Positions 1 to 64,000 of a DNA stretch of 64,000 nt are shown here, in pieces. A program made the position numbers and the translations under genes. A model generated the notes under the pieces. It did not search any database. It had not been told where the DNA came from and saw nothing but the letters and a program-made list of their open reading frames with translations. Origin of the DNA: Methanobacteriota archaeon (lineage in GTDB: Archaea; Halobacteriota; Bog-38; Methanoflorentales; Methanoflorentaceae); the NCBI GenBank assembly GCA_963720465.1, contig OY970393.1, positions 1,856,001 through 1,920,000 of the forward strand. The letters run 5' to 3'. The first letter of the stretch is position 1; each line of letters starts with the position of its first letter.

Positions 1-99
1 GAAAAAAGAAGGGCGATCAAACGTACGTCTGATGTTCGGAGGTATTTATTCATTTTTTGACCACTTGAACACCACTACAGGTTCTACGGTCACATTTCA

Positions 100-114
100 A
101 CCGAAGCCTTTATA
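100..114 (+). promoter_or_regulatory. Putative BRE/TATA promoter (ACCGAAGCCTTTATA) of PQQ-repeat gene 1
   Basis: Same motif lies 72 bp upstream of both PQQ gene starts (100, 1639); a variant lies at 12814 upstream of the Ig-repeat gene. Confidence 0.55.
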
Positions 115-171
115 CTTTCTTCCGACGCGTTCTCAGGCGTCTAGTGTCTGCGAACATTGCAACAAGCAATC

Positions 172-1413
172 ATGCGCTCATACAAAACCGTCTCATTTTC
201 TGTAGTCATCCTTCTTGTTACCGTCTTGTTTGCAGGCGTTGTAACTGTTCCTGCAGCAGCGCAGTACGATGCTATGCAATATCGGTATAACGCTGCGCAC
301 ACCGGTGATTACAGCCCTGTGGCGGGGAGCAACATGTCGAATGGTCAGCTGACGTGGAGCTTCACGACGGGAAGCGTCGTGCTCTCCTCCCCTGCCGTCG
401 CCAACGGCGTCGTCTACGTGGGGAGCCAGGACAACAACGTCTACGCCCTCAACGCTACTACCGGGGCGAACGTGTGGACTTTCGCGACAGGGAGCGAGAT
501 GTACTCTTCCCCCGCCGTCGCCAACGGCGTCGTCTACGTGGCCAGCGAGGACAACAACGTCTACGCCCTCAACGCTACCACCGGGGCGAAGCTTTGGAAC
601 TACACGACCGGAAACGCCGTGCTCTCCTCTCCAGCCGTCGCCAACGGCGTCGTCTACATCGGGAGCGATGACAACAACACCTACGCCCTCAACGCGAATA
701 ACGGCACCAAGCTCTGGAACTACACGACCGGAAACGCCGTGCTCTCCTCTCCAGCCGTCGCCAACGGCGTCGTCTACGTGGGAAGCGAGGACAACAACAC
801 CTACGCCCTCAACGCGAATAACGGCACCAAGCTCTGGAACTACACGACCGGAAACGCCGTCCTCTCCTCTCCTGCGGTCGCCAACGGCGTCGTCTACGTG
901 GGGAGCCAGGACAACAACACCTACGCCCTCCACGCTACCACCGGGGCGAAGCTCTGGAACTACACGACCGGAGGTGGGGTTTATTCATCCCCCGCCGTCG
1001 CCAACGGTACGGTCTACGTGGGGAGCGAGGACAACAACGTCTACGCCCTGAACGCCACCAGCGGGGCCAAGCTCTGGAACGACACGACAGGGAGCGAGGT
1101 GTTCTCTTCCCCCGCCGTCGCCAACGGTACGGTCTACGTGGGGAGCGATGACAGCAACGTTTACGCCCTCAACGCCACCACCGGCAAGGTGACGTGGAGC
1201 TTCACGACCGGTGATGAGGTGTCCTCCTCTCCCGCCGTCGTAAACGGCACGGTCTACGTGGGGAGCTTTGACAGCTACGTCTACGCCATCGGCAACGCGG
1301 CCGCGGCCACAAGTCAGCGTGTGACGTCCGGCTTTGAGGTCACGCTCGTTTTTGTCGGACTCGTTTTTGTCGGACTCGTAATCGCCGCTTACGTAGTAAG
1401 GAGGAAGCGCTAA
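172..1413 (+). CDS. Secreted PQQ-binding-like (BamB-type) 8-bladed beta-propeller surface protein with PGF-CTERM-like tail (SGF variant)
   Basis: Signal peptide; eight 40-aa repeats SSPAVANGxVYVGSxDNNxYALNAxxGxxxW; many N-x-T sequons; C-terminal SGF + TM helix + RRKR. Confidence 0.9.
   Translation: MRSYKTVSFSVVILLVTVLFAGVVTVPAAAQYDAMQYRYNAAHTGDYSPVAGSNMSNGQLTWSFTTGSVVLSSPAVANGVVYVGSQDNNVYALNATTGANVWTFATGSEMYSSPAVANGVVYVASEDNNVYALNATTGAKLWNYTTGNAVLSSPAVANGVVYIGSDDNNTYALNANNGTKLWNYTTGNAVLSSPAVANGVVYVGSEDNNTYALNANNGTKLWNYTTGNAVLSSPAVANGVVYVGSQDNNTYALHATTGAKLWNYTTGGGVYSSPAVANGTVYVGSEDNNVYALNATSGAKLWNDTTGSEVFSSPAVANGTVYVGSDDSNVYALNATTGKVTWSFTTGDEVSSSPAVVNGTVYVGSFDSYVYAIGNAAAATSQRVTSGFEVTLVFVGLVFVGLVIAAYVVRRKR
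340..1290 (+). repeat. Intragenic 120-bp tandem repeat array (8 units)
   Basis: Near-identical units such as gccgtcgccaacggcgtcgtctacgtg recur every 120 bp; a second array lies at ~1880-2830. Confidence 0.9.
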
Positions 1414-1710
1414 CCCCCTCCGCCTGCTTTTTCTTTACGCGCAGGTGGCGGGCTGAAACGCCCGTGTACCGATAATGAGTGGGCCACGTCTGTGGGTTAA
1501 CAAGGAGTTATCAAGCGCTGTCGGAGCTGGTGGTGCCCGAATCAGAGCCGCCTGAGCCTACCGCGACTAAGACCGTTCCGGGTAGCAGGAGCACGACAAG
1601 TCGCCCAGTATTGCAAAGACACGAAATCACTTATTTGCACCGAAGCCTTTATCATATCTTCTGACACGTTCTCAGGCGTCTGGTGTCTAGGAACATTGCA
1701 CGAGGCAATC

Positions 1711-2943
1711 ATGAGCGTCTACAAAATCGCCTCATTTTCTTTAGCAATCTTCCTCATTGCTGTCTTATTTGCAGGCGTCGTAACTGTTCCTGCAGCAGCA
1801 CAGTCCGGTTCTACCCAGTTCCATTACAACGCCCAGCACACCGGTGATTACAGCCCTGTAGCGGGGAACAACGCGTCGAGTGGCAAGCTCACGTGGAGCT
1901 TCACGACAGGAGCCGCCGTCCTCTCCTCCCCCGCCGTCGTCAACGGCGTCGTCTACGTGGGAAGCGATGACAACAACCTCTACGCTCTGAACGCCACCAC
2001 AGGGGCGAAAGTGTGGGGCTACACGACAGGAGATCAGGTTTATTCATCCCCCGCCGTCGCCAACGGCACGGTCTACGTGGGCAGCGATGACAACAACGTC
2101 TACGCCATAAATGCCACGACCGGCACTAAGCTCTGGAACTACACGACCGGAAACGCCGTCCTCTCCTCTCCTGCGGTCGCCAACGGCACGGTCTACGTGG
2201 GGAGCGATGACAACAACGTCTACGCCCTCAACGCCACCACAGGGGCGAACACGTGGAGCTTCACGACCAGTGCTGCCGTCCTCTCCTCTCCTGCGGTCGC
2301 CAACGGCGTCGTCTACGTGGGAAGCGAGGACAACAACACCTACGCCCTCAACGCGAATAACGGCACCAAGCTTTGGAACTACACGACCGGAAACGCCGTC
2401 CTCTCCTCTCCTGCGGTCGCCAACGGCGTCGTCTACGTGGGGAGCCAGGACAACAACACCTACGCCCTCAACGCTACCACCGGGGCGAAGCTGTGGAACT
2501 ACACGACCGGAGGTGGGGTTTATTCATCCCCCGCTGTCGCCAACGGCACGGTTTACGTGGGCAGCGATGACAACAACGTCTACGCCCTGAACGCCACCAG
2601 CGGGGCCAAGCTCTGGAACGACACGACAGGGAGCGAGGTGTTCTCTTCCCCCGCCGTCGCCAACGGTACGGTCTACGTGGGGAGCGATGACAGCAACGTC
2701 TACGCCCTCAACGCCACCACCGGCAAGGTGACGTGGAGCTTCACGACCGGAAACGAGGTGCTCTCCTCTCCCGCCGTCGCCAACGGCACGGTGTATGTGG
2801 GGAGCTATGACGACAACGTCTACGCCGCCGGCACAGCTGCGGCCACGGGTACGACGCCCGGCTTCGAGGTCGGACTCGTTTTTGTCGGACTCGTTTTTGT
2901 CGGACTCGTAATCGCCGCTTACGTAGTAAGGAGGAAGCGCTAA
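1711..2943 (+). CDS. Second PQQ-repeat beta-propeller surface protein with canonical PGF-CTERM (archaeosortase A substrate)
   Basis: Paralog of 172..1413; ends TTPGFEVGLVFVGLVFVGLVIAAYVVRRKR. Confidence 0.9.
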   Translation: MSVYKIASFSLAIFLIAVLFAGVVTVPAAAQSGSTQFHYNAQHTGDYSPVAGNNASSGKLTWSFTTGAAVLSSPAVVNGVVYVGSDDNNLYALNATTGAKVWGYTTGDQVYSSPAVANGTVYVGSDDNNVYAINATTGTKLWNYTTGNAVLSSPAVANGTVYVGSDDNNVYALNATTGANTWSFTTSAAVLSSPAVANGVVYVGSEDNNTYALNANNGTKLWNYTTGNAVLSSPAVANGVVYVGSQDNNTYALNATTGAKLWNYTTGGGVYSSPAVANGTVYVGSDDNNVYALNATSGAKLWNDTTGSEVFSSPAVANGTVYVGSDDSNVYALNATTGKVTWSFTTGNEVLSSPAVANGTVYVGSYDDNVYAAGTAAATGTTPGFEVGLVFVGLVFVGLVIAAYVVRRKR

Positions 2944-3198
2944 GCACTCTTCTCCTTCTTTGCGCGCATGTGGCATATGCTGAAACGCCCGTATACCGAT
3001 ATGAGTAGGCGATGTCTGTGGGTCAACAAGGAGTTATTTAATGCGCTGGACCGTGTGTTCGCCACCACCGTGGCCCATGACGTGCTGACCGAAGGACAAG
3101 CGCCGGCATTGAAGGGTTCAAGCAGCGCCCGTAATCGTATGATCTTGTGGGGGGAGCCATTTTGCAGATGATGTGTGTTATCGAAGAAGGTTAAGGAA

Positions 3199-3729
3199 AT
3201 GGCGCAAGTAGTGAATGGTATTAACGTTGATCGGATAAGGGACACGGTCCGCTCGATCAGGCGCGACCCGGCCAAATCCAAGGAAATTTGGAAGGCGACA
3301 ACGACGTGGAAAGAGGGTAGCTACGTGCAGACACGGATTCGGGAGTTCACTATGGAAGGGGACGAGCCGGATAAGCTTCTCGGGGCTGGCCGCGCACCGA
3401 ACGCCGTCGAAGCGCTGCTGCACGCACTCGGAACGTGCCTTACCACCAGCGTCGTTCATCACGCCGCTGCCAAAGGGATCACTATTGACGCGTTGGATCT
3501 TGACCTGGTGGGGGAGCTTGATATGCGTGGCTACCTTGGGTTGTCGGGCGATGTCCGTCCAGGCTACCAGAACGTTACCGTCTGCTGTCGCATTTCTGCT
3601 GACGCGCCGCCTGACGCCCTAAAAGAGCTTTGGGAGCACGCTCAGTGCATATCGCCGGTTCTGGACACTGTTCGCAATCCCGTCGCTGTCTCGCTCACGC
3701 TTGACGGAAACTGGTCGGCGATGCACTAA
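3199..3729 (+). CDS. OsmC/Ohr family protein
   Basis: VNGINVD N-terminus; DEPxxLLG..APNAVEALLHALGTC and SPVLD motifs. Confidence 0.85.
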   Translation: MAQVVNGINVDRIRDTVRSIRRDPAKSKEIWKATTTWKEGSYVQTRIREFTMEGDEPDKLLGAGRAPNAVEALLHALGTCLTTSVVHHAAAKGITIDALDLDLVGELDMRGYLGLSGDVRPGYQNVTVCCRISADAPPDALKELWEHAQCISPVLDTVRNPVAVSLTLDGNWSAMH

Positions 3730-3776
3730 GTCCTGAGCGCTTCGTTGCGCTGGTAGAAGAAAGGAGTACAGACGGA

Positions 3777-4481
3777 TCACGATGAGTCGAGCAACTGTAC
3801 CAAATTGGCGACGTTGTGTTCTTGTGTGACAAATAGCGGCGGTATGCTTCGTTGAATGAATCCGGTGATTCCGAGTAGCTCTTCCATCTCAGATGACAGC
3901 GCGTACGTCGGCCGCGCGCTTGTGTCGGGTTTCTTCTGGCTAATCAGCCGGGCGTGGTGCAACAGTCTGCTGTTTTTGCTGCCCACGACGATCACAAGAT
4001 TCTCGAAGGCGTATCCGCGCTTAATGTGAGCATTGGAAGGATACCGCTGACGATACGCGGCACGTTCAGACGCTGACAACCAGTTGAAATCGATCACGTG
4101 CTCGATCGTGAAATAGCCGATGAAGTACAGCGCTTCGGGATACTCAGCGTTGTCGTGGTTAAACGGTTTTAGTCCGGCGTAAAAAACGAGCAGATCCCCT
4201 TCACTCAACTCAAGGAGATATCGACGTTTTGCCGTGGCGTCACCGTAGGTGCACGTTGCGAACTCAGGGTCATCGTGTATGGGCACGTGCCTGAGCGCTG
4301 GTGGCACATAGGTCGACAGCGGTTTTCCCTTCCTGCCGATTCGTTCGCCGTACGTGGTGGCCGTGCACGATCGATATGTCTCAGGAATGGGAACGAATTC
4401 GAACGATCCATCATCAAAAATTGGACCATAGGTCCCGCCGCTTCCCTTGTCGATGCCGACGCGCAGCAATAATGCTTTCAT
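3777..4481 (-). CDS. Nmad3 (nucleotide modification-associated domain 3) family protein
   Basis: RVGIDKGSGG..PIFDDGSFEFVPIPE, HDDPEF..TYGD, GDLLVFYAGL, LYFIGYF, NAH motifs. Confidence 0.75.
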   Translation of the reverse strand: MKALLLRVGIDKGSGGTYGPIFDDGSFEFVPIPETYRSCTATTYGERIGRKGKPLSTYVPPALRHVPIHDDPEFATCTYGDATAKRRYLLELSEGDLLVFYAGLKPFNHDNAEYPEALYFIGYFTIEHVIDFNWLSASERAAYRQRYPSNAHIKRGYAFENLVIVVGSKNSRLLHHARLISQKKPDTSARPTYALSSEMEELLGITGFIQRSIPPLFVTQEHNVANLVQLLDSS

Positions 4482-5275
4482 TGTTGTGGGTCCCACAAGT
4501 TCAGGTTCGAAGCATATAATAGCAAGCTGCTGGGCCAGTTGCCTCTGCTTGTATTCCTTGTGTATTCACGACGTCACGCGGGGTCTGCGTAAGGTCTCTC
4601 CAGATCGCCCACCCTTATTCTGTGCACTCGTATTCTTTTGAAACGCATTCTTTCGAGATCGACCCTTTCAATCTCCGAGCGCCAGCGCGAAGGCGCTGCA
4701 AGTTTGTCGATCGTAACCGACTTCATGTTCCGATGTTGCACCATGTTACCATTACTCATGCATTCGATAAAGAGAACTATTTAAACGACCTATTTAAACT
4801 CGACTCCCGGCAAACTCCAAATCGGGCTCCGTTCAGTTTTTTTATAAGGGTGAGAGCAGTTGTTGGTTCTGGTGGTTTGAGGTCACGGAACGCGATGCAT
4901 CTGAAGGCGACACACTGGACCTTCGTTTGGATTTAACCCAAACACAAATGATGTGAATCTACTGTCTGACGCTGTTCGATTGCGTGCTTGTTGGTCACCG
5001 GAAAAAGAAGCATTGCCTTCGATCTTCTTCAGTTGGTTTACCCCGAAAAAAAGTCAGTTGTCATCCATCTGTAGGTCTGTCCGGTTGCAACGTCTATTGG
5101 AACCGTGCACCTTAGGAAACCCAGAGGTAAAGGAGCCTTAGTAGATAGTTTAAAGTGTGATATTCAGATAACCCTTTGTTGTAGCTTCGCTCGCGCATCG
5201 CTCTAAATTGAGGCCGGCCTGGGCCCGGATCGACGAGTAGATACGTTTAAGCCGCGTTGACCACTTTCCACGTAC

Positions 5276-5545
5276 GTGAGTTTGCTAAGAGGGCACGAGA
5301 TTAGAACGAGTATAAAGATCGTGGTAGGTATAGTGATCGTATTTGCGCTTCTGTTAGTATTTATTCCGGCTTTCGGAGGTCATCCCCGCTCAGCGCCCTT
5401 TAACACGTCAACAAACAACTCAACTGCTAATACGACGGGGGCCTTCGCGAATTACACGAACTACACCATGCGGCATGTCGCGCACGGCGCATCTCTCCAA
5501 GGCATCATAAGGCGTTTAATATACGAAATCAGGTCAAGCGTATAG
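5276..5545 (+). CDS. Small hypothetical membrane/secreted protein
   Basis: Hydrophobic helix followed by an Asn/Thr-rich stretch with sequons. Confidence 0.4.
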   Translation: MSLLRGHEIRTSIKIVVGIVIVFALLLVFIPAFGGHPRSAPFNTSTNNSTANTTGAFANYTNYTMRHVAHGASLQGIIRRLIYEIRSSV

Positions 5546-5837
5546 CATAAAGTGGTATTCTGGGTCCGGGATCCCGAGGGCGGAAGAATTCCATTATGCC
5601 GGGCCCAAGGACTTCTCTGAAATACATCGCTCGCATGATTTCGCCGTCATTGTTCCGAGCATGAGCGAAGGGCTGTGCTGTCTGGAATAGGCGGGAGATC
5701 ACGCCAGTAAACAGGGCCCAAAGATCCGTTTAGGTGCAACTAGACAAAAACCGACAATCGGGCTGCATCTGTTGACGCTTTTAATAAGCCCTTTAAAATA
5801 GAGAAGAAAAATAATGGTTCATGATTAATTGGTGACT

Positions 5838-6471
5838 ATGGATCTAGAAAAAGCAACGTCTTACATTGACGCACTATACGAAAAAAGGGGGTTCAGCAAA
5901 AAAGGATACATTGAGGCTACGGCGTTACAGGAATTCGGAACCGTAGTGGATGATGACGTGTCGAGGATGCTTTATCTCTTAACTCGACTCACGCACGCAC
6001 GAAGGATTTTAGAAATTGGAACGAGTATAGGATATTCAACAGTATCACTAGCTAATGCTGTGAAAGGATCTGACGGCAAAATTCTCACGATTGAGTACGA
6101 GCAACACGTTGCACAGCAAGCGATGAAGAATTTTGAACGTGCTGGCGTTGCGCGGAATATTGAAGTGAAAATTGGTGATGCACGCGAAATAGTTCCCCGA
6201 ATTCGAGAACACTTTGATTTAATATTTCAAGATGTTGGTGATAAAGGGCTGTACCCTTTGTTATTTGACGATTGCGTTCGTCTTTTAAGACCTGGCGGAC
6301 TCCTTTTGGCAGAAGACACACTGTTTCCTGTTATGGGGCTGGAAAGCAGGGGGACTCGTTCCGTTGCGCCGATACAAAAGTTTAATGAAATGGTTGCCGA
6401 TAGCTCCTTTTTAGAGAGATACGATTCTGCCAATAGGCGATGGATTAACCGTAGCTGTAAAGATGGGCTAG
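5838..6471 (+). pseudogene. O-methyltransferase (Methyltransf_3/YrrM-like), frameshifted near the 3' end
   Basis: ILEIGTSIGYST, GDA and FDLIFQD motifs; the family C-terminus TILPIGDGLTVAVK is in the +1 frame after ~6418, stop at 6469-6471. Confidence 0.8.
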
Positions 6472-6742
6472 CGAGTGTTTTTTTATACAATACTGGTCCA
6501 CACAAAACTGTCCTTCTAAGAATCGCAGGTGGCCTTCCTTTTCATTCTAATATTCTAACGTTATGCGCCAGATAAAATCGACAAAATACCATTATCATTG
6601 CTCGCTGGTAGGGCAACCCTCAATACTGTTTTTTACCGATACCACATCGAGGCTCACGACTCTCCCGTAACCGCCGCCTGGTTACGAGATCGCGCGCTTC
6701 GAGCTGTAAACGAAATACTGAACGAAGTCTGAAGAACACAAA

Positions 6743-8212
6743 ATGACACTTGAGGAGAACACTCATTCCGGCATCAGCTACGAGTGGATTGCGCTTTCCG
6801 TAACGACCATTGGCGTGTTGATGGCGTCGATCGATGGGTCCGCTGTGATCATCGCGCTGCCCACGATCTTAGCGGACCTGCAGGCGAGTTTTATCACCAT
6901 GATGTGGGTACTCTTGGGGTACCTGCTTATCGTTGCGGCAATCGTACCCGTGGTGGGCAGGCTCGCGGACATACTTGGACGTAAGAACCTCTACAACATC
7001 GGCTTTGTCATCTTCACCGTCGGGTCGCTGCTGTGCGGGCTGTCGCTCCCGCAGTTCCACGGCGTTGACTTGTTGGTGTACCGCATGATACAGGGCGTCG
7101 GCGGCGCACTGCTCATGACTAATAGCGTCGTGATTGTCACCGACGCCTTTCGCAAGGGGAACATCGGTTTCGCCCTCGGAGTAAACGGGGTTGCGTTTTC
7201 TGCGGGGTTCCTCCTCGGCCCGCTCGTCGGCGGCGTGCTCACGACAATTTCGTGGCGGCTCGTGTTTCTCGTGAACGTGCCCATTGGCATTTTCGGCACG
7301 ATTTATGGGGTGTACAAGCTCAGAGAACCGGTTGTTCCGCTTGCGGATCAGATTTTTGATTGGGGCGGAGCCATTACGTTCACGACGGGACTGACAGCAC
7401 TCCTGCTCGCAGTGTCGCTCTATGCGTTTCCTATCACTGGCGTGTGGGTCGTGTACGTCATGGGCATGGTTACCGTGGTGTCGTTCGCCGCGTTCATCTT
7501 CGTCGAAGGACGGGTCCGCCAGCCGATCCTTAACATTCACCTCCTCTCGAACCGCGTCTTTACGTACGCCACCGCGGCGAGTGGACTCAGTGGCTTGGCT
7601 CGCGGTGCCGTGCTCTTCGTCCTCATCTTCTTCTTTCAGGGGCCCTATGGACTTGACCCCCTCACAACAGGCGTTCTCATGACGCCTTTCGGCGCCGCGC
7701 TGCTGGTTACTGCGCCGATTTCGGGACGTCTCTCTGACCGCTATGGGGCGCGGTACCTTGCCACCGGTGGACTCCTTATCGACGCCGGGGCGCTCATCGG
7801 GATGGCCACTATCGTGAGCACGACGCCGTACTGGGAGTTGGCCGTCTTAATGGCGCTCATCGGGGCTGGATCGGGCATCTTCTGGTCGCCAAATACGAAC
7901 GCGGCGATGAGCGCCGTGCAGCCGAACGAGCGTGGCGCGGCGTCCGGTATCCGGACGATGGTCCAGAATACCGGTCAGATGCTCGCTATTGCGATCGCAT
8001 TCCCCCTCGTCCTTAGCACACTTCCCGTAGCGGTCTTGTACCACGTCTTTCTGTACGGCGGGGGGTTGAGCAGCGATCCGCTGGTCTTGGCCGCCTTTGA
8101 GCTCGGCATGCACCAGGCATTTCTCGTGTCAGCGGCCATCTCTGCGTTGGCCGCGATCATCTCGTTTATGCGGCCGAAACACGCACCGGACGGCGCTACG
8201 GCGGCTAAGTGA
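6743..8212 (+). CDS. MFS drug:H+ antiporter (DHA2/EmrB-QacA family)
   Basis: About 14 TM helices; GRLADILGRK and GRLSDRYGAR motifs; WRLVFLVNVPIG. Confidence 0.92.
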   Translation: MTLEENTHSGISYEWIALSVTTIGVLMASIDGSAVIIALPTILADLQASFITMMWVLLGYLLIVAAIVPVVGRLADILGRKNLYNIGFVIFTVGSLLCGLSLPQFHGVDLLVYRMIQGVGGALLMTNSVVIVTDAFRKGNIGFALGVNGVAFSAGFLLGPLVGGVLTTISWRLVFLVNVPIGIFGTIYGVYKLREPVVPLADQIFDWGGAITFTTGLTALLLAVSLYAFPITGVWVVYVMGMVTVVSFAAFIFVEGRVRQPILNIHLLSNRVFTYATAASGLSGLARGAVLFVLIFFFQGPYGLDPLTTGVLMTPFGAALLVTAPISGRLSDRYGARYLATGGLLIDAGALIGMATIVSTTPYWELAVLMALIGAGSGIFWSPNTNAAMSAVQPNERGAASGIRTMVQNTGQMLAIAIAFPLVLSTLPVAVLYHVFLYGGGLSSDPLVLAAFELGMHQAFLVSAAISALAAIISFMRPKHAPDGATAAK

Positions 8213-8667
8213 TATAAAAGACTCCAAACGAGAGATAGTGATGGAGATAACTGAAACGATCAGAGGCCACATCAGAATTAACGTCGAGACGAATCCAATC
8301 TATGAAACGTTGAGTCATAGGCTCGACTGCATATGAAGACAAAGGAGACAGCAAAGCTGCTTGAAAGGCTGGAGAGCCTCGTTAAGGTGATCGTTGAGAT
8401 GCGAGCGGGCGCAAGAGTTGAGCATCTCGAAGGAGGAGTATGCTCTCTTAAATGTCGTCAAGAAGTACTTGAGCAACAGAAGTGATAGTGACCTCACCGC
8501 ATTCGTCAAGGAGCTGGATCGAAAGATCAAGACGATGTTCTTCCTCTGACTGGTGGCGAAAGGTAAAGATGTCAACGGGGGTAGAGCAAACGCTGTTTGA
8601 CACGTGCTTCCAGAAGTTTGCAGGCGACCTTGATACGAAACAGCTTACGTCGTTGCCGAAGAATTGA
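8210..8667 (+). pseudogene. hsdR: Degraded C-terminal fragment of a type I restriction enzyme R subunit (DUF3387-like)
   Basis: Across frameshifts: IRGHIRINVETNPIYETLSHRL / AQELSISKEEYALLNVV / DWWRKVKMSTGVEQTL; followed by an M48 gene, as in typical type I R-M loci. Confidence 0.6.
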
Positions 8668-8686
8668 TGATTTTCATCATCCGTAG

Positions 8687-9403
8687 GTGAGTAATGTGGG
8701 GACAGTAATGGTAGGGGCTATAGAGGTTCCGTACCACGTGAAAGTTGGCAAGAGCTCCAAGTACATTCACCTCAGGTTTACGCAGGATCTTCAGCTGGAA
8801 GTCGTTATTCCACCAGATGCTCGAGTAGATGCAAAGAGCGTTCTGAAGAAGAAGCAAGCATGGATCGAACGAAAATACGGCGAATTATCGAGCAGACGGT
8901 GTGTTTTTGATGCCGGTTCTGTCATGCATAAGGGACGGTATCTTGCGATCAGTACAGTCTCATCCAGCAAAGAGGCAGATGAGATCGAGATAAAGAACGA
9001 TCAAATCATCATACGCGTGAACGGAACGAAGGAGCCGCTGTTATTGTTGAAAGAATGGATGAGCAAAGCAACCTTCGAGCTTCTGACGAGCAGATTACCC
9101 GTTTACGCAACGCGGTTTGGCCTCAGCTTAGGGAACGTGTCCGTCAAAAATACAAAGCGATGGGGCTACTGCACGAAGGACGGTCTTTTAGTTTTCACGT
9201 GGCAATTGATCGCGCTACCAGACAAGCTGGCGGAATATGTCATGATTCATGAGTTAACCCACCTATTCGAATTTAACCACTCGAAGAGGTTCTGGGCTAA
9301 ACTGGCATCCGTGTGTCCAGATTTTAAGGGGCAGCACCGTGCCCTTAGCAATATCTGTACGACTAAGTCCGCAGATTTGAATGCGTATGAATTGCTCAAC
9401 TAG
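8687..9403 (+). CDS. M48/SprT-like zinc metallopeptidase (DUF45/YgjP family)
   Basis: RWGYC, EYVMIHELTHL..NHSKRFW motifs. Confidence 0.88.
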   Translation: MSNVGTVMVGAIEVPYHVKVGKSSKYIHLRFTQDLQLEVVIPPDARVDAKSVLKKKQAWIERKYGELSSRRCVFDAGSVMHKGRYLAISTVSSSKEADEIEIKNDQIIIRVNGTKEPLLLLKEWMSKATFELLTSRLPVYATRFGLSLGNVSVKNTKRWGYCTKDGLLVFTWQLIALPDKLAEYVMIHELTHLFEFNHSKRFWAKLASVCPDFKGQHRALSNICTTKSADLNAYELLN

Positions 9404-9407
9404 ACTG

Positions 9408-9720
9408 CTAAAATGGCGTCTTATCGAAAATTCCTTGATATCCTGGTCGTTGAGCTGCAGATACACCGGCGTAACGTTCAAACTCGAATGCCCGAGCACC
9501 TGCCGCAGTCGCCTGATATCTCAGCCGTTTCGCGCACAGTGGATCGCATATGAGTGTCGAAAGGTGTGTGGGTTGGCGTCTTTAGGATGACCGAACTGTA
9601 GCGCTTGACGACATTGCCACCTGCCGTTGTTTGACAGCAAAGATAGTCTGATCATCGCGCACTAGTGAGCCGCTGCAAGAACCTGATCGACCTGCCCTCT
9701 CGAGGTAGTCGGTATACTCT
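9408..9720 (-). pseudogene. Tyrosine recombinase remnant D (catalytic Tyr retained)
   Basis: Across frameshifts and a stop: NPHTFRHSYAIHCARNG*DIRRLRQVLGHSSLNVTPVYLQLNDQD..DKTPF*; homologous to 33953..34465. Confidence 0.8.
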
Positions 9721-10059
9721 TCACGCGCAGTGCCGAAAAGGCAACGGTAGCTGTCTTGAACGTGATCCATCGCAGCATGGCAGTGTGAAAAAATCAGTCG
9801 ACGGAGCGGCAATGTATCATCCGCCTGCGGCTAAAAAAAAGGGAGTCAGACGACAATCGAAGAGCAATATGCACGTATACCGTGCAATCTACGTATTGCT
9901 TCGCTCGAACATCACGCATCCGGTTTCAACAGAGATATCGGTACGCCTCCCGACTAGACGAGCACTTCTTTAAAAGCTTTTCGTCAGCATCCTCGTCCCT
10001 GCACTGCTGACCGTCAAAATTGCGTCTTCTACATGAGTGTTCTTCTTTTTGAGCGCGAT

Positions 10060-10653
10060 TTACGGTATCCACTTAAATATGACGTCCGCATCGCGTGGCG
10101 GCGGTGTCTCGATATCTTTCACCGGATAGCCGAAAATGAGCGGCACCATCAAACGGTACCCTTCCGGCACGTCCAGCTCTGTCAGCGTGTTCTGATCAGA
10201 ACCCAGAGGCATACCTAATCCTATCCAACAGCTGCCGATGCCAAGTGACCTGGCGGCGATCAGCATGTTCTCGGCTGCAGCCGCGCAGTCGTACTCATGC
10301 GAAGTATACGCGTGCGGCATTGCGAACATGAGTATGAGCACTGGAGCATTGTAGAATATGTTAAATTCCGGCATTTTCAGCGCTTTCATAACGTTCTCCG
10401 GCCGCTTAATCTCGGGGCCAGAACTCGTGCCCATGTCTAGCCACAATTTTTTCGCTCGCTCGGATAGCCTGTCTATCATCTCCCTGTTCTTGATGACCAC
10501 GAACCGCCGCGGTTGGTCTCTGGTGGGATACGGTGAAAACGGCGCATACGTGCCCGCTTTGATCAGTTCTCTGATAAGGTCGTCGGGCACCTCATTCGGC
10601 TTGTAATCCCTCACAGACCTCCTTAGATAGATGTTCTCAAAAACGGTGTTCAT
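10060..10653 (-). CDS. Nitroreductase family protein
   Basis: RRSVRDY, AP..QP..FVVI, DCAAAAENMLIAARSLGIGSCWIG, FGYP motifs. Confidence 0.92.
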   Translation of the reverse strand: MNTVFENIYLRRSVRDYKPNEVPDDLIRELIKAGTYAPFSPYPTRDQPRRFVVIKNREMIDRLSERAKKLWLDMGTSSGPEIKRPENVMKALKMPEFNIFYNAPVLILMFAMPHAYTSHEYDCAAAAENMLIAARSLGIGSCWIGLGMPLGSDQNTLTELDVPEGYRLMVPLIFGYPVKDIETPPPRDADVIFKWIP

Positions 10654-10984
10654 AATATTCGTCCGCCGCCTCCATAGGTGCCACAACAATTAAGCTTTTG
10701 TTACTCTGGACTCGTGTCGGCGGTGCGCGGCATCACAAACAAAAGCTTCTTTCGTTTATCCGAGCTTTTTCTTTTAAGTGGACCTGATCGACTGAGGCTG
10801 ACCCGCCAAGATTTTGGCGGCTGCGTTTGGGTCAAGTTTAACGCAGCTAAACCCCGTCGTCTCACATGTTCCAACGCTTCAACAAGCTGAGATCAGTAGG
10901 CGTGGTTACTCACGCATAGGCCTTGGAAATGCACGCAGTCAGCGGAGCTATGGTGGTAAGAACCCGGTCTGCAAACAGCTCATG

Positions 10985-11350
10985 TTACTTCGCGGACGGT
11001 TCGGGCTCCATGACGCTAAAAACGTTCCCTTCTGTGTCCTTGCAGAGGGCGAGATACCCCTGGCCCGGAACCGCCTGCTTTGGAATCATAACGTTTCCGC
11101 CTGCGTCCACGATCTTTTTCGTGAAGTCATCGACAGATGCGACGCTGATGGTGTTCACTGTCACTTGCCCAGGCCTGCGCGGCGCTATCACACCGTTGAT
11201 TCCCGGTTCTTCATCGGGTCCTGTGACAACTAGCCAGTAATCCTTGGGTCCCTCCCTCTTTGTGATGGTCCAGCCAAACACCTTCTCGTAAAACGCTATC
11301 GCCCGCTTAATGTCATCGCCAGGCAGCTCAAAAAACACTACTCGTGGCAT
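10985..11350 (-). CDS. VOC/glyoxalase-bleomycin resistance family protein
   Basis: VVFFELPGDDIKRAIAFYEKVFGW..PGQGYLALCKDTEGN. Confidence 0.9.
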   Translation of the reverse strand: MPRVVFFELPGDDIKRAIAFYEKVFGWTITKREGPKDYWLVVTGPDEEPGINGVIAPRRPGQVTVNTISVASVDDFTKKIVDAGGNVMIPKQAVPGQGYLALCKDTEGNVFSVMEPEPSAK

Positions 11351-11800
11351 TTTACACTCCTTGAAGTTAATTTTGCGAGTCTTTGTGACGCCCATACGTA
11401 TACGATTTGGCCGAGAACCGCGCACCAGAAGCGCACGAGTGCCGCGTTAAGGGCGGCATCGGTCACGGGAGAAGGAGGAACGGCTCCGACTACTGGTGAG
11501 GCGTTTCGTTTTTCTTTTTCTCTCTGTGCTCTAAACGCGATACGCGCTCGGTGAACGCGTTCTTACGCAGCTTTATGACAACGTTTTGAGCCATTGCGCC
11601 TCCGTTTTGCCGTTTGAGTGGTGACATAAGATGAACCAAGACTTGTGCATTGTTTCTGATTATAGGGATCGCGGCTCGACATTGACCGCCGCCGTCGTGC
11701 AGCACGGACCATGGTGGCGGCACCCACGGCAACGCACATTTTTGGAGTTAGGGTTTTACGTGGTGAGCTCTAAAAAATAACCAATCCGACGGTTGTGACT

Positions 11801-12016
11801 ATGAACGAACAAGAGTATTGTACAAACTGTGGGTCGGCCAATCCGACCGGAGCCACGGTGTGTGCAAACTGCGGTACGACGTTAAAGCCCAAGCGGCCGT
11901 GGTTCGGACCCAAGCGGGTTGGCTACGGGATCAGTCCCAAGACCTGGCAAGGGTGGCTCATCGTCGCCGTCTTCGTTGCCGTCGTGACCGGGATCGCCCT
12001 CTGGCTTGGCCGCTGA
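11801..12016 (+). CDS. Zinc-ribbon domain membrane protein
   Basis: CxxC..CxxC, WFGPKRVGYGISPKTWQGW, C-terminal TM helix. Confidence 0.7.
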   Translation: MNEQEYCTNCGSANPTGATVCANCGTTLKPKRPWFGPKRVGYGISPKTWQGWLIVAVFVAVVTGIALWLGR

Positions 12017-12090
12017 TGGTCCGCAGCGAGGAGATTGATAGTTTGTTCGGCGCGAGCTAAGCGCGAGTTAAGATGAACGCGGCTTGACAA

Positions 12091-12357
12091 ATGGCACGTC
12101 TAGAAATGGCATCAGATAGTCTTTACGCCGAAAACCAGAAACAAGCCGCCGTAAAGTGGCTAAAAAAGCACATAGTAGGGGTTTGCATAGTTGTTGAAGC
12201 AGCACTCATTATGTTGTTGTTCAACCCCGCTTTGCGGGTAAACCCCGCTTCTCTGTGGTGGGGTATTTTTGTAATTCTTACTGCTTGGGCAATGGTGTTT
12301 GTTTTTGTTATCGGCGTCTTTCTGTTTCTTCAAAAAAGGAATCAGCAAGCTCAATGA
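12091..12357 (+). CDS. Small 2-TM hypothetical protein
   Basis: Two hydrophobic helices; its 5' end is shared with the repeat at 24649-24740. Confidence 0.5.
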   Translation: MARLEMASDSLYAENQKQAAVKWLKKHIVGVCIVVEAALIMLLFNPALRVNPASLWWGIFVILTAWAMVFVFVIGVFLFLQKRNQQAQ

Positions 12358-12878
12358 CTACGAAGCACATAAGAGGCGCCAAGTTCTGACCGATGCCGTC
12401 TTCAAAACGTCGTGCACGCGGTGCGACGTCGGGATCACAATGGGGTAATGATCGGCCGACCCTGGTATGTGCAAGATCGGCCATGCAGATTAAATCGATA
12501 TGGCCGCCTTTGGCGAGTAAGCACAAATGAGCACGCAAAACCCCAATCATCGCCTTGACACGCTTTGGTTTGACGTATCACGTGCGTGCCGCTCTTACTA
12601 CGGGTTTGGCTTCGTTCTAGCACAGCTTCAAGAAAAAGCTGGTCGCGCAGCACTCCGAAAGAAGAATCCGCGAAGCACAACGAGGCAGCAGTTAAGCGGC
12701 TGTAACGACGGCGGTGGAAAAAAGAAAGGCGAGCAAACCGACGTTAGATCGTTCGAATGTAGCCATTTTTTGACCATTTAGACATCGCTGCATCGTTTTT
12801 GCGGTCACGTGGGACCGAAGCATTTTTATGTCCCTTTAACGCGTCTTACCTAAAGGAAGGTTTTTACCGAGGCAACCT

Positions 12879-14351
12879 ATGCGCGCATATAAAATCGTCC
12901 CTATTTCTATAGCAGTTCTTCTCGTTACCGTGCTATTTGCGGGTGTCATCACCGTGAGTGTGGCTTCGACTCCCCTGACCCCATCCTCCGGACTCTCCCT
13001 CTCGGCCAGCACCACCGCCCCCACCGTCAAGCAGTCCGTCACCTTCACCGCCACTCTCAAGAGCGGCTCAACGGACCTGTCGTCCAAGTCCGTCACCATC
13101 TACCACTACCTCAACGGCGTCCGCTACAACGACGCCGCCAAGGCCACCAACGCCAATGGCCAGATCACCCTCACCACGAGCTTTGGCTCCGCCGGTAAGC
13201 GCACCTACTACGCCACCTTTGCCGGTGACAGCTCCTATCAAGCATCGACAAGCAGCGTCGTCACCGTCAACGTGAAGGCCGATCCCGAGCCACAACCGAG
13301 CGTTACACTCACGGCGTCCACCACCGCCCCCACCGTCAAGCAGTCCGTCACCTTCACCGCCACTCTCAAGAGCGGCTCAACGGACCTGTCGTCCAAGTCC
13401 GTCACCATCTACCACTACCTCAACGGCGTCCGCTACAACGACGCCGCCAAGGCCACCAACGCCAATGGCCAGATCACCCTCACCACGAGCTTTGGCTCCG
13501 CCGGTAAGCGCACCTACTACGCCACCTTTGCCGGTGACAGCTCCTATCAAGCATCGACAAGCAGCGTCGTCACCGTCAACGTGAAGGCCCAGAACACGGT
13601 CGACCCCCCAACCAGCACTCAAACTATCTATTACGTTCCCCAGGCGGGATCAACGTGGGTCAACCAAGGGACGGCAGGCGCCAGCTATAACGCGTACTGC
13701 AGCAATCCTGCCTCATTTCAGACCCAGTCAAATGGCTACCCCTATTGGGGTGACGACACGAGCAGTGATTTTGTCTGCATCCCGGCGGGCAGCGCAACCA
13801 ACAACCAGAACGTCGTTTCGTGGGAGATAGGGTTTCATTTCTCCGGAGTAGTGGCTGGCCAGCGCTACCAGAAAATTTGGGATAAAGCGTATGGCGGGTT
13901 CTTCATTGAAATTGACACCAATTACGGCCCTAATGCGAGTTACCTGACCCTCTACCGCGCCACGACCGGCGGCAGTGGCGCGCGGTGGTACATACCCACT
14001 ACTACGCCACTCCGCGCAGGCCACAATTACTACATTCAAATTTCGTGGAACACGAGCGCGGGCCCGGGACACGAACCGTATCCGACGATCTGGATCGGTG
14101 AGGACGGAAAAGCCCCGGTGCTTCAAACGAGCTGGGACGAGAGCGGCGGTGCTCTTGCCGGAACCGGATCGTGGTACAACGACGCAGTAGGGTCTGCGAA
14201 CCTGGGAAATACGGCGTCAGACGGTGGCCACGACACGTCGTCGAAGATTGCCCCGCTCAACGGCGGCATCTTTGTGTATCGGCAATTCAATTCAATCATT
14301 AATTTCAGCAATGGCGGAAACTGGAACACCGATAAACTGCGCTGGGCCTAG
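12879..14351 (+). CDS. Secreted protein with two identical Ig-like domains and a C-terminal beta-rich (possibly LamG/ConA-like) domain
   Basis: Signal peptide; duplicated ~90-aa Ig-like unit (VTFTATL..YYATFAGDSSYQAS..VTVNV); Trp/Tyr/Gly-rich C-domain. Confidence 0.8.
   Translation: MRAYKIVPISIAVLLVTVLFAGVITVSVASTPLTPSSGLSLSASTTAPTVKQSVTFTATLKSGSTDLSSKSVTIYHYLNGVRYNDAAKATNANGQITLTTSFGSAGKRTYYATFAGDSSYQASTSSVVTVNVKADPEPQPSVTLTASTTAPTVKQSVTFTATLKSGSTDLSSKSVTIYHYLNGVRYNDAAKATNANGQITLTTSFGSAGKRTYYATFAGDSSYQASTSSVVTVNVKAQNTVDPPTSTQTIYYVPQAGSTWVNQGTAGASYNAYCSNPASFQTQSNGYPYWGDDTSSDFVCIPAGSATNNQNVVSWEIGFHFSGVVAGQRYQKIWDKAYGGFFIEIDTNYGPNASYLTLYRATTGGSGARWYIPTTTPLRAGHNYYIQISWNTSAGPGHEPYPTIWIGEDGKAPVLQTSWDESGGALAGTGSWYNDAVGSANLGNTASDGGHDTSSKIAPLNGGIFVYRQFNSIINFSNGGNWNTDKLRWA
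13010..13589 (+). repeat. 271-bp direct repeat (13010-13280 and 13319-13589), apparently identical
   Basis: Direct comparison by eye; offset 309 bp. Confidence 0.9.
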
Positions 14352-14684
14352 GGCGGTCACAGAGACCCAAGATGGCTGCGTGAGGCCGCTCCGAAGCCAG
14401 TTCGATTATTAGATCGCTTCCGCGATCCGATCACTTGTACTAGCCTGCTCAGAAAAACGTCTCCCGCAAGATCTTTTCTGCTGACAACAAATATGAAGCT
14501 CTACATAGGGATATCGCCTGTTCGCAGTTGTAGAGGCTGCGCTTGCGATGATGGATAAATGAGTGTATTTTTAGGGCGTGCTAGCGAAGCCAGAAACTAG
14601 AAGAAAAAAGTACAGAAAATGGAGCAGACAGACCCTTCCGACGCCGTGTTCTATTTTCAGGTACGAATGAGCAATAATAGCGCT

Positions 14685-15065
14685 TTACCGTGCTTTAATA
14701 ATTTGTTCCCGTAGTGCATTTTCGAACAGATCAAGGTCTTTTCGCATTCTTTCCAGCGCGGCCATAACATCGTCCACGCCGCGTAAGTTGACTCCTTTGT
14801 GCCGCTCTATTTGCGTCGCAACTTCTTCGACTTCGTTATAGAAATCCGCAAAAACCCTTTTTGCGTCGCTTGCAAGTTTCATCGCTTCATTTGGTTTTTC
14901 GTTATCGAAAAGCCGTTTGGAGGTCTGTATCATTGACACGACTTCGTTCTCTACTCTAGGCCAGCGCTTTTTCAGCACATCAAAGCGAGTTAGCCAATAG
15001 TTTCCAACTTCATCTGTGTGTCTCCAAATCATTCTAGTTCTCCGTTGTTCTTGCGTCAAATACAA
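14685..15065 (-). CDS. Hypothetical helical protein
   Basis: 126-aa charged ORF directly downstream of, and co-oriented with, the HD gene. Confidence 0.5.
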   Translation of the reverse strand: MYLTQEQRRTRMIWRHTDEVGNYWLTRFDVLKKRWPRVENEVVSMIQTSKRLFDNEKPNEAMKLASDAKRVFADFYNEVEEVATQIERHKGVNLRGVDDVMAALERMRKDLDLFENALREQIIKAR

Positions 15066-15092
15066 GAGAAAAAATGGCGAATGCGCTCCGAT

Positions 15093-16283
15093 TTAGTGAA
15101 ATCCCTCGTACACGTCGTCGAAGTTGATGCCAGCAATCGTCTTTTTGCGATAGAGCAGTTTCTTCTCTCGAACGGCGGTCTGCAATTGTGCGTTCGAAAT
15201 GCCGTTTTGCAGCGCCAGGTACGCTTCCATAAACGCCGCGAGGTCATCAGCTGCTTTGACCAGTTCTCCGTCGACCGGGTTGTAGCGGTCACGGTTGTAC
15301 GACGCGGTTATCTCATCAGAGGTTGTGTGGCATACCTGCCCGTCAATCGTCACCTTTGAGACAAACTCGTCTTCAGTAAACATCCGCATCTCGGGCTGCC
15401 ACGCCTTTGGGATGAGCCCTGGAGCGTAAATTCTGCGCTCCATCTCTTCCCTCTCAAAGTTCTTCACGAAGCGGTCCAGGCCCGTGGCCGCCCTCTTGAC
15501 GGGGCTGATGATGTCCTTGGTGAGGACTTCGGGCAGGTCGTGGAACAGCCCGGTGAAGTAGTTGTTCGCACGGCGTTTGAGACACGCGTCGATCTCGAGT
15601 GAGAACAGGTACGAGAGAATCGCCACTATGAGCGTGTGGCCGAGCACTGAGGTCCGTGGGACTCGGTAGAGTTGCCCCCATCGCACTTGAAATCGCAGGC
15701 GCCCGCACAAATCGACAAAGCTCCGATAGGTCGGGAAAAGGGCGAGGTGGCGCAGTCCTTCGACGTCAGCCAGCGCCTCCTGGCGCCTTTGCAATCCGCG
15801 ACGGATCTCCGCAATCTCGTAATCGCTCGTGTTTTCACGTTCTATGATGTCAAACTCCCACTTGGTCGCGTAGAAGTGGGCCGCCTCGAGCACCTTTCTG
15901 CTGACGGTGTCTGGTGGGCGGAAAAGGTACTCTTCAAACCGTTTGTCGAGACCGTTTAGATCAGAAATAAGTGGTGTAAAGCGCGCGTAGACCTCGCTCT
16001 TCAGCTCGTTGTACGTTTCGTCGTTTGCCTTGATCCTCTCGAAGATCTGTGGTTTCAAGTCGGTAAGGGTGAGGCGCTCGAAGTACTCAAACACGCCGCC
16101 CTCAATGACCTCGATCCAGCTGAAGCCGCCCTGATGTTCAGCAAACTTGCCAAGCACGTAGGCGATGGTCATCTTGTGTGCCTGCTTGTCCAGCTCGGTC
16201 AGGGGAATAGGGCACAGCTTGTCGTTCCAGCGGCGCATTTCAGCCGCTTGAAAAAGCTCAATGAGGAGGTCTTTTCCTATCAT
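15093..16283 (-). CDS. Double HD-domain phosphohydrolase (YfbR-like)
   Basis: MRRWND..ELDKQAHK in the N-half; RW..TSVLGH..GLFHDLPE..DIISPVK..KAADDLAAF in the C-half. Confidence 0.85.
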   Translation of the reverse strand: MIGKDLLIELFQAAEMRRWNDKLCPIPLTELDKQAHKMTIAYVLGKFAEHQGGFSWIEVIEGGVFEYFERLTLTDLKPQIFERIKANDETYNELKSEVYARFTPLISDLNGLDKRFEEYLFRPPDTVSRKVLEAAHFYATKWEFDIIERENTSDYEIAEIRRGLQRRQEALADVEGLRHLALFPTYRSFVDLCGRLRFQVRWGQLYRVPRTSVLGHTLIVAILSYLFSLEIDACLKRRANNYFTGLFHDLPEVLTKDIISPVKRAATGLDRFVKNFEREEMERRIYAPGLIPKAWQPEMRMFTEDEFVSKVTIDGQVCHTTSDEITASYNRDRYNPVDGELVKAADDLAAFMEAYLALQNGISNAQLQTAVREKKLLYRKKTIAGINFDDVYEGFH

Positions 16284-16645
16284 ATTGGTTGTTTCAAATT
16301 GGTGACAAAGAGCTGTTGATCTGCTTCCATAGCTCGGAAGCATTTAGATACATCGCTAAGGAACTTTGATGGGAACAATAATCTAACGCTTCCATAAAAA
16401 AGGTGTCCCCCTCAATCCCTGACGGACATTCCAGGCGTAGGCAAGTCCACTGCCAGCGATTTACTTCTTATAGCAGATTAAGCGGGCATTCTCTGATTAG
16501 CCAGATACACGCGCTAAACCTAGTTTGTTTACACTCATAACAAATGATATCATCGATAGGCGGAATTGATTTTCAAGGCTCTTCGAAGGCTATTATATCG
16601 TTTTTCATAACTTCTGATCTTTAGAGTTAGATCTCATCTGTGACA

Positions 16646-17887
16646 CTACTGGCTCTCTAAAAACTGTTTAGACTCTAGCGCTTCCCTGGCTTTGGCATAC
16701 CTATATTCCGCCTTCTCTTGGTCTTTCTCGACACCCAGCCCGCGCTCATACATTGCCCCTAAGTTGTTCATAGCATGGGGTTCCCGGGCCTCAGCCCCCT
16801 TTTTGTACCAATAAATAGCCTGTTCATAATCCTGCTCGACGGCAAGCCCCTTTTCAAAGAACCAACCGATGTTTACATAGGCGAGGGTGTCACCTCTTTC
16901 TGCTGCCTGTATATACCAGTACAAAGCCTTTTGGTGGTCGACCTCTACTCCTAGTCCTTTGCCGTACACGACACCCAGGTTCAACATACTGAGAGAATCG
17001 TTGCCGGCTGCTGCCATTTCATAGAAACATCTAGCTGCATCGTAGTTTTGCTCAAAATGAAATCCATTCTGAAAGTACAGTCCCATGTAAAAGTATCCTT
17101 TTATCTCTCCTGAAATAGCCAGCTCTTCATAGATCTCGGCAGCCATTCTGTAATTTTTCCTGACGCCATGTCCGTAGTGATACCGGTTGCCAAGATTCAA
17201 TTTGGCCTTGAGATCTCCCAGTTTGGCAGCTTGCGTGTACCATTTCACTGCGCCTTTATCGTCCGGATTGTGTTCGTCATCCGATCCATATCCCTCGCAT
17301 ATGTTGCCAAGGTTGGTCATGGCTCGCGTGTTACCACATTCCGCTGCTTTTTCGAACCACTCGACTGCAGCTTTTAAATTACGATTGACTCCCAGACCAT
17401 TCAGATAAAGCCAGCCGATGTTGTTCATAGCCGTACTGTTACCCTCGGCGCTAGCTAACGTATAAAGTTCCATCGCCTTACTATAATCCTGGTCAAAACC
17501 ATGCCCCTTTTCAAGTCTATAACCGAGTTCTAGCAAAGCTTCGCCAGGTTTTGATTCTTGTTGCTCTTTTTTTGCCGGACCTCTACCTTCTTTCTTTTCA
17601 ACACCTCCTAATTTGCCTTCCATTACAAATGCTCGAAGCTCTTCCACACCACCTTTACGGTGGCACCATCCGCAACCGAAAGAGTTCGTTGCAGCGTTGA
17701 TGAAGAAGACATGATTCCCAGTTTTGCCGTGGATCTTCCCTGGGCACCTAGCGAACCAATAGCTGGGACCTTCACCAGTAGGTTCTGGGGAAAGCCCTAG
17801 CTCACGTGCAACCTTGATAATTTCTGTCTCAGCCTCTCGTGCCTTCTGCTTATTTTCGTCCAACTCCTTCTCGATTTTTCGTACCAT
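16646..17887 (-). CDS. Sel1-repeat protein with an N-terminal CHC2-like zinc finger
   Basis: RCPG..H..FGCGWCHRKGG followed by about 8 Sel1 repeats (AMNNLGAMYERGLGVEKD); AT-richer than its flanks. Confidence 0.85.
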   Translation of the reverse strand: MVRKIEKELDENKQKAREAETEIIKVARELGLSPEPTGEGPSYWFARCPGKIHGKTGNHVFFINAATNSFGCGWCHRKGGVEELRAFVMEGKLGGVEKKEGRGPAKKEQQESKPGEALLELGYRLEKGHGFDQDYSKAMELYTLASAEGNSTAMNNIGWLYLNGLGVNRNLKAAVEWFEKAAECGNTRAMTNLGNICEGYGSDDEHNPDDKGAVKWYTQAAKLGDLKAKLNLGNRYHYGHGVRKNYRMAAEIYEELAISGEIKGYFYMGLYFQNGFHFEQNYDAARCFYEMAAAGNDSLSMLNLGVVYGKGLGVEVDHQKALYWYIQAAERGDTLAYVNIGWFFEKGLAVEQDYEQAIYWYKKGAEAREPHAMNNLGAMYERGLGVEKDQEKAEYRYAKAREALESKQFLESQ

Positions 17888-18223
17888 ACTTGTGAAAGAT
17901 GACTCATCAACGATGCCCGCGACAAGAAATGCTTCAGGCCACTCAAAACCATGCCGGGCGCGGACGAATAGCTCTATGAGTTTTAAACAAGCAGTGAGCT
18001 CTTCACCTTTCCTTGTACTAGCGATACGCGTATGAAAATGGAGCAGAGAAAATATTCGCCATTGCTAAGGAAAAAGAGTACACCATCGTAAGTATGAAAA
18101 ACGAATGGAACGAGATTTTCAGATGAAAGACAAACCGGAACTAACTGCTATCGATATATTGCTCGCTGATAGCGGTCAAAAGAGTAGTAGAAATCAACAA
18201 AAGAATGGTAACCTCGTTGTTCT

Positions 18224-18928
18224 TTATAGCCTCGTCGATGCAAGTAGAGCCATCAAATTGCGGACGTTTTGCTGTTCGACGACAAATCGCGGCGGAATAC
18301 TGCGTTGAATGAACCCCGATATCCCGAGCACTTCTTCCATTTCAGGAGAAAGCGCGTGCATTGGTCGCCCTCTCCTATCTGGTTTCTTTTGGCTGATCAG
18401 TATCGCTTTTTCTAACAGCCTGCTGTCCCCGGCACCGGCTACCACGACGAGATCGCGTAAGGAATTTCGGCGCTTCACGTGTGCGTTGTTACTGTACCGC
18501 TGAAGGCTTTCTGCGAGCTCAGCTTCTGATAACTTGTTAAACTCCGTGACGTTGTCCACGTCGAAATATCCGATGATGTACAGAGCTTCGTCGTATTTGG
18601 CAGTCGCAAATGGCCGCAGTCCGGCGTAGAATACGAGCAGATCTCCTTGAACGAGCTTCAGCAGGGAATAGCGCTTCAGTGTCGGATCGCCGTACGTGCA
18701 GGTGAGAAACTCGGGGTCTTCGTGCATCGGCGCGTTCTTGATGCTCGACGGAACGTAGGCTGAAAGGCGCTTCCCCCTTCTCCCAATTCTGTCGTTATAC
18801 GTCGCGGCTCCCGGCGCGGGAAAGCTCTCGGGAATTGGGACGAACTCGAACGATCCATCGTCAAATATGGGACTGAGCGTCCCTCCGCACCCCTTATCGA
18901 TACCTACGCGCAACAATAGTGCCTTCAT
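18224..18928 (-). CDS. Second Nmad3 family protein
   Basis: Same length (234 aa) and motifs as 3777..4481. Confidence 0.75.
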   Translation of the reverse strand: MKALLLRVGIDKGCGGTLSPIFDDGSFEFVPIPESFPAPGAATYNDRIGRRGKRLSAYVPSSIKNAPMHEDPEFLTCTYGDPTLKRYSLLKLVQGDLLVFYAGLRPFATAKYDEALYIIGYFDVDNVTEFNKLSEAELAESLQRYSNNAHVKRRNSLRDLVVVAGAGDSRLLEKAILISQKKPDRRGRPMHALSPEMEEVLGISGFIQRSIPPRFVVEQQNVRNLMALLASTRL

Positions 18929-19103
18929 TGCAGCCATACAGGTGAGGCGTACTTCAATAAGTCTTGCCCTGGGTGGCTTTCTGAAAACCGCGGTTGCTAG
19001 CTGAAACGTGTGCCCCAGTGCAAACAAGTCGACCATCAAAAAGAAACAGTAATGAGGAGCAATGTCGTGCAACTATTCAGCGTTAAAACTAGGAGATTCA
19101 GAA

Positions 19104-19319
19104 ATGAGCAACCAACAACCAGAGCCGAGGAGGATATACGAGTCTATCGCCGTGCCGTTCGTGTGGCTCGTTTTCCTAGCGCTATGGCTATTCTATTATG
19201 CAAGCAGCTTCAGCATTCTGCAAAACATAGGTGTCGTTCTGATATCGTTCGCCGTTGCGGGGGTATTAGAGGTCCTCGTGTGGGTTCCGTGGGCCATGCA
19301 CCACGCGGACCAGCGTTAG
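19104..19319 (+). CDS. Small 2-TM membrane protein (paralog of 54280..54528)
   Basis: WLxFLALWLFYYA..FSIxQNI..WVPWAM shared with the paralog; AGGAG RBS. Confidence 0.75.
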   Translation: MSNQQPEPRRIYESIAVPFVWLVFLALWLFYYASSFSILQNIGVVLISFAVAGVLEVLVWVPWAMHHADQR

Positions 19320-19379
19320 TACTCGCGCGAAGAACTGACGAAGGCAGCGCGAACAGGGCTCTGTCGCACTAGTGCACCA

Positions 19380-19976
19380 ATGACCGCGGCATTGTTCGCC
19401 GCCAGCGAAACAATAAGAGGAGGGCGTGAAGCGGTGAGATGCATTGCTTTGTTGCGCGGAATCAACGTCAGCGGTCGAAAAACCGCAACTATGACGGATG
19501 TAAAAAGAGTTTTTGAATCGCTGAGTTTTGAAAATGTGAGAACGTACGCTCAGAGTGGCAACGTCATTTTCGAGTGCAGGTGTGCTGAAAAGGCAAAAAT
19601 TGCCGCGTGCGTGGAAGAAAAGTTACGCGAAACCTTTGGGTTTTCGACAGACGTACTCATCAGGACGCAGCCTGAACTCGAGACTATCATCGATAATAAT
19701 CCGCTTATCAATAGCGCAGGTGTAAGGCCGGACAAGCTGTATGTCACCTTTTTGTCAGATGCGCCAGACGAAACGGTCGCGTCAACCCTCGACATAAAAC
19801 TCGACCAAGGTGAGATGTTCGTAATTGTTGGCAAGGAAGTGTATCTCTATTGCCCGAATGGGTATGCCAGGACAAAGCTGAACAACGCTATGTTCGAAAC
19901 GAAGCTGAAAACGGCAGCAACAACGAGGAACTGGAAAACGATAAACAAATTGCTCGTCATTTCAAAATTAAGTTAG
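19380..19976 (+). CDS. DUF1697 family protein (likely start GTG 19434)
   Basis: IALLRGINVSG..VRTYAQSGNVIF..TTRNWKT. Confidence 0.88.
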   Translation: MTAALFAASETIRGGREAVRCIALLRGINVSGRKTATMTDVKRVFESLSFENVRTYAQSGNVIFECRCAEKAKIAACVEEKLRETFGFSTDVLIRTQPELETIIDNNPLINSAGVRPDKLYVTFLSDAPDETVASTLDIKLDQGEMFVIVGKEVYLYCPNGYARTKLNNAMFETKLKTAATTRNWKTINKLLVISKLS

Positions 19977-20050
19977 TGAGGCAACCTGGGCAATCAAGTT
20001 GGGAATTGCGCGGATCCTGTGACGCGGCGTTGGTATCGAGTTCCCAAAGG

Positions 20051-20860
20051 TTACGCGGCCCCGGCCGTTGCCTCGATTTCGAGCATGTACACGCGAATGC
20101 GTATCTGCCCGCTTCGATCTGCGGGTGACAGCTCGATGCAGCGCTGTACGACCTCGTTAAGAAAGGCGTCGCGCTTCTGCGCAGGAATCTGGTCGGTGTA
20201 TCGATGCCACGTCGATCGTGCGTATCCCTTGAGCGCGTCGGCATCCCGGTGCATTACTTCTTCGTTGACGAACTTGAAGCGCCGCAGCAGGAAGCCGGCA
20301 TCCGTAAGCAGTTGTTCGCACTCGTCTGCACTATACGTTCTACGCTGCTCGAATCCATCAAAATACGTTCTCCACGTCGGACGGTCCATAACCTCTTTTC
20401 GCGCTAGGTGCAGCGGCGACCTGATCTGTGCTGTGGCGTGTCGTTTTGCCACGATCTGAGCCGCAAAGCGCCCACCAGGCGTGAGGCTTTGCTTGATGCC
20501 GCGCAGCGCAATCGGCAGGTCTTTGATCCAGTGGAGCGACGCAAACGCGACGACGACGTCAAACTCGTTGCGGAACGTGAGCTTCGTTACGTCTCCACAA
20601 CGAAATGACAGGTTCGGATGCGCCGACGGGGGAAACATCATCCGGGCGAATCCGATCATGTCGGGGGAGGCATCAATGCCGAGCACAGAGCCATGCGGCA
20701 CGCGTGTGGCAAGCTCGGCTGTCACCTTTCCGTCGCCACAGCCGACGTCCAAGATGCGCTCGTTACCGTAGAGCCGAAGCCTTTCGAGTAATCCAAGTGC
20801 GAGGGCGTACTGTGGGTAGGAGTGCTCGTAATAGTCGACGGGGTCCCATGTCTCCGTCAT
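20051..20860 (-). CDS. Class I SAM-dependent methyltransferase (trans-aconitate methyltransferase-like)
   Basis: WDPVDY..Q, ILDVGCGDGKVT, GIDASPDMI, FDVV..ASLHW, LTPGG motifs. Confidence 0.85.
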   Translation of the reverse strand: MTETWDPVDYYEHSYPQYALALGLLERLRLYGNERILDVGCGDGKVTAELATRVPHGSVLGIDASPDMIGFARMMFPPSAHPNLSFRCGDVTKLTFRNEFDVVVAFASLHWIKDLPIALRGIKQSLTPGGRFAAQIVAKRHATAQIRSPLHLARKEVMDRPTWRTYFDGFEQRRTYSADECEQLLTDAGFLLRRFKFVNEEVMHRDADALKGYARSTWHRYTDQIPAQKRDAFLNEVVQRCIELSPADRSGQIRIRVYMLEIEATAGAA

Positions 20861-20934
20861 CTGATGTGCCTCTCGACATAATAGGTCGTGTCGTCTCTTG
20901 ATTGTAACTGCGTCATAGTGATAGGTGGCACAAC

Positions 20935-21106
20935 AGTGTATCGCTATTGCCCGAATGGGTATGCTAGGATGACGCTCAACAACGCGAAGTTCGAAACGAA
21001 GCTGAAAACGGCAGCAACAACGAGGAATTGGAAAACGATAAACAAATTGCTCGTCATTTCCAAATTAAGTTAGTGAGGCAACCTGGGCAATCAAGTTGGG
21101 AATTGC
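20935..21106 (+). repeat. 172-bp direct repeat of the DUF1697 3' end plus downstream flank (other copy 19838-20009)
   Basis: Direct comparison shows only scattered substitutions; the two copies bracket the methyltransferase. Confidence 0.9.
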
Positions 21107-21171
21107 AAGGATTCGTCACACAGCGACGAGCATCGCAAATGAGAACGGACTGCCTTTAGCAACAGCGTGCT

Positions 21172-21645
21172 CTACGCACTCAAAAGACCCTTCGCAAACA
21201 CACGGGCGTTCTCCAGATCCTTTTCGTCCGGATGTCCTTTGTTCTTGCCGCCAATAAACGCGAGCGCCCCTTTCCAGTCTCTGTTTAATCGCAGCGCGCC
21301 CGCGAACTCGCCAAAGCAGGTGAACTCGCCGACGATGTGACACCCTTTCTCAGTAAGCTTCTCCTTGATCTGCTTGTGGTTGACCTCTCGAACGTTGCCG
21401 CAGGTCGAAAAAACGAATACGTTCTTGTCCATCACAGGCATGGTTTCGATCAGTTCGAACAGTGTCTTGTGGTGCTTTAACCCGTAGATGCCCGAGCCAA
21501 AGCCGATGAGGTCGTATCCTGTGAGCGCTTCCGGCCGCACGTCTTCGACCTTTGTGAGCTGTGCGTTCATAGCCTCCGCCATGGCCTTTGCCACCTTCTC
21601 GGTGTTCATGCGATGGTAGGACTTGTAAACGATAAGGGTGTTCAC
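21172..21645 (-). CDS. Flavodoxin family protein
   Basis: IVYKSYHRMNTEKVA, YDLIGFGSGIY, FVFST, GHPDEKDL motifs. Confidence 0.88.
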   Translation of the reverse strand: MNTLIVYKSYHRMNTEKVAKAMAEAMNAQLTKVEDVRPEALTGYDLIGFGSGIYGLKHHKTLFELIETMPVMDKNVFVFSTCGNVREVNHKQIKEKLTEKGCHIVGEFTCFGEFAGALRLNRDWKGALAFIGGKNKGHPDEKDLENARVFAKGLLSA

Positions 21646-22078
21646 GATTCCTCGTGTTGTTAGTACGGTTGTTATGACGATTGTCGCATATATAAAGCCG
21701 ATTATGACAACTATTTGTTACTCTCCTTTCGCGCTGGTCCTGAACTTTTGCAAAAAAAGGCACGTATGGAACAAAACTGGCCTTCGACATCACGCCAAGG
21801 AGGAAGTTAACGCCGTTTGTTTTGCCGGGCTGCGCACCAGCCAGCGCATCAGGCTTCCAAGGGGGTCAGTCCGCACTCGAGGTAAAATGAGATATGAACG
21901 CATCGATCGGGCACAGTGCCTCTACTCCCACGACTAACGTGTCAACGGAACATGTGAACGTCGGCCCATTCAGCGTCATCCGCTCTGTTTCAGCGTCGCA
22001 TTTTGACCCCGAAACAAGCCCCCCATCAGGGCGCTGGTCCGACGACTTGACGTACTTTTCCGTTACGTCGCGTTCATC

Positions 22079-22537
22079 CTAACTCGCGCGGAGCAGGCTA
22101 TTAATTTGAGCTGTAATCCCCGTGGTATTCGTGGCGTCGATCCAATGCCCGACTTCACGGCCGTTGTTTAGCAGGATCAGCGTCGGGACCGACGGCACCT
22201 TGTACTGATCGGCCAGCGGGCTCGCATAGTTCACGATCGACTGCACGGGGACCTTCCCTGCATACTTCTTTTGAAGCTGGGTCACGTGTGGCTCCAGCGC
22301 TTGGCAATAGGGACAATTCGTCTCATAGAAGAACAGCACCTTCAAGTGTGCCGGCACACGCGTTGCTGACGCTGAAGTCGTAGTATTTGCTGTCTTTGCT
22401 TTCATTGATGCTGTACTCGATGCTGCTTGTGATGCACTGCTTGCCGTTTGGTTGCTATTAGTTGATGATGTGCAACCCGCTATTGATAACGAGGCAACCA
22501 TCACGAGCACTATGATGGCTAACAACTTTTTTATCAT
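22079..22537 (-). CDS. Lipoprotein with a thioredoxin domain
   Basis: Lipobox SIAGC; Ser/Thr/Ala linker; CPYC and VPT motifs. Confidence 0.85.
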   Translation of the reverse strand: MIKKLLAIIVLVMVASLSIAGCTSSTNSNQTASSASQAASSTASMKAKTANTTTSASATRVPAHLKVLFFYETNCPYCQALEPHVTQLQKKYAGKVPVQSIVNYASPLADQYKVPSVPTLILLNNGREVGHWIDATNTTGITAQINSLLRAS

Positions 22538-23527
22538 ATGCGTCGCCCAAAAAGGCGGCGAGATAGTATAAGTGTTGCTGTTAGCTGGAGTGTTGCTGTT
22601 AGCTGGGCCCCATCTTGTATCGTTTGATGGCTCGAAGAACAGGGGAGTTATCAAAACTGCTTCGCGGCGATTAAGGAATTGGGTATTTTCGAGCTTAGCA
22701 GGTCACACGCTGCCGTTAATGACGTAGGATACTATTGGTCACTTCCCGCGAACGCGGACGCCGTTAGGTGTGACACAAAGATGCTGTCACGCTTTCCCAC
22801 ACAAAGATGCTGTCACGAGTTCCAACGCAATCTATGTCTCACGCGGCCTTATGAAACCATTCCGTGTAGTCCTGATCGGAGATGAACGTGATGGCTACGA
22901 ATGCAACAACCATAAAAAACGGAGCCTGCTGGTATGGCCTCCACTTCGGCTCCTTGAACACCACAAACGATCCGAACTGCACCAAGTGCGCAGAGCGCCT
23001 CGGCCACGCCGTGAACAGCGTGCTTCGCCCCCCGCAGCGCGGTTAACTGAGTGGTTTATCGCACCAGCCGAGAAATAACGGGTGATACCTCATAGGTTTG
23101 GTACCACTTAATTTCCAAACTGGTCGCTGAGGTTATGGGGCACAAGGCCTTTATGCTTTCAGCACGACGCTGTGCGCAACGCGATCGCCGAGACGCTATT
23201 TCTATCCAAATGAGGATTACGCTGAGCAGGTAGGGCTGAAGTGCTGAATCTCGTCGATCTATAACAGAATCGTGCGTACAAACGCCGCTCCGTAGGCGAT
23301 CGGTGTGTGGTTCGTCTGACCGCTTTTATCTAGACTACCACCTACCAACCGATTGTCCGCAACGTCCTAAGAGGGGCGCGACGTAGAGCAGCTTAATCAC
23401 GCTGCCCAAAACGATAGCTGCGAAGTAACCATCACCTTCAAAAGTGCGCGATGAGCTCCCAAGATAGTGCCATCAATGAGTGACGCTGCAACGCGAATAG
23501 CGACACTATGACAAGGCATTCTAGCGC

Positions 23528-23929
23528 CTAGTGTGGATGCGGCGCTTGCGTCAAAATGAGGATGCCCCCCAGTAGGAAGAGTACGAAGGTAAGAACGCCA
23601 AAAAGTGATATCAGAACCCCGAGCGGAATGAGGATGGCTCCTGCTACGAACTCTACAAAGCTAAGAGTGCTTAAAAGGCCGATCGATATCAGAGCTCCGA
23701 GCGCTCCGATAATCATAAGCGTTGCGCCTATGATTTTCCGGTTTTCGAGCACGCCGCCGGCGACTCCGACTAGTGAGAAGATGAGTGCTGCCCCTGCTGC
23801 GTTGGAGTAAGGCTGTAACCCCCCCATTGCGTTAAACGCCTCGGGCATGCCTCCGAGCTGAACGACGAGTATGACGGCTAGGATACCGGCGATTCCTCCG
23901 ATTATCCCAAGCCAAAATGCGTTGCCCAT
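23528..23929 (-). CDS. Gly-rich multi-TM hypothetical membrane protein
   Basis: 4-5 hydrophobic helices. Confidence 0.65.
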   Translation of the reverse strand: MGNAFWLGIIGGIAGILAVILVVQLGGMPEAFNAMGGLQPYSNAAGAALIFSLVGVAGGVLENRKIIGATLMIIGALGALISIGLLSTLSFVEFVAGAILIPLGVLISLFGVLTFVLFLLGGILILTQAPHPH

Positions 23930-24048
23930 ATATGCATCTCTCAAGATTTGGCTGTAACTCTATGCCGCCCTAGTGCACCTGTTATTCCTTTCGTCTAGTA
24001 CAATCGGTGTCGATGTGGTTTGGCACTCTGGGAGTCCAATCACAAAGG

Positions 24049-24615
24049 TCAGATCACGAGTATTCTTAGTGTTTCTGCCCCCACAATGTTATCGGCTTGT
24101 TCTATCCTGTGAACGCGATACAATGAGATGTTCAACAGACTTCCTTCGGTCCACACGTATTCTTTGTAAATCTGCGGTGCATGACCTGTTACATTTTGAT
24201 AGACCGCTGCATCTTGGGGATTGGTGCTGACCAGGGTGTACGCTGTTAAGTTCAAAGTGTCGACGTAATTTGTCGCGTCTTGTGTGGTCGGAAATACAAT
24301 GAAGGTCCGGTCCAGAGTCACGGTCTCGGTCCGGTTTGTTTGTCTTATGACCGCTGTCCATACTACGTGCGCGGACGTGCTGTTACTCCATACGAGCTCC
24401 CACGCCGTGATGCGCTGGCTGCTGTTCGAGTATTGTTCAGTCTTGTACGCTGTAATGTATTTTTCCAACAAGGCGTTGTGCTGTGTCGTTGCATTTGTGG
24501 CACTTGATGTGGCGCTTGGTGCTTGGGTGGTGTTGTTTGTGCTAGTAGTGCAACCTGCTATTGATAATGAGGCAATCACAATAAGCAGGATAAGAGCTAG
24601 CAACTTTTTTGTCAT
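24049..24615 (-). CDS. Hypothetical lipoprotein
   Basis: MTKKLLALILLIVIASLSIAGC lipobox; many sequons; TATA-like TTTATA ~26 bp upstream. Confidence 0.75.
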   Translation of the reverse strand: MTKKLLALILLIVIASLSIAGCTTSTNNTTQAPSATSSATNATTQHNALLEKYITAYKTEQYSNSSQRITAWELVWSNSTSAHVVWTAVIRQTNRTETVTLDRTFIVFPTTQDATNYVDTLNLTAYTLVSTNPQDAAVYQNVTGHAPQIYKEYVWTEGSLLNISLYRVHRIEQADNIVGAETLRILVI

Positions 24616-24840
24616 ACCGCGATAATGAATGCTGCTTACGTATAAAGCTGCTTTTTAGCCACTTTACGGCGGCGTGTTTCTGGTTTTCGGGAGCATAAGG
24701 AACTGATGCCGTCTCTAGACAAGCTTTCGTCAAGCCGCGTGAAGCTTGCTCGCGGCGGAGGCTTTTGATTTGAGCTAAATATATTTTGTACCTTACATCG
24801 ACCTCAATAGCTTCTCAAGACGAGTTCTTTTGCTGAGGTT

Positions 24841-25737
24841 TTATATCCGCGTATTATCGTATCTAACCTTCCAATACCCGAGCACAACGAGCGCCTTAAG
24901 CGCGTAGTAGGCGTTCTCGAGGCTCGAAATGCCTGAATCGACAGCCCGCCGAAACCCGCCGTTGGCGTTCTGGAGCTGGCCGATGAACCGGGCGATCTCC
25001 TGTCGGTAGCGGGGGCTCTCGTTCACCGCCTGCATAATGGAGAGCCCCCGGTGGATCTCGTCGAGGTAGTTGGGCGTATTCATGGGCGTTTGCGAGAATC
25101 CTCCGGTCTTCCACTCGCATCGCCGTATCCATTGTGAGACGCCCGCAAGGCAGTCTGCTGGGGAGAAGGAGAGCGCCTGTACCGCATTGTACGTCGAATA
25201 GATCGACGCGTGGTCAACACCGAATCCTCCCTCGGGACGCCGGTATTGACGTACCGCCGCGACGACCTCAGTCTTGACCGCTGGCGAGGGTTCTTTGCGT
25301 CGGAGGGCGAGGATCGCAACGGCCCTGCCCAGAGATTCAAGGAACGAGTTACTGAGCTGGTAGTACGGCTGAGATACGATACTGAGCGTACCCCTCAACT
25401 GGCTGTGCAGAAAGTCGTCCGAATCGAAGAGCGGCGGCACGCCCAAAAGATCGAGCACGCGAAGAACGTAATCGGCTGAGTAAATGCTCTGGAAGGAGCC
25501 ATCGCTGCCTTGGCGTTGTTGTAGGAAGTCTGCCGTCAGCTCAGGCTCCGGCACGGGTCGATTAAGCGCCGTGAGCGCGTACACTGCATAGAAGGTGTCG
25601 GCTGCGTTCGACTCGTTGAGGCGATAGAAGCAGTACCCGCCGTCATCGTTCCTCGTGCTTTCGACGTATCCGACGAGTTGACGCACGTCAAACCGTAACA
25701 GTTTCTCGTTCACTCCGGTCAATAGTAGTGCCTTCAT
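24841..25737 (-). CDS. Prenyltransferase/squalene-oxidase repeat protein
   Basis: Repeated RNDDGGY / QGSDGSF / PEGGF / QNANGGF..YYALKAL motifs. Confidence 0.75.
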   Translation of the reverse strand: MKALLLTGVNEKLLRFDVRQLVGYVESTRNDDGGYCFYRLNESNAADTFYAVYALTALNRPVPEPELTADFLQQRQGSDGSFQSIYSADYVLRVLDLLGVPPLFDSDDFLHSQLRGTLSIVSQPYYQLSNSFLESLGRAVAILALRRKEPSPAVKTEVVAAVRQYRRPEGGFGVDHASIYSTYNAVQALSFSPADCLAGVSQWIRRCEWKTGGFSQTPMNTPNYLDEIHRGLSIMQAVNESPRYRQEIARFIGQLQNANGGFRRAVDSGISSLENAYYALKALVVLGYWKVRYDNTRI

Positions 25738-26107
25738 CCTTGGCAAGTGCACCCGGTGGACGATGGCCGACGTGACGCGACTAAAATTGCGAGTAAAATA
25801 GCGATACCCACGAGCAATGGGGTTGCATCAGGATACACGGTGGCTCCCTCCGTTGGCTTGCGAATTTCGTAGGAGTCATCAGCCTTATGCGGTTACGGTG
25901 AACTCCATCACCCGTGCATGGCACATACGTATGTTCTTACATAACTATTGCGGCTGTGCACGCCTCCCGTCCTCAAAAGAAGCGGTGGGGGTCCACGAAT
26001 ACTGATCGACATTGCTTCCGGCAGCCATTGTGCTCACATCGTTCACAAACTGAAGGCGCTATCGCGATCTCTGCCACGTTCTTGAATGTTTGGCTACTAC
26101 CGGTCGG

Positions 26108-26587
26108 TCACCCGATGCTGCGACGCTGGAAACCGACTAGTCCGCCGATGGTGAGCACCAACGCTACGAGGGTGAGCGAAACTAGCGGCATTAGGGATAC
26201 TCCACTGACGAGAACCGTCGGCACGTGGTTGAATGGCGAGATGTTCAGTATCGACTGGCTCACCTGCAACGTCTCTCCGATCAGCTCGACTAGTATGAAC
26301 GCTCCCAGCGCCCCCCAGCTCACAAACGACAGCCGAGGTACGAGACCGTACAGGGCCATTGTGATTCCTACCACCACCAAGACGGGAGGCAGGTACGCGA
26401 GCGCGGCGACCAGCACACGGGGCAGTTCGTAGCCTACGTTGCCGGTGCTCAGCCCGTAGGTCAGCCCGGCCGGGAGGCCGAAGGCCGTGAGCACGACCGC
26501 CGAGCCGATGACCACGAGGGCTCGGGTTTTCCCGTAATACTTGGTCAGATTCTCAATTTCGATCACCGACAAAGGATTCGCCTCCAA
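26108..26587 (-). pseudogene. In-frame deletion derivative of the ABC operon at 38426-40935 (ATPase N-terminus fused to permease C-terminus)
   Basis: First ~21 aa match the ATPase at 40935; the remainder matches the last ~135 aa of the permease at 38426..40024. Confidence 0.85.
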
Positions 26588-26684
26588 CCATTTTATTCGT
26601 CCCGTTCATTTGTAGGCTGCTTAAAGTCTGAGACTTTCATCTCATAACTCAGCACAAACTACAATGCTTAATTTTCTTTCGTAC

Positions 26685-26705
26685 TTCGATATCAACGAAA
26701 TCGAA
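26685..26705. other. Palindromic site TTCGAT-N9-ATCGAA (candidate recombination core site or operator); second copy 41033-41053; right half only at 33893-33904
   Basis: Inverted repeat seen directly; it marks the boundary of homology between integrase-tail copies. Confidence 0.5.
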
Positions 26706-26753
26706 ACAAGTGGTACCAGCTTTTCCCTCTCTTTTTGCTCGTGACTTTAACAG

Positions 26754-26884
26754 CTAGAATGGCACGGCGTCATAGATTTTGGCAAGTCGCTCTCCTTGAA
26801 TTGCAGTAAGGTCCAATGTCCGAACAACATCTGAACCCGACGAATGTCAGTGTTGTGCCGCGCCAAGTTGACAGCAAAGAAGTG
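26754..26884 (-). pseudogene. Tyrosine recombinase 3' remnant A (lacks catalytic Tyr)
   Basis: FAVNLARHNTDIRRVQMLFGHWTLLQF..YDAVPF*; close to 33953-34085. Confidence 0.85.
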
Positions 26885-27129
26885 TGGAGGCGATGCCGTT
26901 CGTAACCTCTGTTCGAATGCTCGAAATTATTCGCTTTCTGCTTCGACTTAGACTGACTAGGCGTCGCTTTGGGCCACGTGCAGTGTGTCAGGAAGTGCAA
27001 AGTCGATACCGGTAAAGGGAGCAACGCTCCTCGTTGTCGCAGCACCACTCGCTGGAGTAATTGTCAAGAGGCGCGGTGCAAAGCTGCCCATCTTCATAGC
27101 GACTGCACTCCTTGCGGCAAGCGCCTACT

Positions 27130-27350
27130 GCCTCTATGCGTTCCAGTGACGCGGCCGCAAATCATCTTCGGGGTGCTGATCGCGGGTGTGGGTGTAGCAC
27201 TCGATTTGGTGATGATGGTCGACATCATTATACAACTGTCGAACAATCACAAACGGGAACTGCGACCGGGATACTGACCATTCAGAACCGTTGGCAGTGC
27301 TGTCGGCCCCATTATTACGGGCGTCGACCTCACCCAGTACGTTCACCGCT
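27130..27350 (+). pseudogene. C-terminal MFS transporter fragment
   Basis: Across frameshifts: IFGVLIAGVGVAL../EQSQTGTATGI../TVGSAVGPIITG. Confidence 0.45.
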
Positions 27351-27352
27351 AA

Positions 27353-28216
27353 TCATTCAGACACCCCGGAGCCCTGTGATAGGCCCGCCCCTCCCGAATG
27401 CAACAGCATTCGGTGTGCTTCTTCTATCTCTATTTTTGTATTCAATACGAATGCTTTATTTGTTGATGTTATAGCACTAAGAGAGTCGCTTTTTAAGGGG
27501 GGTATCGTTAAAAGTTCAGAATCATCAACCACCAGCGAAAAAAGGTTGCCAAAGTCTAGCATATCCATCATATTGGCTCTGGAACGTTTATGCAACTCTG
27601 TTTCGTGGTGCTCTAAAGATTCCATGATCTGGCTTTTTTCAATGATCTGGATTTTCACATTACTTTTTTTATATAAGGGTTCTAATCTTTTTTTTGTGTC
27701 TTGATCAGCTGCAATTAGTACTAAGTATATTTTAATATTCTTTTTTGCGGCCTTTTCTATGTAATCTAGGTATTTTCCTGATGTTTGGCAGTATACACTC
27801 TCCCGAGCATTATTTAGCATGTCTTTGATTTTAAATTCAAAGCTTTTAGCGCCGAAAATAAACCATAAAGGAGAAGAGTGTTCGGTGATTATCTCCTGCT
27901 TTTTAAGGGTCTGGAATTCTTTTAAAGCTTCTTTCTTGGCGTCCTGATGTTTTTTTATTATTAGTTCTAGCGCAACTCTTGGCTCTATCGCCTGATAGGT
28001 AGCCGGTCTCGGACTTGTTAACACGATCAAACCAGTTTCTTCAAGCATCCTCAAGCCATCGTATACCCTCGGTTTAGATACATCCAGAAATTCTAGCAGG
28101 TCTCTTACTTCTGCGCTTTGCAATACTACCAGCGCTGCGTATATTTTCGCCTCTGACTCGAGCAACCCAAGCTCTGTTAAAGATGTGAGCAGTTGACTGG
28201 GTAATCGTCTCATCAT
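27353..28216 (-). CDS. TrmB family transcriptional regulator
   Basis: LGLLESEAKIYAALV..VSKPRVYDGLRMLEETGLI..RPATYQAIEP; C-terminal LVVDDSELL. Confidence 0.9.
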   Translation of the reverse strand: MMRRLPSQLLTSLTELGLLESEAKIYAALVVLQSAEVRDLLEFLDVSKPRVYDGLRMLEETGLIVLTSPRPATYQAIEPRVALELIIKKHQDAKKEALKEFQTLKKQEIITEHSSPLWFIFGAKSFEFKIKDMLNNARESVYCQTSGKYLDYIEKAAKKNIKIYLVLIAADQDTKKRLEPLYKKSNVKIQIIEKSQIMESLEHHETELHKRSRANMMDMLDFGNLFSLVVDDSELLTIPPLKSDSLSAITSTNKAFVLNTKIEIEEAHRMLLHSGGAGLSQGSGVSE

Positions 28217-28296
28217 TGTCCCTCTTAATTATAAGTTGTCAAATTATTATTTACTTAGCCGTTATTTATATATACCTCTTACACCCCATATCAATC

Positions 28297-28316
28297 GTTG
28301 TTAAATTTTTGACAAC
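28297..28316. promoter_or_regulatory. Putative TrmB operator GTTGTTAAA-TT-TTTGACAAC, with an extra half-site at 28233-28243
   Basis: Near-perfect palindrome in the divergent trmB/ABC intergenic region. Confidence 0.6.
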
Positions 28317-28431
28317 TTCAATAGCAAAATGATTGCAGGCAAAGATAGCATGGAAACTAAAAATCTTTGCTTATATTCGGCCGACCTGCTCCGTGCACGG
28401 CCACGAGAGTAAAAACTGACTGAGGTTTATA

Positions 28432-29427
28432 ATGTCCGATATCATTAGCGTCGAAAACCTTGTCAAGGTGTATCCTGGAGGTACACGGGCTGTCGATGGG
28501 ATCTCGTTCAGTGTGAGCGAAGGCGAGTTCTTTGGGTTCCTCGGCCCGAATGGTGCGGGAAAGAGCACGACGATCCAGGTTCTCACGACACTGCTGAAGA
28601 AAACCTCCGGCTCTGCGACCGTTGCTGGCTACGATGTTGAAACGGATGCACGGGAGATACGCAAAGTTATCGGCGTCCAACGCCAGGAGACCATTCTGGA
28701 CGGGGACCTGACGGGCCGCGAGAACCTCACCCTTCAAGGGCACCTTCAGCGGTTGCACGGTGATGCTCTCAAAAAACGCGTGGACGAACTGCTCACACTC
28801 GTCGAGCTCTCGGACGTCGCTGACAAGAGGGCGGCACACTACTCCGGAGGGATGAAAAAGCGGCTCGACCTCGCATCTACCCTTGTTCACAAACCACGCG
28901 TGCTCTTTCTAGACGAGCCGACCTCGGGGCTCGATCCCCAATCGCGCGCAGCTATATGGGAGCACCTCGAGACGCTCAACAGAGAGGGGGGTGTAACGGT
29001 TTTTTTGACAACCCAGCAGATGGAAGAAGCCGACAGGCTCTGTCAACGGCTCTCAATAATCGATCACGGAGAGATTATTGTAGGTGGCTCGCCCGTAGAA
29101 CTCAAACATCAACTCGGCGGTGACACCATCACGCTGTCACTGGCCGACGCGGACTCAGACGGCGTAAGAGATAGATCAAAGCGGATTGTTAGCGGCATTC
29201 AAGGTGTTACCAAAGTCCTCGATATCGAAACGGGACTGGCGGCATACGCCAAGAACGCGGGCGCTCTCGTTCCCGATATCGTACGACTATTTGACGAGAA
29301 CGGGATTCGCTTGACGTCAATCAACGTCGCATCTGCCTCGCTGGATGACGTCTTTTTGCAGCACACAGGAAGACGGATACGATCAGAAGAACTGTCGAAA
29401 GGAGATACGTGGAAAGGACACGTGTGA
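28432..29427 (+). CDS. ABC exporter ATP-binding subunit (DrrA-like)
   Basis: GPNGAGKST, YSGGMKKR, LFLDEPT; the H-loop reads TTQ instead of TTH. Confidence 0.92.
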   Translation: MSDIISVENLVKVYPGGTRAVDGISFSVSEGEFFGFLGPNGAGKSTTIQVLTTLLKKTSGSATVAGYDVETDAREIRKVIGVQRQETILDGDLTGRENLTLQGHLQRLHGDALKKRVDELLTLVELSDVADKRAAHYSGGMKKRLDLASTLVHKPRVLFLDEPTSGLDPQSRAAIWEHLETLNREGGVTVFLTTQQMEEADRLCQRLSIIDHGEIIVGGSPVELKHQLGGDTITLSLADADSDGVRDRSKRIVSGIQGVTKVLDIETGLAAYAKNAGALVPDIVRLFDENGIRLTSINVASASLDDVFLQHTGRRIRSEELSKGDTWKGHV

Positions 29428-29438
29428 GGTGATAGAAG

Positions 29439-30209
29439 ATGTATGACGCTCTCCTTGACGTGTGGCACCTCTACATCAGGGCCTTAAAAAAGACTATACG
29501 GACTCCGATCCTCATCTTCAGCGCGCTCGCCCTACCAGTGCTGTTTCTGATTCTCTTCTCGCAAATTTTTACGCAGTTTGGAAACCTCCCAGGATTCCCT
29601 GCCGGCGGCTATGTCCAATTCGTAGTGGCTGGCATCATTATTATGAACCCCTTGTTTGATTCAGGGGGCGCAGGGGAGTCCGTGGTTGACGACATCAATT
29701 CGGGATTTGTTTCAAAGATGCTCGTGACGCCCGTGAACAGGGCCGCCATTCTGTTCGGTCGGTTACTGCATGATATGACCATGGTGCTTTTCCCGGTTGC
29801 TATAACGCTGGTGCTCGCGTACGCGCTTGGTGCAACGGTCATAACAGGGGCCCCAGGAATTCTGCTGATTCTTCTCACCGCCGCTTTCTTTGCGTTGGCT
29901 ATGTCAGGGCTGACGATGGCAATCGGGGTGAGAACAAAAAGTTCGCAAGCAGTCGCAAGTTTAGATCTTGTGGTGACGTTCCCTCTTGCGTTTGTGAGCA
30001 CAGCGTTCGTTCCATACCAGTTCCTTCCGGGCTGGGCGCAGGCCTTTTCGAATATCAACCCGTTTAGTTACGTGGTCGACGCGGTCAGGGTACTGATGTC
30101 CACAGGATTTGTTTGGAGTACCATTCTGGCCGCGTATGCAGTTATAGCGGTGTTCGCGGTAGTGACGGTAGGGGCCACATTATTTCAATTCAGGAGTGTA
30201 GTGAAGTAG
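29439..30209 (+). CDS. ABC-2 type permease (DrrB-like)
   Basis: Six TM helices; LVTPVNR, LPGW..NPFSYVVDAVR motifs. Confidence 0.9.
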   Translation: MYDALLDVWHLYIRALKKTIRTPILIFSALALPVLFLILFSQIFTQFGNLPGFPAGGYVQFVVAGIIIMNPLFDSGGAGESVVDDINSGFVSKMLVTPVNRAAILFGRLLHDMTMVLFPVAITLVLAYALGATVITGAPGILLILLTAAFFALAMSGLTMAIGVRTKSSQAVASLDLVVTFPLAFVSTAFVPYQFLPGWAQAFSNINPFSYVVDAVRVLMSTGFVWSTILAAYAVIAVFAVVTVGATLFQFRSVVK

Positions 30210-30303
30210 GCGATTGCAACGCCTCGACGCGAACGGGATCTTCAAAACCAGATAGCCTGCCGCTTTAGGTACCGTCACACGAAGCGCATTAGGAGCCTCG
30301 AAC

Positions 30304-31152
30304 GTGCACACGCTAGAACTGCACAACATAAACTCGGGATACAGCAAGAAAACCGTCTTGCACGACGTAAGTCTCGCGATACAAGAGCCGTCGATATACG
30401 TAGTATTAGGTCCAAACGGCGCAGGGAAGACGACGCTGTTTCGGACCATCGCCGGCATTTTAGAGCTATATTCGGGCGAAGTCGTGTTTGACGGTGAAAA
30501 CGTCACCTCATCGCGTGACATCAGAAAGCGGATGAACTACCTCTCCCACTACAACGCGATCCCGGAGGAGATGACGGTGTACAACGCTCTCACGTTTTAT
30601 GCGAACACGCAGGGAGGAAGCGCTGACGAGGTTCTCGCGCTACTACACCTACAGGAACTTCGGGATAAAAAAATCTCTGATCTCTCGCAGGGACAGAAGA
30701 AAAGAGTCTCAGTTGCGAAGGTGTTCCTAAGGGAGCGAGACCTCTACTTAATGGACGAGCCCACATCAAACCTGGACCCGGGGTACTCGAAGGAGATCAG
30801 AGACATCCTCCTGAAACTGAGCAAGGACAAGATTGTACTGTACTCTACGCATAACCTCTACGAGGCGAATGACATCGGCACGAACCTCATCTTGATCAAG
30901 AATGGGACCATTGCGCTAGCTGAAAAGATCGCAAACATCAAACTGAGGGAATATAGGGTTGGGATTAGGACGTCGACTGACATTTCAAAAATTGTCGATG
31001 CGAAGAAGGGAGAGCAGGGCTACTACGTCATGAGCGTTTCGAGCCCCGAAGAGGCAGGACAAGTCCTGAAGACGCTAATCGAACACGGGGTACTGGTGAC
31101 GGAAATGCGGCAGCTCGAAAACCCGTTGCAAGAGCTGTTCGAAACGGCGTAA
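30304..31152 (+). CDS. ABC transporter ATP-binding protein
   Basis: GPNGAGKTT, LSQGQKKR, MDEPT, YSTH motifs. Confidence 0.9.
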   Translation: MHTLELHNINSGYSKKTVLHDVSLAIQEPSIYVVLGPNGAGKTTLFRTIAGILELYSGEVVFDGENVTSSRDIRKRMNYLSHYNAIPEEMTVYNALTFYANTQGGSADEVLALLHLQELRDKKISDLSQGQKKRVSVAKVFLRERDLYLMDEPTSNLDPGYSKEIRDILLKLSKDKIVLYSTHNLYEANDIGTNLILIKNGTIALAEKIANIKLREYRVGIRTSTDISKIVDAKKGEQGYYVMSVSSPEEAGQVLKTLIEHGVLVTEMRQLENPLQELFETA

Positions 31153-31163
31153 TCGGAGAACCC

Positions 31164-31895
31164 GTGAAGAACAACGTTGTGCGCCAGCTGAGGCGCAAAC
31201 CTGCAATAATCACCGTTAAGAGAGGACTCGCTCTGAGCAAATCGTACGTCGTGTTCGCGATATTCTTTACGTCGGTGGCTATCCTCACGGCAAATTTTGG
31301 CAACGCATTCCTGAGAGGCGTACCTGGGAATAGCGGCATCTACGTCGGGACGTCACTCTCGCTTCTCTCCGTCCCGCTGACCGCAATTGCCGCTGTGATG
31401 CTTACGACGTCCGTCATTTTGCTCTACGTCTACGACAAGAATAACGGCGTGCTCGAGTATTTCCTCTCGCTCGGGATGAATCAAGAAGACATCTACAAGC
31501 GCTACCTGAAAGCGGGTGTCATTCTTGTCTTACTCCTTATGGCGGGAGTGGCCGTTGCAAACGTTGCGGTAGGATTGGCTCTGAGAGGAGGAGTTACGCT
31601 CCCTCTCGTGGCTACGGGCGTTGCCACCGCATTAGCCCTCTCCATCGTCTCTTTCGATACGATGGCAATGATGACGTTCAGCTCATTGCAGAAGCAGAGG
31701 GCAGGAGCAAATCAACCATTAGGCCTCGCCTTGGGGGGGTTGCTGGTGTTGCCCGCGTACTTAACTGCGTTCATTTTGCCTGGTATTGTAGCAGTCGCCG
31801 TAGATCTTGCCGAAGCCGTCATCATTGCCGCTCTGTCGATCGCGCTGTTGCTTCTTTCAAGCAGACTCATCAGCAGGGAGAAGCTCCTTCCATAG
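31164..31895 (+). CDS. ABC-2-like permease
   Basis: Six TM helices; DKNNGVLEYFLSLG; follows the ATPase. Confidence 0.75.
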   Translation: MKNNVVRQLRRKPAIITVKRGLALSKSYVVFAIFFTSVAILTANFGNAFLRGVPGNSGIYVGTSLSLLSVPLTAIAAVMLTTSVILLYVYDKNNGVLEYFLSLGMNQEDIYKRYLKAGVILVLLLMAGVAVANVAVGLALRGGVTLPLVATGVATALALSIVSFDTMAMMTFSSLQKQRAGANQPLGLALGGLLVLPAYLTAFILPGIVAVAVDLAEAVIIAALSIALLLLSSRLISREKLLP

Positions 31896-32284
31896 CAACT
31901 CGCGCGTGCAAGACCAATTAGTACAGATTTTCAGTAAGAAAGTAAGAACTTCGGCTTGCAGTTAATCGTCGCTAGCCTCAAGGATCCGAAACGATTTCTC
32001 CAGCCTTGTTTTTCCAGAGGTCTTTACCGAAAAGAAGACTGGATGATGGCGCGTGTGTGAGAGCAGCGGAAGAAAGCACGGCAGAAGTTTATTGCACAAG
32101 CGTGGCCGCATCGCCGGAGTCAATGCCAAGTTCTCGTTCAGTTTGTAAAATAAGAAGGGAAAAGAGGTGACTTCTTAATCAAGGTACTTCCGGGTGCTCA
32201 AAGTAATAGATACCCATCACTCAGGAGCCGTAACACAAAAGTGCCCCTCCATTGAGTTCGTAGTCAGCATACGCCTGAGATACG

Positions 32285-32503
32285 TCAGCGGCACCAGCAG
32301 CACCCGCACGTTCGCCGACCTCCGCTGAGCTCGTAGTCAGTGTACAGCGGGCAGCCCGGGCAATTACACCCTTGCATCTCGGGGTTTAATTCACTCGAGT
32401 TCATGGAGCAAAACACGCCACCCACGAGGCTGTTCTTGATAAACGTGAGACAGCTCTTGCAGATGCACTTTGCTTTTGTCTCTGCGTTCAAAGGAACTTT
32501 CAT
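32285..32503 (-). CDS. DUF2769 family Cys-rich small protein with an aberrant C-terminus
   Basis: CICKSC..FC..GCNCPGCP; GGAGGTGA RBS; paralog of 59283..59522. Confidence 0.7.
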   Translation of the reverse strand: MKVPLNAETKAKCICKSCLTFIKNSLVGGVFCSMNSSELNPEMQGCNCPGCPLYTDYELSGGRRTCGCCWCR

Positions 32504-32604
32504 GTGGGAATCACCTCCCTCACGCTTTTCATGCACACTGGCTGCGTCGCCTTCTGCTTCGGCATCTGCATCGGGAACGCCTAAACTTCTTTTAATCATC
32601 ATGA

Positions 32605-33453
32605 CTACCACAAATACAGCGAGGTGGGATCGGGACCTTCCCCTGCGTTTTTAACAGCTACCTCTATCGTCTCTAAAATGTAATCTGAAGGGAGAGCACT
32701 AGCCAGTCCAGAATTCTCAACAAATTTTATCCGTTGCTCTTTAGTTTGGAGGCTTACTACAATATCCTCGTACGGTAGATACGCCGAGACGATGCCAATA
32801 ACGCAAGGGAAATCGATTGGCTGCGTTCGATCAGTAGATGCACCATATTGAGGTCTCGATAGGATGACGGGACTTCCGCTATTTCCTGGAAAAACGAATG
32901 TATCTAACAAGAAGCTAGAAGTAGGTCTCTCTAACGCATCCTGTATGCGAGCGACAGATCCAGATCTCGCAATAGGATAGCGCCACATACGATCAATGAG
33001 TCCCATAGGATAGCCAAGAACATAAACCGGATCCCCCTCCGAGACGTTAGCATCGCGCATTTGATCAATAGTCATAAGAGTTTCGACATCAAACGATAGA
33101 ATTTGCTGTCCGTCTTCCTTAAGCTTTGCACCGTGGAGGCCTATTACGGCAATGTCGAGATCATCGTGAGGGTGGCTAACCCACCGTTGAGGGGTCTCCC
33201 GTTCATCATCTATAAGCGGCACGCGATAATCTTTAGTTTCCTTACCCCTTTCGGGGTTAAACCGAAGCACAACAGAGTTCTCTCCTTCGAGCACATGCTT
33301 ATTGGTGACCAAGAAGACGTGGCGGCCGATTTCACACCCGTCTTTTATGACCGGTCGCCCGACTAAGAAGCCTGTTGCACCCCACATGGTGCCATTCTGT
33401 TCGACATAACCGATTGCAACGACGCTATCCAGCGCTACGGGCAACAGAGCCAT
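32605..33453 (-). CDS. Trypsin-like serine protease (Trypsin_2), no signal peptide
   Basis: ATGF, VTNKHV (His), DIAV (Asp), GYP, PGNSGSPV (Ser). Confidence 0.88.
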   Translation of the reverse strand: MALLPVALDSVVAIGYVEQNGTMWGATGFLVGRPVIKDGCEIGRHVFLVTNKHVLEGENSVVLRFNPERGKETKDYRVPLIDDERETPQRWVSHPHDDLDIAVIGLHGAKLKEDGQQILSFDVETLMTIDQMRDANVSEGDPVYVLGYPMGLIDRMWRYPIARSGSVARIQDALERPTSSFLLDTFVFPGNSGSPVILSRPQYGASTDRTQPIDFPCVIGIVSAYLPYEDIVVSLQTKEQRIKFVENSGLASALPSDYILETIEVAVKNAGEGPDPTSLYLW

Positions 33454-33596
33454 TTTCTACTCTCTTGTTGGGCCTCACTAATATGTGGTCTTGGTCCTTT
33501 TGTTTTGGCTTAGTGGCTAGCACACGTTAAACGCTTCTATTCATAGCATCAGCACAAAGGTGTCCACACAAAAATAGAGGGTGCGAGGACGCTCAT

Positions 33597-33670
33597 ATGA
33601 ATCCCAATGAACTCTTAGCCCGATCAAAGCGGGCGAATCAGAGACCACCGAACTTAAAGAGAATTTTAGC
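33597..33670 (+). pseudogene. N-terminal fragment of an AlbA_2/Schlafen-type protein
   Basis: MNPNELLAR, a frameshift, then KAGESETTELKENF. Confidence 0.45.
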
Positions 33671-33952
33671 GGCCGTTATCTATGCCGTAGAGGCGTCAAG
33701 CTAAGCGCCTATAAGGGATGCGGAGCAAAAAATGAAGGTCTCTAGATGGATGGAAAGAGTTTCAAGCACGAGCTGAAGGTCTTCAAGGAGTTACATGACA
33801 GGAGCGGATTGCTTGGAAAAGCTGGCAGCTATAGAGACCGATTTCCGGAAATCTTCAACCGAAAGACGCTGATTTCGAGGAGAAGCTGCATTAACGAAAT
33901 CGAAACAAGTTGTACCAGCTTTTTACTACCCCTTTTGCTCCTGCGTTAACAA

Positions 33953-34465
33953 CTAGAATGGCACGGCATCATAGATTTGCCGTAAGTCGCTCTCTTCGAA
34001 CTGCAGTAAGGTCCAATGTCCGAGCAACATCTGAACCCGGCGAATGTCGGTGTTGTGCCGCGCCAAGTTGACCGCAAAGGAGTGCCTAAGCGTGTGCGGA
34101 TGCACGTCCGGACCGATATTGGCGAGGATCCCGTATTTCTTGACGATGTTGTAAAGCTGCCGTCGCTTGAACGGGAAGAGTTTTGCATCATTTTCAATGT
34201 CTTTTTGTGCCGCGTATGAAAGGAGCTCGTCCACCGAATCCTTTTTCAATAAAACACGCCGTTCTTTGCCGCCCTTGGCGTTGGTTATCGTAATGATGCC
34301 GTTCTTTTTTTCGATGTTCGTCGGCGTGACGGCCAGCACCTCAGAGGAGCGCATGCCTGTCTCCCACATAGTCTTGATGATAAGGTAGTCGCGATAGTTG
34401 CATGTACCAGCCACATCAAGCATTGCGTGCACCTCCTCGCACTCAAGGAATTCAAGGTGTTTCAT
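33953..34465 (-). CDS. Short tyrosine recombinase B (catalytic domain only), with the catalytic Tyr segment deleted
   Basis: RD..ETGMRSSE, KGGKER, HPHTLRHSFA, LLGH present; GH[xxLNVTxVY]LQ is replaced by GHWTLLQ. Confidence 0.85.
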   Translation of the reverse strand: MKHLEFLECEEVHAMLDVAGTCNYRDYLIIKTMWETGMRSSEVLAVTPTNIEKKNGIITITNAKGGKERRVLLKKDSVDELLSYAAQKDIENDAKLFPFKRRQLYNIVKKYGILANIGPDVHPHTLRHSFAVNLARHNTDIRRVQMLLGHWTLLQFEESDLRQIYDAVPF

Positions 34466-35068
34466 AAAGCTCGCGCCTCGATTGCTCAAAATAGCTTGCT
34501 CGCCTTTAGAAGACGTTTTACGTCAATGGCACACTGAATCTCCAAACGTGCTTTTTTATTATGGAACGGGGTTTCGAGGGTACTCCGTTCGTTGGGGTGG
34601 GAGTTGCCGTCGGCGGGGCTTGCTGCGGGTGGTGAACCGTCACACCCAGCTATTGCAACGACCTCAGCGCGACGACAAAACACCGATAGTGTCGCGAAGA
34701 GGCGGTTATCATATCTCATGTTTCAGCCCCTTTTAAATACGTAAGACTCGGCTGCTCAAACTCAAGGTTCTGCTTACCGTGCTCAGCTATAGCATGACCA
34801 TCTACTAAGTTGTCGCGCGCTGCGAAACACAATACGACTTTGTAGCTGCCAATTGTAACACGCCTCTACAAATATTCTCGCAGTTTTGACCTCGAAAACC
34901 AAACCTGAGTTTGGAACTTTAGGAATTGGCGAGAAGTTTTGCAAAATGTTCAAAATTCCTTCTCCAGCCCTTAAATAATGCTATAGTAAGGGCAAAAGGA
35001 GGCCGCTAAGGCGTTATTCATTGCACACAACCTAACGATGAAGAACGAAGGGTGGTAATGTTAGCGAC

Positions 35069-36046
35069 GTGCAGAGCATGACTGAGCAATCGTCGGATTA
35101 TACAACGGATGCCTACGCGTTGCAGCTGCAAGGCCTGACAAAGACATACGGTGACCTGGTTGCCGTTGACGATCTCAGCCTGCAAATCAAGAAGGGAGAG
35201 ATATTCGGATTTTTAGGACCGAACGGAGCCGGAAAGACCACCACGATCAGTATGATGGTCGGACTGCTGACCCCGACAAGCGGTGCGGTGCTCATCAACG
35301 GACAAGACCGGGCGCAAGCGCCGAAAAGGAGCATAGGCATCTGTCCGCAAGACCTCGTCTTGTGGGAGGAGCTGACGTGCACCGAGAACCTCATCGTCAT
35401 GGGCGACATGTACGACCTTCCACGGGCCGTCACGAAAGAACGCGTGCGCTCATTACTCGCTGCTCTTACACTCTCTGAAAAGGCGAACGCACGTGTGTCG
35501 CAGCTGTCCGGAGGGATGAAGCGCAGGCTCAACATCGCACTCGCTGTTATTCACGATCCTGATATCGTCGTGCTGGACGAACCCTCTACGGGCTTAGACC
35601 CGCAATCTCGTCTGTTGCTGTGGGACTTTGTTCGCTCGCTCAAGAACAAAGAGGGAAAAACCATCATCCTCACAACCCACGTTATGCAGGAGGCCGATGC
35701 ACTGAGTGACCGCATCGCCATCATCGACCACGGCAAGCTTCTTCAGTTCGACACACCCGCAAACCTGAAAAAGAAGATCGGGTCCGGTGACATCATCGAG
35801 ATGCAACTCACCGAACGAGAGAAGAACGCAGCGGTCATTGAAGACCTCAAATCCGTCAACGGCATCCTAGAAATCAACGACGCGAGCGGAAAGATCACCA
35901 TACGAGCGTTAAACGCCGTCAACCTGCTCCCTGAGATAACCGAACGCGTCGATGCGATTCGCACCCGGATCGCGGATATTTCACTTCGGGAAAACACGCT
36001 CGAGGACGTCTTCATCTACCTCACCGGAAGGGGGCTGCGGGAGTGA
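35069..36046 (+). CDS. ABC exporter ATP-binding subunit
   Basis: GPNGAGKTT, LSGGMKRR, LDEPS, LTTH, TLEDVFIYLTGR motifs. Confidence 0.92.
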   Translation: MQSMTEQSSDYTTDAYALQLQGLTKTYGDLVAVDDLSLQIKKGEIFGFLGPNGAGKTTTISMMVGLLTPTSGAVLINGQDRAQAPKRSIGICPQDLVLWEELTCTENLIVMGDMYDLPRAVTKERVRSLLAALTLSEKANARVSQLSGGMKRRLNIALAVIHDPDIVVLDEPSTGLDPQSRLLLWDFVRSLKNKEGKTIILTTHVMQEADALSDRIAIIDHGKLLQFDTPANLKKKIGSGDIIEMQLTEREKNAAVIEDLKSVNGILEINDASGKITIRALNAVNLLPEITERVDAIRTRIADISLRENTLEDVFIYLTGRGLRE

Positions 36047-37395
36047 CGGTGAAGTCTCTCTCATTAGCGATTAAGGCGCTCAAGCGAACAATTCGGGACC
36101 GTCGCACGCTTTTTTTCCTCTTGCTATTCCCTATAGTGCTCATGATCATTTTTGCTTTCGCCTTCGGCAGTTCCAACTCGCTTGGCACTGGGACAGCGCC
36201 TCACGAGATTGTGGTCATTAATCTCGACCAAGGGGCAGCGGTGTCCATCAACAATACCACCGAGCACATCAACGCCGGCGCGAAGTTCACGCAGCTCCTC
36301 GAAAACGTCACCTACCCGCAAACCGACACCCACATGTTCACCCTCAATAACGTGAGTGCAGATCAGGCCCTGGCAATGCTCAAAGGGCGCGCCCTCGATG
36401 CGGTGATCACGATTCCAGGGAATTTTTCGCAAGCGGTCGTATCATTGACCAATGCCTCCACGCGGGCTGAAACGACCTCAGATATCGGGCTGCGGGTAAT
36501 AAACGGAAGCGCCGCTCAGCTGCCGGTGAATACCACGCTTCCGAAACAGGGCAACGTCACCACACAGGTCATCGTCGAAGGGGACACGGATAGTACCGCA
36601 TTTGCCGCCGCGCAAAGCCTGATCTTCAATCTCCTCCAACAGTACCAAGGCCAGATACAGGCCATGACGATTCGACAGGTTGACGACACGCTGGCACAAA
36701 ACGGAAGCAATTCGAACATCAACTACATTTCGGCGGCCGTACAGCCACTCACAGGCACCCGATCACTAACGCTCTTCGACTACCAGGCACCAGGAGTGAT
36801 TGTGTTCGCCTTGCTCTTGCAGGTCGGCAGCGTCGCGCAGGACCTTGCGAGGGAATCTGCCCGCGGGACGCTCGGTAGACTCAAACTCTCCAATATGCGG
36901 TCATTTGACCTCCTGTTCGGCACGTTGCTCAGCTGGATCGTCTTCGCCGTAGCGCAAATACTGCTCCTCCTCGGAGTCGCCGTGGCGCTCGGGTTTGAGT
37001 GGTTCGGCGGCGCGAATTCCATCGTGCTTGCCCTGCTCATTGGCCTCATAGGCGGGATAGCCTCGATTTCGCTCGGCTTGCTGCTTGCGGCGTTTACCAC
37101 CAACGAGCGGCAGGCGGCACAATTAGGGGTGCTCATTGCCGTGCCGGTGTTTTTCCTCACCGGGTCGTTCTTTCCACTCCCCAACGAGATACTTGGAACA
37201 GCGTTTGGGACGACGTTCCAGGTCTATGACCTGCTCCCCTGGACACAGGTCGCGGATGCGTTGCGTCAGATCCTCGTCTTCGGGAGTGGCTTTGGCGACG
37301 TAGCGGCCTACGTGGGATTTGCGATCGTTCTCACCGCAATCCTCTTTGTCATTGGCGTGATTTTTTATTCGCTGGTGCGGTTGCGGCCGGAATAG
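36043..37395 (+). CDS. ABC-2 permease with a large extracellular domain
   Basis: N-terminal TM helix, sequon-rich loop, five C-terminal TM helices; 4-bp overlap with the ATPase. Confidence 0.88.
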   Translation: MTVKSLSLAIKALKRTIRDRRTLFFLLLFPIVLMIIFAFAFGSSNSLGTGTAPHEIVVINLDQGAAVSINNTTEHINAGAKFTQLLENVTYPQTDTHMFTLNNVSADQALAMLKGRALDAVITIPGNFSQAVVSLTNASTRAETTSDIGLRVINGSAAQLPVNTTLPKQGNVTTQVIVEGDTDSTAFAAAQSLIFNLLQQYQGQIQAMTIRQVDDTLAQNGSNSNINYISAAVQPLTGTRSLTLFDYQAPGVIVFALLLQVGSVAQDLARESARGTLGRLKLSNMRSFDLLFGTLLSWIVFAVAQILLLLGVAVALGFEWFGGANSIVLALLIGLIGGIASISLGLLLAAFTTNERQAAQLGVLIAVPVFFLTGSFFPLPNEILGTAFGTTFQVYDLLPWTQVADALRQILVFGSGFGDVAAYVGFAIVLTAILFVIGVIFYSLVRLRPE

Positions 37396-37973
37396 AGCCT
37401 TCCAGCTGGCAGAGGAGATGGCTTGGAAATGCTCGCTATCGCGGCGGGAACGTTCATATTTAGCACGGCGATGACAACGGTGCAAATACTCGTGTTCTGC
37501 CTCGTCGCCACCCCCTACATTTCGAGCCTTGTGACGTTTGGTGCCATAGCGCGGGAAATGAGCGGACAGAGATGCATCCGCCCGCCATCGCGCGAAAACG
37601 GGCGAAACTTTTGTTCTGACCATGCAAATCCGATCAAGAAAGGAGTCTCTATTCTCTCACGACAATATACTGAAGCCGTATCGTGGGCCCCTATACATTG
37701 GAGGTGAGAAAGAGATGTCATTGCATGTGCGCATAGCTCCTGACTTGGACGACGAGGAACACGTTCGGAAAGGATCGAAAACAGTGAATGGGAAGAGTAG
37801 TAATAATGACATTGCCATCCCATCATACCCTAAACATCCTATTCCTATTAGTTCCCACGAGTGATCAGGGAAAATTCGAAAAAATACTCTTTATGTTTTT
37901 GTACACTCTATGTTTGTGTTTACCGCCTAGGACAGCACGGAGTGCGCGACCACAACCGTTATTGCCGAGGCCG

Positions 37974-38252
37974 TCAGCCCTGAGACCCGCTCGCTGTGTC
38001 CGTGCTGCCTTCCCTACCGATAACATGCCCTAGAAAAAGGCGTTTGCTCAGTGGGTTACCAGATAGTTGACGTGCTTCCTTATCCGGTTCTACATTCTCT
38101 GCGTCCCTGAAATGTGAAACAAGAGCGTTGAGAGCTTCCACATTATCGAGGCTAATCCGGGACTCCTCAAAGGTTTTGGTCTTCACTTCTTCAAGCGCAC
38201 GACTTAGCAAGTCAGCTTCGCCGTCCGTCAAAACTAACGCCTTGGTGAGCAT
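37974..38252 (-). CDS. Small hypothetical protein
   Basis: 92-aa ORF with an ATG start and a GGGGG RBS-like element. Confidence 0.4.
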   Translation of the reverse strand: MLTKALVLTDGEADLLSRALEEVKTKTFEESRISLDNVEALNALVSHFRDAENVEPDKEARQLSGNPLSKRLFLGHVIGREGSTDTASGSQG

Positions 38253-38425
38253 TTTCGCCCCCCTAGTAAGTGATAGTCACACGGAGTGCATGACATATTT
38301 CATGTTTGATTTTTTCTAATGGCAATATAAGCGTCAAAATGGCCGTTATTCCTCGCACAGAGCTCCTAGCTTGAACAGATAAATGCTAAATCCAAGCTAC
38401 GAGTAGCGTACATCAATACCTTTGA

Positions 38426-40024
38426 TCACCCGATGCTGCGACGCTGGAACCCGATGAGGCCGACGATTGTAAGGATCAATGCCGCGAGGGTCAGCGAAAC
38501 TAGGGGCATCACGGACACCCCGCTGACAAGGACCGCTGGCACGTGGTTGAATGGCGAGATGTTTAGGATCGACTGGTTCACCTGCAACGTCTCGCCGATT
38601 AACTCGACCAGGATGAACGCCCCCAGTGCCCCCCAACTCACGAACGACAGCCGAGGTGCAAGACCGTACAGGGCCATCGCGATCCCCCCTATCACCCAGA
38701 CGGCTGGCAAGTAGGCGAGCGTGGCGACCAGCACCCGGGGCAGCTCGTACCCCACGTTGCCGGTGCTCAGCCCGTAGGTCAGGCCGGCTGGCACGCCGAA
38801 GGCCGTGAGCACGACCGCCGAGCCAATAACCATAAGGGCGAGGTCACTCGACGCCCACCGCACTCTGCTGACTGCGGCGCCAAGCACGTGATCGAGACGC
38901 CCCTCGACCTCCTCGGACTGTAGCTGCAGCGTGGCCGTGATCGCGTATGCGCCGGCGATCCAGCCGAGGAACGTGAGAGAGAGGGTAATAAGGGCGTCAG
39001 TGTATGCCGAGGGGCCACCAAAATGGGCGAACAAGTTTGTAAGCTGTGCGTTAGCGGCCAGCAGGTTCGCGGAGGTTTTCGCAAGATAGCCAATCATAAC
39101 GCCGTACGCCGCAAACAACGTGGCCCAGGCAAGCAGTGTGCGCCGGTGCAGCCTCCACGCTAGAGCTAGTGGGCCGCGGAGTCGGGGCGACGCCCTCGCC
39201 GGGCCAAGTCGCGGCCTCAGAATGCCGGCGCCGACGTCTCGACGTGAGGAGAGCGCGTAAGCCATCGCGATCAGCACGATGACCGCGCCGAGGAAGAGGG
39301 CAAATACCGCCCACTGTTCGTTGGCGAATGGTTGGACGAGGTGCATCCACCCAAAAGGCGAGGTCCACGACAGCCACGACTGCCCGCTCGGCTCGTTCGC
39401 ATCGCCAACAGCGTTCAACAGGTAAAACAGAACAAAAAATGCCCCTGCGATGCCCCTCGCGACCCCGGCGCTCTCGGCCAGCTGCCCTGCCACGCCGGCG
39501 AGGGCAGCAAACGTCCACCCGATCGCTGCGAACGACAGCCCCAGTGCGACTGACCCGGCGACGGGAAGCCCAAAAGCGACCAGCGCTGCAGCGACGAGAG
39601 CGGCGATCGCTAGGTCGGCGAACAGCGTCACGATCAAGCTCGCCGACAACGGCGCTCGTCTGCCCACTACGCCCGAGCCCAGCAGCTCGTACCGTCCAGT
39701 CTCCTCGTCGGCGCGCGTGTGCCGGATCACGGTAAGCGCGCTCGCCCCGGCAACGATCAGTGCAGCGAAGAGGCTAGACCGCCACGCGGTTAGTCCGCCG
39801 ATGGTCGGAGAGGACACGGGACCGAGCAGCGCGACGAATCCCGGACTGTTCACTATCTGAGCGGCGAGCATCTGTTGCAACGCGGCGGTGGGATAGAGAC
39901 GCACGAACGCGGCAGCTACGACGACGACGAACAGGGGCGGCAGCGCGATCCAGATCGGCAGCAGAAGGCGATCCCGCCGCAGGATTAACCGAATGAGTGC
40001 GCCAGTGCCGCTAAACTCGCTCAT
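38426..40024 (-). CDS. ABC exporter permease (TnrB3/polyketide-ionophore resistance-like, ~12 TM)
   Basis: GTGALIRLILRRDR, RHTRADEETGRYEL, RRDVGAG, EEVEGR, SPFNHVP motifs. Confidence 0.88.
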   Translation of the reverse strand: MSEFSGTGALIRLILRRDRLLLPIWIALPPLFVVVVAAAFVRLYPTAALQQMLAAQIVNSPGFVALLGPVSSPTIGGLTAWRSSLFAALIVAGASALTVIRHTRADEETGRYELLGSGVVGRRAPLSASLIVTLFADLAIAALVAAALVAFGLPVAGSVALGLSFAAIGWTFAALAGVAGQLAESAGVARGIAGAFFVLFYLLNAVGDANEPSGQSWLSWTSPFGWMHLVQPFANEQWAVFALFLGAVIVLIAMAYALSSRRDVGAGILRPRLGPARASPRLRGPLALAWRLHRRTLLAWATLFAAYGVMIGYLAKTSANLLAANAQLTNLFAHFGGPSAYTDALITLSLTFLGWIAGAYAITATLQLQSEEVEGRLDHVLGAAVSRVRWASSDLALMVIGSAVVLTAFGVPAGLTYGLSTGNVGYELPRVLVATLAYLPAVWVIGGIAMALYGLAPRLSFVSWGALGAFILVELIGETLQVNQSILNISPFNHVPAVLVSGVSVMPLVSLTLAALILTIVGLIGFQRRSIG

Positions 40025-40935
40025 CGGGCGCGTTCCCCTGTCTGGAGTTCGTAATGGCGCAAGAACAGATCCTCGAGCGTAGGCGGGGCACTCGTAAGCG
40101 CGCGCACGTCGAACGGGGTGAGGTGTTCGATTACGCGATTGATCGCACCGGCATCCACGGTAAAATGCGCGCTGACGCCGTCGACGCGTATGTTGTGCAC
40201 GCCCGGAAGTTCGCTGAGTCCGGTGACAGGGCGAGCGGTTTCCACTGAGACCGATATTCGGGTGAGGTGGCGCAGTTCGGCAAGTGTTCCTGACTCGACG
40301 ATCTTGCCTTCCCTAATGATGCTAATTCGGTCACACAACGCCTCGACCTCGGCGAGGATGTGACTGGAGAGCAGCACGGTCTTGCCGGCCTGCTTGATCT
40401 CCGTTACGCAGTCCCGGAACACCGCTTCCATCAGGGGATCGAGGCCCAACGTCGGTTCATCGAGGATGAACAGTTCGACGTCAGAGACAAACGCGGCGAT
40501 AAGGGCCACCTTCTGTCGGTTCCCCGTCGAATACGTCCGACACGGCTTTGTCGGATCGAACTTGAAGCGTTCCACCAGCTCGTCGCGACGCGGCTGGTCG
40601 AAGCCTCCGCGCAGTCTGCCTAACAGGTCGATGACCTCGCCACCGGAGAGGTTTGGCCACAGGCTCACGTCACCTGGCACGTAGGCCAGCCGACGGTGGA
40701 GCGCCGCAGCGTCGCGCCACGGATCAGCGCCGAGTACGCTGACATTCCCGGCGTTCTTGCGGAGCAATCCGAGCAGAATGCGGAGAGTCGTGGTTTTTCC
40801 GGCACCGTTAGGGCCGATAAAGCCAAATACCTCGCCGTCTTCGACCGTGAGGTCCACGTCGTTAAGTGCCAGGGTTTTCCCGTAATACTTGGTCAGATCC
40901 TCAATTTCGATCACCGACAAAGGATTCGCCTCCAA
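40021..40935 (-). CDS. ABC exporter ATP-binding subunit (TnrB2-like)
   Basis: GPNGAGKTT, YSTGNRQK, LDEPT, LSSH, PTLEDLFLRHY motifs. Confidence 0.92.
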   Translation of the reverse strand: MEANPLSVIEIEDLTKYYGKTLALNDVDLTVEDGEVFGFIGPNGAGKTTTLRILLGLLRKNAGNVSVLGADPWRDAAALHRRLAYVPGDVSLWPNLSGGEVIDLLGRLRGGFDQPRRDELVERFKFDPTKPCRTYSTGNRQKVALIAAFVSDVELFILDEPTLGLDPLMEAVFRDCVTEIKQAGKTVLLSSHILAEVEALCDRISIIREGKIVESGTLAELRHLTRISVSVETARPVTGLSELPGVHNIRVDGVSAHFTVDAGAINRVIEHLTPFDVRALTSAPPTLEDLFLRHYELQTGERAR

Positions 40936-41099
40936 CCATTTTATTCGTCCCGTTCATTTGTAGGCTGCTTAAAGTCTGAGACTTTCAACCCATTACTTAG
41001 CACAAACCACAATGCTTAATCTTCTTTCGCACTTCGATATCAACGAAATCGAAACAAGTTGTGCCGGATGTTCTCGCCGTTTTTGCTCCCGGGTAACAG

Positions 41100-41375
41100 C
41101 TAGAACGGCACAGCATCACAGATTTGCCGTAAGTGGCTCTCGTTGAACTGCAGATACACCGATGTGACATTCAACTTCAAATGTCCGGGCAACATCTGAA
41201 CCGACGAATGTCGGCGTTGTGCCGCACCAAGTTGATAGCAAAGGAGTGTCGCAACGTGTGCGGGTGCACGTCTGGACGAATACCGGTCAGGGTTCCGTAT
41301 TTCTTGACGATGATGTGGGCTGTGGTTGCTTGAGGGGAAGAGTTTTGCATCATTGTTTATGTTGTTTAGTACCAC
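41100..41375 (-). pseudogene. Tyrosine recombinase remnant C (frameshifted, catalytic Tyr retained)
   Basis: NDAKLFP../VHPHTLRHSFAINL../GHLKLNVTSVYLQFNESHLRQICDAVPF*. Confidence 0.85.
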
Positions 41376-41882
41376 GTGCTCTTGGACTCGTTCACCTCAG
41401 GCGACCACACGTTGGAATAGCCGGCAACCATGAACCTGTTTGCCGGTCCATATTAGGAAACTCAAGGTAATATCTTATATCAAAGGCCTCAATGTCGTGT
41501 TTTTACGCAAAGGATGGTTCTTGTCGAACTGCGATGAACATCCGAACCGTGATTGAAACGGTGCAGCTGAATGTGCTGACTTCGGTGCATACCCAGCACC
41601 TTTAAGTGTTTCAGGCCCTCGACGACAACGTGATTCTGCCAGAAGGGAGGTCGTGATTAACATCTAGGTCTAGCGAACAAGGAGGGAGACAAACAACAAT
41701 TTGGTTTCCGGCGTGGTCCAGGTCATCCGAAATGGGTATTCTTAGAAATAAAGCGAACTAGCACGTCTCGAACTAGCACCTCTCGCTGCAAAGATAAAAA
41801 TATGCGAGGGAGAAAAAAGCAACAAGCAGAACCAAAAGCGACAGAGACAGGAACTATCAAAAAAACGTAGAAGGAGTATAAG

Positions 41883-42146
41883 ATGAAACGCATAACGCTG
41901 GTGATTCTCATTAGCGTGATAGCCACTCTCTCTATCGCTGCATCCGGGTGCACCTATACCACGGGGGGGCAAAACGGAACCCAAAACGCGACCCAAAATG
42001 CGTCGCACGTCAACATCCGCCTACCTCTCTCGAACCTTTTCGGTTACACCGCGAAAAGTCTCACAGCGATAAGCAATCGGCTTACAGCCCGCAGCCTGTG
42101 GTCTTTGAGTCCTTGTCTACAATCTGAGCGCACGTTGACATTTTAA
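41883..42146 (+). pseudogene. Truncated lipoprotein
   Basis: Lipoprotein signal (ATLSIAASGC) and a sequon-rich linker, then non-domain-like sequence. Confidence 0.45.
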
Positions 42147-42312
42147 AGCGGCTTGCAAAGCGTTGTAATAACTATCAAGCTTCAACATAGTGACCTTTTT
42201 GTGTCAATCTGTTAGTTAGAGTTGATTGCGGCATCGTCGTGACTTTTTAATTTCTCGCTTTGTTCACGCTGGCATTGCTCGCCGTGCGATTCGAGACTGC
42301 TTTGGCTCGTTT

Positions 42313-43632
42313 TTAGATCCGCGCCCAAAATTGCTTTCGTGAATAGAGAAACACAGTAGGCACTAGATACGAAAAAATGAGCGTGATCGCTGCGCCCAGG
42401 ATGCCTATACGCGGAATTAACACTGTGTCCAGAACTATCAGCACGAGCAGCGCAAGAACGTTGCACGCCGCACTCATTTTTGCTCCTCTCGCACCGACCG
42501 ATGCCGCAAGCCACGTGTAGCTTAGAAAAACAACATACACCGCTGCTGCGAGTGCAAAAAAGAATGATAGTTGCAGGCTGAGTGAGGACCGATGCCCATA
42601 GAAAACGAACGCTATCACTTCCGCACAAACGATGAGTGGCACAAGGACAACACCAAAATAAGGTACGACCTTGTTTATTTTGAGCAGAAGCGCCAGTTTG
42701 TCGGTGCTTCGCGATGCGTAGGGGAAAAATGTGGCGTTAATGATGCCCCAAAGCCCCGCGGCTACGGTGATTGACGACAGAAAATACGCGTTATACAGTC
42801 CCACAGCAGCGGTTGTCATAAATATGTTAATGAGTAGCCGATCGAGCCCCATGAGTGCCACAGCGATCAATCCAGGGGCCGCAAAGAACGAGTAGCGCAT
42901 TATTACTCGCGCCCAATGCCAGTCGAACTGACGCGTCAGATGAGCTCTGACGTAGAAAATTACGATGAGGCTGACTGCCAGGTTAGACGCTGACAGCGCG
43001 TACGCCGCCGATTGCCACGACTTCATGCCGTCCGTGACAAGGGCGAGGAAAAGCGCAAGACACACTACCGATTGGGCAGCGTTGGAAAGCGCATATGCCT
43101 TCATGCTGAATAAAACGCGTAGAGCATTCATCGCCAACATGAAACAGGTAACGGCCACGCCATATGCAACGGCGAAAATGAATACGGCCGCAGAGACCCC
43201 CAACAGATAGGACAGTTGCGGGGAAAGAAGGGCGAGGATCGTCGTCGAAGCGGTGACAAGCAGCAGCGCTTCAATAGACGCGGTTGAGAGGATCCTAGTG
43301 CGAGCTGAATCGTCTGGCGCTCCAGAAGCATAGTTGACGGTTGCGACCAGGTTGAGCCCCATCGAGATTGCAACGATGGGGCCTATTGACAGTAAGAGGC
43401 TCAGATCGCCAAAGCCCTGGGGTCCTAAGATGTGCGCCCCAATGATAAGGAAAATAAAGGTCAGCGCCGATCCAAAGAGCGTTCCGACTGCCACGTACGA
43501 CGTGCTCAAGAAAAATTCTGCGGTTCGCTGCTCAAGTTGTTCCTTAAAGATGAGCTCGTACGGTTTGCTGAGCAGGCGGCTCGCAAATTCTGTAGGTGAC
43601 ATCTTAGGGTAATTGCTCCTTAGCTCTCGCAA
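42313..43632 (-). CDS. Oligosaccharide flippase (Wzx/MOP superfamily)
   Basis: About 12 TM helices; HILGPQGFG, DRLLI..AVGLY, LIPRIGILGAAI motifs. Confidence 0.8.
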   Translation of the reverse strand: MRELRSNYPKMSPTEFASRLLSKPYELIFKEQLEQRTAEFFLSTSYVAVGTLFGSALTFIFLIIGAHILGPQGFGDLSLLLSIGPIVAISMGLNLVATVNYASGAPDDSARTRILSTASIEALLLVTASTTILALLSPQLSYLLGVSAAVFIFAVAYGVAVTCFMLAMNALRVLFSMKAYALSNAAQSVVCLALFLALVTDGMKSWQSAAYALSASNLAVSLIVIFYVRAHLTRQFDWHWARVIMRYSFFAAPGLIAVALMGLDRLLINIFMTTAAVGLYNAYFLSSITVAAGLWGIINATFFPYASRSTDKLALLLKINKVVPYFGVVLVPLIVCAEVIAFVFYGHRSSLSLQLSFFFALAAAVYVVFLSYTWLAASVGARGAKMSAACNVLALLVLIVLDTVLIPRIGILGAAITLIFSYLVPTVFLYSRKQFWARI

Positions 43633-44293
43633 GGGGCTTCCATCAATCTGAGGGACAGACGCAAGCCCACGTCTGAGGCTTATAGCGGCGTTTCATCTTT
43701 TATTTCAGCTCACGCCGACTCGCACCGACCACAGACACCTGAGCACGTAGAGCACATCGCGCCTTACCTTAATCAGCCTTGTTGCGCGACGTTATCGGTA
43801 CTTCCGCGATCGCAAATCCCTTTTTGTGGGCTTTTGCCGCAAGCTCTGTATCTAAGACAACCTTCATAGTTGACAGTGAGGGCGTCCCATAAACTGCGCA
43901 GAAACGCCTTGCATCCACACGCAAGTCGCACGCTCGCGTTCAATCCAACCGAGACCTTTGTCGTGAGCTAGGTCTGCTGAGCTTCCAGCTTCCTCTGCCG
44001 GCGATCTCGCTCGTGCTTGTTAAGCGTCGGCGTGACATTTCGGGGAGTTTGTTAAGGAGGTCATTGACTACACGGAGAGCAATTGCCTGCAGCGCAGAGA
44101 TTCTCCGCTTAACTTCTGGTTTCTCTCCTATGCGCTGGTATCACTTTAAGCGGCGGCGTCCGTTCTTGCCGCTTACACGATCTTGCCTCTTTCCACCCTA
44201 CAGAACTCTTCAGCACCGAGGATCTGCCCGTGAGGTGCTAAGCGGCGTCGCCGGGCGCACTTGGGAGCCGAGATCAGACCAAGCTACGGCTTC

Positions 44294-45316
44294 TCACAGT
44301 CGCAGAAGGCGCTCAGCGTTGCCGTGCGCGATCCGCTCTTTGTCGGCGGGGCTAACCGGGAGCTGGTCTAGGAAAGTGCGCGCCTCCACCATCGAGCTAT
44401 AGGGATAGTCGGCTGAGAACATGATCCGGTCGACTCCCACCTCAAGCAACAGGTCGAGGAACGTTGCGGTGTAGTTAAGGCCACTGAACGTATAATGGAC
44501 GTTTTCGCGGAGGTAGGCGCTAATCGGGCGATCAAGTTTCGTCACTTGCGGAGGGAGACCGCGATCGAGTCGGGGCAGCATGAACGGAAGCGTTTCGCCC
44601 AAGTGGCCGATGATAAGCTGCAAGCCCGGGTACCGGTCGAACGCTCCGCCGAGGATGAGGCGCAGGACGTGGATCGCGGTTTCGATGTGCCAGCCCCAGG
44701 CCGCCATCGCAAACCCGCGCGTTACCTCTGGCGAGAAGTTCCCTGTGTAGGAGGCCGCGATCACGGGCTGCGGAGGGAGCGTCGGATGGAGGGTGAGCGG
44801 GACCTGGAGGGCTTCGGCGCGCTCCAGGATCGGCCAGAAGAACGGGTCGTCGAGGTAGCGGCTCCGGACGTGGCCGTTAATACATGCTCCTTTAAAGCCG
44901 TATTCGCGGACCGTGCGTTCCAGTTCGTCGGCGGCGGTGTCCGGAGCCGCGGTCGGCAGCGCGGCGAACCCGGCGAGACGGCTTGGATGTCGCCGCACCG
45001 CATCCGCGAGACGGTCGTTCGTGTCACGGGCGAGGACCACGGCTTCGGCCGCATCGAGTTGCTCTACGCCGGGAGAGGTCAGCGAGAGCACCTGCACGTT
45101 GATCCTAGCAGCATCCATGTCCGCTACCCGGCGGTCGCCGATGTCGCACAATTGATCGATAACCTGAGCAATGTCCCACACCTCCGGGGGATGAGCGTGA
45201 GCCGCGTATGCTGCGTCCTTGAGTTGGCGGCCTGGCCCTTCCATGAATGCCGGGGTCGTGTAGTGCTCTTCAAGCGTAATCGTGCGCATCGTGTTTTGTT
45301 TTTCGAGTTGAGACAT
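44294..45316 (-). CDS. Amidohydrolase_2 family aromatic-acid decarboxylase (LigW/2,3-DHB decarboxylase-like)
   Basis: ITLEEH, QVLS, LHP, IIGHLGE, RIMFSADYPY, HGNAERLL motifs. Confidence 0.88.
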   Translation of the reverse strand: MSQLEKQNTMRTITLEEHYTTPAFMEGPGRQLKDAAYAAHAHPPEVWDIAQVIDQLCDIGDRRVADMDAARINVQVLSLTSPGVEQLDAAEAVVLARDTNDRLADAVRRHPSRLAGFAALPTAAPDTAADELERTVREYGFKGACINGHVRSRYLDDPFFWPILERAEALQVPLTLHPTLPPQPVIAASYTGNFSPEVTRGFAMAAWGWHIETAIHVLRLILGGAFDRYPGLQLIIGHLGETLPFMLPRLDRGLPPQVTKLDRPISAYLRENVHYTFSGLNYTATFLDLLLEVGVDRIMFSADYPYSSMVEARTFLDQLPVSPADKERIAHGNAERLLRL

Positions 45317-45779
45317 AGCAGTTTACCTCTATAATCCGTGTTTTAATAGATATTGCACCGAACTCCAGTTCAGCGCATCCGGTGATTTGTCCGTTTTCGA
45401 CAGCGTACGTCACGCCGCAAACCTCATGCGTGGCTTAGCGGAAGGAGATGGATGCGCCGTAAGTCAACTATGAGGCACATTAGAGCGCATGCCTAGCGAT
45501 GCATCTACGGCGTTTTGAGTGGTTTACCCTGCGCCACTTCCGGAGCGGCCGCTATCGATCGCGCACCACATCTTCTGGCCCCATCATCGTGCACGAGCCA
45601 CCGCGTGATACTCCGACAGGATCCCGATCAAGAGTCCCAGAACGAGGCCGAGGGCGGCCTAACCTCCGATTTGAAAAAAAAGACGATGAAGAGCTGTCTG
45701 GCCGACAGAAACGGAGAAACCACCTAACTTACAGGCTCGGCGACGACAGCAGCCACGTTGGTGTGCCCCCGCAGCGCTA

Positions 45780-46708
45780 GAACTGTACTACACGCCCGAA
45801 GAGCTTGAATCATTTCTCACCTTCCGGCGGGCCGGGCTGTCACGCTACTCGCTCGGCTGGCCACGTCGTGCCGCCGTAGCATTCTGGGAATGCACACAAG
45901 GGAGGATAAGCAAAGCGCATATGGAGGCGCTACGGACGTACGCCCTCGACAAGTTTCACAGCAGCGATACACAGGCGAAATTTCTCTATTACGCCAGGGC
46001 GTTCCTCATTTACCTGACCAAAACGAGGCTTGACTCCCGTTATGAATCCTTTAGACTGTTCCTTGAATTGCCCAAAGCCGTAAAAACGTGTAAGCTGCTG
46101 ACAAGGCGTATCGTGACTATTGAAGATGTGCAGAACGTTCTTTCGGCACTCAAACTGAGATATACGCGCGGCGAACTCGACGAGCTGCACTATGTCGCGT
46201 ATAACGCTTTAATCCTGTTTGGGGCCTTTTCCGGCCAGCGCCCAGATGCTACGATCGGCAGAATTACAGCTGGGCAGTTTGAAGAGGCATTGAAATTCAG
46301 ACCGAGAGAGCCCACACTGCACGTATCGGCAGATCAAGACAAGATCCGCATGGCTCACTATGTACCGCTGCACCCACGCGTTATCGAAGCTGTTGAACCG
46401 CTCCTGGACGGAAAAAAAGGTAACGAGATTATGTTTCCAGTCTCTGCACTCAATCAATGGCTCTGGCGTTTGCGCCAAGCAGGGAACGAAATACCGCTCA
46501 GTCGTTGTGGTTCGTATTTTATACTCAGTGATCTCGTAAGTTCACGGAGCAGCACGGAGACGTGATAGGGTGGGATTCGTCGAATAGAGCGTACATCTTG
46601 ACGCACGGCGTTTCAGGCGTCGAGCGGAGCAATTATCGGCATCCGCTGCCTGAGAGCGTTTACGATATCTACATGAATTACTGGGAGAACGTCGACTTCG
46701 CAGTCTAA
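45780..46708 (+). pseudogene. Divergent archaeal tyrosine integrase (second family), 5'-truncated and frameshifted at ~46536
   Basis: GQRP (Arg), DKIR (Lys), YVPLHP; after a 1-bp slip, (R)KFTEQ..YILTHGVSG..NYRHPLP..*. Confidence 0.7.
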
Positions 46709-46746
46709 GAAAGCAAATCAACTTCATTTCATTGCCAAGCCATTGC

Positions 46747-46932
46747 CTCGGAGATCTGAGGAAAACTGTGGAACAAATGGCCGATATACTGCAGTGGGAT
46801 CAGAGCAATAAGAACTACATACTTACGCACGGCGTTTCGGGGGTTGATTGGCGGTTTTACAAGCATCCGCTGCCTGAACTTGTTTAAGACATCTGTATGC
46901 AGTATTGGAAGGATACGCAATTTGCAGTCTAA
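46747..46932 (+). pseudogene. Second C-terminal module of the same integrase family
   Basis: GDLRKTVEQMADILQWDQSNKNYILTHGVSGVDWRFYKHPLPELV*DICMQYW..FAV*. Confidence 0.75.
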
Positions 46933-47029
46933 CGGAAGGCTGATCACCCGATATGCGGTAGCCTCACGCTACCGATAACTTCGTCACGACGAAACTCAAG
47001 CCGGACTCAAACCACCACCCATACCTTAG

Positions 47030-47731
47030 TCAATCTGATTGGAATTCTTCGGGGATTACTGCTTCTGCGTCTCCTGCTGAGCATTTGGGGATGGCAGCTA
47101 TTAAATTGTGCATTCGCTCGTAAGGCACTGATAGGAATAGTATGTCTGGTTCAAATTTCTGCTGTTTTCGTGCTGTCCAGTCACCAGTAGTTATGTTCGT
47201 ACAGCCAGTCATTACAGGATATGTTATAGAGCTGTGGCATATTGACCCTATAACTTGTTGTTTTGGTGATATGCCATCCCAGTAGGTGTCTAAGGTTATG
47301 AGACGACACGCTTGTTCTGGATTACATTGAAATAACACAATGTCTGGTCGCATTGTTGTTTTTTCAAGTGGACATATCACTAATCTGTCTGCCAATCCCA
47401 GAGGTGGTTGAATTGTTAGTTTTTGCATTCTCTCAAAGGATACAATCGTACTGGTGAGCTTTTCTCCTTTGGTAAGGAACCTTTGAAGTCTTCTTTTCTG
47501 TTCTCCGGTAACGTCCGTGAAACCGCAAAATCTACTGCCGCCGGGGCAGGTCTCTACCTTTGCGTCAATAACAAAACAGTTACCTTCTGCGGCACGTTTC
47601 AAAGCCTTACAAATCGATGTTTTTTCGTATAGGCCCACTGAAACCTCCTCATTGGTGAAAGTGATTGCCAGTGGTTCCTTTCTTAATCCCAGTACTCTTT
47701 TTAGTAAGTTTGATTGTTCTTTAAATTCCAT
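47030..47731 (-). CDS. DUF169 family protein
   Basis: LGLRKEPLAI, IC, CPGG..G, PL..PDIV..NPEQA, C..ITYP, LSVP motifs. Confidence 0.8.
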   Translation of the reverse strand: MEFKEQSNLLKRVLGLRKEPLAITFTNEEVSVGLYEKTSICKALKRAAEGNCFVIDAKVETCPGGSRFCGFTDVTGEQKRRLQRFLTKGEKLTSTIVSFERMQKLTIQPPLGLADRLVICPLEKTTMRPDIVLFQCNPEQACRLITLDTYWDGISPKQQVIGSICHSSITYPVMTGCTNITTGDWTARKQQKFEPDILFLSVPYERMHNLIAAIPKCSAGDAEAVIPEEFQSD

Positions 47732-48174
47732 ATATCTAGCTCCTTTAACTAATCAAATCTGATTCTGTTGATCAGCGACATAGCTCTTATGGTGGCGTTA
47801 TTGGATCGTGAAGGACGTCAACAGTGTCCGGAGAATAGTCTCCAGCCCTGTCGTAGACCATTAGACAAAACTCACCCACGTGGCAGTAGAAAAGTAGGAG
47901 CCGCTCTCATCGGCAAACCACAGGCTTAACATCTGCACGTGTGGCTGATCGCCATCGACGGTAGCGACGCAACAATGAATATGCTTGGTTGCATACCCCA
48001 CGCATTCTTCAAAGGTCATAATATCTCACTGTGGTGTTGGACTTAAATGGCTTATGAGAATACTCTCGCATTCGCTTATAATTGCTAAGCGTTGATTTAT
48101 GATCTCTCGATACGTGCTAGAGCTGGCGAGGCGTACCTCGTTACCTAATGCAGAGTCAAGAGCGAATTAGGCAA

Positions 48175-49722
48175 TTAATTGCCGTCGTCGTTACTATCGT
48201 CAAAGAGGTGCTTGGGCTTAAGACGTTTGTAATCGTCTTTGAATGGGCCCTCGCCATACGAGCAGATCCTAATAACAGGATCAGCCAGCATCGGAACAGC
48301 TTCATAAGCTGACTGAAAGTCCATGTTGATGCTAGAGAGATTCTCTACGACACGATCGTGATATCTTTTCGTCACTTCTGGAAGATCTGAAGAAGGAATT
48401 GACGCTCCTGGAAAGAGTTCCAGGTAAATCACAAATCCTGCTGCAATGTCTTCTTCAACACCAAAGCTGAAGCTATTGATCAGATCATCCTGAGCAAGAT
48501 TGAGAGCGTATGCCAACTCATCGGGATCCACACATAATCCTAGCACGAAGACGCACTGGTCGGTCCGACCTCTTACCGCGCAAAAAGGCCATTTAAGCGT
48601 ACCTCTGGAGAAACCGGAGTTTTTTAACGTCACTAATGGCTCGATATTGAAACGGTCTCGCCAGATGTTCTCCATCTCCGCATATCTATACAGTTTTACG
48701 GCATCTGATATCTTGTACCTAATGAGCGGCATCATAGTCGCACTTGAGTCTCTGGTGATTAGAAGTCCCCCGTCTAGCTCTTCAAAAAATACATACATCG
48801 GACAGTCCTGAAAGAACGACGCCACGCCATCAATGCCAAAATGCATTGGGTTTTGTTCGAATAGCGTTTCAATGAGGTTGCACAACGGCGTAAAAATTGC
48901 CCAGCCTCCTTCCGTGTTGCCATACGTGTTGAGGAGTTCAAAGTAGGGGTTAATCTTGTAGTTTCGCACAAAAAAGTGCTTCAAATTAGCCGCTGATTCC
49001 CCACTGCACATCAAAACTACTTTAAGAGCATTCCAATCGAGCTTCCTTTTCACCCCTTCGTAATAGACGAATCTGAGAAAAGAAGGATATCCCGCAAGCA
49101 AGATGATGTCATAGAATCTACCTACTGTATCAATTAACGTAATTACGAGCTCCGCATTGAGACCTGGAGTGACAATGCTCACCTTGAGTTTCGGGTCTTT
49201 TGCCAATCCTTCGTAAATAAACGTAGTGAGTACTCCGCCTGACCATGCTCCTTGGGCAAACGAGTTGATGCACAAAATTTTTTTCGATAAATCGTCACCT
49301 AACAGATAGTAAAGCCATAATTTAGCGTAATTTGAAGAATAAATTTCGTCCTTGCTATGGTTTATCACCGTAGGGGTAGCTGCAGTACCTCCAGACGTAG
49401 TAAACACAACTGTATCTTGCATCTTTTTGATACTTCGTTGGTCAAGCGGGTATTGCTCGATATAGCTCTCTTTGTCCATCACCGGTACCATTTCCTTGAA
49501 ATCTTCGATAGTCTTGACTTGTCTATGGTCTTCTAATCCGTGTTTCAACAAGAAGTCACGATACGCCGGCACTTTTTGTGCTGTTTCGTGAAAACTTGAT
49601 AACGCTAGGCGTTCACCCCCTTTTTCCCAAAAATCTGGACTCATTGAAGGTATGAACCTAGCAGTGATCCTCGTAGGACTTCGACTTGCAATCGCCTTCG
49701 CTAGACGTAATTCTCTGCTCAT
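48175..49722 (-). CDS. Phenylacetate-CoA ligase/F390 synthetase-like adenylate-forming enzyme
   Basis: VPAYRDFL, PVMDKESY, TTSGGT, GYPSF, SGE, YGNTE, PLIRYKISD, RGRTD motifs. Confidence 0.85.
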   Translation of the reverse strand: MSRELRLAKAIASRSPTRITARFIPSMSPDFWEKGGERLALSSFHETAQKVPAYRDFLLKHGLEDHRQVKTIEDFKEMVPVMDKESYIEQYPLDQRSIKKMQDTVVFTTSGGTAATPTVINHSKDEIYSSNYAKLWLYYLLGDDLSKKILCINSFAQGAWSGGVLTTFIYEGLAKDPKLKVSIVTPGLNAELVITLIDTVGRFYDIILLAGYPSFLRFVYYEGVKRKLDWNALKVVLMCSGESAANLKHFFVRNYKINPYFELLNTYGNTEGGWAIFTPLCNLIETLFEQNPMHFGIDGVASFFQDCPMYVFFEELDGGLLITRDSSATMMPLIRYKISDAVKLYRYAEMENIWRDRFNIEPLVTLKNSGFSRGTLKWPFCAVRGRTDQCVFVLGLCVDPDELAYALNLAQDDLINSFSFGVEEDIAAGFVIYLELFPGASIPSSDLPEVTKRYHDRVVENLSSINMDFQSAYEAVPMLADPVIRICSYGEGPFKDDYKRLKPKHLFDDSNDDGN

Positions 49723-49952
49723 TCCTGCGTTTTGCTCACATTCATTTTTGGACGGAATGCTGTCCTTTTACAGTCAAAGGTAATAATAACTGTGTCGTGA
49801 AAGTTGGGACTATTTTTTGGCTGACCTTGCTCAAACCTCGCGTGACGAAAAACATTCCGCCTGAGGGATTGAGTGCAGCTACCATAGGCATCCCCTACCT
49901 GAGCACGTTTACGAATGTACATGAAGTATTGGCAAAATACACAGCCAGGCAA
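49719..49952 (-). CDS. Short ORF coupled to the ligase (possible truncated acyltransferase remnant)
   Basis: ATGA overlap with the ligase start; family assignment weak. Confidence 0.35.
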   Translation of the reverse strand: MPGCVFCQYFMYIRKRAQVGDAYGSCTQSLRRNVFRHARFEQGQPKNSPNFHDTVIITFDCKRTAFRPKMNVSKTQE

Positions 49953-50683
49953 CTAAACTGTCGCTAACAGTTTTTAAATCAACTATCAACACTGAAGAAG
50001 GAATAAAACCATGGTCAACCTCTTTGTGAGGGCTCTTATTATCGCTCGCTACTATCATTGTTGCTGTCACAGACGTGATTATGTTTTACGTGATCTATAG
50101 GGAAGAACACAAATAACTCTGCTGTTCGTCATTTTGGTTATCATTATTACAATGGTGCCTATGGCGATCAATCTCTGGGTTCACATTTTCAGGCAGCTTG
50201 ACAAGCCAAGTTTAGTGTAGCTCACAATGCGCACAGAAGAGGGAAAAGGTGAGCAGTTACTGGGCTAAGCATTATGCCGCTTTGTTTTGTTGGTGATTTA
50301 CACTTCAGCGCAGCTGACTGAATGGTAGACAATTTCACTCACAAATTTCTAATCATTTTAGCTTGGGAGATCCCAGAAGTTCGCTGGACAATATGGCAAC
50401 GTTACTCAGTGGGATCAGTCAAACAAGAATTACATAGCGACTCAGAGCGTTTCTGGAGTGGATTGGAGGTTTTATGCGTACCTATTGCTATGTGCGGATG
50501 TCACCAATTCCACGGCTCAAGCGCCATTATCTCGTTTCGAAAAAAGGTGCAATCGACAGCCAAATCGACAAAAGAAGGCAATATTGACAAGATCGAGCAT
50601 CGCAACTTTTATTCTCTGGCAGCGTGAGATACGTGGCTAACCTTTATCTATAGGTGGTGACCAGGACAAAGATGGAGTCACGT

Positions 50684-50711
50684 GAAACCGACCTGTTTCA
50701 GGTCGGCTTTT
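50684..50711. other. Stem-loop (CCGACCTG-TTT-CAGGTCGG followed by a T-run)
   Basis: 8-bp perfect stem upstream of the radical SAM gene. Confidence 0.5.
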
Positions 50712-50775
50712 GTAACTGATCATCGTCGATCACAATAATTACGGCATATTTGGAAATATATCAAGGGGCAACACT

Positions 50776-51966
50776 TTGAAAAAAGCCTGTGTCCTCACTA
50801 ATGGCTGTCCGGAGAACCAGTTAGATTCTGCCCGTGTAAAGACTTATTTAGAAGAAAATGGTTGGCAAATAGTAGATAACGTTAAAGATGCTGACATTAT
50901 TCTATTCAATGCCTGTGGCTTGACTGAATCCTCAGCGTTAAATTCGATTCATTCTATTCATAATATTAAGAAACACATAAAAGGTAACCAGCGATTGATT
51001 GTTTGGGGATGCCTACCAAAAATTGACCCTGAAATGCTTTTCCAAACTCATCAAGAGCTCTCCTTTGGAGAAAGAGAAGTCGATAAGCTGGACGAAGTAA
51101 TTACGGCTACAAAATCGATAAATGAAGTAAGTGTCAACGAAATTTGCCAGCCGGTACATAAAGAAGGTACTTGGCATCGCCTTACTAAAATCGATCGTTT
51201 GCCTGTTACATTTGCTAATCTATTGTATCAAAGGTTAACAAAGAAAGATTTGTATAGAAGCAGCGATTCTTCAATCTTTTACATTAAGATAGCGACTGGT
51301 TGTTTAGGAAATTGTTCATATTGTGCGGTAAAGAAATCCCGAGGCAACGTTAAAAGCAAACCCATTGATGAGGTAATGGATGAATTCAAGGCCGGGCTTA
51401 GTCTTGGTTTCAAAGAATTTAGCCTAATGGGAACAGACTTGGGACCATATGGTAGAGACCTCGGCTACAATCTGGCAGACCTTATCACCAAGATGGTAAA
51501 TGAAAAAGGCGATTTTAAAATTGGCTTGCGTAATATCCATCCCCTATTTCTAAAACAGATGATTAACGATTTAGTTCCAGCTTTTGCTACAGGAAAGATA
51601 TGGTTTACCGGGGTTGCTGTTGAGTCCGGAAGCGACCGAATTTTAAAACTGATGAAGCGGGGCTATGGTGTTGGTGATTTCAAAGAAGGCATCCAACGAC
51701 TGAAAAAGGCACATCCGGACCTATTCATTTCCACTCAGATTATGGTAAATTTCCCAACCGAAACAAAGAACGATTTTGCTGAGTCCATGAACCTTTTCGA
51801 AGAATCTAATTTCGACTTTACCGAAATCTACTCATTTTCACCACGCCCGGGTACCTCTGCTGCAGACATGGAAGGTAGAGTTCCTGGCAGAGTAGCCTAC
51901 TTCCGGGAATTAAGAATGGTCACTAAAGCCTTATCCCACGCTATCTCTGATAGATTATTCACTTGA
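50776..51966 (+). CDS. Radical SAM methylthiotransferase-family protein (MiaB/MtaB/RimO-like) lacking the TRAM domain
   Basis: UPF0004 Cys triad (GCPEN, NAC, WGCL), CLGNCSYC, ESGSDRILKLMKR, FPTET, FSPRPGT; ends before a TRAM domain. Confidence 0.88.
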   Translation: MKKACVLTNGCPENQLDSARVKTYLEENGWQIVDNVKDADIILFNACGLTESSALNSIHSIHNIKKHIKGNQRLIVWGCLPKIDPEMLFQTHQELSFGEREVDKLDEVITATKSINEVSVNEICQPVHKEGTWHRLTKIDRLPVTFANLLYQRLTKKDLYRSSDSSIFYIKIATGCLGNCSYCAVKKSRGNVKSKPIDEVMDEFKAGLSLGFKEFSLMGTDLGPYGRDLGYNLADLITKMVNEKGDFKIGLRNIHPLFLKQMINDLVPAFATGKIWFTGVAVESGSDRILKLMKRGYGVGDFKEGIQRLKKAHPDLFISTQIMVNFPTETKNDFAESMNLFEESNFDFTEIYSFSPRPGTSAADMEGRVPGRVAYFRELRMVTKALSHAISDRLFT

Positions 51967-52232
51967 GACCATAATAAGTGCTGAAAATATACATGTAGCT
52001 TAGCTGCGACTTATGCGCCATTTTTGACACAATGACGAATTAGTCGGTTTCGCAACACTTTTTGCGGTGTGTTATCGCTGTCAACTGCCGCAGTTTTAAA
52101 CAAACCGGGGTTGGGTCCCCTTCTTAAGCACAAAAAATGTTAAAATCTTAGGTGATTCGTTAGCGTTGTAGAAGAAGGGTATAGCGGGCCGGAAATCGAA
52201 AAAAGAACTAGATGAAAGCCTTAAAGATGCAT

Positions 52233-52433
52233 CTATGGGCCTTTGGCTTTCATTTCTTTTCTGTTCTCGTAAACTTCGGTCGCTATGAATACAAGAACCA
52301 TGACGAGCAGTGACAATACTGCTAAATCTGCTAAAATGTGGTTGTATTCAGCGCTTGTCGTCAACACGCCCGTTGCAAATGGAAAGACGGCTGCGAGCAT
52401 GCCAAAAAACCAGGCCAGAAGTCTTACAACCAC
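52233..52433 (-). CDS. Small 2-TM hypothetical protein
   Basis: Hydrophobic ORF immediately downstream of 52446..53063. Confidence 0.45.
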   Translation of the reverse strand: MVVRLLAWFFGMLAAVFPFATGVLTTSAEYNHILADLAVLSLLVMVLVFIATEVYENRKEMKAKGP

Positions 52434-52445
52434 AATTAAGCCCTA

Positions 52446-53063
52446 CTACGGCTTCTGGTCCCACCATCGTGCCCGAACCACTGCGCGATACCCCGATAGA
52501 ATCCCGATCAAGAGGCCCAAAACGAGTCCGAGGGCGACACCTTTAGTTGACGCAAAATAGGAGAAGAAGTACGTGCCAAATATCGCTGTGCCCACCGCCG
52601 TACCGATGGCGCTAAAGATCATACCCATCTTTCTCGTGCTCCCGGCAAGTGTCCCGGCAACGACGCCTGCGATGAGTCCAACTACTGCGCCGATACGCGC
52701 GCCGTCGATTATCCCTAACGTACCGCCAAAGGTGACACCGTAACGGGTAAATGCGATCCACGCGGCGGCCGCCCCCAAGACGCTGTAAAATATCGTGTGA
52801 AATGCCGCTGACCAGTGTCGGGGATGTAGTACCAGCCCAATGAGTGCGCCCAGGACCCCGCCGATGATGCCGCCGACGTACAGCCCGGCGAGAGCGCCGA
52901 ATACCCAAAAACCTATGACGCCCGCAATCCAGCTCAGGATCACGCTCACGATGAGGTAGAGTATGAGTTCGAAGACGCCGCCGAGAATGGCGCCCAGCAC
53001 GAGACCTGCCACTAGTCCGAGTATGAGGGCAATAAGGGCTCCACCAAGAGTTCTGCGTGGCAT
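52446..53063 (-). CDS. Glycine-zipper-rich multi-TM protein
   Basis: Repeated GxxxG helices. Confidence 0.7.
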   Translation of the reverse strand: MPRRTLGGALIALILGLVAGLVLGAILGGVFELILYLIVSVILSWIAGVIGFWVFGALAGLYVGGIIGGVLGALIGLVLHPRHWSAAFHTIFYSVLGAAAAWIAFTRYGVTFGGTLGIIDGARIGAVVGLIAGVVAGTLAGSTRKMGMIFSAIGTAVGTAIFGTYFFSYFASTKGVALGLVLGLLIGILSGYRAVVRARWWDQKP

Positions 53064-53492
53064 GCGACTCTCCCATCTGCCTTAGCGCTCGTATGGGTTT
53101 TTAAGCGTTCTGCTTTGGCGATATGATTTTGCATTTAAGAAATAAACGAGTTAGTTAGCCCGCAGTCGATCCAAAGAACGCTTGCGCGTGGAGCGACAAA
53201 CTGCTCACGCTTGGGTGTACGCGTCACGGCGAAAAAAAATCAAAAAGTAGTAAGCTATTTCTTTGACTGTTTGGCTAGCAGATTAGAAGGCCGAAAGAAA
53301 AGAAAGATAAGGATAATTTCTATAGGGCAAGCGGATATATCGCAAGAAAAAAATAGCTAACGTTTCCTCCTCTGCTCAAGATGCCATTTCGCCAACCTGG
53401 GCGCTCCGGCAGTAATCAATCGGCCGATTCTAATTAAGGGATTCGTGCAGCCGCTCCTGTCGAATGTTTCTTTATAAAGTAAATGTTCTTGA

Positions 53493-54257
53493 TCATTTAT
53501 ACAGAACGATATTCTCGGCCGTGTTTTTCCAGAGGTTCGTCTTGAGTTTATCCACAGTAAAGGGTGCGCCGTGTGCAGGAAAAATCCGGCGCCCGCCCGC
53601 CGCAATGACCTTTTCCCAACTTTTATAATAGGCATCCATATCGGTGATAAAAATCACGCAATACTTCGTCCCTGCAAACCGAAGGAAGTTTGACGCCGCG
53701 TCCCCGATCAGACAGTCGCCGTCGTCAAACAGGATGGAAACGGAGTCAACGGTATGCCCAGGCGTTTCGATGATTGTGCCGTCGAGCGGGATTCCGATTT
53801 CCCGCAGACCAGTGTCTCCGGTAACGACGATGTCGCAGTCACGCAGCTGATAAGGCGGAAACGTAAAGAGTTTCCCTTTTGCTATCACCTTTTTGAGAAG
53901 CAGCGAGATATAGAGCCGCCTTAGTTGAAGCAGAAGGACAACCCGCCTGTTCAAAAAACCCCCGCCGTGCGTGCGGTCGTTTTCTCCCGTCAGGATGAGC
54001 TCTGTGCAAAGCTGCGACATCACCACCCGAACTGAGTCATTCTCCCGCAAAATGTGATGTACCAATCCGCAATGATCGTCGTGGTGATGGGTCAGAATAA
54101 TATGACTGATTTGAACCAGCTCCACACCGGCTTTGTTCAGTCTTGTGCGGAACACATCCCAATCGTCTTCATAGCCGGTATCGACCAGGACATAGTGATC
54201 TCCGGCCTTAACCAAGAAGCAGTTTGTCACACTGAGCTTTAATGGAATCATATTCAT
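53493..54257 (-). CDS. MBL-fold metallo-hydrolase
   Basis: LVDTG, THHHDDH, TPGHT, GD, PAHG motifs. Confidence 0.9.
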   Translation of the reverse strand: MNMIPLKLSVTNCFLVKAGDHYVLVDTGYEDDWDVFRTRLNKAGVELVQISHIILTHHHDDHCGLVHHILRENDSVRVVMSQLCTELILTGENDRTHGGGFLNRRVVLLLQLRRLYISLLLKKVIAKGKLFTFPPYQLRDCDIVVTGDTGLREIGIPLDGTIIETPGHTVDSVSILFDDGDCLIGDAASNFLRFAGTKYCVIFITDMDAYYKSWEKVIAAGGRRIFPAHGAPFTVDKLKTNLWKNTAENIVLYK

Positions 54258-54279
54258 GATCCTGTCAATGCCCGCCCAT

Positions 54280-54528
54280 TCAATCGGCCCGTCTCATGGC
54301 CCACGGGACCCACAGTACGGTCACTATCACCCCAGCCGCGACGAGCGACAGCAAGAAAACCGCTATGTTTTGGACAATGCTAAAACTGGTCGCGTAATAG
54401 AATAACCATAGTGCTAAGAAGAGAAGCCATCCGAAGGCCACGACGATAGAAGCATAAACTCTTTTGCTTGGTGGCTGTGCCGGTGGTTTTTTCCGTCGCT
54501 CGTGTGCTGTTGGTGGCGTTTCTGCCAT
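54280..54528 (-). CDS. Small 2-TM membrane protein (paralog of 19104..19319)
   Basis: Shared WL.FLALWLFYYA..QNI..WVPWAM. Confidence 0.75.
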   Translation of the reverse strand: MAETPPTAHERRKKPPAQPPSKRVYASIVVAFGWLLFLALWLFYYATSFSIVQNIAVFLLSLVAAGVIVTVLWVPWAMRRAD

Positions 54529-55235
54529 TATTTTCGCCTCCTACGGAGTAAGCGCTCGATAAGCGGTCACCCATGAACTTAAATGTGCTGCTCTAACTTT
54601 GATAGCCAATCAGCGAGAGACAGCCGGGCGCTGCTGTGAGCTTTTCTGAGTGCAGGATGGGTCACAGAAACCCGGAAATGCTTACAGCAATGAAGAACTA
54701 CGATTTAGGGTGCTCGACAAGCGAACGGGAGATCACATCTGAAATGCAGTGATTAGCGCGGAGCACGGGTTCGCCGAACAACGAGACGGTATTTGAGGTA
54801 GGCCAGACAGCGAGCCCTGCCCCTGCTAATGTGCAGCCTAAACAATCGGCATATGGAGCAATGCACCATCAGATTTAACGGTTCCGATTCGATTTTTTAC
54901 TTCTTTTGGAAATTGGAGTCGAAATAAAGGTTCTTTACCGCGGTAGGGGGGATATTTTTTCGTGAGCGCTGCATTCTGCGACTTTTTGAGAGGCAGCATC
55001 ACGCCGCAAACGCCTCCACTGGAACCGATGAGTGAGAAACGCTTAATAAACCACTATACGGAATCTCCTTGTTTTACTTTCCGATGTCGACCATCGCTGG
55101 GTGTCTCAATGGCATCGATCGCGGCTGTCTGCCGCCAGTAGACTCTGGACCGCCTCTGCGAGGGGCATCTTACCGGCGCTGTCAACGTTCGCTTCACGTG
55201 CGGAGGGAGGGCGTCGTGCTGGTATCTAATCCTTT

Positions 55236-55625
55236 TTAGCTGAAGGCCAGCCTTAAAAAAACCACTGCCCCAGCGATGAGCAGCAGAAGCGCAACAATCA
55301 CGAATGTCAGCCACTGCCGTTGCCGGCCGCTCCATGAGGCGATGCGTTCCCTGATCCTTTGCTGCCAGCTCGGCGCCATCAGGCCTGCTTCTATGTGAGT
55401 GCCAGCACGGACCGTTACAGGCACGCCCTCAGCATTTGCGCGCTTCACGTGCTCGTCTTTGCACGGCTCACAGCACGGGACGGTCATAGCGTCGTCAGGC
55501 AAGACACCAGTGTACAACGCCGTGCTTTCGCAGTTGGGGCTTACCGGCTTCTCGCACGTTCCCTGTGCTTCGATCGGCGCATCAGCGTGTGCCCCATCGA
55601 GCGTATTGGGTGCAGTTTCGCTCAT
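55236..55625 (-). CDS. Cys-containing protein with a C-terminal TM anchor
   Basis: C..C..CCEPC cluster; C-terminal hydrophobic helix; GAGGAG RBS. Confidence 0.55.
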   Translation of the reverse strand: MSETAPNTLDGAHADAPIEAQGTCEKPVSPNCESTALYTGVLPDDAMTVPCCEPCKDEHVKRANAEGVPVTVRAGTHIEAGLMAPSWQQRIRERIASWSGRQRQWLTFVIVALLLLIAGAVVFLRLAFS

Positions 55626-55884
55626 CTCCTCTCTCCGTGTCCGCATCTGCGCGACAAGCCTAGTAGTCGCTAGTCAGATATCTAGTCTCGCACGGTCTCC
55701 GATGGCCGCATGAGGTCGGCGTTTCCCGTTTCGGCGACTCGGGGCGCGATCCGCTCCGACGTGGCAATGCAAAGTTCGTATCGGGTAAAACGCTGCGGAT
55801 TTGCGCTTTTTGAAGCTCAGCATTGGAAGCGGTAGATCGCTGCGATTTACTCAGCGAAACTCTTAAATATGATGATATCTTATA

Positions 55885-55902
55885 ATATATCTTTAGATAT
55901 AT
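55885..55902. promoter_or_regulatory. Putative PadR autoregulatory operator ATATATCT-TT-AGATATAT
   Basis: Perfect 8-bp inverted repeat between a TTAAATA box and the ATG. Confidence 0.6.
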
Positions 55903-55913
55903 CAGAGGATTAA

Positions 55914-56441
55914 ATGAGCTACAAAACGTATGAAAACCCGTGTGGACCGTGGCACAACGTGCCGCATTTCTACAAAGCTTGGTTCAAACACCCAAGACGA
56001 GAACACGGACACGTGAAATATCTCGTCCTACTCGCCCTACAAGAACAGCCTCTCAACGGCTACGAAATCATCAAAGCTATCGAAAACAAGCACGGCCGCG
56101 CGCCGGGTCCCGCAGTGGTCTACCCGACACTGCAGCTCCTCGAAGACCAGGGCTACGTAAGGTCGAGCGAACACGAAAACAAGAAGGTGTACGCACTTAC
56201 CGACGAGGGCAAAAAGTGCCTTGAAGAAAACCGTGGGCGGATCGATCAGCTCACCGCAAGCCTGGGGCAACCCAACTGGAATTCACTTCCTGGAATCGGT
56301 AAACGCGTTGCTTCGCTCGCTGGCACCATTTTTTCAAACTGCACCTACCTCGACGATGCTAAAACCAAGCAAATTGAGGATCTGCTCGACGAGACACGAA
56401 AGCGCGTTGGCGACATCATTTTCGAAAATCAAGCAGGTTAA
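55914..56441 (+). CDS. PadR family transcriptional regulator
   Basis: LVLLALQEQPLNGYEII..PGPAVVYPTLQLLEDQGYV..KKVYALTDEG. Confidence 0.92.
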   Translation: MSYKTYENPCGPWHNVPHFYKAWFKHPRREHGHVKYLVLLALQEQPLNGYEIIKAIENKHGRAPGPAVVYPTLQLLEDQGYVRSSEHENKKVYALTDEGKKCLEENRGRIDQLTASLGQPNWNSLPGIGKRVASLAGTIFSNCTYLDDAKTKQIEDLLDETRKRVGDIIFENQAG

Positions 56442-56451
56442 AGAGGTCAAT

Positions 56452-56555
56452 TCCATTGCCACAGCCACAGCCATTTCCACAGCCACAGCCAGTTCCACAG
56501 CCATTTCCACAGCCATTGCCACAGCCACAGCCATTTCCACAGCCACAGCCACAAC
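56452..56555 (+). repeat. Degenerate hexamer microsatellite (CACAGC/CATTTC/CATTGC)n encoding (His-x)n in the padR frame
   Basis: Seen directly in the sequence. Confidence 0.85.
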
Positions 56556-57210
56556 CGTGAGCACGAGTACAGAGGCAAGCGCCCTCTATTGACGCACCAA
56601 CATCGAGCAGTCTCGATCGAGTGAGCAGGCGCGGAGCTACTGCCTTGATGACACGACATCAGGCAGTTGCTTTCCGTTAATCACGCAGCCGTTCAAGCTC
56701 GGGCCACAAAGTCTATTCGTCGTGTTTCCGGGTAAGCTGTCACCGGTTTGTCGTGAGGCACGAGCATCGACCTGCATGTGTCATTTGTAAGAGACGTTCG
56801 TCTCTGAATTGTTGGCTGCCGTCAATAGCAACGGCAGCAGCTTAGTCACGTGTAAAATATTATAAAATTAAATGAATAGCAAACTCAATCGTGCATCCCT
56901 CCAGCATTGGTGAGTCCGAACGGCGAATGCCCCTTCACTACGCTGCTGATGCGCACGACAACGCTGCATCCAGGAGGCAACCGCTATGGACTGTCCTGAA
57001 TATATGGTAAAGTTTTGGTCAACTTTTGGTCAACTTTTTTGCCCAGCCGCTTATAGTTGAGCTCGGCACGCACCACCACGTTCAACGAGCGACGCTCAGC
57101 TTGCTCTTGCTCGATCGCTTCTGACTACGAAGCTTAAACTCTGACAACGCGTGTGGTGCCTGTCGATAAAAGTGCGCGTGCATGCGAACAGCTCGCGCGA
57201 TTGATGAACC

Positions 57211-57729
57211 CTAAGTTTGGGCGGCGTGCGAAACGTCTTTTTGGAAGGGCAGCCGGTTCTTGACGAATATAATCACAGCCAGCGCCAGAGACGTCACCGC
57301 GATGCCGAGCAATTCGCTTTGCATGAATAAGGCAGGGTGCTCAGGAATTAGTACCAGAGAGCTGTGAGCAATGATTAACTCGTACGTGAAGCCAAAGGTG
57401 GTCGCTGAAAGCGGATAGAACAGAGGGACGCCAGCGCCCGTGAACAGGTCAAGCAACAGGTGTGAAAGCAGGTAGAAGGTCGCGATCAGTGCCACGTTAA
57501 ATAAAACTTCATTCTTTTCCCGGAAGCGCGCGTACAACGCAATGCTGATGGTGGGCACGAAGATGAAGACGTTGTGCAAAAGTAGACGGTGGAAAGGAGG
57601 CACCAAATGATCTAAATCTGGAAACACCGCCAGGGGAGACAACAGAAGGACATAGTTTCGGTACTTCTTCTCCCAAAACAGCCAGAGCAGCGAAGTGGCA
57701 ACGATGAGGTGAGTGATCGGATCCGGCAT
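57211..57729 (-). CDS. YdjM-like membrane-bound metal-dependent hydrolase
   Basis: ITH, PDLDH, HRLLLH, SHLLLD, LFYPL motifs. Confidence 0.85.
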   Translation of the reverse strand: MPDPITHLIVATSLLWLFWEKKYRNYVLLLSPLAVFPDLDHLVPPFHRLLLHNVFIFVPTISIALYARFREKNEVLFNVALIATFYLLSHLLLDLFTGAGVPLFYPLSATTFGFTYELIIAHSSLVLIPEHPALFMQSELLGIAVTSLALAVIIFVKNRLPFQKDVSHAAQT

Positions 57730-57968
57730 TGTAGACGCTGCTTCTCGCAGTGGTTTCACTAGGACGTAGCTCTTAGCTTTGGCACTGCCAGTTTAAATAC
57801 TTCCTCGTGGGCTACTGCGGAGCGTTGCGTCGCTGGCGGCGTAGTCTCGCGCATCATTCAGGCGCCCGTTTTACTCCCAAGCATTGGTGAGACGACTTAA
57901 AAACCGGAGCGCTGAAGTTTGGGTCACACTGCGGCGACGTTCGCGTGAACACTGCCAGAACCGCCCGA

Positions 57969-59042
57969 TCACCTATGACGTCGAACGGCCTCCTCCATCC
58001 ATTCTCGTGCGTGCAATTCATTGGTGAGGAGCCTCACATCATTGCCCTCAATCTCAGCCATGCAGGCCGCGAAAACCACCATTATGTCGTCAATGTGTGC
58101 GTGAGGGCGCAATGGATCGATAAAGAAGACCACGACGTGGCATCGATCGAACAGAATCTCTGTCGCGACCTCTATATCGCCGCCCTTGGGCCCGGTCAGA
58201 TATCGCCTGATGGTCCCCCCGTCGCGCAGCGTTCTGCAGGCGTTTTCGACTTCTTCACCCGTACGGCCAGTTGTCAAGACACGATTGAACTTACAAAGCT
58301 CATCCTGGTACTGAATGGCAAAATCGATCATGCGCTGTTTCATCTCGTCGTGGGCGATAAGTGCGATCGTTTGGTCTTCAAACCGAGCAAAAAACGCCGA
58401 GTCGCGGGCGCGGTGTGGTATGCTTACTTCGTCGTATGCGTTTCCGTTCCTTCGTGCCGCGACAGGCCACGCGCCATCGCGTTCGCGTGAGCCCAGCCGT
58501 ACCTTGAGCGGCGATTTCGGCGCCTTCTGGGGGTTTCTTTTGACGTCTCGTGCAGCTTCGTTCGTGAACCAGTCTTTCACCGAACCGGCGTTCACGAGGC
58601 GCTTAACGTCCCAAAGGTCACTGAGTCGGTTCAGCGCACGATATTCAGGGCTCAGCCAGTGGGTTGTAATCGGGCTCAGGAACGACCACACGATGCTGCA
58701 CTGGCGCTCCACAATCGTGTTCGCAAGAATTGTTAGGCCGCACTTCTTTCGATCAGGGAGAACGGTGATGCCGCACTCCTGCAATAGGAACTCTCGCACG
58801 TCGTCCCTCATCGGCTGTAACCGTTCGGTCTGCAACGGCTTTGGATCAGCCTCTCCCAACACGACGCGGTTGAATGTGCCGCCCGTGAAAAGAAAATGGA
58901 ACTCTCTCAACGTTTCTCGATTATCGTCGTTATCATACAGTTCGTGGAATACCTGAACGAGATCGTTGTTCTTCTTAATGCTGTCGAAGCCAGCTAGGAC
59001 CGCGATAAGTGTCTTGAGTCCTCCACGATTATCTTCCATCAT
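57969..59042 (-). CDS. Tandem MGS-domain protein; C-terminal domain methylglyoxal synthase-like
   Basis: ALIAHDEMK, TTGRTG, GPKGGD, FFIDP..H..D, LLTN; degenerate N-terminal copy. Confidence 0.8.
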   Translation of the reverse strand: MMEDNRGGLKTLIAVLAGFDSIKKNNDLVQVFHELYDNDDNRETLREFHFLFTGGTFNRVVLGEADPKPLQTERLQPMRDDVREFLLQECGITVLPDRKKCGLTILANTIVERQCSIVWSFLSPITTHWLSPEYRALNRLSDLWDVKRLVNAGSVKDWFTNEAARDVKRNPQKAPKSPLKVRLGSRERDGAWPVAARRNGNAYDEVSIPHRARDSAFFARFEDQTIALIAHDEMKQRMIDFAIQYQDELCKFNRVLTTGRTGEEVENACRTLRDGGTIRRYLTGPKGGDIEVATEILFDRCHVVVFFIDPLRPHAHIDDIMVVFAACMAEIEGNDVRLLTNELHAREWMEEAVRRHR

Positions 59043-59282
59043 TCACCTCAAAATAGCCGCACTCGCTTTTTTTACCAATATGGGCACTACGCAGGCGGCC
59101 TGATATGCGTTACTTCAATTTTCCGTGCCCTGGATTGCCATTCTGGAGCGTGCTGCTGAGTGTTCACGGGCTCACTCACTCGCAACCGCACTGAATCATG
59201 ATGCGAAGCGGGCTTCAGTCTTTCGCGTCGATCATTGTGAAATAGTTAAGTTTGTAGAGAATACAAGAAGATATAGAGGCCC

Positions 59283-59522
59283 ATGTTCAAGAGGAACCGT
59301 CCGCGAGTAGAAAACACGAATGAGAACTACGCGAAGTGCTTGTGCTACACAGAACGCTGTCCGACGTACAATCAAAGCAGTCTTACGGGCGGACTGTTCT
59401 GCGCACGAGGTAGAAGCGAAAAGACCCTTGAAAAAAAGGGATGTGTGTGCCCTTCTTGTCCGGTTTGGGCCGAATGTAAGTTGAACGGTGTATTCTTTTG
59501 CGCGTACGGCGCCGCTCAGTGA
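59283..59522 (+). CDS. DUF2769 family Cys-rich protein
   Basis: CLC..CPTY..LFCARGRS..GCVCPSCPV..FFC. Confidence 0.8.
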   Translation: MFKRNRPRVENTNENYAKCLCYTERCPTYNQSSLTGGLFCARGRSEKTLEKKGCVCPSCPVWAECKLNGVFFCAYGAAQ

Positions 59523-59585
59523 CGCTCTTTCCACGTCGAACGGGGCGGTTAAAGGTCGTAGATAACTCTCCCCCGCCCGCGAAAA

Positions 59586-60026
59586 TCAAACTACTTTTTC
59601 AACGAGTTTCACTGCATCCCGGACAAACGCAGGACACCGTGCCATCACGACTTTGTTCTTCTTCACCTCCGCAACCTGTTGCGGGTCTGACAGGTTGTAC
59701 CCGAGCAGGCCCGTGCAGGCTACCGAGCCATGCCGAGATTTAAATTCCCGAAGAAACTCACGGACCACCGCGTAGGTTTTTTCTTTCGCTGCGGTGTCAT
59801 CAGCCCGTATCCTCCCGTATCGCAGCCCGATCACCATGACCGCACCAGAGAGAGCCCCACAAATATCATCCGTGTAAGCGATCCCGGCACCAAATCCCTG
59901 CGAGATGCGAAGTGCCAGATCTCGATCGAGCCCGAAGTCTTCTGCAAAGACCGAAAGCACGGCCTGTGAACAGGTGAACCCCTCCTGAAAGAGGGTAACT
60001 GCATCGTTTGCCTTTGTCATAGCCAC
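59586..60026 (-). CDS. C_GCAxxG_C_C family putative redox protein
   Basis: GFTCSQAV, ICGALSG, HGSVAC..LLG, C motifs. Confidence 0.9.
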   Translation of the reverse strand: MAMTKANDAVTLFQEGFTCSQAVLSVFAEDFGLDRDLALRISQGFGAGIAYTDDICGALSGAVMVIGLRYGRIRADDTAAKEKTYAVVREFLREFKSRHGSVACTGLLGYNLSDPQQVAEVKKNKVVMARCPAFVRDAVKLVEKVV

Positions 60027-60539
60027 CAGTCATGCAGGAGCGGCAATAATCCTATTGTTCTATCGGGTGAAAAAAAGCGGTCAATGCTTCAGACGCAGTG
60101 AGAGGCGCTTTTTTCTGTCAAAGCTCTGTGCTCATATTATATATTCCGCGCCTATGATGCACCCCGCGCCTATCGTAGCGTTAAAAGGGGCCGGAGCCTC
60201 AGAATTGACCCCGGCAGTTTGCTACACCACTGCCCGCAAGGAGAAACGTTCGTGGTGTTGCGGAAATAAAGAAGCGGGGGGCGATATAAGTGTTTTTCCC
60301 TGCTGGCGTCGCGGTTTGCAAGATCGCTTGCGAGCATTTTCGCCACGAACCTTCATACAAAAAGATCCGACGGCTGCCACAAAGCCATAGATATGTCAAA
60401 ACAGGAGACGTGTAAACACGATCCAAAAAAGCTTGCGATATCGGCGTTCGAAGTGCATGAAGAATGAGGCGGCTAATTGCTGGCAGCCAACGAACAAGCG
60501 CAAAGAGCTGCCGAACGCGTGGACACAACGAGCAGGCAA

Positions 60540-60962
60540 CTACGTGTGAACCGTCTTATCGCCCACGAAGTAGAGCGCCGCAACGAGAATGGCAGTCGCA
60601 AGCAAGATGACCGCAAAGTCTTGTAAGGCGGTGGGCTGATACCCGAAGACGATGATATCTCGTATCATCGCTGTGAGACCTGCGCCGAGAAGCAGCCCCA
60701 AACTGATGGATCTGGTCTTCATATAGCCGACGACCGTCATCAGCAGCTCGAGCGCGATTATCGCTGCGATAAGCGCGTTTAGTCCGATTATCGGGGTATC
60801 GGTGACGAAATAGCTCACGATGTTGTCGACCTCTCCAGCGAGTGCGACAAGAGCGATGACAACGAGCAATACCCCGACTGCGCCGTACAGTATCAGCTCG
60901 GCGCCCTCAAAAACCTGCACCATCCTCTCGGGCGCTCTTCTTTGGGGCGGTTCAGCATCCAT
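60540..60962 (-). CDS. Phosphate-starvation-inducible PsiE-like membrane protein
   Basis: Four TM helices; LELLMTV..Y, GLTAMIRDII motifs. Confidence 0.75.
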   Translation of the reverse strand: MDAEPPQRRAPERMVQVFEGAELILYGAVGVLLVVIALVALAGEVDNIVSYFVTDTPIIGLNALIAAIIALELLMTVVGYMKTRSISLGLLLGAGLTAMIRDIIVFGYQPTALQDFAVILLATAILVAALYFVGDKTVHT

Positions 60963-61494
60963 TACGTCGTTACAGGAACACTATTACGCTTCAACGTTTC
61001 TAATCGAGTCTGAAATGAATTCCCGCGGAAAGCCTTAGAATAGGAAAACCGGTAAACAAAAAAATGTCAGTTATAGCGTGACGACAAGTTTCTAACGCAC
61101 TACTAGTATTAGGACGCGATGGCACTTAAAAATCTGGCGCGGTACTCGCAGTCCTAAACCCGCAAGCGAAAGATGCTCTACATTCTACTCTTATCGATGA
61201 GGTTCATCATCGTTTCAATTTGATTGCCCCGCGCGGGGTCTCGCGGAATGTTGTTAACTGCAGAGGATTGATCGAGCACTTCAATGCGCGCCACCCGCTT
61301 TGTCATCTTGCGTGCGTCTCTCCTCCGCCCGTCTGGTCGCCCTTTTTTTCTGGCAGGTCCGCCACAACAACACCGTAACGCGAGGTAGTCTCGCGTGCTG
61401 TATCGATGAGCCGCCTCGAGAAAGAGCAGGTTAATCGGCTTTTTTGCGCTGCAAAAGAATAATACACGAAGTCGACATTCATGTACCGATAGTG

Positions 61495-61968
61495 ATGAAG
61501 GCGTTACTCCTATTGGGGTGTCCCGAGGTTCCGGTGCAAACCGGCCTCGCGCTATACATCGGCAACACGTTGAAAGCGCAGGGGTTTGAGGTGATCTGTG
61601 CGGGAACGCCGAGTGCGGTCAACTTGATGAGAGTCGCCGATCCCAAGAAAGCGTATATCGAAACGTACATGAACATCGACAAGTGCATCGACCAGATCGC
61701 CGAGGGAACGTTCGACGTCGATCTCACGTTTGGCTTCATTCATAAGGACTCGGGCCTGCAATATCTCGCGACGATTGCTGCGCTGTCACGCAGCACCCCT
61801 ATAGCCGTTGTTTTTGGACGAGAGGCAGAGCCGCTCAGCAAAGAGGTTGGCGAATCGCTGGACGGGGTGCACGTCGTATGGGCGACAGCCGTCCATAATC
61901 CGTTGCCACTAAAGAAGAAGCTGGACAAGATAGGCGAATGGGCCACGCTTGTGCGAGATCAGGGCTGA
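61495..61968 (+). CDS. DUF1890 family protein (methanogen-type)
   Basis: ALLLLGCPEVPVQ, GTPSA..ADP, FIHKDSG, VVFG, HNPLPL motifs. Confidence 0.85.
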   Translation: MKALLLLGCPEVPVQTGLALYIGNTLKAQGFEVICAGTPSAVNLMRVADPKKAYIETYMNIDKCIDQIAEGTFDVDLTFGFIHKDSGLQYLATIAALSRSTPIAVVFGREAEPLSKEVGESLDGVHVVWATAVHNPLPLKKKLDKIGEWATLVRDQG

Positions 61969-62107
61969 ATAGCGACACGTCAAATAGAGGGTGTGGCTTC
62001 GTTGTCACCTCCGGAGTGTCCCAGGAAACGACTGCAAACGTTAGCAACCTTGCAGATCTTGGCAGGACGGTACATCGTGGGAGCACGTAAGCAACCGAGG
62101 GAGAAGA

Positions 62108-63211
62108 ATGGCAAGCACGGTATATTTTGCGCGCCTGAAGGCTGGGAGCACCGATGAAAGCGCGGTCACTCGAGTGAGAAAGCTCTTTGATGAAGCGCAA
62201 TTTGGAACCCTGATCGAAGCTGACGCGTTAACGGCTATCAAGCTTCACGTCGGCGAACGCGGCAACGATTCACACCTTCGCCCAGAGTTCGTCCGGCAAG
62301 TCGTCGAGCAGGTAAAAGCGAGCGGCGGAAAGCCGTTTGTTACTGACGCAAACACGCTCTATTCTGGAAGCCGGCATAATGCTGTCGACCACCTCGCCAC
62401 CGCGCTCGAGCACGGGTTCGACTACGCAGTCTTGGGGGCGCCCCTCATCATCTCTGACGGTCTCGTGGGCGATCACTACCGGGACATTCGAATCGACAAG
62501 AAACACTTCGACACGGTAAAAATCGCGGGCGACGTCGTCTCTGCCCAGAGCATGATTGTGATGACGCACTTCAAGGCACACGCCCTGGCTGGATTCGGCG
62601 GCGCGATAAAGAATCTGGGGATGGGATGCGCTCCGAGCGCGGGGAAGATGGACCAGCACAAAGGTATGAGTCCGATCGTCAACGAGGAGGGGTGCTCGGC
62701 GTGCGGGGTATGCGTCGAGATATGCCCGCGCTCTGCCATCACGATTGAAGAAGGCGTGTCGCGCATCAATCGCGATCTGTGCGTAGGCTGCGGTGAGTGC
62801 ATGACGGCGTGCACAACTTCCTCCATCGGATTCGACTGGAAAAATGATCTCCCACAGTTTATGGAGATGCTGACTGAATACGCCTTTGGCGCGGCCGTGG
62901 GTAAGCGCGTGGGGTACCTCAATTTCCTTTTGCAGATTACGCCTGATTGCGACTGTGTTCCATGGAGTGACGCGCCCATCGTGCCCGACGTAGGGATTCT
63001 CGCCTCCATCGATCCCGTAGCCATTGACGCTGCGAGCGTAGATTTGGTGAACCAGCAGCAAGGCTTACCAGGCACTCGCCTTGTCAACAATCTGCCGCCG
63101 GGGCAGGATAAGTTCAAAGGCGTCTGGGGCGAGACACAAGGATCGATACAAATCACATATGGGGAGGAGATCGGACTCGGAACAAGCGCGTATGAGCTCG
63201 TAGAACTGTGA
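62108..63211 (+). CDS. DUF362 domain Fe-S protein with a 2x[4Fe-4S] ferredoxin insert
   Basis: KLHVGERGN, TDANTLY.GSR, THFKAH..GFGGAIKNLGMG, two CxxCxxCxxxC, CDC, DPVAID. Confidence 0.9.
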   Translation: MASTVYFARLKAGSTDESAVTRVRKLFDEAQFGTLIEADALTAIKLHVGERGNDSHLRPEFVRQVVEQVKASGGKPFVTDANTLYSGSRHNAVDHLATALEHGFDYAVLGAPLIISDGLVGDHYRDIRIDKKHFDTVKIAGDVVSAQSMIVMTHFKAHALAGFGGAIKNLGMGCAPSAGKMDQHKGMSPIVNEEGCSACGVCVEICPRSAITIEEGVSRINRDLCVGCGECMTACTTSSIGFDWKNDLPQFMEMLTEYAFGAAVGKRVGYLNFLLQITPDCDCVPWSDAPIVPDVGILASIDPVAIDAASVDLVNQQQGLPGTRLVNNLPPGQDKFKGVWGETQGSIQITYGEEIGLGTSAYELVEL

Positions 63212-63252
63212 CACACGAGATTCTGAGAGAAACGCTGCCTCTGTTCAAATCT

Positions 63253-63287
63253 GTACGCTCGCTCTTGCCTACTCCAAGCGAGCGTAC
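63253..63287. terminator. Stem-loop downstream of the DUF362 gene
   Basis: GTACGCTCGCT-N13-AGCGAGCGTAC, an 11-bp perfect stem; no U-tract, so function uncertain. Confidence 0.4.
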
Positions 63288-63476
63288 GCGTGCAGGTATC
63301 CCAAGTTGCGGATGAATTCTCAGAGAGGCGCGTGAGGCGGCCTCGCCATATTCCGGAACTTGACCCTATGCAAGAGTATCAGAAACTGCGTATCAGCGGT
63401 TAATATTCACGTTTCAAACTATTTTAGGGAAAGACAGAAGTTCTTTCATGCGAACCCTGTGTGCGGAGGTGGTTAC

Positions 63477-63767
63477 ACGCCCACATACATCCTTTTGTCG
63501 ACGCTTACCGCTGAAGGCAGGAAGACCGTAGGGCAGCGACCTAATCGAATTCAGGAAGTCGATCGAGAGATGGAAGCGATGCAGGTGAAAATCATATCTC
63601 AGCACGCCGTCGTAGGGCCCTACGACTTTGTGAACATCGTCGAAGCACCTGATAACGAAACCATCCTTCGGGCCTCGGTCGAGCTAGGAGCCCGCGGAAC
63701 CGTCAAGATAGTAAGCATGCCTGCGATACCCATTGAAGAATTCATCAAAGCAATAAAAGAGCGGTAG
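63477..63767 (+). CDS. GYD domain protein (expected start codon reads ACG)
   Basis: PTYILLSTLTAEG..GPYDFVNIVEAPDNET; GGAGGTG RBS 5 nt before ACG. Confidence 0.8.
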   Translation, partial: TPTYILLSTLTAEGRKTVGQRPNRIQEVDREMEAMQVKIISQHAVVGPYDFVNIVEAPDNETILRASVELGARGTVKIVSMPAIPIEEFIKAIKER

Positions 63768-63916
63768 GGTTTGGTCTATTTGTAGCCCCGAGAGCTCGTC
63801 ATAGTCAGCTTGATCGAGTTCTATCGGCACGTAGAGGGCTCGCGCGATGAACTAGGTGCTAGTTCAAAAAAAGCGTCGAGGTCAAAAAAAATCGTTCGGT
63901 ACTAGGGTTGAACGTG

Positions 63917-64000
63917 TTACAGGTCCTTCGACCCTAACGTGTCAGCAATCATCCGCAGGATAATGTCAGGTACGGCGTGATTACGCCAGTTCATTTCCTT
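63917..64000 (-). CDS. 3' end of a gene running off the window
   Basis: Open frame KEMNWRNHAVPDIILRMIADTLGSKDL*. Confidence 0.35.
   Translation of the reverse strand, partial: KEMNWRNHAVPDIILRMIADTLGSKDL

Follow-up and report, generated by a model that had tools for sequence, protein, structure and literature searches.

The window, a 64,000-nt stretch of an archaeal chromosome, contains four dead copies (A to D) of a family of short tyrosine recombinases, three of which are followed by a common tail whose last 18 bp form a conserved block, beyond which the sequence continues, here and in related genomes, through one of three classes of joint, leading at copy A into the remnant of an ABC exporter operon. 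Here, we tentatively explain these boundaries as old site-specific joints beside a recombinase gene, a reading that we consider possible and that accounts best for the evidence as a whole. The four copies would then be what is left of a multi-copy family of ~175-aa proteins, whose genes accumulated in a single orientation in variable regions of the chromosome and now exist chiefly as 3' stubs. A, B and C represent one old sub-lineage whose gene carried a ~60-bp tail. The block at the end of this tail is the outer edge of the module and, on the reading preferred here, the recombinase-side half of a putative recombination site, with the differing right-hand neighbours marking joints left where DNA was once inserted site-specifically beside that gene. 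We infer that the joints are the work of a recombinase, with the block as its binding site.

A sequence-only reading of the same DNA had proposed an integrase-plus-att module that swaps accessory cargo. What survives of that proposal is the conserved tail with the block as a module edge, while the joints turn out to be ancient, the breakpoints varied, and a search with the block pattern across 24 family genomes (four of them single contigs) found no intact, tyrosine-bearing gene with this tail. If the joints were made by the recombinase, the arrangement would be a compact gene-capture or insertion module, worked by a recombinase without the domain that normally holds the DNA core site, and would show how exporters and methyltransferases move in abundant methanogen relatives of peat and sediment; if they are the product of plain decay, the window is an ordinary pseudogene graveyard.

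Four inactive copies of one recombinase family

All four copies lie in the same orientation on the minus strand, as had been proposed, with matches to the PF00589 family at 9431–9580 and beyond (D), 26783–26884 (A), 33956–34489 (B) and 41103–41363 (C). Family members are proteins of ~175 aa comprising the tyrosine recombinase catalytic domain without a core-binding domain, and B (33953–34489), previously described as the sole full-length, catalytic-domain-only copy, does hold the only open full-length frame among the four (178 aa from a TTG, 170 aa from an ATG). Its score against the PF00589 profile is 98.1 bits (cut-off 27.1; positions 2–156 of 172), with intact relatives reaching 116–128 bits, and it aligns with the C-terminal part only of the XerA profile (positions 93–243 of 263). 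B retains R47, K72, H132, R135 and H158 (R, K, HxxR and H of the catalytic set), but six codons including that of the nucleophile tyrosine are deleted, a loss seen in B alone among 16 aligned family members.

The same 18-nt deletion is present in A (26754–26884), a 3' stub of approximately codons 135–178 with a further 1-nt deletion, and this shared loss upholds the suggestion that A is B-like on its integrase side, whereas most other sites at which A equals B are changes private to C. Copy C (41100–41377) is a 3' stub from about codon 91 that keeps the tyrosine segment and is frameshifted by a 1-nt deletion; coding identity is 90% between A and B, 83% between A and C, and 87% between B and C. 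Copy D (9408–9720), earlier counted with these three, belongs to a different mini-recombinase sub-lineage and has no shared tail, and is a pseudogene with an internal deletion, an in-frame TGA and a frameshift near its end. It is 82% identical to a genome copy at 1136386–1136577, the homology ending ~2 nt past the stop, and its orthologue in a related genome (G010:C5, ~116.4–116.9 kb) adjoins the same YgjP-like peptidase gene that adjoins D. The catalytic set (R-K-H-R-H plus Tyr) is incomplete or broken in all four copies, and the window has nothing able to recombine by itself now; the set is complete in the family at large and in a genome copy at 2258996–2259508.

A conserved tail behind copies A, B and C

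The ~60-bp non-coding tail noticed earlier behind A, B and C is confirmed as a stretch of 58–60 nt after the stop codon on the minus strand (26694–26753, 33893–33952 and 41042–41099, respectively), which ends in the block ACTTGTTTCGATTTCGTT (26694–26711, 33893–33910 and 41042–41059). The block is invariant in five of six copies from four genomes, with no difference between A, B, C and L032 and one change in L138. Between B and a full-length relative (L002) dN is 0.20 and dS 1.39, and between B and the stub in G010 the values are 0.16 and 1.14; that the tail still aligns and the block is near-invariant at dS above 1 argues that the tail has been under selection. To judge from these alignments, it is a conserved, functional-looking appendage of the A/B/C sub-lineage; most paralogues of the family have no shared tail.

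With up to two mismatches allowed, the block occurs in the genome that holds the window (G000) only at A, B and C, and the same search, which covered cores of about 12 nt or longer, turned up neither a second att site nor a direct repeat. The consensus fold of six tails shows no conserved hairpin, with 5 pairs at −2.7 kcal/mol and no compensated pair, and third-codon-position entropy at the gene end is only slightly lower (0.9 versus 1.1–1.4 bits), a drop too small to indicate a clear DNA-level constraint there.

Joints beyond the block

In G000, G010, G012 and G015, three unrelated continuations begin within 4 bp of the block end: ...TTCGTTGAT followed by ATCGAAG at A and C (class i), ...TTCGTTRAT followed by GCARC at B and in G010 and G012 (class ii), and ...TTCGT followed by CGGCG in G015 (class iii). 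Their right-hand neighbours are, in turn, the ABC operon, a stretch running to a methyltransferase or AlbA_2-like gene, and a third sequence, and because these three are unrelated and start so close together, the block end is a real module edge. Copy B continues downwards from 33892 with AATGCAGCTTC..., of which ~16 nt are common to G010 and G012. The earlier statement had the homology of B with A and C stopping in the spacer of a palindrome; once relatives are included, the two types have three further bases in common (TTCGTT-RAT) before diverging. Tabulating the ends of homology in the genome and its relatives, as had been suggested, places three of them within 4 bp of the block end and others elsewhere, namely before the block (L034), ~16 nt past it (B) and ~50 nt past it (L033 versus L138); as about five breakpoints fall within ~115 nt, finding two of the joints 4 bp from each other is not significant alone. 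A right half-site is absent from classes ii and iii, although a recombinase core site of the simple two-armed type would be expected to retain it, which counts against the preferred reading. A and C represent one joint inherited twice, and since two further species share the joint of B at dS above 1, the events are ancient. Among the matches listed by a metagenome search for more joints, a single contig was relevant, and it duplicates L138; the contigs from four runs contain no variant joints.

The palindrome in question had been seen where the A and C tails end in TTCGAT-spacer-ATCGAA, and the 21-nt pattern TTCGAT-N9-ATCGAA does occur at those two sites (26685–26705 and 41033–41053) and nowhere else. 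The full imperfect palindrome spans 26673–26711 at A, its left arm being the block and its right arm 26673–26693, and 41021–41059 at C, where a repeat finder reports 9-nt arms (41033–41041 and 41045–41053; 89% matched, 3 nt between them); B holds the left arm alone (33893–33909). It is statistically modest: a window is expected to contain 0.30 instances of the 6-9-6 pattern at up to one mismatch, and by descent A and C count as a single event. As the module's general site it fails, since three further species have this tail without it. Nor does it follow the ABC operon rather than the integrase, the outcome that had been held to speak against the module, since it is also absent from the near-identical operon of G019, a member of another genus; it tracks with neither partner alone and is a property of the A/C joint, not of the module.

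The exporter operon after C (38426–40935, minus strand; ATPase 40021–40935, 532-aa permease 38426–40024) is mobile, and shares 90% DNA identity with that of G019 from 41023 to 38407. The homology starts just outside the right arm of the palindrome (41023), and in G019 there is no recombinase upstream. Copy A had been said to run into the same exporter, but what it meets is a remnant (26108–26587, minus strand) in which the ATPase start passes in frame straight into the end of the permease, leaving ~21 ATPase codons and the last ~140 permease codons, the counterpart of positions 38840–40871 of C (~2.03 kb) being missing; A and C cease to be homologous precisely at the permease stop codon. Exporters, a protease and restriction-modification genes had been proposed as cargo; the 50 open reading frames scanned contained no restriction-modification domain, but did include the exporter after C and the YgjP-like peptidase next to D.

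Recombinase 3' ends in a sister genus

In a sister genus, recombinase 3' ends are recurrent ends of homology. Over 260 kb of G022, homology is lost within −4 to +5 nt of the stop codon in 223 of 341 paralogue pairs, and in 29 of the 44 that are at least 85% identical. One 287-nt pair, 97% identical including upstream non-coding DNA, ends exactly at the stub's stop and passes into two different continuations, each of which is found after other recombinase stops too. The copies form long same-strand runs, with stubs every 1–5 kb separated by one to three small genes, and by our count of the 57 matched segments ~28 are C-terminal, one or two N-terminal-only and 15 whole. A post-stop motif, TTATGACTGCACAAA, occurs 9 times in G022, 9 times in G018 and 4 times in G019, against none for a reversed-pattern control in those genomes; it comes after an oligo-T/TATA-like run, and resembles a promoter for the gene that follows.

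Competing explanations

The arrangement could instead have arisen with no site-specific recombination, through ordinary paralogue decay in a fast-changing region, which we regard as possible though somewhat improbable. The tail would then be a 3' UTR that includes a T-rich terminator, or else the target of a regulator, and the flanks would have been replaced in many places by illegitimate recombination and deletion; the 3' stubs would have been kept by adjoining the next gene's promoter, and would also stand out because the C-terminal half is the best conserved and most easily detected part; and the A/C palindrome would either serve the ABC promoter as its operator or be an inverted copy that arose at the joint by chance or from a template. 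Decay fits the death of all four copies, the modest palindrome and the at least five breakpoint positions behind the tail, which are matched in the sister genus by homology ends 0, +10, +13 and +37 nt past the post-stop motif, and the persistence of that motif even where the stub is down to 30 nt or gone altogether accords with promoter retention. The ABC operon has a ~110-nt leader conserved across genera, which marks the area as regulatory, and contigs of three further runs (X2–X4) show the same arrangement. What decay leaves unexplained is an 18-nt block that is invariant behind dead genes in four genomes at dS above 1, three unrelated flanks within 4 bp of its end, and the 97%-identical duplicate of G022 that stops exactly at the stop codon. 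By our reading the block lacks the AT-richness of an archaeal TATA box, and each joint class is followed by different genes; the operator version has to contend with the G019 operon, which would appear to work without the palindrome.

A decidedly unlikely alternative is that integron-like cassettes end in a recombinase 3' stub, with or without the tail, as their site, and that intact mini-recombinases shuffle them in trans with crossover at the stub end. The G022 rows, their excess of C-terminal over N-terminal-only pieces, the clustering of homology ends at stops with its one clean 97% case, and the accessory nature of the cargo (P-type ATPase, LCM methyltransferase, DUF1254/DUF1214 and ABC exporters) would all suit such cassettes, but the 5' ends of the stubs range from codon 28 to codon 151 and so give no fixed site length, synonymous-site constraint at the 3' end is not marked, and G000 has a single intact recombinase remaining and no variant joints in contigs. 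Archaeal integrons exist, and the present loci resemble integrons in their co-oriented rows of small accessory genes and recurrent joints beside a tyrosine-recombinase gene; the likeness to the integron 'GTT' rests on a block ending in CGTT. They differ in that the integron-integrase profiles score far below cut-off (TIGR02249 70–89 versus 265 bits, NF011946 47–63 versus 435), that the tails hold no conserved hairpin of the attC type, and that the site follows the 3' end of a co-oriented gene, the integron site lying upstream of a divergent one. In a broader form, which we consider doubtful, a family that had given up canonical XerA would run its own integron-like system on ~175-aa proteins without a core-binding domain, its sole tyrosine recombinases, exchanging co-oriented accessory gene cassettes at the 3' end of recombinase genes or stubs (the stop codon in the sister genus, the 18-bp block here), and the window would be an extinct arm of it.

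Least probable by far is that the ~175-aa frames are int(C) halves of SSV-type 'suicidal' integrases lined up by repeated integration, a disfavoured reading that would fit the co-oriented C-terminal pieces but not the frames' own conserved start (MK..DYLEKEQV), their constant length (175 aa in most of 120 metagenome relatives listed and in whole copies of many genomes), the varied truncation points, a window without any tRNA gene or fragment, or a best profile and fold of Xer rather than SSV type (E only ~0.002 for the archaeal phage integrase Pfam family).

Relation to known recombinase systems

The preferred reading, old site-specific joints beside a recombinase gene, recalls integrative elements that carry their integrase gene beside one att site: a short, constant spacing separates the recombinase gene from a sharp homology boundary, past which the DNA varies from genome to genome, and co-oriented rows of old integrase remnants recall tandem accretion. 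Here, in contrast, the search for cores of about 12 nt or longer gave no second att site or direct repeat, no tRNA target was found, there is no close relative in viral contigs (best identity 35%), and the mini-recombinase is without the DNA-binding N-terminal domains of such integrases. Short recombinases of the FimB/FimE type, which likewise lack a separate core-binding domain, are active, and these invertases, at ~200 aa, are alike in size and domain composition; the NCBIfam invertase profiles align over almost their full length. Scores, however, are 35–65 against cut-offs of 221–222 bits, and unlike a Fim-type switch the window has no invertible segment, its sole inverted repeat being the 9-nt arms 3 nt apart at C, with none at B.

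The family is lineage-specific, multi-copy and Xer-like. Its best profile is that of XerA (NF040815, 114–153 bits; in G000 at most 151 bits, over profile positions 92–263), it keeps the R, K, HxxR, H and Y residues, and an AlphaFold model (pLDDT 87.4) of the sole intact genomic copy has the XerA chains 5hxy and 4a8e as its closest fold matches, with a TM-score of 0.80 over the query and 0.54 over the target, from which the intact copy is predicted to be a catalytic domain alone. It differs from XerA in missing the first ~90 residues (the core-binding domain) and staying below the 220-bit cut-off, and in being multi-copy and mostly decayed, with at least 64 matches in co-oriented arrays in one family genome, and no dif site identified. 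A canonical XerA, scoring over 220 bits and including the core-binding domain, is absent from the 24 genomes sampled. This absence and the high copy number are of wider note than the window itself, and they raise the question of how chromosome dimers get resolved, for which the single conserved intact mini-recombinase might be a candidate. As a separate observation, direct repeats (TTTTTGRTATCAT) lie behind the intact genomic copy.

Recombinase copies in the window

The genome under study is a single contig of 2.31 Mb that encodes McrA, and the window contains four Phage_integrase matches, all on the minus strand, at about the positions where the sequence-only reading had placed four copies (A-D) of one integrase family. 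Copy B (33953-34489, minus strand) is the sole open frame among them; it covers positions 2-156 of the 172 in PF00589 and, of the 263 in the archaeal XerA profile, no more than 93-243, so the earlier description of it as catalytic-domain only holds. Among 16 aligned members, B is unique in missing six residues that include the nucleophile tyrosine, reading GHWTLLQF against GHSSLNxTxVYLQF elsewhere. Copy A (26754-26884, minus) is a stub, the surviving 3' piece of its gene, that starts at about codon 135 and carries the same 18-nt deletion as B, while C (41100-41377, minus) begins near codon 91, keeps the tyrosine segment and has a 1-nt deletion. Copy D (9408-9720, minus), from a separate sub-lineage, is disrupted by an internal deletion, a TGA and a frameshift late in the gene, and has no tail in common with the other three. 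An active recombinase is excluded for every copy in the window.

A family of mini-recombinases

All PF00589 matches in this genome are of the same short type (proteins of about 175 residues with no core-binding domain, here termed mini-recombinases), and the only one that is intact and retains the tyrosine lies at genome positions 2258996-2259508. Its structural model (pLDDT 87.4) matches XerA structures over the catalytic domain only, and XerA profile positions 1-88, the region of a split or separate core-binding domain, are unmatched in every frame of the genome. Across the 24 genomes of the family, nearly all tyrosine-recombinase matches start at XerA profile position ~89-92, one exception being a 286-aa frame (G007:C56) that covers positions 8-254, and none of the 24, four single-contig genomes among them, passes the NF040815 XerA cut-off. 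Conserved DNA just upstream of the copies in G022, a genome outside the genus, was considered as a separate core-binding domain and rejected, having stops in all frames. We found no published description either of such arrays or of archaeal recombinases that lack a core-binding domain, though such recombinases may be listed in supplementary datasets; in passages of PMC8138268 a simple recombinase consists of a core-binding and a catalytic domain, with no archaeal group mentioned as missing the former, and a passage of PMC2958812 raises the possibility that archaea lacking xerA recruited another recombinase.

The intact gene heads a tandem pair (genome C1:2258396-2259508; L279:5200-7529) whose second copy is decayed and which is syntenic in G011, another family genome. 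The pair is followed by about 1 kb of non-coding, AT-rich DNA in which TTTTTGRTATCAT occurs as direct repeats spaced 36 nt apart. In several species these copies have a promoter-like TTTATAAAAGTGAGAGTTGAG behind them, and an Rfam scan of the intact-copy loci gave no match.

Copy numbers go up to 36 matches for G018 and to at least 64 for G022. In 260 kb of the latter, copies stand in long same-strand rows (C1 1.50-1.60 Mb, 2.46-2.54 Mb and others; L120-L132), in which genes and 3' stubs recur at spacings of 1-5 kb, separated by small accessory genes; by our count the 57 matched segments comprise 15 that are whole, about 28 that are C-terminal and one or two that are N-terminal only. Homology between paralogues in this 260 kb is lost between -4 and +5 nt of the stop codon in 223 of 341 pairs, and in 29 of the 44 that are at least 85% identical. 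One pair of 287 nt, 97% identical with upstream non-coding DNA included, ends exactly at the stub's stop and passes into two different continuations, each of which is seen behind other recombinase stops as well. The 15-mer TTATGACTGCACAAA occurs nine times each in G022 and G018, four times in G019 and twice in G021 (a reversed-pattern control gave none there), mostly at a distance of 15-60 nt behind a recombinase stop, and in some cases no recombinase precedes it; it looks like the promoter of the next gene, and homology around it ends at several points. The possibility that the stubs themselves serve as DNA-level sites was set aside, third-position entropy falling only mildly at the 3' end, and synonymous sites at the gene end show mild constraint only.

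The shared tail and its joints

Copies A, B and C have in common a non-coding tail of 58-60 nt beyond the stop. Their coding stubs are 90% (A-B), 83% (A-C) and 87% (B-C) identical and the tail falls to 77%, 70% and 70%, respectively, before its final 18 nt (ACTTGTTTCGATTTCGTT, hereafter the block), which are 100% identical in all three pairs. Over the next 150 nt A and C are 95% identical and B is unrelated to either (34-36%). Homology between A and C pairs 26885-26524 with 41249-40872, resumes at 26521-26108 with 38839-38426, and ends exactly at the permease stop codon. The claim that both copies lead into the same ABC exporter needs correcting: that of A is a remnant lacking about 2.03 kb relative to C, fused in frame. 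Outside the leader the two are 83-85% identical; they are two old copies of one unit of stub, tail and ABC operon, and do not count as two independent joints.

A search for the block in the 24 family genomes, combined with protein-guided fetching, yielded four further loci, and none of these tail-bearing relatives has an intact gene. The stub of L032 (G015) starts at about codon 93 and passes into unrelated DNA after ...TTCGT, whereas L033 (G010; stub from about codon 127, tyrosine present) and the decayed L138 (G012) continue like B with TTCGTT-RAT-GCARCWTC. B diverges from this class after about 16 nt, and L033 separates from L138 after about 50 nt; the gene that follows L138 is read as a putative LCM-type methyltransferase from its N-terminus and that after L033 as putatively AlbA_2-like. 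L034 (G002) shares the tyrosine deletion and loses homology before the block. Three unrelated continuations thus begin no more than 4 bp from the block end and further breakpoints fall at other positions. Beyond the family, among the at least 119 metagenome stretches listed the tail occurs only in L218, a repeat of L138; none of 118 pattern matches in viral contigs has it, and the best recombinase relatives there are at most 35% identical.

The block is invariant in five of the six tail copies. B differs from its full-length relative L002 by dN 0.20 and dS 1.39, and from the G010 stub by dN 0.16 and dS 1.14, so that the three genes have long been diverging under purifying selection. Neutral DNA with such dS should have ceased to align, yet the tail still does, and the block was therefore a real, once-functional feature that forms the outermost edge of the module. 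The tail showed no conserved RNA fold.

How the joints arose can be argued in several ways. We tentatively favour, at somewhat under an even chance, old site-specific joints made at the block edge, as a recombinase is the simplest agent for moving its own gene or its neighbours; a simple site model is weakened by the lack of a common tail in most family members, by the promoter-like 15-mer behind many sister-genus stops, around which homology ends at several points, and by the mild constraint on synonymous sites at the gene end. On a possible if more doubtful account, plain decay, the tail would be a terminator or operator: this covers the scattered breakpoints, and promoter retention together with detection bias would yield the 3' bias of the stubs, but it leaves unexplained both the invariant block and the clean joint at a stop codon in G022. 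A system of integron-like cassettes is unlikely. A split SSV-type integrase fits poorly and is highly improbable, because the window holds no tRNA, each frame has a start of its own, frame length is constant, and the stubs are truncated at varying points.

For site-specific joints of this kind, nothing in the assembled contigs shows present-day activity. The junction reads that the sequence-only reading had called for were sought in contigs only, in which rare variants are invisible, so that they are evidence neither way: contigs of four runs (X2, X3, X4 and X7) align to 24000-42500, and in X2-X4 they span the joints of A, B and C without change. Two variant joints, 26521>38868 (28 letters between) and 34060>41238 (14 between), stem from diverged relatives with 19-35 differences and do not represent excision.

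The palindrome and the ABC exporter operon

The palindrome TTCGAT-N9-ATCGAA, at which cargo had been supposed to be swapped, is found only at A and C. With up to one mismatch the pattern is expected about 0.30 times per window, and two or more occurred in 3 of 100 shuffles; a repeat search returned 9-nt arms, 89% complementary and 3 nt apart, and a longer imperfect symmetry across 41021-41059 was seen by eye. A block-like stretch inside the coding sequence of B and a right-arm-like stretch upstream of A were treated as chance, since the genome has about 179 occurrences of the CGAA/TTTCG motif that underlies them. Separately, a perfect 14-nt palindrome, GATTTCCGGAAATC, lies at 33840-33853, about 40 nt past the tail of B.

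Of the 23 other family genomes, 13 contain a single ortholog of the permease. The closest ABC operon is that of G019, from another genus, at 90.1% identity over 2,623 nt, and as same-genus orthologs reach only 82-87%, the comparison suggests transfer of the operon between genera. Homology between C and the G019 operon (L268, G019:C117) spans 41023-38407 and begins immediately beyond the palindrome's right arm; the 472 nt available upstream of the G019 operon are AT-rich and contain no recombinase. The objection that the palindrome tracks with the ABC operon and not with the integrase is thus half upheld: it accompanies neither the tails of other species nor the G019 operon, and is peculiar to the A/C joint. 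A TTGATG hexamer 3' of the permease stop in C and G019 resembles the B-type joint and is too short to weigh.

Gene content of the interval

Accessory genes in the interval include three further ABC pairs (28432-31895 and 35069-37395), a trypsin-like peptidase (32605-33453) and a TrmB-like regulator (27353-28216), alongside a nitroreductase, glyoxalase, thioredoxin, flavodoxin, methyltransferases, Nmad3, HD and Sel1 proteins. The restriction-modification cargo once proposed is absent from the 50 ORFs scanned. Only a handful of segments are conserved in G010, which marks this as a variable region.

Several other features were recorded. At 25863-25921 the minus strand carries a fluoride riboswitch (RF01734, 57.7 bits against 34), flanked by the ABC remnant of A and by a prenyltransferase-like gene (24841-25752, minus), an uncommon partner for this riboswitch. 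Two Nmad3 (nucleotide-modification-associated) genes, at 3777-4496 and 18224-19072, share 105 nt at 80% identity (4379-4483/18826-18930). Two blocks of 120-nt tandem repeats (265-1404 and 1774-2913; as many as 15 in-register copies, 60-89% alike) presumably encode a 40-residue repeat protein, and a 282-nt direct duplication, 99% identical (12999-13280/13308-13589), lies within a Big_3_5 (Ig-like) gene at 12879-14351. Counting both the 17-mer CTTTTTTCGATTTCCTT and its complement, the genome has five occurrences (C1 346399, 350920, 351715, 824212 and 1704065), which may belong to a dispersed repeat.
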